From Isurus oxyrinchus (taxonomy: Eukaryota): 64,000 bases of DNA. The stretch covers positions 57,598,001-57,662,000 of the forward strand of contig JANJGN010000013.1 in NCBI GenBank assembly GCA_026770705.1, in the 5' to 3' direction. Below, in pieces: positions 1 through 64,000 of the stretch (positions within the stretch are counted from its first letter, which is position 1; the number at the start of each line of letters is the position of its first letter). The notes beneath the pieces were generated by a model. It saw only the letters and a list, made by a program, of their open reading frames with translations. It made no database searches and had not been told where the DNA came from. A program made the position numbers and the translations under genes.

Positions 1-170
1 CATCTGTTTCACTAATGTCCATTAGGGAAGGACCTGCTGCCCTTACTTGGCCTGGTCTACATGTGACTCCAGACCCACAGCAATGCAGCTGACTCTTAAA
101 ATTCCCTTTGAGCAAGGGTAATTGGGGATGGGCAATGCTGGCTAAGCCAGTGATGCCCACATCCAATAAA
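1..170 (+). mobile_element. 3' part of a SINE-like repeat
   Basis: Similar to 26830-26935 (cactaatgtcc..ggaa..ccttac..catgtgactccagacccacagcaa..gactcttaa). Ends in the caagggtaattggggatgggcaat tail also seen near 27815 and 50465. Confidence 0.55.
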
Positions 171-171
171 T

Positions 172-1448
172 AATCAAGCAGAGTCAGCTATGCTTCATGA
201 AGGGGATCTTGTGCCTGACAAATTTATTAGAATTTTTGAGGAGGTAACAAGCAGGATAGATAAAGAGGAACAAGTAGATGTAATATATTTGGATTTTCAA
301 AAGGCGTTCGATAAGGTACCACACATAAGGCTACTTAATAAGATAAGAGCCTGTGGTGTTGGGGGTAGTTTATTAGCATGGATAGAGGACTAGCTAACTA
401 ATAGATGATAGAGAGATGGGAAACAGGGGGCATTTTCAGGATGGCAACCTGTAACTAGTGGAGTGCCACAGGGATCAGTGCTGGGGCCAAAATTATTTAC
501 AATACACATTAATGATTTGGATGAGGGAAATGAATGAACTATCGCCAGGTTTGTAGACGACACAAAAATAGGTGGGAAGGCAAGTGGTGAGGATGACACA
601 AAGAACATACAGGGGGGTATGGACACGTTAAGTGAGTGGGCAAAAATGTGGCTGATGGAATATAATGTGGGAAAGTGTGAAGTTATGCACTTTGGCAGGA
701 AGAAAAGAGGAATATTATTTAAACAGAGGAAGACTGATGAAAGCTGCAGCATAGAGGGATTTGGGAGTCCTCGTACATGGATCACAGGAAGCTAGCATAC
801 AAGTTCAGCAGGTAATAGGTAAGACAAATGGAACATTGGCCTTTATTTCAAAGGGAATGGAATATAAAAATAGGGGGAAGTCTTGCTAAAACTATACAAG
901 GCACGAGTTAGACCACACCCAGAATACAGGAAAGATATACTGGCATTGGAGGCAGTCCAGAGAAGGTTTGCTAGGTTGATTCCAGGTATAGAGGGATTTT
1001 CTTATGAGGAGAGGTTGAGTCGGTTGGGTCTGTACTCATTGGAGTTTAGAAGAATGAGAGGTGATCTTATTGAAACATATAAGATTCTTAGGGGGATTGA
1101 CAGGGTAGATGCTGAGATGTTGTTTCCCCTTGTGGAAGAGTCTAGGACCAGAGGGCATAATCTCAGATTAAGGGTGTGCCCATTTAAAACAGAGCTGAGG
1201 AATTTCTTCTCTCAGAGGGCAGTCAACCTGTGGAATTCTTTAATGCAGAGGCCTGTAAGTGCTGGGTGGTTAAGAATATTACAGGCTGAGTTAGACAGAT
1301 TTTTAATCAGTAAAGGAATCAAGGGATATGGGGAAAAGGCAGGAAAGTGGAGTTGAGGATTATCAGATCAGCCATGATCTCATTGAATAGTGGAGCAGAC
1401 TCAATGGGCTGAATGGCCTACTTCTGCTCCTACGTCTTATGGTCTTAA
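172..1448 (+). mobile_element. CR1-clade LINE, 5'-truncated RT/3' end, decayed
   Basis: RT motifs [29 protein letters not shown] and LGLYSLEFRRMRGDLIE..NFFSQRAVNLWNSL, with stops and frameshifts. CR1-type tail aatggcctacttctgctcctacgtcttatggtctta. Confidence 0.9.
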
Positions 1449-2205
1449 ATTAACCAAACATGATTTCCCTTTCTCAAAACCATGTTCACTCTGACTGATC
1501 ATATTACGATTTTCTAAATATCCTGCTATTACCTCCTTAATAATGGATTCAAGCATTTTCCCAGACGGTTGATGGGCTAACTGGCCTATAATTTTCAGCT
1601 TCCTGTCTTCCTCCATTCTTGAATACAGGTGTTACATCTGCAGCTTTCTAACCCACTGGAACCTTTCCAGAATCCAGGGAATTTTGGAAGATTGCAACCA
1701 ATATACCTACCATCTGTGTGGCCATTTCTTTTAAGATGCTAGGATGCAAGCTGCCAGGTCTCGGGGACTTGTCAACCTTTAATCCCAATAGTTTTTCCAG
1801 AACCTTTTCCATAATGATTGTGATTGTTTGAAGTTCTTATGTCCTTTTTATCTCTTGATTTTCAACTATTGTTAGAATGCTTTTTGCATCTTCTACTTTG
1901 AAGACTGATATAAAATAGCTGTTCAATATTTCTGCCATTTCTTTATTTCCCTACCCTCACCTTCCAAGGGACCAACCCTCACTTTAGCTACTCTTTTTCT
2001 TATATATTTGTAGAAACTCTTACAGTCTGTTTTTATATTTCTAGCTAGCATTCTCTCATATTCTAACTTCTCCCTCCTTCTGATTTTTTTGTCATTCTTT
2101 GCTGGTTTCTTAAATTTATCCAATCCTCTGGCCTACCACTAATCTTCACAGGATTGTATGGATTTCCTTTCAATTTGATGTTAACCTTAACTTCTCAGTT
2201 AGCCA
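1449..2205 (-). mobile_element. CR1-clade LINE ORF2 fragment
   Basis: Minus-strand peptides KLEYERMLARNIKTDCKSFYKYI..VGPL and the KVDKSPRPG..DSGKVPVG region. Confidence 0.8.
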
Positions 2206-2207
2206 CA

Positions 2208-2340
2208 TCTTAATGTCTCATTTGAAAAATAACACCTCCTGATTATTTCAACGAAATATCAGCCTTGAACGTGCATTCAAACTTTGCAAAGAGCCTTGAA
2301 CTCACAACAGTTTGAAACAGAGGCAAGTGTATTAGATGTT
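2208..2340 (-). mobile_element. Degenerate DeuSINE-like fragment
   Basis: Reverse complement resembles the SINE at 15625-15780 (caaggctga..tttcaaatgagacattaa). Confidence 0.4.
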
Positions 2341-3169
2341 GACCCAGATGCTTCGTTCAGGTCAGGTTAGAGAGCGTTATTAACGAAGAATGTAAGAGTT
2401 AAACGATATTTTTTTTTAAGAAAATCGAGAACATGTAAGTTATATACATTTAATATTTCAGAAGTAAATGCCCAACCTTTAAATGACAGCCTCGCAATAT
2501 TGGATTTTACAGAATTCCAGCATGAATTGCAGCCTATGGCCCACCGAATTTCCCAAAATAGGCAGCAGTCTAAGGACTCTCCGCTCCTCTGCTATCTTTC
2601 TCATCTTTTTGCCTGAATTCCATTGAGACTCAGAAACTGCTTTTATTGAAAGCCAAAAATGTGTTAAATATTTGATATTTAAAAATTTACACAAATAGCC
2701 GCTAAACCGTTTCTCTTGCGGGAAGGAGAGAAAGTGCGGGATAATATCGAAAATCCAGTAAACAAACCTCTTGTAAATCATTGAAATAAAAAAAATACAT
2801 AAAATGCTGGAGGTGCACCTCGGGTCAGTCAGTGTCTGCATGGAAATAGACAGGTTGTGACACTTCTGGTGTGCAATTATTATCGTGAATTTGGCCTTCA
2901 CATTGTAAAGGATTAAAACATATTGTGTTGCTCATGATATTTTTATTTATTCAGGGCTAAAAGTAGAATGTTAATAGACTGCGCACAAATGCAATGGCTG
3001 TATTTAAAATATAAAACATACAGGAAAAAAAACAATGAAGTATCATTATTTTTCAAAAGGTCAGCATCAACAGCAAAATGGACATTTCATTGGATGAGTC
3101 TCAAAACACGAAACAGCCGCGAGTTTTTTTTAAAAACAGCAATAGAGATACGTTGGTTGTAACAATAAA

Positions 3170-3175
3170 TTTATT
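3170..3175 (-). terminator. Candidate polyadenylation signal of the split IgL gene
   Basis: AATAAA 6 nt past the C-exon stop. A further overlapping AATAAATAAA at 2942-2951 is an alternative. Confidence 0.45.
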
Positions 3176-3181
3176 TCTTAA

Positions 3182-3510
3182 TCACATGCAGCTTGATCGT
3201 CTGATACTTTGCTCAAGTGTAGACCCAAGAGTCTCGTGTTTCACGCCGCAGGAATAAATCTCGTGTGAGTTCCAGTCGGAGTTGGACAGGGTCAGGTAAC
3301 TGCTCACACTATACGTCTGGTCAGAGCCCTGCAAGGTCGAACTGGTCTGGATGCCCCCCTCTCTGACTTTGCCGTCCACGCTCCACACAAGTTTCACGGA
3401 ATCGGGGTAAAAATTATTCACCAAACACACCAGCGTCGCCTCGTTGGCTGTTGCAATCTGCTCCGTTGCTGGGGGAAGAAGCAACACTGTGGGATTGGCT
3501 GGCTGACGAC
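3182..3510 (-). CDS. IGLC: Ig light-chain constant exon (lambda-like), intact
   Basis: Acceptor tcccttttag|GT, phase 1. Translates (S)RQPANPTVLLLPPATEQIATANEATLVCLVNNFYPDSVKLVWSVDG..TYSVSSYLTLSNSDWNSHEIYSCGVKHETLGSTLEQSIRRSSCM*. Has both C1-domain Cys, the Trp, and the penultimate interchain Cys. Confidence 0.97.
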
Positions 3511-5374
3511 CTAAAAGGGAAAAGGGGTCGCATTAATAATGAGTTCATTCGCATAGACCAATGTGTTTGAATTATAAAATGTTTCAACCGCCATATTTAA
3601 ATAGGAAATTGGTCTGTGTGATTCGGAGTTGTAAAGTATAAGTCCTGTGCCTGCGCATGGTTTTACATTTCCGAGAAATCGCACTTGGACACAAATATAT
3701 CTGATAGCATTTGCAAGCAAAATGTATGAAAAATTAAATTCCAGGCGGCAAAATTATTGTTTCACTCAGAACACCTGGCTAGGAAAGGTCAAGGACCCTG
3801 GAAGATGCTAAAAAGGTGGGAATATAGTGAGTGTGATAATAAACGAAGATTGCTTGATCATCCTAGAATAGGATACATATTCAGATACATGTAGACCATG
3901 AACAAAAAAACAGAATAGCGCAAATTACTGGAAATGTGGGAATGGGAATAAAAAGAGACACTCAGCATGTCAGGCATGAATGCTGATCTGAATGCTAAGT
4001 GTTTTCAACATTTTGTGTAGATGGGAAGGACGCTCGGTGTAGGTTCAGAAATATCCTGGAAAAATGCTTTTATTAATCGTGATGATTAGGGTTTGGCGAG
4101 TCATTATGCAGAAATATGTTTCCCTCGACAATTTCTATCATTGCATTTTTCAATGTTGATATCTGATTTTCTCAATTCAACAATCAGACGGGAACATATG
4201 AAAGATTAACAAAATATCAATTCCCAACGCATCATTGATAGTTTAAACTCTAAACCCTGTCCATGCACGAGTATTCGATGTTTCAGTGAAGTCGTAACTA
4301 TAAAATATTACATTCGGAGTCCCGAACCTTCATCATCCGACAACTTCTTAATGAACACTTATCGATGCACTTCTGTGAAATACTTCAAGCAGAAATTACA
4401 TTTTTACCGCAAAATTGTATTTTAAATATTACTGCCCTGTTGTAGAGGGACTGTTTCATTTTAAATTGCTTAGTCTTAGCAATGTTTTATAAAGCAGGCA
4501 AATTCCCTCAACATTGTAAATTTGGCATACCCTTAGTCCGGTCAGTCTGAACTGATGTGACGGAAAACAATTTGTGTTTTGCTGTGATATTCGTTTTATC
4601 CTCACTTTACTTTCTTCAATTAGGCTTATTTTACGGAGATGCTTCTATTAAGATGTCCCGACATCTGTACTCATGTATCACTTTGACGATGATTGAACAA
4701 TAAAGCTTCAGCACATGATATAACCAGAGACCAATTCAGAATTATCCCGAACATTGTCTTCCGGTTGTCCAAAGGTTCCATCAACAACATATAACACATT
4801 ACCCAAAGTGGTTCAGATCAAAGAACCCTATTATGAAGTCTTTAAGAGGCTTAATTAATTTAAATTATTATCATTGTTATGTTTTTTGACTGACTGTCCT
4901 AAGCATTAGGCAGATCGCTGAGCTGAGTTTTATTTATATGCATAAAGGCAATTGGCAGCAATATCTGTAAAATGTTTGGAATAGTTACCTGGAGCGGATC
5001 ATTGGTTATATATGACTGTCTCTGTCTCTAGCAGGCCCATGGGAAAATCTCCTAACGCCTTGACATTCCACACATTTAGCGGAGACATTCACATTTTCCA
5101 AATATTTGGTTTAACATCTTTTTTAAAAATAGTTGGGAGCTTTCTATTACTAATGTCCCATTTTGTGATGTCAGGGCCGCTTTAACTCAGTAAATCTCAA
5201 ACTACAACATCCAAATTCAGTACTCTGCCAGGAAATGTCGAAAGTTCCAAAGCAAGTTGCGGGGGTCAACATACCCATTCAAATCGTCCAACTATTGTCA
5301 AATTCTGCTAGGGGCAAGATTTCCGGGAGGTTATCCAAATCTGCTGTCCACTAGAAGAATTTTTAATTGAGAAG

Positions 5375-6257
5375 GAGGAGACGTTAGAAAGGCTATCTTT
5401 ACTTAAAATAAATAAGGCACCAGGACCGGATGAGATGCATTCAAGGATACTGAGGGAAGTGAAAGTGGAAATCGCAGATGCATTAATGGTAATCTTCCTG
5501 TCTTCCTTGGACACAGGGGAGGTGCCAGAGGACTGGAGAATTGCGAATGTTACACCCTTGTTTAAAAAAGGTTGCAAGGATAAAGCCGGCAACGACAGAC
5601 CAGTCAGTTTGACCTCAGTGACAGGGAATCTTCTGGAAATTATAGTTCGCGACAAAATCAGTAGCCACTTTGACAAGTGCAAGATAATTAAGGAAAGTCA
5701 GCAAGGATTCATTCAGGGTAAACCATATTTAACGAACTTGCTGGAATTTTTTGAGGTAACACAGAAGGTTGATAAGGGTAACACTATTGATGTGTTGTAT
5801 ATAGATTTCCAAAAGGCATTTTATACTGTGCCACAGAAGACTTGAGTAAAATTGGAAAAGTGGAATACAATGCTTTGAATTGGTCTTGGAGAAGGCAGCG
5901 AGGAGAGTTGATAGATAATCATGAGGGATCTAGATGGAGTAGATGAAGAGAAACTGCTCCCATTGGTGGAAGGATGGAGATCCAAAGGACACATTTAAGG
6001 TGATTGAAAAAAGAGCCAAAGCCGACTTGAGGGAATACTTTTTTACGCATGGAATGGTTAGGATCTGGAATGTACTGCCTAAGAGTGTGGTGGAGGAAGA
6101 TTCAATTGTGGCGTTCAAATGGGAGTTAGATAAGCACTTGAACTGAAAGTGCAGGGCTACGGGAAAAGTACTAACGAGTGGGGCTCGATGATATGCTCCA
6201 GCAGAATTTCTGGGCCGAATGGCTTACTTATATACTGTAACCATTCGATGATTCTAT
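5375..6257 (+). mobile_element. CR1-clade LINE fragment in the J-C intron (internally deleted)
   Basis: GPDEMHSRILREV..VPEDWRIANVTPLFKKG..IDFQKAF, then FFTHGMVRIWNVLP and an attcgatgattcta tail. Confidence 0.88.
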
Positions 6258-6572
6258 AATATAGTCAACTAGTTAAGGACAATTGTTTAGTATTGTGTCC
6301 TCCATTTACAACCTTCTATCGCCTTCTGCCTGATTCTGTCGCAGGGCAGGGCTAACAAAGGCGACCAGTTACATCAAAAGTCTTTTGGCGATGGGTTTTT
6401 AAAATACAATTTCGATTTTCAATTGTACAGACCAAGGGGAATATCTGAGTATAGTTTAGCATCTAAATCAGGACATTCCGATTGTGATTCAGTCTCAGAA
6501 TGAACAATTTTGTTGAAAATAAATGAATGAAGTAAACTAAACTTTGCATTTAAATTAATCATTTTACAAGAA

Positions 6573-6580
6573 ATTTGCAT
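6573..6580 (+). promoter_or_regulatory. Octamer ATTTGCAT in the J-C intron
   Basis: Perfect octamer 25 nt from the J donor. A one-mismatch copy CTTTGCAT lies at 6542-6549. Function unproven. Confidence 0.4.
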
Positions 6581-6605
6581 TATGAAGCATAAACTTGTCA
6601 CTTAC

Positions 6606-6642
6606 TCAGAACATTCAATCTGGTTCCGCTACCGAAGTGCCA
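6606..6642 (-). CDS. IGLJ: Ig light-chain J segment, unrearranged
   Basis: TGG CAC TTC GGT AGC GGA ACC AGA TTG AAT GTT CTG A|gtaagt = WHFGSGTRLNVL(S). FGxG motif; phase-1 donor in frame with the C exon. Confidence 0.97.
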
Positions 6643-6670
6643 CACGGTGGTGTAGCGCCGTATAAAAACC
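6643..6670 (+). other. 12-bp-spacer RSS flanking J
   Basis: Heptamer CACGGTG (6643-6649), 12-nt spacer, nonamer ATAAAAACC (6662-6670). Confidence 0.95.
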
Positions 6671-6856
6671 GTCCCAACTGTGCAACTGAGCGGACGATGG
6701 TCCATCAAAGGAGGAATTCAAACTTGCTGGGTAAAAAGAATCTTATAACAGTATTTTTTTCATTGCAACACGAGTGTTCCTCAAAGGCATCGTTGCTGGG
6801 CCAGCTGCTGACCTTCATGTCAGTAGTTCATGTAAATTCCAGCGCTAGCTCTGAAG

Positions 6857-6895
6857 AGTTTTGGTATTGAAGGAGTCACTGGTCCTACCACAGTG
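6857..6895 (-). other. 23-bp-spacer RSS flanking V
   Basis: Heptamer CACTGTG (6895-6889), 23-nt spacer GTAGGACCAGTGACTCCTTCAAT, nonamer ACCAAAACT (6865-6857). Confidence 0.93.
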
Positions 6896-7206
6896 CATGA
6901 GGCTGCTTTCCTCCTGTGATGAGCAGTAATAATCACCGGCGTCCTCCGATTCCACGTTAGCGATGGTCAAATGTCCAATGTTGGTTTTTTCGTCTTCCAG
7001 GCCGGTAAATCTGTCTGGGATACCGTCACCTCTGTTATCGGTTCCATACAGAATAAACCTTGGAGCACTGTCACGCTTCTGATGGTACCAATAAACATAC
7101 CTTTTGGAGAGGCTGATTCCATGGACCGTACAGTTTAGGATTACAGTTTTTCCTGGTGTGGTGGACAAGGAATCTGGTTGGATCAAACTGACCTGCGCGC
7201 TCGTGT
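6896..7206 (-). CDS. IGLV: Ig light-chain V exon (lambda-like), unrearranged, intact
   Basis: Acceptor tttacag|AC. Translates (Y)TSA-QVSLIQPDSLSTTPGKTVILNCTVHGISLSKRYVYWYHQKRDSAPRFILYGTDNRGDGIPDRFTGLEDEKTNIGHLTIANVESEDAGDYYCSSQEESSLM. Conserved Cys, WYxQ and DxGDYYC present. Confidence 0.97.
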
Positions 7207-7387
7207 CTGTAAATTAGATAAAGGATGACATGATTTGTAATCAACCTATCGACGAAGACGTATAAAATTTAACACCAATAAATAACATTGCATTCAGATC
7301 AAATAAAGCTTTAGATTAAGTTTTTGCTTCATTTATTTAAACAATTCTCGACACTACAAAAGTTATCAATATCTCCAAGACACTTAC

Positions 7388-7436
7388 ACATCAGGCCAAT
7401 TGTTAGCGAGAGCAGAACAAGAACAACAGTTGCCAT
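7388..7436 (-). CDS. IGLV: Leader exon of the split IgL gene
   Basis: acgATGG start; MATVVLVLLSLTIGLM + T|gtaagt. Phase 1 is compatible with the V exon. Confidence 0.93.
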
Positions 7437-7492
7437 CGTAAAGGGTGCTAATGATGCAAGAATGTTACCTTTCGCATTAGTGGATACCGTCC

Positions 7493-7546
7493 TTTATATC
7501 AGAGGTTGGACGAATAAAATGTCACCGTCTTATTAGGTATGCAAAT
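7493..7546 (-). promoter_or_regulatory. Ig light-chain promoter (octamer + TATA)
   Basis: Minus-strand ATTTGCAT (7546-7539, light-chain orientation) and TATAAA (7498-7493), about 57 nt upstream of the ATG. CCAAT near 7560. Confidence 0.88.
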
Positions 7547-7791
7547 AAGACAGCGTCCATTGGTCAACCGAACAGTTCTGGTAACCAATTGCGTGAGCCA
7601 CAATGTTTCAAGGAGGGAGGGCAATTCAGAAAACAGAATTGACCGTTTAAATTCGCGAGATATTTCTGTTACATTATCATTACAACATTTGCTTAAAACA
7701 AAAGGTTACAATATTTAAAGAGTCATATTTAGTAAAATTCACACCAGATTTAATCTGCAGTTATCTACTAAATTAATGGTCCCTTTTGATT

Positions 7792-8025
7792 CAAGCAAAA
7801 AACTGCGGATGCTGGAAATCCAAAACAAAAACAAAAATTCTGATGAAGAGTCATACGAATTCGAAACGTTAACTGTATTCCACTCCGCAGTCAGACCTGC
7901 TGAGTTTTTCCAGGTATTTTTGTTTTTGTTTTGTGAGTCATACGGACTCGAAACGTTAACTGTGTTCCTCTCCGCAGATGCTGTCAGACCGACTGAGTTT
8001 TTCCAGATATTTTTGTTCTTGTTTT
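7792..8025 (+). mobile_element. Penelope-derived mini-element (two tandem terminal-repeat units plus a short inverted piece)
   Basis: Units match the 3' end of the PLE at 34757-34910. Flanked by gtcccttttgatt (7779-7791) and gtcccttatgatt (8026-8038). Confidence 0.8.
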
Positions 8026-8694
8026 GTCCCTTATGATTTATTGCTCCGAATTTGTAACTGCAACGCATCGTGTATTTAGCAGTTTTAATCATTTAAATCC
8101 CTGACGTTGAATGCTATTTTAAAAAGAAATTAATAAATAAACGTGAGCAGTCTTTCTTCTTACACGTTTAAACAATTCAATGAGAAACCGAGCGCTGTTA
8201 TAGTTTTGTGGGACGCAAACAGCCTTTACTGATAAATTAATAAACTGAAAAAACATTTGAAGTTTCTGTTAAATCAGTGAGTGCCGTTCCCACGAGGAAA
8301 CTGTTTTCTCACCTGCACGCTCCGGTGCCCCCTCTGCAGAATGGCCAATGGATTGAATACACTTACCGGAAACAGATGAGATTATGAACATAAAGAATGT
8401 TAACTTTCCCTAAATCCGCCCTTACTGCTGGATTGCCCTAGAATCATACATTCCCACCGAAAAATGAGTTGCACAATTTTGGACTTTTAGCCATTTATTT
8501 TAGCAGAATCCTCAATATTAACTAATCTCAGTACATAGGTGGCATGGTGTTACATTCACAAGATGTTTTAAATCAACACAGATCTTCCGCTGGTGAAATG
8601 GAAGGGTCTACATTTGACGTTTAGCTTGGGACACTACAAATTCCATACAACAGGGAAGTTCTAAATGCTGCAAATGTTTAACTACTCTCTCAAC

Positions 8695-9540
8695 CATGCA
8701 TATTCCTTATCTTGTTGTGTCATTAAATATTGTAAAACCACTGGGCTGCATTTCTCGCTTGGGAAGCACACAAAAAAGCATCACAGACATCTAGCTTTTA
8801 AATTGAACAAACCATTTCAGTGATTCTCTGTGTAACTTCTACAGATTATAGGTTTTAGTGCATCAGAGCTGATGCATTTCTTCTCATATGCACTCATACT
8901 AACATTGACAAGAACTGCGAATTTGGTATTTTAAAGTGTGTAGCAGCATCATTATTTTCACACAGTTGACATCTGCGAATGTTTCATGTTTCGCTTGCAA
9001 AACCTATGGCTCATTTGTTGCAATTGGATCCATTCTTAGGATGGGGAATCCCCGCACAACATCTGCTCAGAGATAAGCAATACATTCAGGTTCTGGTAAA
9101 GTAGCCCCTCAAGAGGATAAGCAAATGTCGTTGATATATTTAGCAAACAAACATTCTATATATATATATGTACACACAGAAAAATAGTTTAAAGTTGTTA
9201 CATTGATGTCGGATATTCAATCTGCGTGATGCATACTGTGAAGCGTAAGAAAATATATTTCGAACTGGAAGAAAGGTTAACAACCATTACTTCTTCCAAC
9301 TTTCATCATATAATAAAATTACATGCAATCATTGGCATGTTTTGCCGTTTACGGTTGCAGTTCTATTGCCCTGCATTACACGTGTGTAAAGTCCAATTTC
9401 CCTCAAAATACGGCTACACTGTACTGGGATGTTTTGTCACTGTCTTGGTCTCATGCATATCCCTTATTTTGTTGTGTTATTAAATATTGTGAAACCCACT
9501 TGGCTGCATTTCTCGCTTGGGAATGCATAAAAGCAACACA
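8695..9540 (+). repeat. Local ~90-bp imperfect direct repeat (about 8695-8785 and 9452-9540)
   Basis: catgcatat.ccttat.ttgttgtgt.attaaatattgt.aaa.ccact.ggctgcatttctcgcttgggaa occurs twice. Confidence 0.75.
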
Positions 9541-10159
9541 AAACAACAAATGTAGCGGATAATAGACAAAGCAACCATCCAAATGACACAAAAAATCCAT
9601 ACTTGTACTCCCAAGGGAGAAAATGTTGCATTCCCAAAGGTTTGATCGAGTACAAATTGCTTTCATGGCGGCTATAGCTGGTAAAACTGCCAGTAGAGAT
9701 GTTTGCAGAGTGGGTGTGTAAACGTCACACAGCAAAAATTGTGCTTTAAAATGTGATACAAAGTCATGAAATGCAGCAGTCCTATATCGTATAGAACCAT
9801 GAGATTATCATTCTGACTCGTTGTCTGTTAACTTTGGTTGCACTAATGTCGAATTATATATTATGATTAATATATTATTCCATTATTCACGCATGTCCTC
9901 TAGATTCTTCTTTCTGTCTTCTACTCTATTTCGAAGTCATCATCTTCACAGTCACGAGCCTCCATCCGGCTTGAATCCCTCACAATCAGGCCTCCAAAGC
10001 CTAATGATCTGATTGTATTTGTGCTAATTTACTGATTTGTCCAGTTTGGATTTTGTGGGTCTGGAGGGTTGGAAAGGGGAGATTGGAGAACTGTTTCTTC
10101 ATCAGCAAAGCAATTCTTATCAGAATGCCACATTGTGATCCAGAACCAGCAGCACCACA

Positions 10160-11190
10160 GCCCAACACCTTTATCAAATCTGCTCTCAACCTTCTTTTCT
10201 GCAAGGAGAACAGACCCAGTTTCTCCAATCTATCCACATAACTGAAGTCCCTCACCCCTAGAACCATTCCCAAAAATCTTTTCTGCAGCCAATCTAATGA
10301 TTTCATATCAGTATTCAGAACTGTTCATAATTCTGCTGTTGAGACTCAGCCAGTGTTTTATAAAATTTCACCATAAGTCCCTTGGTTTTATGCTTTATGC
10401 CTCTGTTTATAAACCCCAGGATCCCCTGTGCCTTATTAACTCCTCTCTCAACCTTCCCTGCCATCTTCAATGATTTGTTCACATATGGCCCTAGGTTCCT
10501 CTGCTCCGCTTTCAGAATTGTATGTTTGTTTATATTGCCTCTCCTTATCCTTCCTACCAATATGTATCACTTCATACATTTCTGCATTAAATTCACCTGC
10601 AATAAGAAATAGAAGCAGGAGTAGGCCATTCAGCCCTTCAAGCCCCTCCACCATTTAGTGAGATCATAGTTGATCTTCTACTTCCACACCATTTTCCTGC
10701 ATCCCTGTATCCCTTGATGTTTTAAATGTCGAAACCTACTGACCTCAGTCTTGAACATACTCAATGACTGAGCTTCCACAGCCCTCTGGGGCAGGGAATT
10801 CCAAAGATTCGCCACTCCCTGAGCAGAGAAATTTCTCCTCATCTCAGTCCTAAATGACCTGCTTCTTATGCTGAGACTGTGTCTCCTGGTTCCAGACACC
10901 CCAAACACAGGAAACGTTCTTTCTGCATCTACCCTGTGAGTCCTGTAAGAATTCTGTATGTTTGAATGAGATCACCTCTCATTCTTCTAAACTCCAGTGA
11001 ATAAAGGCCCAGTCTATTTAATCATTCCTCATAGGAAAAACCCTCAATCCCAGGAATTAATTTGGTGAACCTTTTTTGCACTCGCTCTATGGCAAATATA
11101 TCTTTCCTTAGGTATGGAGACCAAAACTGCACACAATACTCCAGGTGAAGTCTCACCAAGGCCCTGTATAATTGCAGTAAGACAGCTTAT
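10160..11190 (-). mobile_element. Two nested CR1-clade LINE 3' fragments
   Basis: RLEKLGLFSLQKRRLRADLIKV and RNFSAQGVANLWNSLPQRAVEA; CR1 tail near 10600-10640. Confidence 0.85.
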
Positions 11191-11197
11191 TCCTAAG

Positions 11198-11590
11198 GAG
11201 AGACAAACAGAGTTTGATGTTTCGAGCCCCTATGACTCTTCATCAGAGATACAGACATGTAGAAATGTGATGAAATTTATACTGTTTAAGGGGATGGAGC
11301 AGGTGAAGCTGGTTAGAAGGCCAGCGATAGGTGGGGGCAGAGGAGGGATTGACAAAGTTATCATGAACAAAAGGGCAAAGGGACTTTTATCCAGCTCCAC
11401 CTGTTCCACCCCCTTAAATAGTATAAATTTCATCACATTTCCACTTATCTGTAGTTCTGAAGAGGGTCATATGGACTCGAAACGTTAACTCTGTGTCCCT
11501 CTCCACAGATGCTCTCAGACCTGCTGAGTTTTTCCAGCAATTTCTGTTTTTGTTTCAAAGTTCCATCATCCACAATATTTTGCTTTTAGC
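11198..11590. mobile_element. Penelope-derived non-autonomous element with inverted arms
   Basis: 11200-11310 is the approximate reverse complement of 11390-11505. Both arms contain the hammerhead-like motif. Confidence 0.75.
11453..11490 (+). ncRNA. Minimal type I hammerhead ribozyme motif (PLE-associated)
   Basis: AGUU-CUGAAGA-GGGUC-AUAUG-GACUC-GAAA-CGUU^AACU: canonical core, 5-bp stem II, 4-bp stem I, palindromic ACGU in place of stem III. Confidence 0.75.
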
Positions 11591-14500
11591 TTTATTACTA
11601 AATCCAAATCCTCTTGCAAGGAAGGTCGTGTGTCCACCCATTTCAGCAGACTGTCTATGTGCTCGTGAAGCCTCACTATCCTCCTCACAGTTCACAATAC
11701 TTACAAGCTTTTTGAAAATGCACACTGCACACCCAAGTCAGGTGATAAATGCAGATGAAGAAAGGCAATCTCCATGAGACTGACTCTTATTTCTAATTAC
11801 TTTCATATATATGTATGTATCTTCTCTTTCATATTCTAGTTCCTCTTTCCTTTCATTGTTTATATCAGTCCTTGATTTCATCCAAGCATCTTCAAACCGT
11901 CTTAACTTTCCCCATTACAATTGAACCACTGTGGCTTTCTTTGTCCCATATACACGTTCACTTTGCAGTTCCCAGATTCTCCTCTCCCCAATGTTCATGC
12001 TTTTCCCCACAAAAATGAATAAAGCTGAGAGAGGCTAATGAATCAATCCAGCCAATTCCTTCATATGAAACAACTGTCGTAGGATCACAACCTCAAACTG
12101 ACTTCTGATGAATTCCAGATCTTCATTAGCCAGAAGTTCATTACTGGTAATAGCTATTCTTTGCCTTAACAAGAAGCTCCGGGCTCTCTTACAGCCTTTC
12201 ATTCACCCCTTGCTTTTCAATGATGGTTTAACTTGAAGTAATACTATATTTGAAATATTCATGCTAGTGTCTTACATGAATGTAATTATTCACCCCTTGA
12301 TAGCATTGAAGTGTCTTTTCTAGTATTGCTCAATCGCTCAGTTTTCAGAAATAAGGAATCAGGATTGTGAGCATTCTCTATTGAGCTTTGATTAGAAGGG
12401 AATTACTAACGATGAAGGCCATTTTAAATAAAAGCAGTGCTGTAAAAACTCAACAGATCTGGCAGCATCTGTGGGAGGAAGAAACAGAAACGTTTCGTGT
12501 CCAATATGATTATTCTTCGGGAGTGAAGGCCATTTTCGGCTGTCTTCATTCTTTCATCCATAAATACTCTACCGTTTCCCCATTGATCTGATCCAATTGG
12601 CTTTTATACGATGCCAGAATTGTTATCGCCACTGTTATGCCTGCAAATCTGTTCTAAGTATTGAGCACACTTTTTGCGAAAGAAACCGCCTTGTTGTTAA
12701 TCCTGAATTTCCCGTGCACTGCTTTCAACCTGCGTTCCCATTGTCTATTCGCAAGTTTGCTAAAGGCATTTTTTTCACATTTATTTAGAAGTTTATAGCG
12801 CATTTATTCTTCGTTAGAGCAATTGAGCAGCTGATCCAATTGTTCTTTCCTTCTACGTTCAGGGGTATCTCCCTGATCAAAAATTTAACCTTGGAGAAGC
12901 AATAATCTCTCTTTCAACTCTGTCGGTGGTGAAGCCATGCATGTTCCAGAAATTATTTGCGCAAATGTCTTTATCCTAACCTTTGTCTTTATTCTCTTGG
13001 TAATAATTTTATCCGGATGTCTCTTGTCACTAATTGCCGAATCAAAGAACTAATGTCTACATATTTATTCCATCAAAACACTTCTTAATAAAAAATATAA
13101 AGAACACTTGAGTAAGCCTCTTTGTTATTTTCGCGGTTGAGGCTCCAACTTTCAGTCCATTAAAAATGACCTGACTTTAAAGAAGAAAATAAAACCAATT
13201 TACAAATGATACCCAGCTGCAATGCAGGATGATATGTGAAGGAGAATTCAGCATTTTTCAGTAGGATGGAGAGTGGGTGATAGAAGAAGTTTAAGGTAAA
13301 ACAGTGTGAGGTCGGACAGATTGGATAAGAAAATAGCAGATCAAAATACAGTCTCAATAGGAATATGCTGCTTCACAAACAATGGATTAGGGGTCCAAGC
13401 AAAGATGTTATTAAAAGCCACCGTGTCCTTAAATGCCACCCAAATGTTAATATAATGCTGATTATTATCCACAATAGATAAAGAATATGAAGATAAGAAA
13501 ATACTATTGCTTTTACAAAAAGTGTTGGTCACATTCCATTTAACTATTGCTTTAAGTTCGGTGGCTTCATATTAATAGCCTTGGAGAAGATTCAGTGATC
13601 ATTCATCAATATAAAGGGTCTTAGCTATAATATGATAAATATAGACCACAGTGAGTGGACACGAGGAAAAAAAAATATCTGATTTAGGTGATTCTAACCA
13701 TGAAAACAATATAGCAGAATTCAGGACAAGATGACTTAACTCTTAGAATTTTAATTAAGTTGACTAAGATGAAACCGTGCAAAATTCACAGTACGAAGGG
13801 TTTGAGGACAAGAAATGTACAAGTCCAAGAAGTCATAGATGCAGAATCAATAATAGTGTATAAAAGGATATAGGTGCTTGCTTGATTTGTAACGTTAAGA
13901 CGAAATTACCCAAGCTAACGAAAGATAGACATAACTCTGTAGAACAGTGCACAGTAGATCGTTTTTGGGAGACCGTTGGTTAGAAAGCTGAAGTCATCAG
14001 CACAAGGAACGACAGCAGTAAAGAAGATCTTGAATTGTATAGCCACTGTTACAGGACACTTTCAGGACCCATTAACCCATTTGGCATACCAAAAAACTAG
14101 ATGGAATTTGGCGTCTCACAATGAGTTATTGTAAGTTTGGTGACTCCAGCCCGCCCTCCAGTGGCGAGACAGATTCCCACGCGAATGCTCCAAATAACAA
14201 GGAAGACCAAATGTCTCGTCACTCGATATCACCAACGGGTTCTGGGGTATTCCTGTTAGGTGGAATGAGTAATATAGATTTGCTGTTATTTTGGGAGATC
14301 AACGTTATACCTGTGCTTGCCTGCCACAGAATTTTCATAATTCACCTATTTTTCGTTAGAGAATTGCTGCAATGTCAATAACTGTACACGTCCTAAAATA
14401 CAAAAGCAAAGCACTGCCGGTGCTGGGAAGCTGAAGTGAAAACAGAAATTGCTGGAAACACTCAGCAGGACTGGCAGCATCTGTGGAGAGAGAAACAGTG

Positions 14501-14599
14501 TCAGTGTTCCCGCTTTACCTAAGAAAACAACACAGGGGTTGTATTCAATATCCCCGCAGGCGTGGCTTCTGGCAAACCTACTGGGCTAAAGACATTAAG

Positions 14600-14840
14600 G
14601 CAATAGATCAGGCCCGATCAGCCCGTAAACTTCCTGACTGCCCAATGTTCATTGTGTATGTACTCCCACCACTCACTGAGGATTTCTTTCACAGGTTGCA
14701 TTCTCACCCTACACGGGATCATTGTCCAGCCGAGGTAATTCACCAAGAAGTGAATGAGGTTGCCTGGTGGCCTGAAATGAATTGTGACATTGAAGTACAT
14801 TTTCAACACTGTTTATTTTGTCTGCAACAGAATCCTTTTT
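14600..14840 (+). mobile_element. Isolated LTR-retroelement integrase zinc-finger (HHCC) fragment
   Basis: LHSHPTRDH..VAWWPEMNCDIEVHFQHCLFCLQQNP. Confidence 0.65.
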
Positions 14841-14899
14841 GTAAACTAATTGTGCCTTTCTCTGATCTGCTTTGCCCCTAACCTAGTATCGTGTAATGT

Positions 14900-15404
14900 G
14901 ACAGGATTAATGAATGACCTCAGAGTAAAGACACCCCTAGGTAGGAGCGACCACAATATGATTGAATTTGCATCCAGTTTGAAAAGGAGAAGAGTCGGTC
15001 TAAGACTAGTATCTTAAACTTAAATAAGGGCAACTATGTGGGCATGAAAGCTGAAATGAAGTGGGAAATTAGGCTAGAGGATACATCAACGGGGAAGCAG
15101 TGGTAGACATTAAGGGGATATTTCAGTGAATTCAGAATAAGTACATTCCTATTATAAAAAAAAATTCTAAAAGGAGGACCCACCATCCGTGTTTAACTAA
15201 AGAAGTTAAGGAACACATCAAACTTAAGGAAAAAACATGCAACTCCTGGCAGGACAGATGATTGGTCAGAACATAAAGAACGGCAGAGAATAACTAAAAA
15301 AATAACGGGGAAAGAAATTGAAGTATGAAAGGAAGTTAGCTAGAAATGTAAAAACGGATAGCAGAGTCTACTCCTGTTCCTATTTCTTATGTTCTTATGT
15401 TCTA
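14900..15404 (+). mobile_element. CR1-clade LINE fragment
   Basis: PLGRSDHNMIEF endonuclease end, LKYERKLARNVKTDS, and a ctcctgttcctatttcttatgttcttatgttct tail. Confidence 0.75.
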
Positions 15405-15624
15405 AGGGACCATAGCTTCATCTCTAAATTGCAGATTACCAGTATTACTTTGTGATTATTGACAAATTCCTTAACAGGATCACGGCATTTACCATGCAGA
15501 ACAAACTTGATACTCACTTGAGCACGTTTGCTATTGAGTGAGGTGACCTGCAAGTAGAATCTACAAATACAGGTTGATAGTACTCAGTGCTCACGTTTCC
15601 CAGGGTAAGTATTTTCACCACTGG

Positions 15625-15780
15625 ACTTAGTTGGTAGCACACTCACCTCTGAATCATAAGGTTCTGGCTCAAATCTCATTCTAGGGCTTGTGCAAAATTC
15701 AAGGCTTCGATTCCAGTGCATTACAGAGGGAGCATTGCGTTGTTTTTGGATGAGACGTTAAACCGAAGTCACAACTGCCT
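15625..15780 (+). mobile_element. tRNA-headed DeuSINE-like element
   Basis: A/B-box-like head (cttagttggtagcac..ggctcaaatc) followed by tccagtgca..gagggagc..ttggatgagacgttaaaccga, which resembles the Deu domain from memory. Confidence 0.6.
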
Positions 15781-16169
15781 CTAACACTAAAGCCCAGGAA
15801 ACAACACATGATTGTGCCTATTTTATAATGGGAACCAATAACATCACGTGGTATACTGCCATGTGCAATATGAAACTATGCTGGTCATAATTGATTTGAC
15901 AATTAACTGTTGCCACAGGGATTGTATGATAATCACTTTTATTGTGTTTAAGTTGTGCTTAAACCGGGATTGGTTTGGCTCCATAAGTGCACTGCCAAAA
16001 GTTATTAGGAAGCAGCAAGAGAGTATTATGTTTCAGCACACAGAGAAGGTCCATTATGGATTGGTTGAAAGGTAGGATTGCTGCTGGTGGCACATGGAAC
16101 AGATTACATTTAGAAAATCAATACAGTGATCAAGGTCAATTAACTGGTAGGTAGGAAGGGTCAGGTGGC

Positions 16170-19100
16170 TAATACAAAATAGACTTGTAGCTAACATAAA
16201 AAGGAATCACAAAGTCTTCTATTGGCACATAAATAGTGAAAAGGTGGTAAAAGCAGGAGTAGGTACCAAAAGGGGGATTTATGCATGAAGGCAGGGGGCA
16301 TGACTGAGATATTAAATGAGTACTTTGCATCTGTTTTTACCAAGGAAGAAGATGCTATCTAGGTCATGCTGAAAGAGGAGGTAATTCAGAAATTTGGAGG
16401 GTTAAAAGTTGATAAAGAGGAGGTGTTGGATGGATTGTCTGTATTTAAAGTTGATAAGTCACTAGGACCGGATGAGATGCATCTGAGGATACTGAAGGAA
16501 GTGAGAGTGGAAGTTGTGGAGGCACTGGCCATAATTTTCAAGAATTCCTTAGACTCAGGGGTGGTGTCAGAGGACTGGAGAGTTACAAATGCTACACCAT
16601 TGTTCAAAAAAAGGGTACAAAGACAAGCCCAGCAGTTAAGTTTAATAGCCAGTTTAACTTTTTGGCGAAGTTTCTAGAAACAATATTTCATGATAGAATT
16701 AATAGTCACTTGGGCAAATGCGGGTTAATTAAGGAAAACCAGCACAGATTTCTTAAGGGAAAATTGTGTTTAACTAATTTTCTGGAGTTCTTTTGAAGAG
16801 GTACAGCACACGGAGAGCAGACCTGCATGAGGAGGGCAGTGGCAGCGGGCGATAAAAACCAGCAGCAGAGAGCCCCTTCAATCTGTTTCTACCTGTCAGA
16901 GCCAAAGTGTAATGTCAAAGGAAAACAGGTAGGTGATTGGTGGGTATCTCTTCTGTGTCTCTTTTGATTGGCCATGTGTTTTAAATCAGCAGAGGTTATT
17001 ACAGCTGAACAGCACAGTTAAGAAATTCACTTTTAAAATATTTAACATCCAAATTAATTAATTAAATAGAATAGAGATGGCTGGGCAGGTGATGTGATGC
17101 AGCTGTAGTATGTGGGAGCTGGTGCAATCCACGGTGACCACATCTGCAACAAGTGTTGGCTGCTTGAGGAACTTCAGCTCAGAGTTGACGAGCTGGAGTC
17201 TGAGCTGCGGATATGGCAACATGACAGGGGGTGGAGGGGAGTTACTTGGACACTGCGTTTCAGGAGACAGTCACACCACTTAGATTAATTACATCAAATT
17301 TGGACCATGGTCAAGGACAGGAGGATTAGACTGCAACTGAGGCAGGTAAGGGGGTCGAGAATTTAGCTTTGGAGGAGCCTTAGCCAGTGCCCTTGTCCAA
17401 TAGGTATGAGGTTCCTGCTCCCAGTGTGGACGAGGGCACAGACTGCAGGGAGGATGAGTGAACTGACCAGAGCACCGTGGTACAGAGTGCAATTCAAGTG
17501 GGAGGGAAATGGGAAATATATTAGTGATAGCAGGTAGTATAGTTAGGGGAATAGATACTGTTCTCTATAGTAAAGACAGAGAGTCCCAGAGGCTACCTGG
17601 TGCCAAGGTTAAGGACATCTCTTCTGAGTTGGAGAGGAACTTGCAGTGGGAGGGGAAGCATACAGTTGTCGTGGTCCACAGAACTAGGCAGAACTAGGAA
17701 AGAGGTCCTGCTGAGGGACTACAAGCAGCTTGGGGCTAAATTAAAAAGCAGAGCCACAAAGGTAATAATCTCCAGATCACTATCTGAACCATGTGCAAAT
17801 TCGCATAGGGTAAATAAGATTAGAGAGATAACTGCATGGCTCAAAGATCGGTGTGGGAGAAATGGGTTCCAGTTCATGGGGCACTGGTACCAGTATTGGG
17901 GAAGGAGAGAGCTGTTCCATTGGGATGGGCTTCAACTGAACTATGCTGGGGCCAGGGTCCGGGTGAATTGTATAACTAGAGTTGTAGATAGGGCTTTAAA
18001 CTAATTAGCAGGGGTGACAATTCAATGGAAGGGAAGTTTAAAAAATCAAAAAGAAATGAGAGATCAGAGGTGCAGGGTAGTGAAGAGGTGAACAATAACC
18101 GAAGTGTGTCAGAATAGGATAGAAAATATAAGCAAAGAGTGCAGCAGAAATTAGAACTAGAATGGGTAATAATGGTAAAAAGTCAAAGCTTAAGGCTCTT
18201 TACCTGAATGCATGCATCATTTATAACAAGATAGGTGAGATGATGGCACAAATAAAAATAAATTAATATGACTTCATAACTATAACAGAGATGTGGTTGC
18301 AGGCTGACCAAGATTGGAAACTAAATATTCAATACAATTCGGCATTCTGAAAAAATAGGCAAAAAGAAAAAGGAGGTGGGGTAGCTTGGTTAATAAAGGA
18401 AGGTGATTGAGAGAGACTCCAAAAAAGTGCAGCACAGAGGGATCCGGGTGTTCTTGTGCATGAAACACATAAAGTTAGCACACAGGTGCAGCAAGTAATT
18501 AGGAAGGCAAATAGAATTTTGGCCTGTATTGTTAGGGGATTGGATTTTAAAAGTAGGGAAGTCTTGTTATAACTGTGCAGGGTGTTGGTGAGGCTGCACC
18601 TGGTGTACTGTGTACAGTTTTGGTTCCCATAATTAAGAAAGAATATTGTGGCATTGGCGGCAGTTCAAAAGAGATTCACTAGGCTGATTCCTGGGATGAA
18701 GGGGTTGACTTATCAAAAACAGCTAAACAGGTTAGGCCTTTATTCATTAGAGTGTAGAAGGATGAAGGGTGATATTATTGAAATGTACAATATTCTGAGG
18801 AGGCTTGACAGGGTAGATGTTAAGAAGTGGGGGAATCTTGAACTAGGGGACATGGTTACAAAATAAGGGGACACTCAGTTAAAACTGGGATGCAAAGGAA
18901 TTTCTTCTCCCAGAGGGTTGTGAAAGTCTGGAATTCTCTACCCCAGAGAGTTGTGGAGGCTAGATCACTGGAAGTATTTAAAAAGAAGGTAGATAGATTT
19001 TTGAAATATTGGGGAGTTGAGGCTATGAACAGCTGGAACAAAAGAGTTGAGGCCTGGGGCAGATCAGCCATGATCTTATTGAATGGCGGGGCAGGCTTGA

Positions 19101-20521
19101 AGGGGAATGGCCGACTCCTGCTCCTATTTCTTATGTTCTTATGTAATGGAGAGGGTTGATGAGTGTAATACACTTGATATGGACATCTGAAAGTTATTTT
19201 TTGGTGTGCTGCACAACAGACTTGTGAGCAAAGTTATAGCTCATGGAATAAAAAAAAGGATAAGAACATGGATACAAAATTGGCTGAGCAATAGGAAACA
19301 AAGAGTAGTGGTTAATAGATGTGTTTGAACTGGAGAAAAATTTGTAGTAGTATTCCCCAAGGGTTGGCGTTGGGCACCTTGTTATTCCTAATTTATATTA
19401 AGAAGCTAAAACTCGGTGTACAGGGCACAAGTTCAACATTTGTGGATGATATGAAACTTGGAAACATTGTAAACTTTGAGGAGGATAGTGCAGAACTTCA
19501 AAAGGTCATAGGCAAGTTGGTAGAATGGGCAAACAAGTGGAAGATGAATTTTAATGCAGAGAAGTGTGAAATGATTCATTTTAGTAGGAAGAACATGAAG
19601 GGCAATATAAAGTAAAAAGATACAACAGAAGCAGAGACTCCTGGTGTATATGTGCATAAATTATTAAAGGTGGCAGGACATGAGCACATGGTTAATAAAG
19701 CATAAGTATCCTACATTTAATTAGTAGGAGCATAGAATACAAGAGCAAGGAGATTATGTTAAACAAAAACAGAAAATGCAGGAAAACCTCAGCAGGTTTA
19801 ACAGCATCTGTGGCGAGAGAAACACGGTTACTGTTTCAAGTCCATATGACTCTGAAAAGGAGTCATGCAGGCTTGAAACGTTAACTCTGTTTCTCTCTCC
19901 ACAGATACTAATAGATCTGCTGAGTTTTTCCAGCATTCTCTGTTTTTGTTTCAGATTTCCTGCATCCGCAGTATTTTGCATTTATCTTAGAGCTTATGTA
20001 AAACTTGCATAAAATACTGGTCTATTGCATCCAGTTCTGGGCACCACACTTTAGAAAGGATGTAAAGGCAATGGACAGAGTGCAGAAAAGATTCACGAGA
20101 ATAGTTCCAGGGTTGGCAGAGTTCAATTACATGGATAGATTGTAGAAATTGAACTTGTTTTCCTTGTAGAGAAGGTTGAGAAGAGATTTGATGGAGGCAT
20201 TCAAAATCGTGAGGGGTCTGGACAGAGGAAATAGGGAAAAATTGTTCCCACTTGTGGTAGGATCGTGAATGAGAGAATACAGATTTAAGGTGAGTGGCAA
20301 AAGAAACAATGGAGACATGAGGAGAACCTTTTTCACGCGGCAAGTGGTTTGGATCTGGAATAAACTACCTGAGACTGTGGTGGAGGCAGGTTCAATCGAG
20401 GCCTTAAAAAGGAAATTGGAGTTTTAGCTGAAAAGCAAAAATATGCAGGGTTACGGGGAGAAGGCAGGGGAATGGCAGTAGGTGAATTACTCATTCGGAG
20501 AGTCGCAGGCACATTGATAGG
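16170..20521 (+). mobile_element. Nest of decayed CR1-clade LINEs, including a 5'UTR/ORF1 (zinc finger + esterase) at about 16805-18004
   Basis: ORF2 motifs at 16366-16800, 18180-19140 and 19170-20520. ORF1-like CxxC and GSIVRG..LPGAKVKD..FHWDGLQLNYAG. A PLE-derived palindrome is inserted at about 19760-19985. Confidence 0.85.
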
Positions 20522-23500
20522 CGTGGTAATTGTTGCTGTAAGGCCAGCCTTACTGGGTAAGGGTCATATGGTCAGAACAGCCAATCAACACCAAGCGCAA
20601 GGAATCTTATGAGGGGTGGAGTTTTCCTAGTCTAGGGAATGTATTGTAGCCTTGCTAGAGGCAGGCAGCTAATCCAGCAGCTCTGTAAATAAAGTTCGGT
20701 GTTCAACTAAAGAAGCCTTTCGGTGCTACATCTCTACATCTGACAATGAGGATAAATGATCTTGGCACTACATCTCACCCTACAACGATGAGTATCTCAT
20801 TTTAAAGAAAGAAAGGAAAAAAATCTCACTTTGGGAAGATTGACTTTGGGAAAGGATTCATTACACTGAGCACCTGTTGTCCAGGGACTGCAGCTGAATT
20901 GTTGACACAGGCAAAATCCTGAAGTAACCTGAGTCCAGCTGCTGGCCTGAGTAACTTTTGAAACCTGACTCCAGTCATTGGGTCCAAACTGGCTGGAACC
21001 AGTTCTGAAATAGCTAACTGTCTTGAAGACAAAGGAAATGTGATGAGTTCTTATTTAGAAAAGGGGGAACGAGGTGATCCTGCAAGTCTTGGAACAGAGC
21101 CAATGGAGAAGATGCCACAGATCAGGCAAACAGACCTAAACCAATGGGAAGAGAGACAGCACAGCTTGAAGAGATACAATTCAGTGTAATACTGAGAGGA
21201 TTTTGGGTGTGGGGCAGCGGGACTCCGGAGACCAACCATTGCAGAAGCAGAAGAACCTACATCAGCAATGTAGAGATGCAAGAGAGAGAGAACAGAACGC
21301 CTGGCCAGTGTCAGCTCTCCTTTTCTAGCTTTTATATTTTGTGACCACTCAGGGAGTGTCAGAGAAACCTAGTGGGTGTGCGTTTAGATCCTAGTTTTGG
21401 GTATAAAGCTGTATAACCTGCTGTAAACTGCATGTCTATATTTAACCAGATGTATAAGCTATATATAGATGATCTAACAACGTGAATAACATGAATTTAG
21501 TGTCAAGCGAGAATTGACTCTTCTCCTCTGTGTACTAAGCCAATAACCGTTACCGATGAACCTCCGGCAACATGCCTAAGGCTTTATTTACAGGCCAATG
21601 AAATAGCAGAGGAGACAAAGCACAAAGCAATTCTCACGTGCACCTGTGGGAATCAAACATACAACCTCATTCATTGTCCCACAGCCCAAAGTGCACACAA
21701 CTCCAAATCATTCAGTGAGTTCATGAATTTAGTGAAGGGCTGTTTTCAGCCCAAACCATCAGTCATTCTGCAAAGGTTAAAATTTAATATGAAAGGGTGG
21801 GGGTGGGGGGGGGGGGGGGGCGGGTGGTGGTTTGGCAGGTGAACTGATTGTGCCTTATATTGCTAAGTTGAATCAATTGGCAGAGTATTGAGATTTCAGA
21901 GCAACCTTGAATGACATACTACAGTATCAGTTGTGAGGTTGCAATGGCACCATTCAGTGTCAATTGCTTGCAGAAATCAATGTAAATTTTAAAATAACAA
22001 TAGAGATAGCAGTGGCCATAGAAATCGCAGAAAAAGATTCACAGGAGCTACAGAGCTTGCAAAATGGTGCCATTTACCAGTTAGGGCAGAAACCTGCAGC
22101 CAGGCATGATGCCAAAACTACAGATGCAGCCGTGAAATAGGAATCATTCCCGATTGACTAAAAATAAAAAAAAAACAGAGACAATCAGGCAGTGTTCCTG
22201 AAGTTGAAATGTTACCAATGTGGGGGTAACCATGCACCTGAAGCTAATAGATTTAAGGAGGCCAACTGCTATTACCATTGCAAAAAAGGACATTTGATAA
22301 TGCAGTGCGGAGCTATGTCCAGACTGCCAAGTAACCAGCCAGCAATGATGTTAGAAGTACATAACGTGAAAGAACCTAAAATAACTGATTCTGACATTCA
22401 CTCTATTTTTAACCTTAAATGAAGGCAGACCCTAATACTGTCACACTCCATGTAAATGGAAAACCTCTAGTTATGGAGGTGGATACAGGGGCATCAGCCA
22501 CAGTGATGGGCAAGTGCATATTTCAGAACCTGAGAGAATGTACCCAACCCTTAAGCCTGGAGAGAACTCCTGCCCAGTTGTGACAGGGGATAGACCAAGC
22601 CTTCTGGGCCATTATTGGCTGAAAGAACTCAAGTTAAATTGGTCCAAGATTTTTCAAGTGCAGGCAGGAGGACTAATTGAATTGCTAAAAAGAAGATACA
22701 ACGTCTTTTGTAACAAATTAGAAAAACCAAAGGCTTGGAAGCCAAGATTTATGGTGATCCAAAGGCAACTCCTTGATTTATAAAGGCAAGGCCGGTACTA
22801 TATGCCTTAAGAGAAAAAGTGGATACTGAGTTAACCAGGTTGGAGGAACCAGGGCATCATACAGCCGGTTCCATTTGGGCAGGACATGTGATCCCCATGC
22901 TGAAACTGGTAATGACCATTCACATTTGCAGCGATTATATGTTAACAGTTAATCGGGCTGCCAAGTTGAATAATATCCAATTTCAAGAATTGGAGACTTG
23001 GACACAAAGCTGGCAGGAGGTCAATCCTACACTATGTTGGATATGAGCCACGCATACCAGCAACATGAGTTAGATTACACTTCCTGTGGGTGTGTCGCAA
23101 TAACCACACATAAAGACCTATTCAAGTGTATGTGCCTACCTTTTGGCTTGTTTTTGGCATGTGCAATATTTCAAAGGATGATGGAGAGCTTGATTGGGAC
23201 TACCATGTGTTGTTTTTATACCTTTATGAAGTCCTCATAATTGGATCAACAGAGGCTGAACATTTTGTAAATTTAGAAGAGGTATTAAAAGATTTCTGGA
23301 AGCTGGAGTCCACCTGAAAAGGGGAAAATGCACTTTCCAAGCCACCAAGGTTACTTATCTGGGGCACTCTATAGATGCACAAGGATTATACGCCATGGAA
23401 AAAAATGTTAAGATGATAAAGGTGGTGCCTTTCTCCACAAATATCACCGAACTTAAATCATTTTAGGGATGCTAAACTACTACAGGTGCCTTTTACCCAA

Positions 23501-25759
23501 ATTATCGACTGTTCATATTGCTGAAGAAACACCATCGTTGAGGACCACAGGAGGCAGCCTTCAACAAAGTAAAACAACTGCTGCATTCCATAACCTTGTT
23601 AGTGCACTTTGACCCATTTGAGAATGGCTATTGACCTGCGATGCCTCTCCATATGGCATCAGTGCAGTACTGTCCCATGAACTGGACGACAGCTCTGAGA
23701 GGCCAATAGATTACTTTTCAAGAACCCTCTCAGTGGCTGAAAAAAGTTTTTTGCAGATCAGGGAGGAAGGACTGCCAATAGTCTATGGGGTGAAAAAATT
23801 CCACCAGTACTTACATGGCAGGCACTTTACTATCGTCTCTGATCATAAACTGTTTTTGGCCTTTTCAAAGAAGACAAGGCTGCCTTTCTCAAAGATAGCC
23901 TCGTCAAGAATTCATTGGGCATTAATTCTGTCTGCCTATGAATACACCTTCAAGCACCAACCTGGGATACACATAATGAACACAGACACTCTTAGCCACC
24001 TACCCTTGAAAGAAAGCATCTTGTTTACTCCTGTACCCCATGGAATCTCCTTGCATTGAATTTTTTTAGACACTTCACTCATCTGCATGGAGCAGTTCAG
24101 GAACTGGACCAATGGAGATCAGCTTCTGCCAAAGTGAGAGACCAATACTTACAGGATGGTTAAATAATCCAGTCTCTAAGGAAATGAAACCATATTTTAC
24201 CCAAAAATATGAATTGAGTTGTCAGGATGGTATCACACTCTGGGGAGAAGAAATTGTTGTTCCTGTACCAGGCAATGAACTGCTCCTGGCTGAATTACAC
24301 AGCACTTATCCTGGCATTTCTAAAATGAAAATGTTCACCAGAAGTTACATGTGATGGCCTGGTATAGTTGCAGGTTTCGAGAAGCTAGTCAAGCACTGTC
24401 AACTGTGTTAACTGCAGCTAATGTTGCCAGCCGCAGCCCCATTACACCCCTGGAAATGGCCTGACTGATCATGGATGCAGATCCATATGGACCACATGGT
24501 CCATGCCTAGGTACAATGTTTTAGCACATAATCGATGCACACTCAAAATGGATGGGGATTTTTGAGGTGAAATCACTTACATCGAAGGCTACCATTGAAA
24601 GGTTATGCCAATGCTTTCCGACTCTCAGATTGCCCAAAGTCATTGTATCAGACAATGGAGCTATATTTAAAAGTGCTGAATTTCAGAACTTCACCAATCT
24701 AAACAGCATTAAACACATCCGAACTGCACCTTACCACCCAGCACCAAACAGAGTAGCTGAGAGCGCCATCCAATTTAGTCAGGACTAAAAAATTGTTGGG
24801 AGGAATCTTGGAAACCAAAATCTCATGCTTCCTTCTGAGCCACTGCAGGACTCCACATTCAACAACGGGAAATCCACCAGCAGAACTGCTTATGCAATGT
24901 CATCTCAGAATGAGACTGAACCTTGTATTTCCAAATTTGCCAAGGAGAGTAGAGAAGAACCAAGGTAATCAGAAAACAAGCCACAATTTGCATAGTAGAG
25001 CTGAGATTTATGTTAGATGAAGCTGTATATTTAAGAAACTTTGGTAGTGGTGCAATTGGATCCCAGGAATTATTGTCTGTGAGATTGGACCCCTTTCATA
25101 CCAAGTATTGTTCGTAAACACATGGATCAGCTGAGGAGCAGGGGGACTCTTCCACAGTCAGTATTGCCACCAAGGAATGTTATTGAACCGGTAAGCAACA
25201 AAGTACCTGCTCGATCTGTTATAGACAAAACTGGTGTCTCCATTTGATCAAATAACAATGAACTGCCTGTGCCAAAAAAGTTACTCATTCACACAGTTCC
25301 TGTTGGTTTCGATCCTGTCAGAGAGCCTCAGGCTGTAGAATTATGCTGCTCTACCTAGAACAGAAAACCCCCTCAACGACTTGATTTGAAATTACTGGAC
25401 CTATGTGCATAAGTATATAATCTGAATTCATGACAATGTGCCAATGTGATTATTTCTAAATTTTGGATACTGTTTTCTATTCACCTGTATAAGGTAATAT
25501 TATTAATAAGGAATGTAAAACAAGGAATTAAAGAGGGAGGAATGTGGTGATTGCTGCTTTAAGGCCAGCCTTAGTGAGTAAGGGTCAGGTGGTCAAAACA
25601 ACCAATCAACACCAAGTATGGGGAATCTTAGAGGGGCTGAGGTTTTCCAAGTTCCAAGAATGTGTTGGAGACTTGCTAGAGACATGCAGCTAATCCAGAA
25701 GCCCTGTAAATAAAGTTCAGTGTTCAACTAAAGAAACTTCTCGGCAGTACAGCTCTGCA
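20522..25759 (+). mobile_element. Ty3/Gypsy LTR retrotransposon, near full length, decayed
   Basis: LTRs 20522-20738 and 25543-25759; PPT aaagagggaggaa 25530-25542. Gag zinc knuckles (CYQCGGNH, CYYHCKKGH), protease MEVDTGAS, RT, RNase H (TCDASPYG) and integrase (IVSDNG, TAPYHP) in PR-RT-RH-IN order. Many stops and frameshifts. Confidence 0.93.
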
Positions 25760-26049
25760 ATACAAATGGCCTGCTTCTGTGCTGTAACAATTCTGTGATT
25801 CTTTTTTTATTGTGAAATTGAACCGAATAACCACAGTGAGGTTGGCAACATTATCAAGACTGAAAGTGTGTTGTTCAAAAGGCCAGTGTTCCATCTCTTG
25901 TGGAAATAAACTAATTTAAAGGGTGTTTATGTTTTTCACATTAACATGTTGGTGCTGCTGGCGTTTGGTAATGAAAATGTGAAGAGGTTGAGATGCTCGT
26001 CTATTGGTGCTTGTTGTTCAGTATTTCCAATCCTCTTTAGCTACAAATG

Positions 26050-26636
26050 TGAATGTCAGGAGACTGGAGAACAGCTAATGTTGCACATTTTTAAAAAGAG
26101 CGAGAAAGGAATAGACTGAGTAATTGCAAGTCAGTCAGCCTAACATCAGTGGTGCGAAGATTTTTGCAAGGAAATCTGAAGGACAGGATAAATCTTCATT
26201 TGAGGAAGGCTAAAAAGGCAAGGGAATATCTATTATTGGTCGGATACTGAAAAATGTAAAGAAACAGAGGGACCTTGGCGTGCTTGTCCACAGGTTCCTG
26301 AAAGTAGCTGGATCGTTAGATTAGGTGGTAAAAAAGGGATGCAGAATTCTTGAAATAAAAAAGGGAAATGCTGAAAATAGTCGCAGGTCTGGCAGCATTT
26401 GTGGAAAGAGACGGAATGCATGTTTTAGGTTACTATCTGAATGATTGTTAGGGAAAGAAACCTTTATAACATTTAAAAAGTGCTTGGATATGCACCAGAA
26501 ATGCTGTAACCTACAGGGGTATGGACCAGGAGCTGGAAAGTGTCATTCGGTTGGATTAAGGTATGTTACAGCGTGGATGTCGGATCGGCCAAGCGACCGC
26601 CTTCTGTGCTCAAAATTTCTATGATTCTATGATTCC
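26050..26636 (+). mobile_element. Degenerate CR1 fragments with an embedded PLE-derived piece
   Basis: DWRTANVAHF-like peptide and a ttctatgattctatgattc tail. Confidence 0.6.
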
Positions 26637-26664
26637 ATTGCTGCTTAAATATTCCTGAGCACGA

Positions 26665-26935
26665 TGGGGATGGTAGCACACTGGTTATATTCCTGGACTA
26701 GGAATCCAGAAACACGAGTTCATGAAACACGGCAGGTGTAGAATTATATCTAATTAAAAATGAATTTGCAATAAAAGACTGATCTCAGTGATTGTTATCA
26801 TGAAGCCAGGTTATCGTAAAAATTCCAAACGGTTCACTCATGTTCTTCTTTACGCAAGGAAATGTGTTGTCCTTACCCAGTCTAGCTTGCATGTGATTTC
26901 AGGCCCACTGCAACGTGGTTGACTCTTAACTGAAA
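26665..26935 (+). mobile_element. tRNA-derived SINE
   Basis: A-box-like tagcacactgg and B-box-like gagttca; body similar to 1-100. Confidence 0.55.
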
Positions 26936-27032
26936 TAGCCTAGCACGCTACTCATTGTATCAAAGTGCTACAAAAAGCTGGATGGACCTCCCGGCACTGG
27001 ATATAACGAAGGCAAACCCAAACCATTCGACT

Positions 27033-30000
27033 CTGCAAAGTCTTCCTCACCAACATGCGGGCCGGGTTTCAAAATTGGGAGAGCTGTCCCACAAAGCAGC
27101 AACCTGACATTTTCATATTCACAGAACCACGCCATTCAGTCCAGACTGTTCCAGATTCCTCCGTCACCATCACAGTCACAGGGAGGAAGAGGTGATGGCA
27201 GAATCGTGTACATTCAGAATGGTGCGGCCCTGAGAGTCCTGAAATTGACTCTGTACCCCATTAGGTCCAATATGGGCAAGGAAATCTCCAGTTAAATGTC
27301 ACCTAACGAGCTCCCTCTCATAATGAATCATTACTCCTTCACTTGAAGCACCTCTTGGTAGAAACACTGAGTGCAGCAACGGCACAGAATGCACTTTGGG
27401 AAATTTCAATGTCAATCACCAAAAATTTTTCGGCAGCGCTACCCCTGACTGAGCTGGTGAAGTCCTGAAGGATATAGCTGCCACGGGCCCTATCACGTTA
27501 CCAATATGCCACCGCTTCCCTCTTTCTACTTGTCTCTGAGTCAAAGGATTAAATAATCCAATAGCTCTTGAATTACACGGAATGATGTAAATTCCGGTTC
27601 GTAATAAGCAATCTTTATCAACCCTTTAATGCTTGTTCTGCTCGTCAACTTGACTGATCGACAATAAAAACGGAAATACTCAACAGGCCAGGCAGCGTCT
27701 GTGAAGAGAGAACCAGAGTTAACATTTCATGTCACTATTATCACGTTGCTTCTGAATAATCCACAGTGCGATATTGTTTACACCTTCCAGACAATGCCAG
27801 CAAACCACCACCTTCTCAAGGACAATTAGGGATGGGCAATAAAAGCTGGCCTAGCCAGGGATTCCCATGTCCCACGAATGATTTTTTTTAAACCTTCAAG
27901 GTTTAATTAACGCAGTAACACTGTAGCGAAGTTTACAGCAAACGCTGCTTTCTGGGAGCTTAACATGCCGGGTAGCGATGTTAGGTTAACCAAAGACGCA
28001 GCTTTAAATTTAGACATTACACCTTGAGTTTCTTAATATTTTTATACACAAGGTTAATCCTGCCTCTATCTATTTCTAAGCGCTGACAATAGGATGGAAT
28101 TCAACGCATTAATTCTCCCTTTAAGAGTTTTTAGCTGTGTCGCTGTCAGGTCGCCTCCATGAATCGACACACGTCTCAATTGCGCCAGGAAAATATCTGC
28201 ATCATACTTGGCTTCCCTGTTACAATGGATGATGTGATTACCGTGGCTAAACACGGGATTCGGGCAAATCCGCTTCCAACAAGCCTTATGTATTTCAAGA
28301 ATCTTATTCAGCCTGCAAGTGCATTAGAAAACAGCCTTTCGGAATGAATTCCATATTCAGGTTTTGCCTCTTTGATTTTAAGTGGAACGCTTCAAGATGT
28401 GCCTACAGATATTCAGTTGGAGCACTGCCCGTGGCTTACAGCGTGTTCACACTGATCTGATCAAAACTTCAATTCATCGGCGTAAACCCCGCAGTTTAAC
28501 ACAATGATCTTCGGTGTGTGAATTCTTTTCTGTCCAATGCTTCCATACAAATAATTGACAACTTTTTAAATGTGACTAAATAGTGAGATTTTATTTTGTG
28601 ACATTTTGCATAATGTGTGTAAAGTCATTAAAGTGTAATCTAATCTAGTTATTAGATATGACTAATGCGTTCGATCGGTGAAATAGAGAAAATATATTTC
28701 TCATGATGAATCAAAATCAAGTTTAATATTGCAACTAGTTAAATTACGACTGATACACTCATTGTGTGACAATATGGAACATATTCCATTAGAGGGCATG
28801 GATGCTGGGTCAACTGAAGCTTTTAAGACTGAAGTGGATAGGTTTTATTAGGCGAGGTTTATCACGGAATATGGAACACAGGCCGGTAAATGGACTTGAG
28901 GCACAGGTCAGCTCTGATCGAATTGAATTGGTGGAACAGACTGGAGTGACTGAATCGTTTCACTCATGTTGCTATGCTTCTATTGGGAGAAATTTATTTA
29001 TCCAGACAGAGTTGAGAATGTGGAATTCACTTTCACATGGAATGGTTGAGACTCGTAGCCCTGATGCATTGAAGGGGAATCTTGTTGCTTAAGTGAGGAA
29101 GAATTGGGCAGGGAAATATGAAGGCAGGGCGGGAAGAAGGAATTACAGTGGACGGATGCTTGTGTGGAGTGGGAACATGGCATAGACCAGTTGGGCCGAA
29201 TGGTTTGCTTCTACGCCATGGATTCTACGGAGTGACCAGCTACTTAAATAAGACGACAGCATTTCACTGCATTTGTTCACACGAATTCATATTGACTTCA
29301 AATATCATGAAAACATGAATTTGTCTCAATCCCAATTACTGGTTTCACACAGTTATTCATCCCTATTTGACACAAACAAATAATGTCTGCATTGATTTTT
29401 TCATTAATCTATTTGTATTTTCCAAGTTTGGTAGGGCAACAAATAATTTTGTTTCGAATCACTGGAGTTGGACCCCCATTGAAAGAGATGTCCCAGCGGT
29501 GACGCTGTTTTTAAAGAAGTCAAAGAATTCGAGAGTGTTATGTTCAATCAGGGGGTACATGAATACATTTAAGTAATGGACAGCTACTAACGCACTCTGT
29601 TTTCTAGAGGAAGGTGGTTTGCAGATGAGCAATCATTGACACTGAAGTCAAACGGTACATCTCGTATAAAATACAAAACGGTAACATGCTGCAGTTTGAA
29701 CATCGAAGAGGTTAATGAAACTGCTCAGCATGTCCCTTAACTGACTCATAGCTGAGCTTCAGGAAACCGCTTATTAGTGTATCCACAGAGAGCGCCCGCC
29801 ACCCCCCCCACCCCCCCCCCCCCCCACCCCACCCCCGACCTCCCCGCACATCCCCCACCGCCCCTCCACCTGCCCTTAATGCCACACAAGTAAACGCGAT
29901 CTGCACGGTCTGAAACAATGTTTAGATTAACGGGAATATAAATACTAAACTGAATAACCAGCTCAAGATACAAATGGATCAAACCCCGGCAAACGCATTA

Positions 30001-32924
30001 TCTCACTTGCATGAATGTTTGTTTCCATGGATGGATTTTCTCAGTTATTTACATGTTGTTCAGTGTCGATAGAATCGAGTCATACCACGGGGTAATATGT
30101 CATTGTGGGATTTAGTGCAGTCGGTATGATTAAGTCCTCCTATAATTGTGAGAGCGAATAGTGACTCTCACCCTGCCGAAATGAACTATGATGAATACTG
30201 CTTAATTGAGAATGACCAGTATTTTAATTTGTTCTGGAGTGTGCGTTTACTACCTCAGAGTTTAGTTTCGTGTTGATATTAGGTGTCAATTTGTTGGCGC
30301 ACAGGTCACCAATTCATTTAATCACAACTAGCAGGGATCGCAAAATATTTGCAATGAAATTCGTATTTTTATTGCAGCAGAATGTCCTTAAATTCCAATT
30401 CCATGCCATTCCCTCATGACATACCTGTTTCATTCCTTTCATCCCTCTCATATCAGCCTCATCCCTTCTTCCTGTGTGGCATTCCCATCCCCCCACCACC
30501 CCCACCCCCCCGCCCCCATCAGTTCTTTCCATGCCATCCTATCCCCACCCCCATTCAGCCTCCTCCAGGTTGCCCCGGGCCGCCTCCCATGCCGAACCGC
30601 TCCCTCCCCCCATCCCCCACTTCTGCCCCTCCCATGCTGTCCCCACACCCATACTGTCTCCTCCTACCCTCCTGCCCTGAACCCTCCAATTCGGGGGCCA
30701 GTGAGCGAGGCACGTGCGCCCGACCAATCAGACAGAAATTGAATATTGTCGTCCTAGATTTGTCAAGTGATTGCAAATGCACTGTGAAGATTTTCCCCTT
30801 TGCTGTGGCCGGTGAACTCGTAAACTTTCTAAAAGAACGTTTCCTTCGTGCCCATGTTCAGGAGACGAATAAAAGCAAATCTGCACAAACATTTCGGGAA
30901 TCATGTTTCACGAAAAACTCACAACCTATTGTGCCCTTTTCCAAATGCATCATTAAACAAACCACAACACTTGTGTTCTGATATTGCAGGTGAGACTTCG
31001 ATATTAACTCTGAACTGCCTGATGCAAAAAGTCATGATGACCAACATTGGGAAAACCTCAGTGTTGCTACATCAGAACACGAACACCAGTCAAGACCGCC
31101 TTTGACACTATCGCATTAACTCCTCCTCACCTCAATCTTTCCAATAAAGGCACACTTCATTAACCCGTTACAATCCCAACAATACAACACTACATCACCC
31201 CTTTGTCACTACATGGAGGTACCAGTCATCACCATTGTGGTGTACAGTTCAGAACCAAATAACGGAATCGTTTCAGGTATGACTCTAACCTCCATCAGTA
31301 ACAAAGTGCAATGCCAAGATACAATCAGCTTTACTATCATGAAACCCAGAGCGCATCCAAGCAATCTTCTTATTTCTTAACACGCTCCTTCCCTGGACTG
31401 CCTTTCCGAGGTGCAAACAGGGTCTTGGAAGGATTTTTGAGTTACCACGTAAGTTAGGGAAGCGGATAACCATAAGGTAAGGTTCTGAGTTAGAATTTCC
31501 TTTAACCTGAGTGTGTTTTGAAATGTTAGTTGACCGAGTGTTGCGTTAGGATGATGAAGAGTGTGCTAATACCCGGTGTCTGATGTATTACCTAGCTTTC
31601 CCTTGTCATATTGGTGAGCTTCTTCTGGCACTCCTCGACAGTCCTGAGAGTGAGAGCGTAGGCACCCAGCGCCAATGCCATTTCCCTCCCCCGGCAAGCT
31701 GGCAAGGATGGATATTCTTGATAGGTTTATTGACGATGACATCCACGAGCCTCTGCCTCCTTAACTCATGTTTCCTGAGGTGGGCTTGACGGTCTCAGTC
31801 AGAAATTCCTTGTTATTTTCCAGTTTTAAAAAAAATCTCTGACGGAATGTCAATGCCGCTGGCAATGCCAGCATTTATTGTTCTTCACGAATTTCCCGTG
31901 AGACAGTGGTGGTGAGGAAACTTATGAACACGTCTCTGTGGTGCTATACACACACAGTGCTGTTAAGTGTGGAGTTCCCTGATATTGACTCAGCAGGATG
32001 GCACGTGAGTTGGAGGGGAACTTTCAGGTGGAGTTTTTTCCATACATTTGCTGCCTCGCCCTCCTATGTGTAGAGTTCACGGGTTAGGAAGGTACCTTCA
32101 AAGGTGGCTTGACGAGTTGCTGCAGTGCATCTTGCAGCCACAATGTGCCAGTGAAGGAGGGACAGAATGCTTAAGGTGATGGATGGAGTGTTGATCAAAC
32201 GACTGGCGTTGAGCTGATTGAGTGTTGTTGAAGAATGGAAAGTATTATGTTATAGTCCACACTTGTGCCTCGTAAATGATGGAAAGGCATTGGGTACTAG
32301 TGAGTGAGTTGCTCGCCTCAGAATACCCAGCCTCGGACCTGCTCTTGCGGCCACAGTTTCTACCTGACTTTTCCAGTTACATTTATGTTCAATGGCGATC
32401 GGGCCAGGAATACGATGGCAATCCAAATGAAAATGAAGAGGAGGTGATTAGACAGTCTCTTGTTGAAGATGGTCATTGGCCTAGCTTTTATACAGCACTC
32501 ATGTTACTTGCTACTAATCAGGCCACCACTGAATGTCCAGGTTTTGCTGAATGCGGACACAGGCTAGTTCATTGTCTGAAGGGTTGCAAAAGGAACTGAA
32601 AACTGTGAAATCACCTGTGAAATCGCCAACCCTGAACCTTTGATGAAGGGAGCGTCATTGATGAAGCAACTGATGATAGTTGGAGCGAGGCCACTGCCCA
32701 GGGGAACGCTGGCAGTGACGTCCTAGAGATGAGACAATTAGCTTCCAATAATCACAACCATTTTCCTTTTCGTTAGGCATGATTCCAGTAATTGGACAGC
32801 TTTCCCCTGACATCATTTGACTTCAGTTTCACTATCGCTCCTTGATGCTGCACTCGATCAAAACACCGATTCGGTTTCAAGGACATCCACTCTCACCTCG
32901 ACACCGCAATTCAGTTATTTTGTT
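27033..32924 (+). repeat. Segmental duplication, copy A
   Basis: Collinear with 49660-54876 from ctgcaaagtcttcctc to ttcagttattttgtt. About 24 mismatches in a hand-aligned 190-nt sample (~87% identity). Confidence 0.93.
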
Positions 32925-34437
32925 CAAAACAAAAACAAAAAAAATACCTGGAAAAACTCAGCAGGTCTGGCAGCATCGGCGGAGAAGAGCAAAGTTGATG
33001 TTTCGAGTCTTCATGACCCTTCAACAGAACTAAGTAGAGATAGGAAAGGGTTAAATATAAGCTGGTTTAAGAGGGGAGCGGGGAGGAAGAAGGGGGGTGG
33101 TTGTTGGGACAAGCAAGCAGTGATAGGAGGAGATAACCAAAAGATGTCACAGACAAAAGAACAAAGAGGTGTTGAAGGTGGTGATATTATCTAAAAGAAT
33201 ATGCTAATTAAGAGTGGAGAGCAGGGCAAGAAAGGTAGCTCTAGTGGGAGTGGCGTGAAATAAACCATGGGTGGAATACATTTAAAAATAATAGAAATAG
33301 GTGGGAAAAGAAAAATCCACATAAATTATTGGAAAAAACAAAAGGGAGGGGGAAGAAAGAGAAAGGGGGTGGGGATGGAGGAGGGAGTTCAAGATCTAAA
33401 GTTGTGGAACTCAATATTCAGTCCGGAAGGCTGTAAAGTGCCTAGTCAGAAGATGAGGTGCTGTTCCTCCAGTTTGTGTTGAGTTTCACTGGAACAATGC
33501 AGCAAGCCAAAGACAGACATGTGGGCAAGATAGCAGGGTGGACTGTTGAAATGGCAAACGACAGGGAGGTCTGAGTGATGCTTGCAGACAGACCAAAGGT
33601 GTTCTGCAAAGCGGTCACCCAGTCTGCATTTGGTTTCTCCAATGTAGAGGAAACCGCATTGGGAGCAACGAATGCAATAGACTAAGTTGGGGGAAATGCA
33701 AGTAAAATGCTGCTTCACTTGAAAAGAGTGTTTGGGCCCTTGGACAGTGAGGAGAGAGGAAGTGAAGGGGCAGGTGTTGCATATTTAGCGTTTGCATGGG
33801 GAGGTACCGTAGGTGGGGGTTGAGGAGTAGGGGTGATGGAGGAGTGAACCAGGGTGTCACGGAGGGAACGATCCCTACAGAATGCCGCGGGGTGGAGGGG
33901 GGGGGGGGGGTGGTTGGGGGGGGGGGGGGGGTGAAGGGAAGATGCGTTTGGTGGTGGCATCATGCTGGAGTTGGCGGAAATGGCGGAGGCTGATCCTTTG
34001 AATGCGGAGGCTGGTGGGGTGATAAGTGAGGACAAGGGGGACCCTATCATGTTTCTGGGAGGGACGAGAAGGCATGAGGGCGGATGCGTGGGAGATGGGC
34101 CGGACATGGTTCAGGGCCCTGTCCTCTACAGTGGGTGGAAAACCTTGGTTAAGGAAGAAGGAGGACATGTCAGAGGAACTGTTATTGAAGGTAGCATCAT
34201 CAGAACAGATGCAACGGAGGTGAAAGAACTGAGACAATGGGATGGAATCCTTACAGGAAGCGGGGTGTGAGGAGCTGTAGTCGAGGTAGCTGTGGGAGTC
34301 GGTAGGCTTGTAATGGATATTAGTAGACAGTCTATCATCAGAAATTGAGACAGAGAGGTCAAGGAAGGGAAGGGAAGTGTCAGAGATGGACCATTTGAAA
34401 ATGATGGAGGGGTGGAGATTATTTATTAATTTTGCTT
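32925..34437 (-). mobile_element. Penelope-like element (RT C-terminus + GIY-YIG), 5'-truncated, frameshifted
   Basis: STNIHYKPTDSHSYLDYSSSHP and NLVYCIRCSQCGFLYIGETKCRLGDRFAEH. Hammerhead motif at 32993-33031. 17-nt 5' inversion at 34421-34437. No TSD seen. Confidence 0.93.
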
Positions 34438-34756
34438 GCACATTGCAAGACATTGATTCCGACTTTTATGTCAATTAAGAGTGAATCTTCTTTGGCTTAG
34501 CCACTTTTCAGATCCACGGGTCTGCTCCGTCTCCCTCCTTCCGCCTTCATAGGATCAAATCACAGCGAAGGACACGGCGACCCTGGTGAATTTGGTGAAC
34601 TGTTTTAGCCCTGGAGCTGTGGAGATTGAATGGACTGTGGATGGCAGTGTCAGAGGCAATAGAGTCGGATCCAGCAGGAGACGGACAACACGTTCAGTGT
34701 GAGCAGTTATCTGACTCTGTCAGCCTCAGACTGGAACTCATACGAGCTTTATTCCT

Positions 34757-37194
34757 ATAGATAAAAACAAAAACAAAAAAACTGCGGATGCTGGAAATCC
34801 AAAACAAAAACAGAATTACCTGGAAAAACTCAGCAGGTCTGGCAGCATCGGCGGAGAAGAAAAGAGTTGACGTTTCGAGTCCTCGTGACCCTTCGACAGA
34901 ACTTGATTTCGAGTCCAAGAAAGAGTTGAAATATAAGCTGGTTTAAGGTGTGTGTCTGGGGGGCGGAGAGATAGAGAGAGAGAGAGGTGGGGGGTGTGGT
35001 TGTGTGGACAAACAAGCAGTGATAGAAGCAGATCATCAAAAGATGTCAGTGACAATGGTACAATAGAACACATAGGTGTTAAAGTTAAAGTTGGTGATAT
35101 TATCTAAACGAATGTGCTAATTAAGAATGGATGGTAGGGCACTCAAGGTACAGCTCTAGTGGGGGTGGAGGGAGTATAAAAGATTTTAAAATATTTAAAA
35201 ATAATGGAAATAGGTGGGAAAAGAAAAATCTTTATAATTTATTGGGAAAAAAAGGGGGGAAAACAGAAAGGGGGTGGGGATGGGGGAGGGAGCTCACGAC
35301 CTAAAGTTGTTGAATTCAATATTCAGTCCGGAAGGCTGTAAGGTGCCTAGTCGGAAGATGAGGTGTTGTTCTTCCAGTTTGAGTTGGGCTTCATTGGAAC
35401 AATGCAGCAAGCCAAGGACAGACATATGGGCAAGAGAGCAGGGTGGAGTGTTAAAATGGCAAGCGACAGGGAGGTTTGGGTCATTCTTGCGGACAGACCG
35501 CAGGTGTTCTGCAAAGCGGTCGCCCAGTTTACGTTTGGTCTTTCCAATGTAGAGGAGACCACATTGGGAGCAACGAATGCAGTAGACTAAGTTGGGGGAA
35601 ATGCAAGTGAAATGCTGCTTCACTTGAAAGGAGTGTTTGAGCCCTTGGACGGTGAGGAGAGAGGAAGTGAAAGGGCAGGTGTTACATCTTTTGCGTGGGC
35701 ATGGGGTGGTGCCATAGGAGGGGGTTGAGGAGTAGGGGGTGATGGAGGAGTGGACCAGGGTGTCCCGGAGGGAGCGATGCCTATGGAATGCCGATAAGGG
35801 GGGTGAAGGGAAGATGTGTTTGGTGGTGGCATCATGCTGGAGTTGGCGGAAATGGCGGAGGATGATCCTTTGAATGCGGAGGCTGGTGGGGTGATAAGTG
35901 AGGACAAGGGGGACCCTATCATGTTTCTGGGAGGGAGGAGAAGGTGTGAGGGCGGATGCACGGGAGATGGGCTGGACACGGTTGAGGGCCCTGTCAACGA
36001 CCGTGGGTGGAAAACCTCGGTTAAGGAAGAAGGAGGACATGTCAGAGGAACCGTTTTTGAAGGTAGCATCATCAGAACAGATGCGACGAAGGCGAAGGAA
36101 CTGGGAGAATGGGATGGAGTCCTTACAGGAAGCGGGGTGTGAGGAGCTGTAGTCGAGGTAGCTGTGGGAGTCGGTGGGTTTGTAATGGATATTGGTGGAC
36201 AGTCTATCACCAGAGATTGAGACAGAGAGGTCAAGGAAGGGAAGGGAAGTGTCAGAGATGGACCATGTGAAAATGATGGAGGGGTGGAGATTGGAAGCAA
36301 AATTAATAAATTTTTCCGAGTCCCGACGAGAGCATGAAGCGGCACCGAAGTAATCACCAATGTACCGGAGAAAAAGTTGTGGAAGGGGGCCAGAGTAGGA
36401 CTGCAACAAGGAATGTTCCACATAAAGAGACAGGCATAGCTGGGGCCCATGCGGGTACCCATAGCCACACCTTTTATTTGGAGGAAGTGAGAGGAGTTGA
36501 AGGAGAAATTGTTCAACGTGAGAACAAGTTCAGCCAGACGGAGGAGAGTAGTGGTGGATGGGGATTGTTCGGGCCTCTGTTCGAGGAAGAAGCTAAGGGC
36601 CCTCAGACCATCCTGGTGGGGGATGGAGGTGTAGAGGGATTGGACGTCCATGGTGAAGAGGAAGCGTTTGGGGCCAGGGAACTGGAAATTGTTGATGTGA
36701 CGTAAGGTGTCAGAGGAATCACGGATGTAGGTGGGAAGGGACTGGACAAGGGGAGAGAGAAGGGAGTCAAGATAACGAGAAATGAGTTCTGTGGGGCAGG
36801 AGCAAGCTGAGACGATCGGTCTACCGGGGCAGTTCTGTTTGTGGATTTTGGGTAGGAGATAGAAGCGGGCCGTCCGAGGTTGGGCGACTATCAGGTTGGA
36901 AGCTGTGGGAGGGAGATCCCCAGCGGAGATGAGGTCAGTGACAGTCCTGGAAACAATGGCTTGATGTTCAGTGGTGGGGTCATGGTCCAGGGAGAGGTAG
37001 GAGGAAGTGTCTGCGAGTTGACGCTCAGCCTCCGCGAGGTAGAGGTCAGTGCGCCAGACAACAACAGCACCACCCTTGTCAGCGGGTTTGATGACAATGT
37101 CAGGGTTGGATTTGAGAGAATGGAGTGCAGTAAGTTCAGAGAGAGACAGGTTAGAATGGGTGAGAGGAGCAGAGAAATTGAGACGACTAATGTC
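34757..37194 (-). mobile_element. Penelope-like element (RT + GIY-YIG endonuclease), 5'-truncated
   Basis: MDVQSLYTSIP..QIKGVAMGTRMGPSYACLFM, frameshift, FLRYIGDYF..FLDL..VYCIRCSQCGLLYIGKT..LEEQHLI..PSGLN. 11-bp TSD gctttattcct (34746-34756 and 37195-37205). Confidence 0.96.
34865..34903 (-). ncRNA. Minimal hammerhead ribozyme motif in the PLE 3' terminal repeat
   Basis: AGUU-CUGUCGA-A-GGGUC-ACGAG-GACUC-GAAA-CGUC^AACU. Core position 6 is U instead of A. Confidence 0.7.
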
Positions 37195-37989
37195 GCTTTA
37201 TTCCTGTCTGGTTAAACACGAAACTCAGGCAAACCGGTTCCGATCAAGCAATTCAAGGTCAGCTGTGTGTGATTCAAACATGTTTTGCGCTGATTTGTGC
37301 CAGTAGTGTAGTTTGTTTAAAAATAACACGTGCTGTAAAGTGGAACATTTAAAATCAGAACAAGTTGCAGTTTGTTGGCTCGGTCTCGCTGTCTGTATTT
37401 TACAATGTGTTCGCTCTGAACTGATCAAAGTTTCAGTGTAATGTTGCAAATACTCGCAGTGTAATAAAGTGACTTCCGTTATCTCAGGTGTTATTGTTAT
37501 TTTCTGTCTGCTCCCCTTGAAACAATTCATAGCAAATTTCTAATCGTGACAAATCGTGAAGTTTTTTTTACCGCATTCTGCACATTTATGTAAAGGCAGT
37601 GACATCAGTGGGAATAATGAAATGATGCACCCGTAGGCATGAAAGAGATCTTGCATCATACTTTTAAAGAGAGACCAGGCTGAATTTTGTCCATGAGGGG
37701 AGAGAGCTAATCACTATGTCCGTGCTTATGACAAGAATTCACAGCACTTAATGTAAGTGCTTCTGAAACACCAGTTTACAGAATTTCAGGGCAAGTTCGT
37801 GACCGCCTTTCTTTTGGATACCGGAGCCAAACGCCGTGCATTTTCTGCTACTGCATTTGTTATTTCAAAATTGTCAGATAACTTTAATTGTTTAGCAAAG
37901 TATATTTTGGTGCAGTTTCCATTAGTCGCAATCAGATAGCCGCAACTTTAAATTGTGTGAAGCCTTTGACCGAAAACAGCCCAGATCAG

Positions 37990-38232
37990 ATAAAAGCAAA
38001 ATACTGCGGAGGCTGAAGATCTGAAATGAAATCAGAAAGTGCTGGAAAAGCTTAGCAGCTCCGGTATCAGACGTGGAGAGAGAAACAGGGTTAACCTTTC
38101 GAGTCCAATATGATTCTTCTTCCAATATGACCCTCGGAAATAGAGTCATACGGACTCGAAACGTTAACTCTTGTCTTTCCACAGATGCTGCCGGACCTGT
38201 CGAGTTTTACCAGTACTTTCTGTTTATATTTC
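37990..38232. mobile_element. Penelope-derived inverted mini-element, degenerate
   Basis: Facing copies of gagtcatacggactcgaaacgttaact..cagatgctg. Confidence 0.7.
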
Positions 38233-38359
38233 AGCTGAGACAAGATTCACTTTTTAAAAATTCAGCGTCACACTAATCGCAAACTCGGAACAGTATCCCT
38301 TCAGTATTCAGACTGATTTAGGACTACAAAAATAAATAAGGTCATAAGGAATGCAAACT

Positions 38360-41300
38360 GTAAGTAACTTACTCTCTGCCTAAATTTATTGCATAAACTG
38401 ACAGGGGCAAAGGAAGCCATCTTAGAAGTGAGACGTGGTCTCCTGACAGCAACCATTTCATGCATTGTTGCACTGACAATGAATTAGGCAAGCCAGCAAG
38501 AAATGGTTTTAATGTAGTGACCCTCAATTAATTTTAACTGAAGGCTTTAAATGACTCAATAGCTATTTTAAAAGGTTTTACAAATTAAAACTCCTCAAAA
38601 ATTATCCTTATTAAAATACATGACACTGCAAATTTGAAAAAGTACAGACTTCTGTTCAGTTCAACATAATTACTGCATCTACTTTACAGCAATGCAATGT
38701 ATAACTGTGTAGTGAAACGTGTGTCTGTAACATCGGATTGCAAGCGGCATGCCTTGGTTTAAAGTAAAAGATTTAACCCTTGATAATTAAACGATCTTAC
38801 ATTATTATTTCACCTTTTGTAAGTATATAACCCAAGCTGTATTATGTTACCTTTTTAAGTCATTACATCTAAATTAGAGTAATTCTTTAGAATCCATCTA
38901 TGGTTATTTATTAAAAGAATGACCTTACAATTTTATAACAATCAGGATAAGTCTGCACCATTGGAATGTTCGTGGCTTTAGTAGCAATAGATAAAGACCA
39001 GACAACTTGCATGAATAGTTGGATACCAGCCCAGAAACAGACAGTTAAGTAAGATGGGCCTCAATTATAATATAAATAAAGAGTTATTGATCAATCCATA
39101 GTTTTATCATAGGGTTGGCTTTTAAACTTATGCAAGTTAATACTAAAGCTCCTACAGGAATTTTGCATTAAAGATTAATCTAAAGCCTTCTTACATACTT
39201 CAAGTAAAAATACAGATGCAAAATGGCAGTAAAGAGTACATTGAAATCTGATTTGAACAAAAGTTCATGCAAATTATATAAAGACATGTGTCCAAAATCA
39301 GATTGAATAATTCATTTCCCTATTATCAAGATTAACTACCGACAAAGGCCAACACCAATTAAGCTAAATTAAAGAATATGTCAGCTTTTTTTTGAAAAGA
39401 TATACTTTATCCATAAAAATATCTGAAGAAGATTACAAAACATTTCAGAATTCCCTCAGAAAAAGTGTAATCATATTCAACTTTTCCAAATAGATCATGA
39501 GGTGCTTCAATATAATCAATGAATATTACAAACATTTCAAAATGGTCATTACAGACAGTTCAATTGTATTCAAGTTATCAACATCAATCATGTTGCACTC
39601 TGAGGTGCTACAATACAATTATGATCCATTTAGTATTCACTGCAACATTCATTGTGAGCCATACAGCCTGAGGGGTCGAGACAATTCCCAGCCCCTCAGT
39701 GCACTATGGCAGACAGGTCTTAGAGAGTGACCTTTCCCCATTGCACCTTTGTGGCTGCTGCCCCAAGCTTTAGTGCATCCCTCAGAAAGTAGCCCTGGAC
39801 CTTGGAATGTGCCAGTCTGCAACACTTGGTCAGGAGCAATAATTTGCACTGGAAGACCAACAAGTTTCGGGCAGACCAAAGAGCATCTTTCACTGAGTTG
39901 ATGATCCTCCAGCTGCAGTTGATGCTTGGCTCAGTGCGTGCCCCTGGGAGCAGCCCATAGAGCACAGAATCGTGTGTCACAGAGCTGCTCCAGATGAACG
40001 TTGACAAACACCATTGCATCTCTCTCCAGATCTTCTTTGCAAAGGCACATTCCACAAGGGGGTGAACAATGGTCTCTTCCCCACCACAGCCACCTCGAGG
40101 GCAATGTGCATAGGGGATGAAACTCCTGGCATGTAGGAAGGGTCTGACGAGGAGGGCTCTCCTCATCACCAGCCAAGCCAAGTCTTGGTGCTTGTTGGAA
40201 AGTTTTGGCAATGAGGCATTCTGCCAAATGACTTTGACAGTCTGCTCAAGGAACCATCCGACAGGATCCATCATCTCCTTTTCCCTCAGGGCCTCTAGGA
40301 CATTATGTGCCGACCACTGCCTGATGGGCTTGTGGTCAAATGTGTTTCTCTGCATAAATTTTTCCACGAGGGGCAGGTGGTAGAGAAAAGTCCAAATACT
40401 TGGAGCGTTCCACAGCAGCATGGCCAGATCCATCTTTTGCAACACTGGGGTCAGGTAGAACCTCAGCACCCAGTGACACTTGGTGTCTGTGTGCCGAGTG
40501 TCTATGCACAGCTTGATGCAGCCACATACAAAGGTGGCCATCAGGATGAGGGCAATGTTGAGTACGTTTTCTGTCCCTTTATTTAGAGGCTAGTACGTCA
40601 TGTCCCTGCAAAAATGATCAATTTTCGATCTCGAGTTAAAGTGAAAGACGGCTCAGGTGATCGCCATTGCGCAGGAGTGAGGAATGGGCCAGACCTGTGC
40701 CACGTACAGCAACACCAGAGTACCTCACATCTGATAACCAAGTTCTTATCTGCAATGGAGAGGAGGCATTGCTCCTACATGCCCAGTTTTCTTTCCACCA
40801 TAGCCACTCACTCCTAATTTCTAATGTGTAACCTGGTCCCTCCAAACCATATCTCCAGCACCTTCAGGCAGTCTGACCTGATGGTGAAGGGGCCAAAGGA
40901 TCGGTCAGTCCAGCTCCCAGAGAATATGGCCTCGCTCTTGCTACAGTTTAGCTTGGCTCCTGAGAGCAGTTCAGACTGGTCACAGATGTTGATTCGTCTG
41001 CACACTGACAGCTGATTTGAGCAGAAGCCGGTGACATTGACCATGTACAGGGAGGCTTTGACTTGAGTGCCTGCTCTGCCTTGGATCGTCACTCCTCTTA
41101 TGCCCAGATCTTTCCTGATGGGCTTAGCAAAGGGTTCTATGCAACACACAAATGAGACAGGGGAGAGAGGGTAGACCTGCCTGACTCCAGGTTTAATTGG
41201 AAAGCTATCTGTTTCCCACCCACTGATTGAAACTGCACTACAGGTGTTTGTGTAGAGCAGTTGGATCCCATTAGAAATTCCCTCTCGAAACCCCATTTTG

Positions 41301-43573
41301 GACAGCACATCCACTATGTAGGTGTGCAATACTCTGTCAAAGGCCTTTTCTTGGTCCAGGCTGATGAAACAGGTGTCCACTCTCCTCTCCCACACATAGG
41401 CAATCATAGCCCTGAGTAGTGTGAATCTGTCAGAGATCTTCATGCCAGGTACAGCGCAGGACTGGTCAGGGTGGTTCACTAACTCCAGAGCAGACTTGAC
41501 CCAATTGGGGATGGCCTTGGACAGAATCTTATAGTCCACATTCAACAGTGAGATGGGTCAACAATTTCCAATTTTCTCGCTTTCCTCGTTCTGCTTATAG
41601 ATGAGGGTGATGATGCCTTTCCTCATGGATTCTGACATACTGCCGGCCAGGAGCATACTCTCATACACTTTTAGCAGTTCTGGGCCAATTGAACCCCACA
41701 GAGCTGAATACAACACAACCAGCCAGCCATTACTTCTGGCAGTTTTACTCTTCTCAAAGGACTCAAGGGCCTTAGTCAGTTTGTCAGGAGTTAGCGGTTT
41801 GTCCAAAGTCTCTCCAATACTGTCATCTAAGACCTCCATGATAGAGGGCAGGAGGGGCTGGGAAGCCATGCTGCCTGTGGGCTTCACGTCTTACAACCTG
41901 GCACAAAAGGATTTGCTGATCCTCAAATTGTCAGACTGCGATGACTTTACTGAGCCGTCTTCTTCCTTCAGGCTGCTGATCACAGAGCTCTCTGTGTGCA
42001 CCTTTTGGAAGAAGAAAGGTGAACACGTCTTATCCTGATCCGCAGGGACGTCACTGGACTGGAAGATTATCTTGGAGGCATCTAAGGCAAAGATCAAGGC
42101 TTGCTGGCCCTTCACCTCTTGGAGTTTCTCCTTGAAATTGACCCCCATCGACTGCTGCCAGAGCAGGTTCTGCATGTTCTTCTGGAATCAGAACATTTCC
42201 CTCTGTTCTTTTCTTGCTTTCTGGACACCTTTGAGGATGAGAAATTTCTTGATGTTCTCCTTGATCGCTTCCCACCATGTGTCAGGGACTCAAGGAATGG
42301 TTTCACAGTTCACCAACCTTTGTAATCCCTCTTGAATTCCTCAATGTTCTCTGGGGTCAACAGTTGCACATTCAGCTTCCATGTCCCCCTGCCAACCCTC
42401 TGGTCTTTCTGGAAGTGACAATCAGCTAGTAGGAGACAGTGGTCAGAGAAGAACACCGGCTTGACGTTGGTGGGCCTAACTGTGAATGCAGAGGACACAA
42501 ACAGGAAGTGAATCCTGGAACGGCTGGACCCGTCTGGCCGTGACCAGGTGCATCTATTCTGCACTTAATCCACAGAGTTGCTGAAGGCGTCGTGCAGTTT
42601 GGCATCCTTTACTATTTCCATCAAGAGTCTGGACGTGGAGTCCAGTCTGCTGTCGACACTGCCCGATCGTCCAGCTGCGTGGATGATGCAGTTGAAGTCA
42701 CCGCCCAGGATGACCAGCCCGGAAGTCCCCGGAAGCAGTGGGAGCTGTTGAAGGACAGCCAGCCGTTCGCTGTTTTGAGCTGGGGCATATGCATTAATAA
42801 ACTGGAGCGGAGCATTCTTGTATAATACGTCTGCTGCGAGGAGACGCCCGCCCACCACCTTCTTAACCTCAGAGGCGATGAAGTTGGCTCCCCGCAGCAG
42901 AATACCCAGGCCAGAGGAACGTGAATCGTTTCCAGCCGACCAGATCGATGGCCCATGGGGCCACCATCGTGACCATTTCCTCTAGGGGCTGAGTGCGGTA
43001 TCGCACAGTCCTGCAGAATATGTCAGTGAATCAATGGTTGACAGAACCTCGTTACCACGAGAAAGGTTTTGCAGCTTCTCTAGTGGTTATCAACCCCCAT
43101 CTCGAGAGACACCTTTTGTTCGCCGTTGTCTGACAAAGGATGCTTGTCCGGAAGAAGGGGATGCTTGCATAGTCCTCGTTAACCAACTGAAAGTCTTCAA
43201 GGGCTGTTGGAAGTGATACACAAGCTGATGTTTCTTCCTGGCCTATGTGTCTAAAAATTAGACTCGTCTAGAGAGAAGACAGAGAATGATTCCAATTACA
43301 GACACATGTTCTGTGTATTAAAACTGAGAGAATTTATTTGTGTAGAAGCATTATTCTTATACATTTGGACTTAACTAATTCTGTAATAAAACCTTGCACT
43401 AATTTATATTTCGCTTCGCATAAAACGTCGATGAATTTACTATCCGAAGAGTCTTGCCTTATTCGGTGGGTTTAAGTCTCGTTCGAACCTGAGAGTGAAA
43501 AATAATTTTTGGTGAATTGGGATGATTCCAAATGGGCATCCATCCAAACATTCTTGCAGATTGGCGGCCACGA
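38360..43573 (+). mobile_element. Possible long LTR remnant with PBS, interrupted by the L1 element
   Basis: TGTAAG at 38360, AATAAA at 43385, ..TTGCA near 43558, then TGGCGGCCACGA (43562-43573), which resembles a tRNA primer-binding site. No second LTR or pol seen. Confidence 0.3.
39385..43014 (-). mobile_element. L1/Tx1-clade LINE, ORF2 nearly complete, decayed
   Basis: APE motifs (INAYAP, GGDFNC, SDH), RT (SLDQEKAFDRV, GVRQ..PLSP), C-terminal CPRGGCGGEETIVHPLVEC, poly-A end. 12-bp TSD agaatatgtcag (39373-39384 and 43015-43026). Confidence 0.93.
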
Positions 43574-44199
43574 TATCGGGGGCGGGATAAAAGAATTGAT
43601 ATCCAGATAACTGAATTTAAAATCTGTAAAAAGAGAATTGGTGTTTTAAGCCGTTGGTGCAACTGCTTTGACCTTGAAAGAGACAGAAAGAGAGAATGGA
43701 ACCAGAGATCTACTCTTGGTGCATCCGTCACTGAACTGAGCAAACAGAATAGTTCAGCAGCCCGAAATGCTGCTGCTGCGTCGACTGATGTGTCAGCGCT
43801 GCAGATAAACCCAATTGCTGTACCCGAGTCTTCCCCCACCATCACCGCCACCCACTGACAGAAAACTAAGTTGTTAACTCATAGCTGTCTGGTTTTAAGT
43901 GTACTGTTACGTTTAATGTGGGTATACCTTGTACTTAAATTGATTTAAGCGCGGTAAAAGGTTCTGAGAGAAAGAGATTAGACAACAATACTGACAAATA
44001 CTGTTCTGTATTAGAACAGCTTGGTCCCTAAAGCAGCACCACGCCACGTTGGCGTGCAAAGGCTCTGGAAGAACCAACAGGAAAAACGTGGACAGTTAAA
44101 CCAAGATAAACACAAGTTTATATATCACGATGAGAAAATCCAGGCAACCGAAATTTGTTAGCACGAAACCCATTTCACCCCAACACAAAGAGAAGTTGG

Positions 44200-45710
44200 A
44201 CTACAGGTCTGGTCCAGCAGAGATGGCTGAAAGGGATATTGGATGCATTGGTTGTGGTCTTCCAAAATTCCATAAATTCTGGAATAGTGCCTGCAGATCG
44301 GAAAGTAGCAAATGTATCGCCACTTTTTTAAGAAAGAAGGGAGAGAGAAAACTGGAACTACAGACCTATACTCCTGGCATCAGTTGCCGGGAAATGCTAG
44401 AATCTACTACATCGAATATGATAATTGGGCACTTTGAAAATGGTGGTAGGATTGGGCAGAATCAAACATCAAGCTTGATAAACCTGTTCGAGTTTTTTGA
44501 GGACATGACTGGCAGAACAGACAAAGGGGAAGTGGTGGGTGTAGTGTATTTGGATTTTCTGAAGACTTTTGATGAGGTCCCACGCAGGAGGTTAGTAAGC
44601 ATAAATAGAGTACATGGTATTGGATGCCATATACTGGCATGGATTGAGAATTAGTTAACCGACAAAATACAGAGCAGGAATGAACGGTTCATTCTCAGGT
44701 TCGCAGGCTATGACTAGTGGGGTACCGCAAGGATCGGTGCTTGGTCCCCAGCCATTCACAATCTGTGTCAATCAGTTGGATGTAGGGGCCAAATGTAATA
44801 TTTCCAAGTTTGCTGTAGGTGAGAATGAGTTGTGAGGAGGATGCAAAGAGACTTCAAGACAGGTTAAGTGACAGGGCAAGAACATGGCGGACGGCGTATA
44901 ATGTGGAACAAAAGTGAAGTTATCCATTTTGGTGGGATAATCAGAAATGCAGACTACTTATAAATGTTGAGAGATGGGAATGTGTTAATGTCCAAAGGTA
45001 TCTAGATATCCGTGTTCATAATTCACTGGCAGCCAGCATGCATGTGCAGCAAGCCATTAGGGAGGCAAGTGGTATGACGGCCTTTATTGCAAGAGAATTT
45101 GAGTACAGGGGTAAAGAAGTTGCAGAATTGCATAATGCCTTGGTGAGACTGCATATGGATTATTGTGTATAGTTTTGGTCTCCTTACTCAAGGAAGAATA
45201 TATTTGCCATGGAGAGAATGCAACGAATGTTCATCAGACAGGCTCCTGGGTGGCGGCATTATCCTCTGAGGAAAGACTGAGGGGTCTGGTCCTGTATTCT
45301 CTAGAATTTAGAAGAATGAGAGGTGACCTCATCGAAGTATAAAAATTGTTGCATGCCTGGACAGCGTATATGCAGGAAAGATTTTTGCCCTTGCTTGGGC
45401 TGGGGGATGGGTTGCTATTCTGGAACCAGGGGACACAGTTTCAAAACAAAGGGCAGGCCAATTAGGACTGAGATGAGGGGGAATTTCTTCCCTCAGACGG
45501 TGGTGAACGTTTGGAATTCTCGATCGCAGAGCGTTGTGGAGTATGCTGAGAACAGGAATCCATAGATTTCTTGATATTAAAGCTTTCAAGCAACATGGTA
45601 ATAGTGCAGGAAAATGGTGTTGAGCAGAAGCTCAGCCATGATCCAGTTGAATGGTTGAGCAGGCTCGAGTGGCCAGGTGGCCTACCCCTGTTCCCAATTC
45701 CTATGCTCTT
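44200..45710 (+). mobile_element. CR1-clade LINE 3' part, decayed
   Basis: [37 protein letters not shown]. Confidence 0.85.
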
Positions 45711-45789
45711 TTGCATCAGAATATAAAAATCAACATATTTTCTAACTGCTGAGACATCAGGGATTATGGATGAGCAAAGGGATTTTGGT

Positions 45790-48780
45790 TTTTGGGATGT
45801 CAATGCCGCTGACAAGGCCAGCATTTAATGCCTAACCCCTTGAAAAGGAAGTGAAGAGCTGTCTTCGTGAACCTCTGCAATCAATGTTGTTTAGATACAG
45901 CCACAGTGATATTAGGGAGGAAGTTTCTAGGTTTTGACCGAGGAACAGTGAAGGAACAGCGGTATAGCTCCAAGACTGGAAGGTGTGAGAAATGCAGGTG
46001 TTGGTGCTCCCATGCCCCTGCATGCCCTCTTTTCCTGGGCTGCAGAGGTCACAGATTGGGACGCTGTATTCAAAGAAAAATTGGCGAGTTGTTGCAGTGC
46101 ATTTTGTAGATGGTACACGCTGTTCCCACTGCCTGTTGGCACCAGAGGGTGTAAATATTTAAGGTCATATATTGAATGCCAATCCAGCAAGCCGTTTTAT
46201 TCTGGTAATGTCGAGCGTCTTGATTGTTGTTGGAGTTGCATTGAACCAGGCAAGTGGTGGATATTCCATCACATTCCTGACTTGTACCTTGTAGATTCTG
46301 GACAGGCTTTGGGAAGTCAGGAGGCAAGCAAGTCACCGCGGATCACCGAACCTCTGAAGTGCTTTAAAAAGCCACAGCATTTATATAGTATAGTCTGGTC
46401 AATGGTAACCCACCTGACATTGATGGTGGGGCATTCACCAATGGCAATACTGTTGAATGTCAAGGAAAGATGGCTAGATTTTCTCTTGTCGGGTAATGGT
46501 CATTTCTTGCTTTTGCAGAGCACGAACATCACTTGCCACTTATCAGCCCAAACCTGAATCTTACCCAGGTACTGGTGCATGTGGAATTGCATAGCTTCAG
46601 TTTCTCAGGAGCTACAAATGGTACTGAACACTTTGCAATATCCCACCTTCTGACTTTATGCTGGAGGAGGGTCATTAACGAAGCAGCTTAAGATGGTTAA
46701 CCGAGGGCACTATCCTGATGGACTACTGTACCCATGTCCTGGAGCTTTGGTAACTGGCATCCCATAACCACAAACATCATACTTTGTATTAGGTGTGATT
46801 CAATCAGCGGAGAGCTTCCTCCCAATTCCCATTGACTTCCGTTATGCTTGAGCTCCTTGAAGCAACACCTTGTCCAATGCTGCCTTCACATTAGGTCAGT
46901 CACTTTCACTTCACCTCTAGAATTCATCTCTTTTGTAAATGTTTGGACCAGAACTGTAATGAGGCCTCAGCTGAGGGGCCTCAGAAGACTCCAAACGGAG
47001 CATCAGTGAACAGATTGTTCAAGTATAAGCACCACTTGATCGCACTGCCGACGATACATTCCATCACTTTGCTGATGATTGAGTGTAGACTGATGTGGTG
47101 CTAATTTGTCTGATTGGATATGTCGAGCTTTTTGTTGACAGGACATCCTTGGGAAATTTTCCTCAATGCCGGGTAGATAACCGTGTTTTCGCTGTACGCA
47201 TACAACATGGCTGAAGGGCGTGCTCATTATTGAGCACAGTTTATGGTGTGTATTCTTTGCTGTATTCCGTGCCTTCAGCTTTCTTGATATCATGTGGAGT
47301 GCATTGAATTTCTTGAAGATTACCATCTATGACTGCAGGAACCTCAGAAGTACGCCAAGATGGGTCAGCCACTCGGCACTTCTGGCTGATAATGGTTGAA
47401 AATGCCTCAGTCATGTATTTTACATTGACTTGCTGTGCTCCGCCACCATTGAGGATTGAGACATTTTTGCAGTATCCTCCTCCAGTTAGTTTTTGAATTG
47501 TCCATCACCAACTACAACTGGGGGCGGCACTGAAGAAGAGCTTTGATCTGACTAGCTGGAAGTGGAATCACTTAACGCTGTGTAAAGCAGGCTTCTTCCA
47601 TTTTTCTGGATGTATGTAATCCAGTGTTGCTGCTTCACCAGTTTGGCATCCCGTTTTTAGTTCCACTTGGTGTTGCTCCTGACCAACACCCCTCATCAAA
47701 CTGGAAGTTGGCTCCTGGCTCCATAGTAAAGGCAAAGTGAGTGATATGACGTGCCATGAGGTTATATATTGTGGTTAAATAAAATTCTGCTGCTGATGAT
47801 GATTACAGTACCTCATGGATGACCAGGTTTGAGATACCAGATTTGCACTTGTCTATCCCATTTACAACTATGATAGTGCCACACAAAACAAGGGACGGAA
47901 TCCTCAATGTTAAGATGGGTATTTGTCTCCGACAAAGACACAGCAAGAACTGTGCAATGGTCAACGTCAGTGCTTTGCATTGTTAATGTGAACTGGAGTT
48001 CACCCCATCAATTCTGCTCCGCCATTCAATTAGATCGTGACTGTTCATCTGCTCAATGCCACTTTCCTGCACCATTTCCACAGCCCTTGATGTCATTAGT
48101 CTCCAGGAATCTATCGATTATTGTCGTGAACATACTTAATGACTGAGCTTTCACAGCCATCCAAAGATTCACACCCTGCCAGTGAAGAAATTCCTCCTCT
48201 TCTCAGTCCAAAATGGCCTACCCCTTATTCTGAGATTATGCCCCCTGCTTCTAGGCTCACCAGTCATGGGACATTTTCACTATTACCAATACAGTCAAGA
48301 ACAGATGCTTCTGTGACTCGTGGATTGTCCAGGATGAGATCAAGCAGGTTTTCCTGATCTCCGGTTCTGCCAGCCTGACTGCCAGATAGGTCCTTCAGGA
48401 AACAGACAGCTCGGTCAGCAGTGGTTCCACTGGGCCACTCTTGGTGATGAACATTGAAGTCCCCAATCCAGATTACATTTGTGCATTTGCTGTACTTAAT
48501 GCTACTTCCAAGTGGTGTACAGCATGGAGAAGTACTGATTCATGAGCGAGCACAGAAGGTGGTTATCTACAGGAGGTTTCTCAGCCCATGTTCGACCTGA
48601 TGCCATGTGCCTGTTGAGGATTTCCAGGGCCAATAGGTCCTGACTGCATACCACTGTGCCTCTAGGTCTTCTGGGTCTGTCCTGCAAGTGGAGCATGGCA
48701 TGCCCAGGGTTGATCTAGAATCCTGCGACATTAGTTCTAAGTTATGATTCAGTGAGCATGACTATGTCAAGCTGTTGCTC
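45790..48780 (-). mobile_element. Highly decayed LINE fragments of a second family (CR1/L2 group)
   Basis: Minus-strand WIGDFNVHHQEW endonuclease motif (about 48440-48470). 3' tail near 45800-45860 resembles the SINE tail. Related pieces at 31850-32900 and 53840-56500. Confidence 0.55.
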
Positions 48781-49659
48781 GACTTGTCTGTGCCCATGCA
48801 CGCTCATTGCTAAAGCTGAAACACAGGTACAGAAAATAGTCAAACAGCAGAATGGAATTCTGGCCTTTATCTCAAGGGGGCCGTAACCAAAGAAGTTTGA
48901 ACAATTGCTTCATTTGTGGAGAATCCTGCCTAGATCCCATCTGGACTCCTATGAACAGAAACTTAGGAATGATATACTAGCTTGGCTGGAATACTGAACC
49001 GATTTGCCAGTGCTGTGACAGTTTTAAAAGAGTCCATATCTGAGGACAGATGGCTTCAAATTGTTTTTTTCTTAAGTTGAAACGCTTGAGGGATGATTTC
49101 ATTTAGTTATTGAAAATATTAAATGTGTTTGAAAGAGTGGATTCAGGGGATCTAACTCTTCCCATGGGGGAATCCAAAATAAGAGGATGTAATCTTAAAA
49201 TTAGCGCTAGACCATTTGGAAATGACATCGGGCATCATTTTTCATACAAAATTGAGTGGTGCCCTGGAACGTATGCAATCAAACGGCAGAGAAAACGGGA
49301 TCAAGGGAACCTTTCACTCTAACCTTGGATAGATTATTCTTAGACAAGGATTTCAAGGAACATCGAACAAATGTTCCATAGACCTGAGAAACAGGTCAGC
49401 CTTGACCCACTTGAAATAAAAATGGAAAATGATGGAAACGCTCAACAGCTGCGGAGACAGGAGCAAAGTTAATAGTTAAAGTCAATGACTCCAATGACCC
49501 GAGAAAGGTGGGCGCTGCTGAGGCCGAAAGGCGAACGTGAGAGTGCCACAGAAATGGAGGCATCATTGGAAACTTCATTAAAATTCCAAAACCTGAGGGA
49601 CCAGAAGCCATTATGACCATTGAATTGGAGGGGAAACCCCTCCGGAAGATTCTTTATAC

Positions 49660-52600
49660 CTGCAAAGTCTTCCTCTCTAACACGTGGGCTTGGTTTCAAA
49701 AATGGGAGAGCTGTCCCACAGACCAGTCAAGCAGCAGCCTGACATATTCATACTCACAGAATCACACCATTCAGTCCATACTGTTTCAGACCCCTCATTC
49801 ACCATCACAGTCACAGGGAGGAAGACCCACTAGATGTGATGGCAGAATCGTGTACATTCAGAATAGTGCGGCCCTGAGGGTCCTGAAATTGACCCTGTTC
49901 CCCAATAGGTCAAATATTGGCAAGGAAATCTCCTGCTGAATGTCACCCAACGAGCTCACTCTCATAATGAATCACTACTCCTTCACGTGAAGCACCTCTT
50001 GGAAGAAACACTGAGTGCAGAAACGGCACAGAATGCACTTTGGGAAACTTCAATGTCCATCACCAAACATGTTTCGGCAGCGCTACCCCTGACTGAGCTG
50101 GTGAAGTTCTGAAGGATATAGCTCCCACGGGCCCTATCACGTTACCACTATGCCACCGCCTCCCTCTTTCTAGTTGTCTCTCGGGTCAAATGATTAAATA
50201 ATCCAATAGCTCTTGAATTACATGGAATAATGTGAATTCAGGTTCGTCATAAGCAATCTTTATTAATCGCTTAATTCTTGCTCTGCTCGTCAACTTGACT
50301 GATCGACAATAAAAACAGAAATACTCAACAGGTCAGGCAGCGTCTGTGAAGAGAGAAACGGAGTTAACATTTCATGTCACTGGCCTGTTATCATGTTGCT
50401 TTTGAATGAGCCACAGTGCGATATTGTTCACATCTCCCAGAAATTGCCAGCTCACCACCACCTTCTCAAGGGCAATTAGGGATGGGCAATAAATGTTACT
50501 CCAGCCAGCGATTCCCACGTCCGATCAATGAATTAAAAATAACAGTAACTTCACGGTTTAATTAACGCAGGAATACTATAGCGAAGTTTACAACAAAAGC
50601 TGCTCTCTAGAAGCTTAACATGCCAGGTAGCGATGGAATGTTAACCAAAGACCCAGCTTTAAGTTTATACATTACACCTTGAGTTTCTGTATATTTTTAG
50701 ACACAAAGTTATTCCTACCTCTATCTATCTCTAAGCGCTGACAATAGGATGGAATTCAACGCCTTAGTTCTCCCTTTAAGAGTTTTTAGGTGTGTCGCTG
50801 TCAGCTTGTCTCCATGAACAGACCAACGTCTGAATTGCGCCAGGAAAACATTTGCATCATACTTGGTTTCCCTATTACAATGGGTGTTGTGATTGCCGTG
50901 GCTGAATAGGAGATCCAGGCAAATCCGCTTCCAACAAAATCAGAATTACCTGGAAAAACTCAGCAGGTCTGGCAGCATCGGCGGAGAAGAAAAGAGTTGA
51001 TGGTTCCAGTCCTCATACTTCTTCAACAGAAGTCAACTCTTTTCTTCTCCGCCGATGCTGCCAGACCTGCTGAGTTTTTCCAGGTAATTCTGTTTTTGTT
51101 TTGGATTTCCAGCATCCGCAGTTTTTTGTTTTTATCTCCGCTTCCAACAAGCCTTGTGTATTTTAAAATCCTTATTTGACCTGTAATTGCATTAGAAACC
51201 AGCCTTGCGGAATGAATTCCATATTCAGGTTTTGCCTCTTTGATCTTAAGTAGAACACTTCAAGATGCGCCAACAGATGTTCAGCCTGTCTGTTGGAACA
51301 TCTGCCCGTGCCTTACAGCGTGTTCACACTGATCTGATCAAAACTTCAATTTATCGGCGTAAATCCCGCAGCTTTGCACAATGAATTCCTTTGTGCGTGA
51401 ATTCTTTTCTGTCCAATGCTACCGTACAAATAATAATTGATAACTTTTAAAATGTGACTAAATAGTGAGATTTTACTTGTGACATTTTGCATGTTGTACG
51501 TAAAGTCATTAAAGAGTAATCTAATCTATTTATTGAAAATGACTAATGCGTTCGATCGGTGAAATAGAGAAAATATATTTCCCATGATGAATCAAAATCA
51601 AGTTTAATATTGCAGCTAGTTAAATTACGACTGATACACTCATTGTGTGACAATATGGAACATATTCCGTTACAGAGCGATGGATGCTGGGTCAACTGAA
51701 GCTTTTAAGACTGAGGTAGATAGGTTTTATTAGGTGAGGTTTATCACGGAATATGGAACACAGGCCGGTAAATGGACTTGAGGCACAGGTCAGCTCTGAT
51801 CGAATTGAATTGCTGTAACAGACTGGAGTGACTGAATCGTCTCACTCATGTTGCTATGCTTCTATTGGGAGAAATTTATTTATCCAGAGAGCGTCGAGAA
51901 TGTGGAATTCACTTTCACATGGAATGGTTGAGGCTCGTAGCCCTGATACATTGAAGGGGAATCTTGTTTCTTAAGTGAGAAAGAATTGGACAAGGATATA
52001 TGGAGACAGGGCGGGAAGAAGGAATTACAGTGGACGGACGCTTGTGTGGAGTGGGAACATGGCATAGACCATTTGGGCCGAATGGTTTGCTTCTACGCCA
52101 TGGATACTAAAGAGTGACCAGCATCACACTGCATTTGTTCACACGAATTCACGTCATGTTGACTTCAAATATATTGAAAAAAGGAAGATTGAGAATTTGC
52201 CTCAATCCCAATTACTGGTTTTACACAGTTTTTCATCCCTATTTGACACAAATCAAAAATGTCTTCATTGAATTTTCATTAATCTACTTGTATTTTCCAG
52301 TTATGGTAGGGCAACAAATAATTTTGTTTCGAATCGCTGGAGTTGGACCCCCATTGAAAGAGATGTCCCAGCAGTGACGCTGTTTTTTTTTAAAGTCAAA
52401 GAATACGAGTGTTGTGTTCAATCAGGGGGTACATGAATAAATTTAAGTAATGGACAGCTACTGACGCACTCTGTTTTCTGGAGGAGGGTGGTTTGCAGAT
52501 GAGAGCAATCATTGACACTGAAGTCCAGCAGTACGCCTCCTGTAAAATACAAAGTATTAACAAGCAGCCGTTTGAACATCGAAGAGTGCAATGAAACAGC

Positions 52601-54876
52601 TCAGCATGTCCCTTAACTGACTACTAACTAGGAGGCTGAAAACAACGAATTAGTGTCTGCCCTCCCATGTCGTGACCTCTCCCATGCTGTCTCCTCCTAC
52701 CCTCATGCCCTGACCTCTCCCACTAGGGCGCGAGTGAGAGAGGCACGTGCGCCCACCCAATCACACGACCGACCAATCAGACAGAAATTGTGTATTGTCG
52801 TTCTAGATTTGTCAGTGATTGCAAGTGCATTGTGAAGATTTTCCCCTTTGCTCTGGCTGGTGAACTCGTGAACGCTCGAATCTGCACAAACATTTAGGGA
52901 ATCATGTTTCACGAAAAACTCACAACCAGTTGTGCTCTTTTCCAAATGCACTATTAAAACAAATCGCAACACTTGTGTTCTGAATTCCAGGACAGGCTTA
53001 GATATAAACTCTGAACTGCCTGGTGCAGATAATCTTGATGACCAACATTGGGAAAACCTCAGTATTGCTGCATCAGAGCACGAACATCAATCAAGTTTGT
53101 CTTTGACACTATCGCATCACTTCCTCCTTACCTCAATCTTTGCAATAAAGGCATATTTCATTAACTCGTTACAATCTCAACAATACACCCCTTTGTCACT
53201 ACATGGAGGTACCAGTCATCACCATTGTGGTGTACAGTTCAGAACCAAATAACGGAGTCACTTCAGTTATGATTCTAACCTCCATCAGTAACAAAGTGCA
53301 ATGCCGAGATACAATCAGTTTTAATATCATGAAACCCAGAGCGCACCCAAGCAAGCTTCTTATTTCCTAACACGCTCCTTCCCTGGATTGCCTTTCCGAG
53401 GTGCAAACTGGGGCTTGAAAGGATTTTTTGAGTTACCGCGTAAGTTAGGGAAGCGGATAACCATAGGGTAAGGTTCTGAGTTGGAATCTCCTTTAACTCG
53501 AGTGTGTTTTGAAATGTTAGTTGACCGAGTGTTGCTTTAGGATGATGAAGAGTGTGCTGATACCCGGTGTCTGGTATATACCTAGCTTTTCCTAGTCATA
53601 TTGGTGAGCTTCTTCTGGCACTCCTCGACTGTCCTGAGAGTGAGAGTGTAGGCATCTAGCGCCAATGCCACTTGTCTCCACCGCCAAGCTGGCAGGGATG
53701 GATATTCTTGACAGGTTTGTTGACGAAGACATCCACAAGCCTCTGCCTCCTTAACTCATGTTTCTTGAGGTGGGCTTGGAGGTCCCAGTCAGAAATTCCT
53801 TGTTATTCTCCCATTCTTAAAAAATCCCTGATGGGATGTCGGTGCCGCTGGCAAAACCAGCATTTATTGTTCGTGAGACTGTGGTGGTGAGGAAACTTAT
53901 GAACACGTCTCTGTGGTGCTGATACACGCACAGTGTTGTTAGGTATGGAGTTCCGTGATATTGACTCAGCTGGATGGCACGTGAGTTGGAGGGGTACCTT
54001 CAGGCGGTGGTCTTCCTATATATTTGCTGCCTCGTCCTCCTAGGTAGTAGAGTGCACGGGTTAGGAAGGTACCTTCACATGGAGTTGACGAGTTGCTGCA
54101 GTGCGTCTTGCAGCCACAATGTGCCAATGAAGGAGGGACCGAATGCTTAAGGTGATGGATGAAGTGTTGATCAAACGACTGGCGTTGAGCTGATTGAGTG
54201 TTGTTAGAGAGTGGAAAGTATTATGTTATAGTTCACTCTTGTGCCTTGTAAATGATGGAAAGGCATTGGGTATCAGTGAGTGAGTTGCTCACCGCACATT
54301 ACTCAGCCTCGGACCTGCTCTGGCGGCCACAGTTTCTACCTGACGTTTCCAGTTACATTTATGTTCAATGGCGACCGGGCCAGGAATATGATGGCAATCC
54401 AGATAAAAATGAAGAGGAGGTGATTAGACAGTCTCTTGTTGAAGATGATCATTGGCCTAGCATTTATACAGCACTAATGTTACTTGCTACTAATCAGGCC
54501 ACCCCTGAATGTCCAGGTCTTCCTGAATGCCGACATAGGCTAATTCATTGTTTGAAGAGTTCCAAAAGGAAATGAAAACTGCGAAATCGCCAACCCTGAA
54601 CCTTTGATGAAGGGAGCGTCATTGTTGAAGCAGCTGATGATAGTTGGGGCGAGGCCACTGCCCAGGGGAACGCTGGCAGTGACGTCCTGGCGATGAAACA
54701 ATTAGCCTCCAATAATCACAACCATTTTCCTTTTCGTTAGGTTTGACTCCAGTAATTGGACAGCTTTCCCCGACATCAATTTTACTATTGTTCCTTGGTG
54801 CTGCACTAGATCAAACATTGCTTTGATTTCAAGGACAGCCACTCTCACCTCACTACCGGAATTCAGTTATTTTGTT
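49660..54876 (+). repeat. Segmental duplication, copy B
   Basis: Collinear with 27033-32924. Differs by an insertion at 50938-51136 and by a shorter, divergent interval corresponding to about 29750-30600 of copy A. Confidence 0.93.
50938..51136. mobile_element. Young Penelope-derived foldback insertion
   Basis: Perfect 60-bp inverted repeat (50941-51000 and 51033-51092). 14-bp TSD tccgcttccaacaa (50924-50937 and 51137-51150). Empty site in copy A at 28269-28282. Confidence 0.92.
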
Positions 54877-56938
54877 GATATTTGGACCAAGACTTTAATT
54901 AGGTCTGGAGTCAAGTGAACATCACTGAGTGGGTTGACACGTAATGATATTGTCAATGACACATTCCATCACTTTGCTGATCATTGAGAATGGACTGCGG
55001 AGAGGTGATTGGTCAGATTGTACTTCCCTTGCTTTAGCTGGACAGGACATACCTGGACAATTTTGTAATTGTCGAATAGACGTCAATGTTGCCATAGTTG
55101 ATCTAGGAGTGCGGCTCGTTCTGGGGCATAAGCCTTCAGCACTAGAATGGGATGTTATTGGGGCCAATACCCTTACTTATCAGGAAGGAGTGACCATGAC
55201 CCTTGACATTGACCAAGGACCCATAAATTTTCGGGGCTGACTGCGACCTTCTGCCTTCCTTCAGGAGGTAAATCGATACTGCTGCATGTTGTAAATCACT
55301 TGCAAGAAGCACCGAGGATAACAAGAATGTAATCTGGATGGGGACTTCAATTACCAGAAGTGGCTCAGGAATGCCGCTGCTGATCGAGCTGGCTAGGAAG
55401 CCGTTTCTTGATATCACATGGAATGAGGCTAATTGGTTGAAGCCTGGCACATGTGATGGTAGCGACTTCCGAGAAGAGGCCTCGATAGGTCAGCCACTTA
55501 ACGCTTCAATTGTAGGATGTTTCAGCTTGTCTTTTGTTGTCAAGAGCTGGGCTCCTTCACCATTGTGGAGATGTACATGAGCCTCCTCTTCCCCTCGGTT
55601 TATTGTTCACCGCCACTCAGAACTGGATATGGCAACATTGCAAAATGTGGATCTGATCAGTTGTGGTTGCTTAGTCCTATTTTTAGCTTACTGCTTCCAT
55701 GGTTAGAATGCACGTAGTCCTTGTTTTAGCTTCATCAGATTGACTCCTCATGTTTTTGTTAAGCCTGGTGTTGCTCCTAACATGGTGTCCTATACACCTA
55801 GTTGGGCCAGCGTTGACCTCCTGGCTTGATGCTAATGGCAGACCGAAGGATATGCCTGACCACGCTGTTACAGATTGCTGTGGAATAAACGTCTGCTGCT
55901 GCTGACACACAGTGCCCAGCCTCGAGTTGCTGGACATGTTCTGAATCTGTCCCATTTAGCACAGTGGTAGCACCGTATAACATGATGAAGGGCGTCCTCA
56001 GTGTGAGACAGGATTTGAACTTCGCAAGGACTGTGCGTTGGCACACCTAATAATACTGTCAAGGGCAAAAGGCACGTGGGTTAGCGAGAACTAGATAAAG
56101 TAACAAAAACAGAAAAGGCTGGAAAAACTCAGCAGGTCCAACAGCATCTGTGGAGAGCAACAACAAGCTGAGTTAACGTTTCGAGTCCTTATATCTCTGC
56201 TTCAGAGCAAGAAGATCAAGTACGTTTGGCTTCGTGTTAGTTTTCAAACAAGCTGGTACAAGCCCTATCTGGCAGTTATGTACTTCAGAACTTAGCCAGC
56301 TCGATCAGCAGCGGGACTCCCGAGACACTTCTGGTAATTGAAGTCTCCCATCCAGATTCAATTTTTCTGATCCTTCGTGCTTCTTGTAAGTGATTTGCAA
56401 AATGCAGGGGTATCGATTTACCTCCTGAAGGAAGGTCGCAGTCAGCCACGAAAATGTATGGAGCCCGTGGTCGATGTCAAGGGATCCCATGGTCAATCCT
56501 TCCCGATAACATATTACAGGGTGAAATTGGTTTTGGGCATTGGCGCCAGACAGGCACTAGATGCACAAATTGCGGTTTAGTGGTAGAACCCCAGAGGATA
56601 CTCCCAATATACATCTCTAGTGATCATGGCATTATGTCTAAACAGTTACCCTAAGCCGTTTATTTCGTAAAACAGATCTGAGAAAGCATCAGTAGTTTAA
56701 CTGTCATATGTTTATTAAGTCATGATAACATTTTGAATAGTAGATGCAAGAATTAGTGACGTGCAGAGTATCTGTTAGCCACGTATGAGTTTAGACCTCA
56801 GAAATAGGTCGTAATCTTGAACTCATAGCTGTCCTGAAATTCACTGATCTTTATAGATCTGACGGACGAATTAAAAGCAATAGCAGGTGGCTTAATTCGA
56901 ACCGGCTGGTTCTCAGGCGGCCACATCACCTCTATGTC

Positions 56939-57049
56939 ACCTCTTAGTTCTGCTGAAGGGTCATTCGGACTCGAAACGTTAACTGTGCTCCTATCCGCAG
57001 ATGCTGCCAGACCTGCTGTGTTTTTCCGGGTATTTTTGTTTTTGTTTTT
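56939..57049 (+). mobile_element. 111-bp Penelope terminal-repeat insertion containing a hammerhead motif (56946-56984)
   Basis: AGUU-CUGCUGA-A-GGGUC-AUUCG-GACUC-GAAA-CGUU^AACU. 13-bp TSD tcacctctatgtc (56926-56938 and 57050-57062). Confidence 0.85.
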
Positions 57050-57699
57050 TCACCTCTATGTCCTATGTTACTGCACCAGTAGGTGGCAATGCTGCACCAC
57101 ACATAGTTGGTACACAGAAACGTGAATGAGATCCATCACCAGACAAACATTGTCAGTAAAAGGAACATCCTCCGGTTAAATATATCACCGTCCAATCAAA
57201 GTACTAACAATTCAAAGACATTTCCCTCCGTATCTGCTGCAATTATTCACATAAGCCATTTAAACTTCCTACTTTGTCCTTAACTCGTTAACTAGCATTT
57301 CTTGGTGCTTAGGATTGGCCTGCAAAACCCTGACACCATAATCTATACCCCGAAGGGCCCTCAGAGACCTTCCACTCGGTATGCCACACTAGTCTAGCCT
57401 TACAGTTGGATCACGGCCTAGGGCACCCTATTCAAGAGTAAGCAGGTTAGGGGAGACCGCAGGCGCTCTGTGCGCAATCGTGCTCCTGCTCCCTCTCAGT
57501 TCCTCTCGTGTTTCTCCGTCAACTGCTTCCCGCTTGATATGGTTCTGCCGTGTTCCTATTTTCTCCACATTGCTGATCTATGCGGCCTGCTGTTCCCTGC
57601 GTGCACCTCTCTCCAGGCTGTTGAATTATCCGCACTCGACTCTCCATGCTCCTGTTCTCACCGTGTTTGTTCTCCCCGTGTTTGCTCTCTCCGCCTACT

Positions 57700-58560
57700 G
57701 CTCTCTCCATGCTCCAGCTCTCCCCATTCCCCTGCTCTCCACATGCTCCTGCTCTCTCCCTGTTTTGCTCTCCCCATGTTTCTGTTCTCCCCATGCGCTG
57801 CTCAACCCATGCTCCTGCTCTCCCATGCTCTGATCTCCCCATGCTCCAGCTCTCCCATGCTCTTCTCCACCCATACTCCTGCTCTCCCCATGCTCCTGCT
57901 CTCCCAATGCCCTTCTCTTCACCTGTTCCTGCTCTCCCCATGCTCTTCTCCACCCATGCTCCTGTTGTCCCCATGCTCCTGCGTTCCCCATGCTGTGCTC
58001 TCTCCAAGCTCAGGTCCCTCCATGTTCCTGTCTCCCCATCCTCCTTCCCTCCCTATATCTGCTCTCCCCATGCTCCTGCCCACCATACTCTGCTGTCTCC
58101 ATACTCCTGCTCTCCCCATGCTCTTCTCTCCCCCATTCTCTTGCTCGTTCACTGCTCTGCTCTCCCCATGCTCTTCTCTCCCCCATTCTCTTGCTCGTTC
58201 ACTGCTCTGCTCTCCCCATGCTTCTGATCTCCCCATACTCTGCCCTCCTCATGCTCCTGTTCTCCACATGCTCCTGCTCTCCCCATGCTCTACTCTTTCC
58301 CTGCCCTGTTCTCTCCATGCTCCTGCTTCTCATGCTCTGCTCTCCACATGTTCCTGTCTCCTCATGCTCATCCCCCCCCCCCTTTCTCTGCTCTCCCCAT
58401 GCTCCTGCCTTCCATACTCTGCTCTCCCAATTCTCCTGCTCTCCCCCATGATCTTCCCATCCCATGCTACTGCTCTACCCATGCTCCTGCTCTCCCAATA
58501 CTCTTCTGTTCCCATGCTCCTGCCTCCCCATTCTCAGCTCTCTCCATGCTCCTGGTCTCT
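57700..58560 (+). repeat. Pyrimidine-rich minisatellite, ~17-nt unit CTCTCCCCATGCTCCTG
   Basis: Dozens of degenerate tandem copies visible directly. Confidence 0.93.
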
Positions 58561-58759
58561 GTGAGCTCTTGTCAAGAATAGACATTGAGAAGCAGACACT
58601 GCCATCTCACTGATGTCTCTAGTTGAGCACCTTTTTAAAAGCCTCATTTAAACGATCTTTGCATTCAATACTTTTCTATTGTGGCCATTTGATAGTATTT
58701 AAAGTTAGATGGAACCCACGAATACCAGTTCATTTGAAAAGTTGTCATTCAGTGAAAAC

Positions 58760-60560
58760 ACACGGAACTTGAGAAACTAGGGTCATTCTCTTTATAGCAG
58801 AGTTGCTCAAGCGGAGCTTTGATAGAGATGTTCTTGAAGATGTTTGATAGAGTAAATGACCAGAAACAGTTTTCAGACGCAGAAAGCTCTAGGTCACAGA
58901 ATTACGGTAGGTTGTGGAAAGAAGAAAGAGGAGGAAGGAATACGCAGGGGGATTTAATGTTCTGGATTGCAGTGGCTGAGAGCGTGATTAAAGAAGATTC
59001 AATAATAACATCAGAATAGAAGCTAAATAAATCATGGTGGAAAATATGTATGGCTATGGAGATAGAGCAGAGCAGTGTGTGAAATTCTGTAACTGCTTCA
59101 CAGAGCAGACATACACAGGTTGGGCCGATTGGGCTCCCTCTTGTGCTATATAATTTCATGATTTAGTGTATTTATGGGACGATATCTGAGACCAAGACAG
59201 TCAGGCCTCTCAGTGCAATGATTCATTTGTTATATCTGTGCATTTCAGCTGGATCATGCTTTCAAGTGTTCATAGAAGCATGAAGTCGTGTGGTAAACTA
59301 TCATATTATCAATACGGCACAGAAGAAGGCCATTAGGCCCATCGAGTTCTCTGTGCAGCAATTCAGCCAGTCCCATTCCCCCGCTCTATCCCCGTAGCCC
59401 TGCAAGTGAATTTCCATGAAGTATATGTCGTATTTCCTTTTGAAATAATTGATTCTCTCCGCTCCCACCACTCCCGTGTTGGGTATCACTCACTGTGTAA
59501 AAAAAGCTCTTCGTCAGATCTTTCCTGTTCTTCTTGCCCAAAACCCTCAATCTGTGTCTTTTGCATCAGTGCCACCAACGAATGGGAACAGCTTTTCTTT
59601 CTATACCTTATCGAAAACTGCCATCGACTTTTGCACTTCTATCAAATTCCCCTTTTCTCTAAGGTGAACAACTCCAGGTCTCCAACTTAACAATTTAGCT
59701 AAATTTCTTCATTCCTATAATCATTCTGATAATTCTCCTCCTCAGGGCCTCCATATCCTTCCTAAAGTGTAGTGATCAGAACTACACGCAACACTCTAGT
59801 TACGGCATAGCCAGAACTATATAAAGCTTCAGAATATCTTTCCTGATTTTGTGCTTAATACCTCTGTTCATGAAGCCCAAGATTCCATATGTTTTTCTCG
59901 GGATGGACAACAAATACTGGCCTTGACAGCCTTACCTACAATCCATTAAATAATAAAAAATACTAATCTGTCATTATGTCTTTCTACGTCGGTATTAAAT
60001 TCCATCCGCTACTCGTCTGTCCATTCTGCTAGCCTCTTGGTGCAGTCGATAGATATCAGCCTCACTGTTAGCCACACCTACAAATGTACATCAAAAAGCA
60101 TTCGCCCTAGTACTGACAGTTGGGAAACACTATTGTCTACCATCCTCCAGTCAGAATAAGAACATTTTACCATCATCCACTGTTTTCTGTCCTTAAGGCA
60201 TTAAAAAAAATCCAAGCTGACACTAACATTCCTATTGCACGAGCCCCAGTTTTGTGTGGTAATTTACCAAATGATTTATTAAAATCTATATAAGAACCAT
60301 CCATTGCATTCCCTTCATCAACGTTTACTGTTACTTCATCAGAAAATGCAATTAGCTTAACCAAACACAGCCTGCTCTTTACAAATCCGTGCTGCCTCAC
60401 CTTAATAAACTCAAATCCCTCCAATTACATTCCTTGTTTATTAATTCTGAGGCCTTATCCACTTTTGTTGGTAAACTGTCCTTTCTATATATACTAGGAA
60501 TGTCCTTACACCCTTCCATGAACAGTGGTGCCACATTTGCTACTTCCTAATCCTCGAGCA
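58760..60560. mobile_element. Degenerate CR1 fragments (+ about 58760-59160, - about 59310-60560)
   Basis: QHGFVKSRLCLVKLIAFSDEVT..YIDFNKSFGKLPH and CR1-like 3' tails. Confidence 0.7.
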
Positions 60561-61280
60561 TTTCCCCTGTTCATTCACTGATGTGTCCTTTGCCCGAAGG
60601 CAGGTCCTAGGCTTATTCTCTGCTGATGCCTCAGCCTGAGCCGTTTTCATGGCAGCATTTGTCAGAGTTGGTTTACCATTGCCTTCTACTCTCGGGGGGC
60701 AGGGTGAGATGGCACGTCCAGTGTCTACTTCAGCCGGAACGGGAAGCGAATTGGCGCTGTTGCTGTTATTCTGAACCACACGCTAGGTAATTAAGCTAAC
60801 CAAGCTAATCGGCCCCCAAATTCGGCTGTAGCTAGAGGGCATTGGAAGATTATGATATTACTAGTTATTAATAATTTATTTTTGGTTTTGAACATTTAAA
60901 ATATTTTATGAATTTTGCTTGTTATTTTTAAACTAAGCACAAATGGAATTTCGTACAATGTTTTCTACAATATTATCGCACAACTATGTTTCATCTTGCA
61001 GTTTGCCATAACTATCAATTAACAACTGCTACGTTTGACTCATACACAATTCATTTTTCAATACATTGATATTCTGAAACGCCTGTGACATGAAGTATAT
61101 CTCTCAGGCCCATAAATAAAACTACTTGCGAAAGGTTGCACCCAATCATCCATACTTCTCTCACAACACCTAAATCACTCACAATTCCCAAGGTTGCTCC
61201 TAGGATATTTTTGGTACTTCGCTCACACCTCAAGGTGGAATAAAAACAAAACGTTGCTGTGTGATACCTGTCCTTCATTG

Positions 61281-61370
61281 TCTGTTTGTCTGTCTATCTA
61301 TCTATCTATCGATCGATCGATTTCTCCATCTATCTATTTCTCTATCTATCTATCTATCTATCTATCTATT
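61281..61370 (+). repeat. (TCTA)n microsatellite
   Basis: Visible imperfect tandem array. Confidence 0.9.
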
Positions 61371-61734
61371 CCCTTATGCAAATAAGAGCAATGCTCGATG
61401 TCTTTAATTTTTCGCTGTGTACAAATCAAATCTCAACTCACACTATGTTTTCCCAATTTGACTTTCCACGGAACCCTATAGCCTTAAACCGCTTACCGCG
61501 CTCAGCTTTTACTCTTTATTTTAATCTTCAGCCTTTTAAAGCCCAGACTTTCGTTCATCCAATCCCTCATGTTTCACCCGCTCTCTTATTTTCTGGCATT
61601 CATTTATTGTCGTGTTGCTTTCTATCTCTTTGACATTTTATTTCTCTCATTCTAAAATGGCTGGCATACGAAGCTAAGCAAATATCAGTCAACTCAGGAC
61701 ATGAGATTCCATTACCCCCTTTAGGTGGCTGGAG

Positions 61735-61765
61735 ATTTGCATGCATGTTTAATATTCGATGACGT
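61735..61765 (+). promoter_or_regulatory. Ig light-chain promoter: octamer and CRE-like motif
   Basis: ATTTGCAT 61735-61742, about 123 nt before the ATG. TGACGT at 61760-61765. No canonical TATAAA. Confidence 0.8.
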
Positions 61766-61864
61766 GGCCTAGGTTGAAACTTCTTAAGAGGAGGTTCAGA
61801 AAGAGTCCAGCCACACGTTGTGTCAGGAACTATTTTCTTTCTGACCCTCACTAGAACCTTCACC

Positions 61865-61913
61865 ATGACTCAGTGGGTTCGAGTTCTCTCCGCACTGATG
61901 CTCTGTCTCCACA
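61865..61913 (+). CDS. IGLV: Leader exon of the germline-joined lambda gene
   Basis: caccATG; MTQWVRVLSALMLCLH + A|gtaagt. Confidence 0.93.
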
Positions 61914-62041
61914 GTAAGTACGCGCACTTTCGCTGCTATTTACATTGCTCCTATTCTGTGTGCTTGGGTTTAACAGAGTTGACTTACAAACAATATTCAC
62001 AATTCCATAGTGTGACTGGTCAATAATTATTATTTCACCAG

Positions 62042-62383
62042 GCACAAACGCGGATCCCGTCCTGACTCAACCGGGATCCATCTCAACCTCCCTGGGGAAA
62101 ACCGTCAAGATCACCTGTACCATGTCCGGAGGCAGCATTGGCAGCTACTACACCAGCTGGTACTGGCAGAAACCCGGCAGTGCCCCTGTACTTGTCTGGA
62201 ACGAGAACGATGGTACAGATTCGGGTATTCCAGATCGATTTACCGGGGCTGTGGAATCATCGACTAACACGATGCATTTAACCATCACCAACGTGAAATC
62301 GGAGGACGCCGCCGATTATTACTGTGCTGTAGCTACGGATGGAATAGTGACCTTCGGGAGAGGAACCAAGCTGAACGTGGACA
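62042..62383 (+). CDS. IGLV: Germline-joined Ig lambda (shark type II) VJ exon, in frame; C exon outside the window
   Basis: ttcaccag|GC. Translates (S)TNA-DPVLTQPGSISTSLGKTVKITCTMSGGSIGSYYTSWYWQKPGSAPVLVW..GIPDRFTG..EDAADYYCAVATDGIVTFGRGTKLNVD(S)|gtaagt. No RSS between V and J; the leader intron is retained. Confidence 0.97.
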
Positions 62384-64000
62384 GTAAGTAAATTATTTGC
62401 TGCGGGCACTCTTTAAAAACACTAAAACTATCGGTTTGGTAGGTTGAATTAGAGCAAAGCAAGATTATAGTTCTTAAAATACATTTATACAGGGCTTAGT
62501 GAGTGAGTGTCCTGTGACATACAAAAGATAGTCAGGCATAAATGTGGCCAATTTTAAGGAGAGTGTGCAGGCTTTAAAGAGGCAACAAGGCTAATCCTTT
62601 CTCAGATGAAGCCATACTGCCAGGTTTTAAGTTGAGAGAGCGGGAGTGGAGTTCGGTCCACTGGAAGCTGCCCCGAATGGCCTGGCGGAAATTTGCAGGG
62701 TCATGTTCCGTATTCTTATAACAAGATGGAAACAGATAATTTCATCTTCCCGTCAGTCGGTAGCCTGAGGGCATCAGTTGAATGTCAATGCTAGAAGGAT
62801 AGGGTAGGATATATTCTTCAACGAAGGGACTGTTCGGACTGCTGAGTCCCAGCCTTAATGATGGGGCGAGAGGAACCATCATGGTGTTTAAATGGAAAGT
62901 GGAGAAGCATTTAAAGAAGGAAAACCAAATGTTTGAGAAACAGACACTGTGCACGGGCCTTTCAAAAGGCGCGATTGGCCTCGTTCTGTGCTGTGTAATT
63001 CTAAGGCGCGATTCTTCTGTGCTCTATAATCCTAAAATTCCATGAATCCCACACGGTTTTTAGATTGGCAGCCCCGGCGCTGATTGCCTCGCTCAAAAGC
63101 CTAAAATGCACATTCAAAACTTTAATTCCACTCAGCTTTAATCCCCATTTTTGGATTGAGAAAGTTAGTGTGGCAAGTTGCTGCAACTGAATCTCGTCTT
63201 CAAACTCAGTGGAAAACGTTCAAAGCAAGATGCTCAATCCCCCATTTCACCATAATCCCCTTTGACTACAATAAGAAAACTGGTATCAGCTAGTGATAAT
63301 GATCAACACCCATCCAGTTTCCGCACAACTCAATAACAAACATCAGTATTCAACATGACATCTATTTCCGTAACACGTCAATGGATCATTATCTTCCACC
63401 CGATGAACTGTGTGTGCGTATCTCGGAGTAGTGTTCAGATTGTTGTACCTGCTTCTTTTATTCACTCAATTGCACTTTGCTGCTAATTCTGCGATTAGCC
63501 TGAGAGGAGGGATATTACTGAAAACTTGGGGACTGTATTGCCATTTTAACTTGGTTTTTCGGCGGCATCGAAATGAAATGGACTGAGATGAGATAGAAAA
63601 TAGAAAATGCTCTTTCATATTTTCAGTTAGTCCTCTAATAATAGAATTTTACTACAAATATTGGTGTAAAAACAGTCCGATTAAAAACACTCGTTTAGCC
63701 AATAATAGAAACTGATGGCAAAAGCTGCTCAATTAACCCACGAGATTTCAGATATTTCAGTATCATGGTGTTCAGCTAAACTCCGGGTAACGTAGGGAGA
63801 TCATAATACTCTGATGAAAGGGCTGTCAGAATACCCGGTGCGTCAGCCCCCAAATTACAATGTCAGAAAAGTAAAGCGACCTTGTGTGTTCCGACTCTCA
63901 GAACGGCAGGAGATCGTTAAGCCGGCACGGGCAGGTCTGGTACTGCTGAGACCGGTACAACTGACACCACATCTCAATGCCGCAACCAATTGTGGTGGTC

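What the first reader, a model, noticed from the sequence alone, without database searches (positions are those of the whole stretch)
6896..62383. Split and germline-joined lambda genes share one locus head-to-head, with gap-free but divergent V domains
Seen: the two V domains align without gaps to the second Cys at 47/91 identities (hand count). They share CDR1/CDR2 lengths, the 49-nt leader exon, and the motifs GKTV, SAP, GIPDRFTG and TNxxHLTI. The C domains share SVSSYLTLSxSDWNS and VKHET. The genes are divergently oriented about 54 kb apart. Inference: common ancestry in this locus. The split gene may preserve the pre-joining state and suggests the ancestors of joined lambda genes had V-23/12-J signals, which cannot be read from joined genes.
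Basis: partly seen in the sequence, partly recalled or inferred. Interest (0 to 1): 0.72.

Follow-up and report, generated by a model that had tools for sequence, protein, structure and literature searches.

The report
Shark lambda gene that still rearranges
This shark has one antibody light-chain gene, likely of the lambda class, that is inherited in two pieces and appears in transcripts joined in different ways, although reviews describe all shark lambda genes as inherited already joined.

Summary
In detail: 47/91 identities without gaps, 49-nt leaders, divergent genes 54.4 kb apart. These likenesses are ordinary for shark lambda V domains.

The real finding is the split gene: an intact, single-copy L-V-23RSS/12RSS-J-C cluster at the edge of the lambda array of a lamniform shark. 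The array's ten other V exons are germline-joined. Spliced transcript contigs from two species show three different in-frame V-J joints, two with four non-templated bases, while DNA runs hold only the split form. It therefore rearranges somatically and is expressed. Two reviews state that all cartilaginous-fish lambda genes are germline-joined, and eight searches found no exception.

Trees put the gene in a branch shared with a chimaera, sister to joined long-CDR2 lambda genes about 1 Mb away. It is not the neighbour's precursor (AU p=3e-7). Gene models of its orthologues in seven other species look joined, which could not be checked in DNA. Likely a surviving ancestral V-23/12-J lambda gene; lambda-2 identity and re-splitting by RAG transposition are not excluded.

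The parts
7539..7546 (-). Octamer ATTTGCAT of the split gene's promoter (TATA-like box at 7493-7498)
   Evidence: transcript contigs reach 7451 and 7458
7388..7436 (-). Leader coding exon of the split gene (49 nt)
   Evidence: spliced to V across a 181-nt GT-AG intron in X17 and X18
6896..7206 (-). V exon of the split gene, open frame, ends 9 codons after the second Cys
   Evidence: single copy in G000
6857..6895 (-). 23-spacer RSS (CACTGTG / ACCAAAACT)
   Evidence: no substitution in organism B
6671..6856 (.). Intervening DNA removed in rearranged transcripts
   Evidence: skipped in X17, X18, X23; no other match in G000
6643..6670 (+). 12-spacer RSS of J (CACGGTG / ATAAAAACC read on +)
   Evidence: no substitution in organism B
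6606..6642 (-). J segment with FGxG motif and GT donor
   Evidence: spliced to C across 3,095 nt
3182..3510 (-). C exon of the split gene, intact C1-set domain
   Evidence: covered by contigs of X17, X18, X19, X20
34512..37272 (+).
61865..61913 (+). Leader exon of the germline-joined classical lambda gene (octamer at 61735-61742)
62041..62383 (+). Germline-joined VJ exon of classical type II lambda; its C is outside the window at G000:C13:57663160-57663480
   Evidence: V 94.5% and C 99% identical to Carcharodon protein P0056

Best explanation
The minus-strand gene at 3182-7436 is an intact, single-copy V-J-C light-chain cluster, likely of the lambda class, whose V and J are separate in the inherited DNA and are joined with variable junctions in transcripts, likely by RAG in B cells, and it likely keeps the ancestral V-23/12-J state that the other lambda genes of the array lost by germline joining. 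Mechanism: RAG would pair the 23-RSS after V with the 12-RSS before J and delete 253 bp (inferred from the signals; the deletion is shown in transcripts). The ends lose 1-3 nt each and gain 0-4 non-templated nt (shown; TdT inferred). The octamer promoter drives a leader-VJ-C mRNA (splicing shown). The chain would pair with IgM or IgW heavy chains (inferred, untested). The gene belongs to an old low-copy branch shared with a chimaera, whose closest relatives are the joined long-CDR2 lambda genes at the far end of the array, not the joined gene in this window.
For: Anatomy and RSS pair. Three of three V-J joints seen differ and are in frame: X17 V-2/J-1/no insert; X18 V-1/J-3/+4 nt; X23 (organism B) V-3/J-1/+4 nt. 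Three of three DNA-like runs (X1, X5, X6) span the split form in one contig with no joint, and G000 holds one copy. RSS are unchanged in organism B (0 changes in 67 nt) against 7 substitutions and 1 indel in the 186 nt between them. The ten other lambda V exons read all run straight into J, 8 in frame and 2 frameshifted, with no RSS. The split kappa, sigma-2 and sigma genes sampled carry V-12 signals, so this is the only V-23 light chain seen. Sterlet lambda is a single V-23/12-J-C cluster beside IFT81 (PMC5985310), and IFT81 is on the same contig here, 24 Mb away. V+C tree: split lineage 98/93, sister to joined long-CDR2 lambda genes 99/99; union with kappa rejected at p=0.014. No 3-5-nt target duplication at the coding ends. 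Repeated germline joining is documented, at least five events in nurse shark kappa (PMC2193156).
Against: The 11 orthologous full-length protein models from 7 other species have V running into J with a 10-11-residue CDR3. If truly joined, an ancestral split state needs about four independent joinings (chimaera, Heptranchias, carpet sharks, Mustelus) against one re-splitting; their DNA could not be read. Deep branches are weak in single-domain trees: V alone does not reject a union with kappa (p=0.24), C alone gives p=0.078 for kappa and 0.25 for classical lambda, and the C link to long-CDR2 genes drops from 98/96 to 61/92 under the mixture model. Shark lambda is not one clade in the V+C tree. 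No lambda-2, sterlet or coelacanth sequence was in hand. Only three joints were seen, from assembled contigs of runs whose RNA label is a guess; X17 and X18 are one sample; tissue is unknown.
Confidence: 0.78

Rival explanations
1. The split gene, perhaps with the long-CDR2 joined genes, is the missing cartilaginous-fish lambda-2 or another isotype-level branch that shares the lambda locus.
For: Lambda-2 is defined by 1-2 clusters with V-23/12-J signals and was predicted to survive in some cartilaginous fish (PMC5985310). The branch is old and low-copy, has its own C type, and does not group with classical type II.
Against: Lambda-2 CDR1 is 5-7 residues; here it is 8 by hand count. The gene lies in the lambda array on the IFT81 contig, while gar lambda-2 and lambda are on different chromosomes. 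That paper's search found no lambda-2 in cartilaginous fish.
Confidence: 0.12
2. The gene was joined in the chondrichthyan ancestor and was split again in lamniforms by RAG-mediated insertion of a 23/12 signal-end fragment.
For: Orthologue models in chimaera, Heptranchias, carpet sharks and Mustelus look joined. A GT-AG pseudo-splice of the window's gene would give a CDR3 of at least 24 residues, not 10-11. One event replaces about four.
Against: No target duplication in either species, and a blunt V+J join is in frame in both, whereas a 5-nt duplication would shift it. Polarity matches bony-fish lambda. The 253-nt fragment has no donor copy in G000 (sensitive to close copies only). As of PMC2193153 (2000) RAG transposition had not been seen in vivo.
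Confidence: 0.05
3. One reading: the split gene is the near precursor of the joined gene facing away from it.
For: Gap-free 47/91 alignment, equal CDR1/CDR2 and leader lengths, same locus.
Against: AU p=2.6e-7 against the pair. Both lineages include chimaera genes. 47/91 is typical of any 91-aa shark lambda V.
Confidence: 0.02
4. Assembly artefact or dead relic.
For: Single copy in a repeat-rich array with many pseudogenes.
Against: Split form spanned by single contigs in three DNA-like runs of two species; open frames; spliced, rearranged transcripts.
Confidence: 0.02

Closest known systems
Cartilaginous-fish Ig lambda (type II / NS3) V-J-C clusters
   Same: Same locus, cluster layout, 49-nt leader, V length and motifs; NCBI names the orthologues lambda-1 light chain-like; sister to joined lambda genes.
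   Different: V and J are separate and rearrange, whereas PMC4279169 and PMC5192425 state that all such genes are germline-joined. It is outside the classical NS3 branch and has a different C type.
Sterlet IgL3 (Acipenser ruthenus lambda)
   Same: Single V-23/12-J-C cluster; IFT81 linkage.
   Different: Sterlet joints show no variability; here three of three joints differ and two carry extra bases. Sequence orthology was not tested.
Ray-finned-fish lambda-2
   Same: 1-2 clusters, V-23/12-J signals, 3-residue CDR2.
   Different: CDR1 is 8 residues against 5-7; lies in the lambda array; no tree test possible.
Nurse shark NS4 (kappa) mixed split and joined family
   Same: One isotype holding both split and germline-joined members (PMC2193156).
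   Different: NS4 members are recent and alike. Here the split gene parted from the joined genes of its own genome long ago, and kappa uses V-12/23-J.

Membership tests
Ig light-chain V-J-C cluster | Octamer promoter, split leader, V-set V, FGxG J, one C1-set C, spliced mRNA | tested here: met
Ig light-chain V-J-C cluster | Somatic V-J joining at a 12/23 RSS pair with trimmed ends and added bases | tested here: met
   three different in-frame joints in transcript contigs, none in three DNA-like runs
Vertebrate Ig lambda (broad) | V-23 / 12-J signal polarity | tested here: met
   sterlet lambda has the same
Vertebrate Ig lambda (broad) | Position in the lambda locus; linkage group with IFT81 | tested here: met
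   same contig, 24 Mb from IFT81, so macro-synteny only
Vertebrate Ig lambda (broad) | Groups with lambda, not kappa or sigma, in trees | tested here: inconclusive
   V+C: sister to joined shark lambda genes 99/99, kappa rejected p=0.014; single-domain tests do not reject kappa; lambda as a whole is not one clade
Cartilaginous-fish type II / NS3 lambda | V and J joined in the germline | tested here: not met
   split in DNA of two species
Cartilaginous-fish type II / NS3 lambda | Member of the classical clade with sandbar shark, horn shark, skate and chimaera cDNAs | tested here: not met
   separate branch; union rejected p=0.004 in V+C, not rejected by C alone, p=0.25
Lambda-2 | CDR1 of 5-7 residues | tested here: not met
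   8 residues by hand count; range
Lambda-2 | CDR2 of 2-3 residues, lambda-type RSS, 1-2 clusters | tested here: met
   CDR2 3 residues by hand count
Lambda-2 | Clade with teleost, gar and bichir lambda-2 | not testable with these tools
   no recognisable lambda-2 sequence among the 277 proteins returned
Kappa (NS4), sigma, sigma-2 (NS5) | V-12 / 23-J polarity and own clades | tested here: not met
   sampled split kappa (2), sigma-2 (3) and sigma (1) genes carry V-12 signals; trees
RAG transposon insertion | 3-5-nt target-site duplication flanking the heptamers | tested here: not met
   both species; an old duplication could have decayed

The most novel reading that the evidence does not exclude
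A lambda gene that is pre-joined in chimaeras, sevengill, carpet and hound sharks was cut open again in the lamniform germline by RAG transposition of a 23/12 signal fragment into its CDR3, restoring somatic rearrangement: a natural replay of the event thought to have founded antigen-receptor genes.
Probability: 0.05. Interest if true: 0.95.

Novelty: new variant of a known kind. Interest (0 to 1): 0.74.

Why it matters
It is a counter-example, backed by transcripts from two species, to the stated rule that every cartilaginous-fish lambda gene is inherited pre-joined. It gives direct sequence for chondrichthyan lambda recombination signals (V-23/12-J, as in sterlet), which joined genes cannot show, and so likely dates that polarity to the jawed-vertebrate ancestor. 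Because one old orthologous gene seems split in one shark order and joined in others, it is a clean test of whether germline joining recurs independently or a joined gene can be re-split. In this assembly only 2 of 10 joined lambda genes look intact, so the split gene may supply most lambda junctional diversity.

Tried and rejected
Head-to-head layout as a functional unit: rejected; 54 kb of repeats and an orphan pseudo-C lie between, and array orientations are mixed. A remnant V or J for the orphan C: none found. A donor for the 253-nt intervening DNA: none in G000. V-only gene models of split orthologues: no candidate at 55-175 aa, although such a model exists (P0013), so this blank is weak. 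No listed run was on record as RNA; the RNA nature of X17, X18 and X23 rests on spliced GT-AG introns. X19 covered C plus an 18-nt loose end and X20 only C and 3' UTR, so they gave no joint. RSS scans missed overlapping CAC starts, including the J signal; one search repeats them correctly. One search failed and was redone. The tree was unfinished and was completed, whose bootstrap had not fully settled. Trees used chosen subsets: 66 of 420 V domains, 42 of those 66 for, 43 and 29 of 148 C domains, 28 V+C pairs. The PDB search (best hits mostly human lambda, including lambda-6) and the Atlas (IGLV clusters) support lambda-likeness only loosely. Earlier-findings look-ups by place and sequence were empty. 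Four papers were not held. No structure or complex was predicted.
Full report
Observation. The window holds a minus-strand light-chain gene with leader (7388-7436), V (6896-7206), 23-RSS, 12-RSS, J (6606-6642) and C (3182-3510), and a plus-strand germline-joined VJ exon (62041-62383). The V domains match at 47 of 91 positions without gaps, both leaders are 49 nt, and the start codons are 54,429 nt apart. A convergent 12/23 pair within 1 kb arose in 0 of 200 shuffles. The V likeness is ordinary: 50 of 115 other cartilaginous-fish lambda V domains are also 91 aa, with a median of 45.5 identities to the split V.

Genome context. The window is G000:C13:57,598,001-57,662,000. Its lambda genes are 94-99% identical to Carcharodon and Cetorhinus proteins, so the animal is likely a lamniform shark. 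The split V is single copy. It is the outermost lambda gene on its side of an array in two blocks, 57.60-57.75 and 58.61-58.78 Mb, with no V or C match between them. I read 214 kb of the first block and 170 of 184 kb of the second. All ten other V exons run into J, eight in frame and two frameshifted, with no RSS beside them. Only two of the ten show both VJ and C free of stops, frameshifts or insertions. The six split kappa, sigma-2 and sigma genes sampled carry 12-spacer signals after V. IFT81, the neighbour of sterlet lambda (PMC5985310), is on the same contig, 24 Mb away.

It rearranges and is expressed. Contigs of X17 and X18 (one sample of the window's species) are spliced leader-V-J-C transcripts that skip the 181-nt and 3,095-nt GT-AG introns and the RSS interval. 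X17 lacks 2 nt of V and 1 nt of J; X18 lacks 1 and 3 and has 4 added bases. X23, from a related species about 98% identical here, lacks 3 and 1 and has 4 added bases. All three joints are in frame. Three DNA-like runs (X1, which may be the assembly's source; X5 and X6, organism B, two studies) span the split form in one contig with no joint. Organism B has no change in the 67 nt of RSS but 8 changes in the 186 nt between them, and its V end is 6 nt shorter. Limits: contigs keep only dominant variants, the RNA label is a guess supported by splicing, and tissue is unknown. RAG and TdT action are inferred from the standard V(D)J mechanism.

Relatives. Orthologues at 75-89% V identity occur in Mustelus, Hemiscyllium, Heptranchias, Stegostoma and Rhincodon, cluster members in two Chiloscyllium species, and a more distant one in Callorhinchus. 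In four of them the orthologue lies on a record of the same length as other lambda genes of that species, and C. punctatum has locus tags 0007090 and 0007093 on one scaffold, which argues against a false join. In the V tree the split lineage (99/98) and the classical type II lineage (99/94) each contain chimaera genes. The split and joined genes of the window are rejected as a pair (p=2.6e-7). In V+C the split lineage is sister to the joined long-CDR2 genes at 58.61 and 58.65 Mb (99/99); union with kappa (p=0.014) or classical type II (p=0.004) is rejected. Against this, V alone and C alone do not reject kappa (p=0.24, 0.078), C alone does not reject classical lambda (p=0.25), and support for the C link falls to 61/92 under the mixture model. 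These groups were named after I had seen exploratory trees, which weakens the p-values.

Split or joined elsewhere. All 11 full-length orthologue models show V running into J with a 10-11-residue CDR3, whereas a GT-AG pseudo-splice of the window's gene needs at least 24 residues. One C. punctatum protein is listed identically under two annotations. They are probably germline-joined, but I could not read their DNA, and a model patched from transcripts would look the same. Carcharodon, Cetorhinus, Heterodontus, Scyliorhinus, Pristiophorus and the batoids gave other lambda models but none of this lineage among the 120 hits shown of 260; a split gene or a loss would both give that.

How it most likely arose. 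The gene likely kept the ancestral V-23/12-J state while its paralogues, and probably several orthologues, were joined in germ cells. At least five such events are inferred in nurse shark kappa (PMC2193156). The polarity matches sterlet lambda, there is no target duplication, and a blunt V+J join is in frame in both species. Re-splitting needs one event instead of about four, but lacks the expected duplication (PMC2193153); I give it 0.05. Lambda-2 identity (0.12) fits the signals and low copy number but not CDR1 length or location, and could not be tested by tree.

What is known. [quoted passage not shown] Searches listed no report of a split one. Seen: passages and Discussion of PMC5985310; passages of PMC2193156, PMC2193153, PMC12227049, PMC10751288, PMC13433984 and PMC13320880; supplement term searches of PMC12227049 and PMC3964593; term searches without hits in PMC3964593 and PMC2192082. 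Criscitiello and Flajnik 2007, Flajnik 2024 and two further shark light-chain papers were not held. The elephant shark supplementary note on immunoglobulins and the figures of PMC5985310 were not seen, and most subscription papers are outside the library, so a prior report cannot be excluded. RSS, octamer and CDR conventions and the shark phylogeny used to count events are recalled.

Verdict. The pairing with the neighbouring joined gene is incidental. New variant of a known kind; interest 0.74.

Noticed in passing
L004:4480-4983 minus (G000:C13:57.582 Mb), 18 kb beyond the split gene's C: Single exon with leader, V-set domain and a J-like GxG last strand before a GT donor: a non-rearranging VJ-type IgSF gene at the lambda array edge. 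Atlas neighbours are PD-1 and CTLA-4-like clusters. An NKp30- or PRARP-like identity is a recalled lead only.
   Followed up: partly
window 34746-37205; L014:2560-3970; L035:4990-5720: Three classical-lambda C exons are interrupted at nearly the same point by the same repeat family, in opposite orientation in the window and L014, with an 11-nt target duplication in the window copy. This suggests a preferred insertion site.
   Followed up: partly
G000:C13:57.66-58.78 Mb: Only 2 of 10 joined lambda genes look intact in both VJ and C, and the array is split into two blocks about 860 kb apart.
   Followed up: partly
L018, L019 (G000:C13:58.67 and 58.72 Mb): Long-CDR2 V exons paired with classical-type C exons, also seen in Heptranchias, Heterodontus and Hypanus proteins: likely old exon shuffling or conversion.
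   Followed up: partly
L024:2088-3266 (G000:C783): A germline-joined, divergent sigma-2-like light-chain gene whose J-C intron holds a 38-nt tandem repeat in which each unit resembles an RSS with a 13-nt spacer.
   Followed up: no
L025:1733-2465 (G000:C16): Repeated RSS-like 23-spacer units in a tandem repeat between V and J of a kappa cluster.
   Followed up: no
window 27033-32924 and 49660-54876; 57607-58559: Two 86-88% identical repeat blocks about 22 kb apart, and a CT-rich tandem tract.
   Followed up: no
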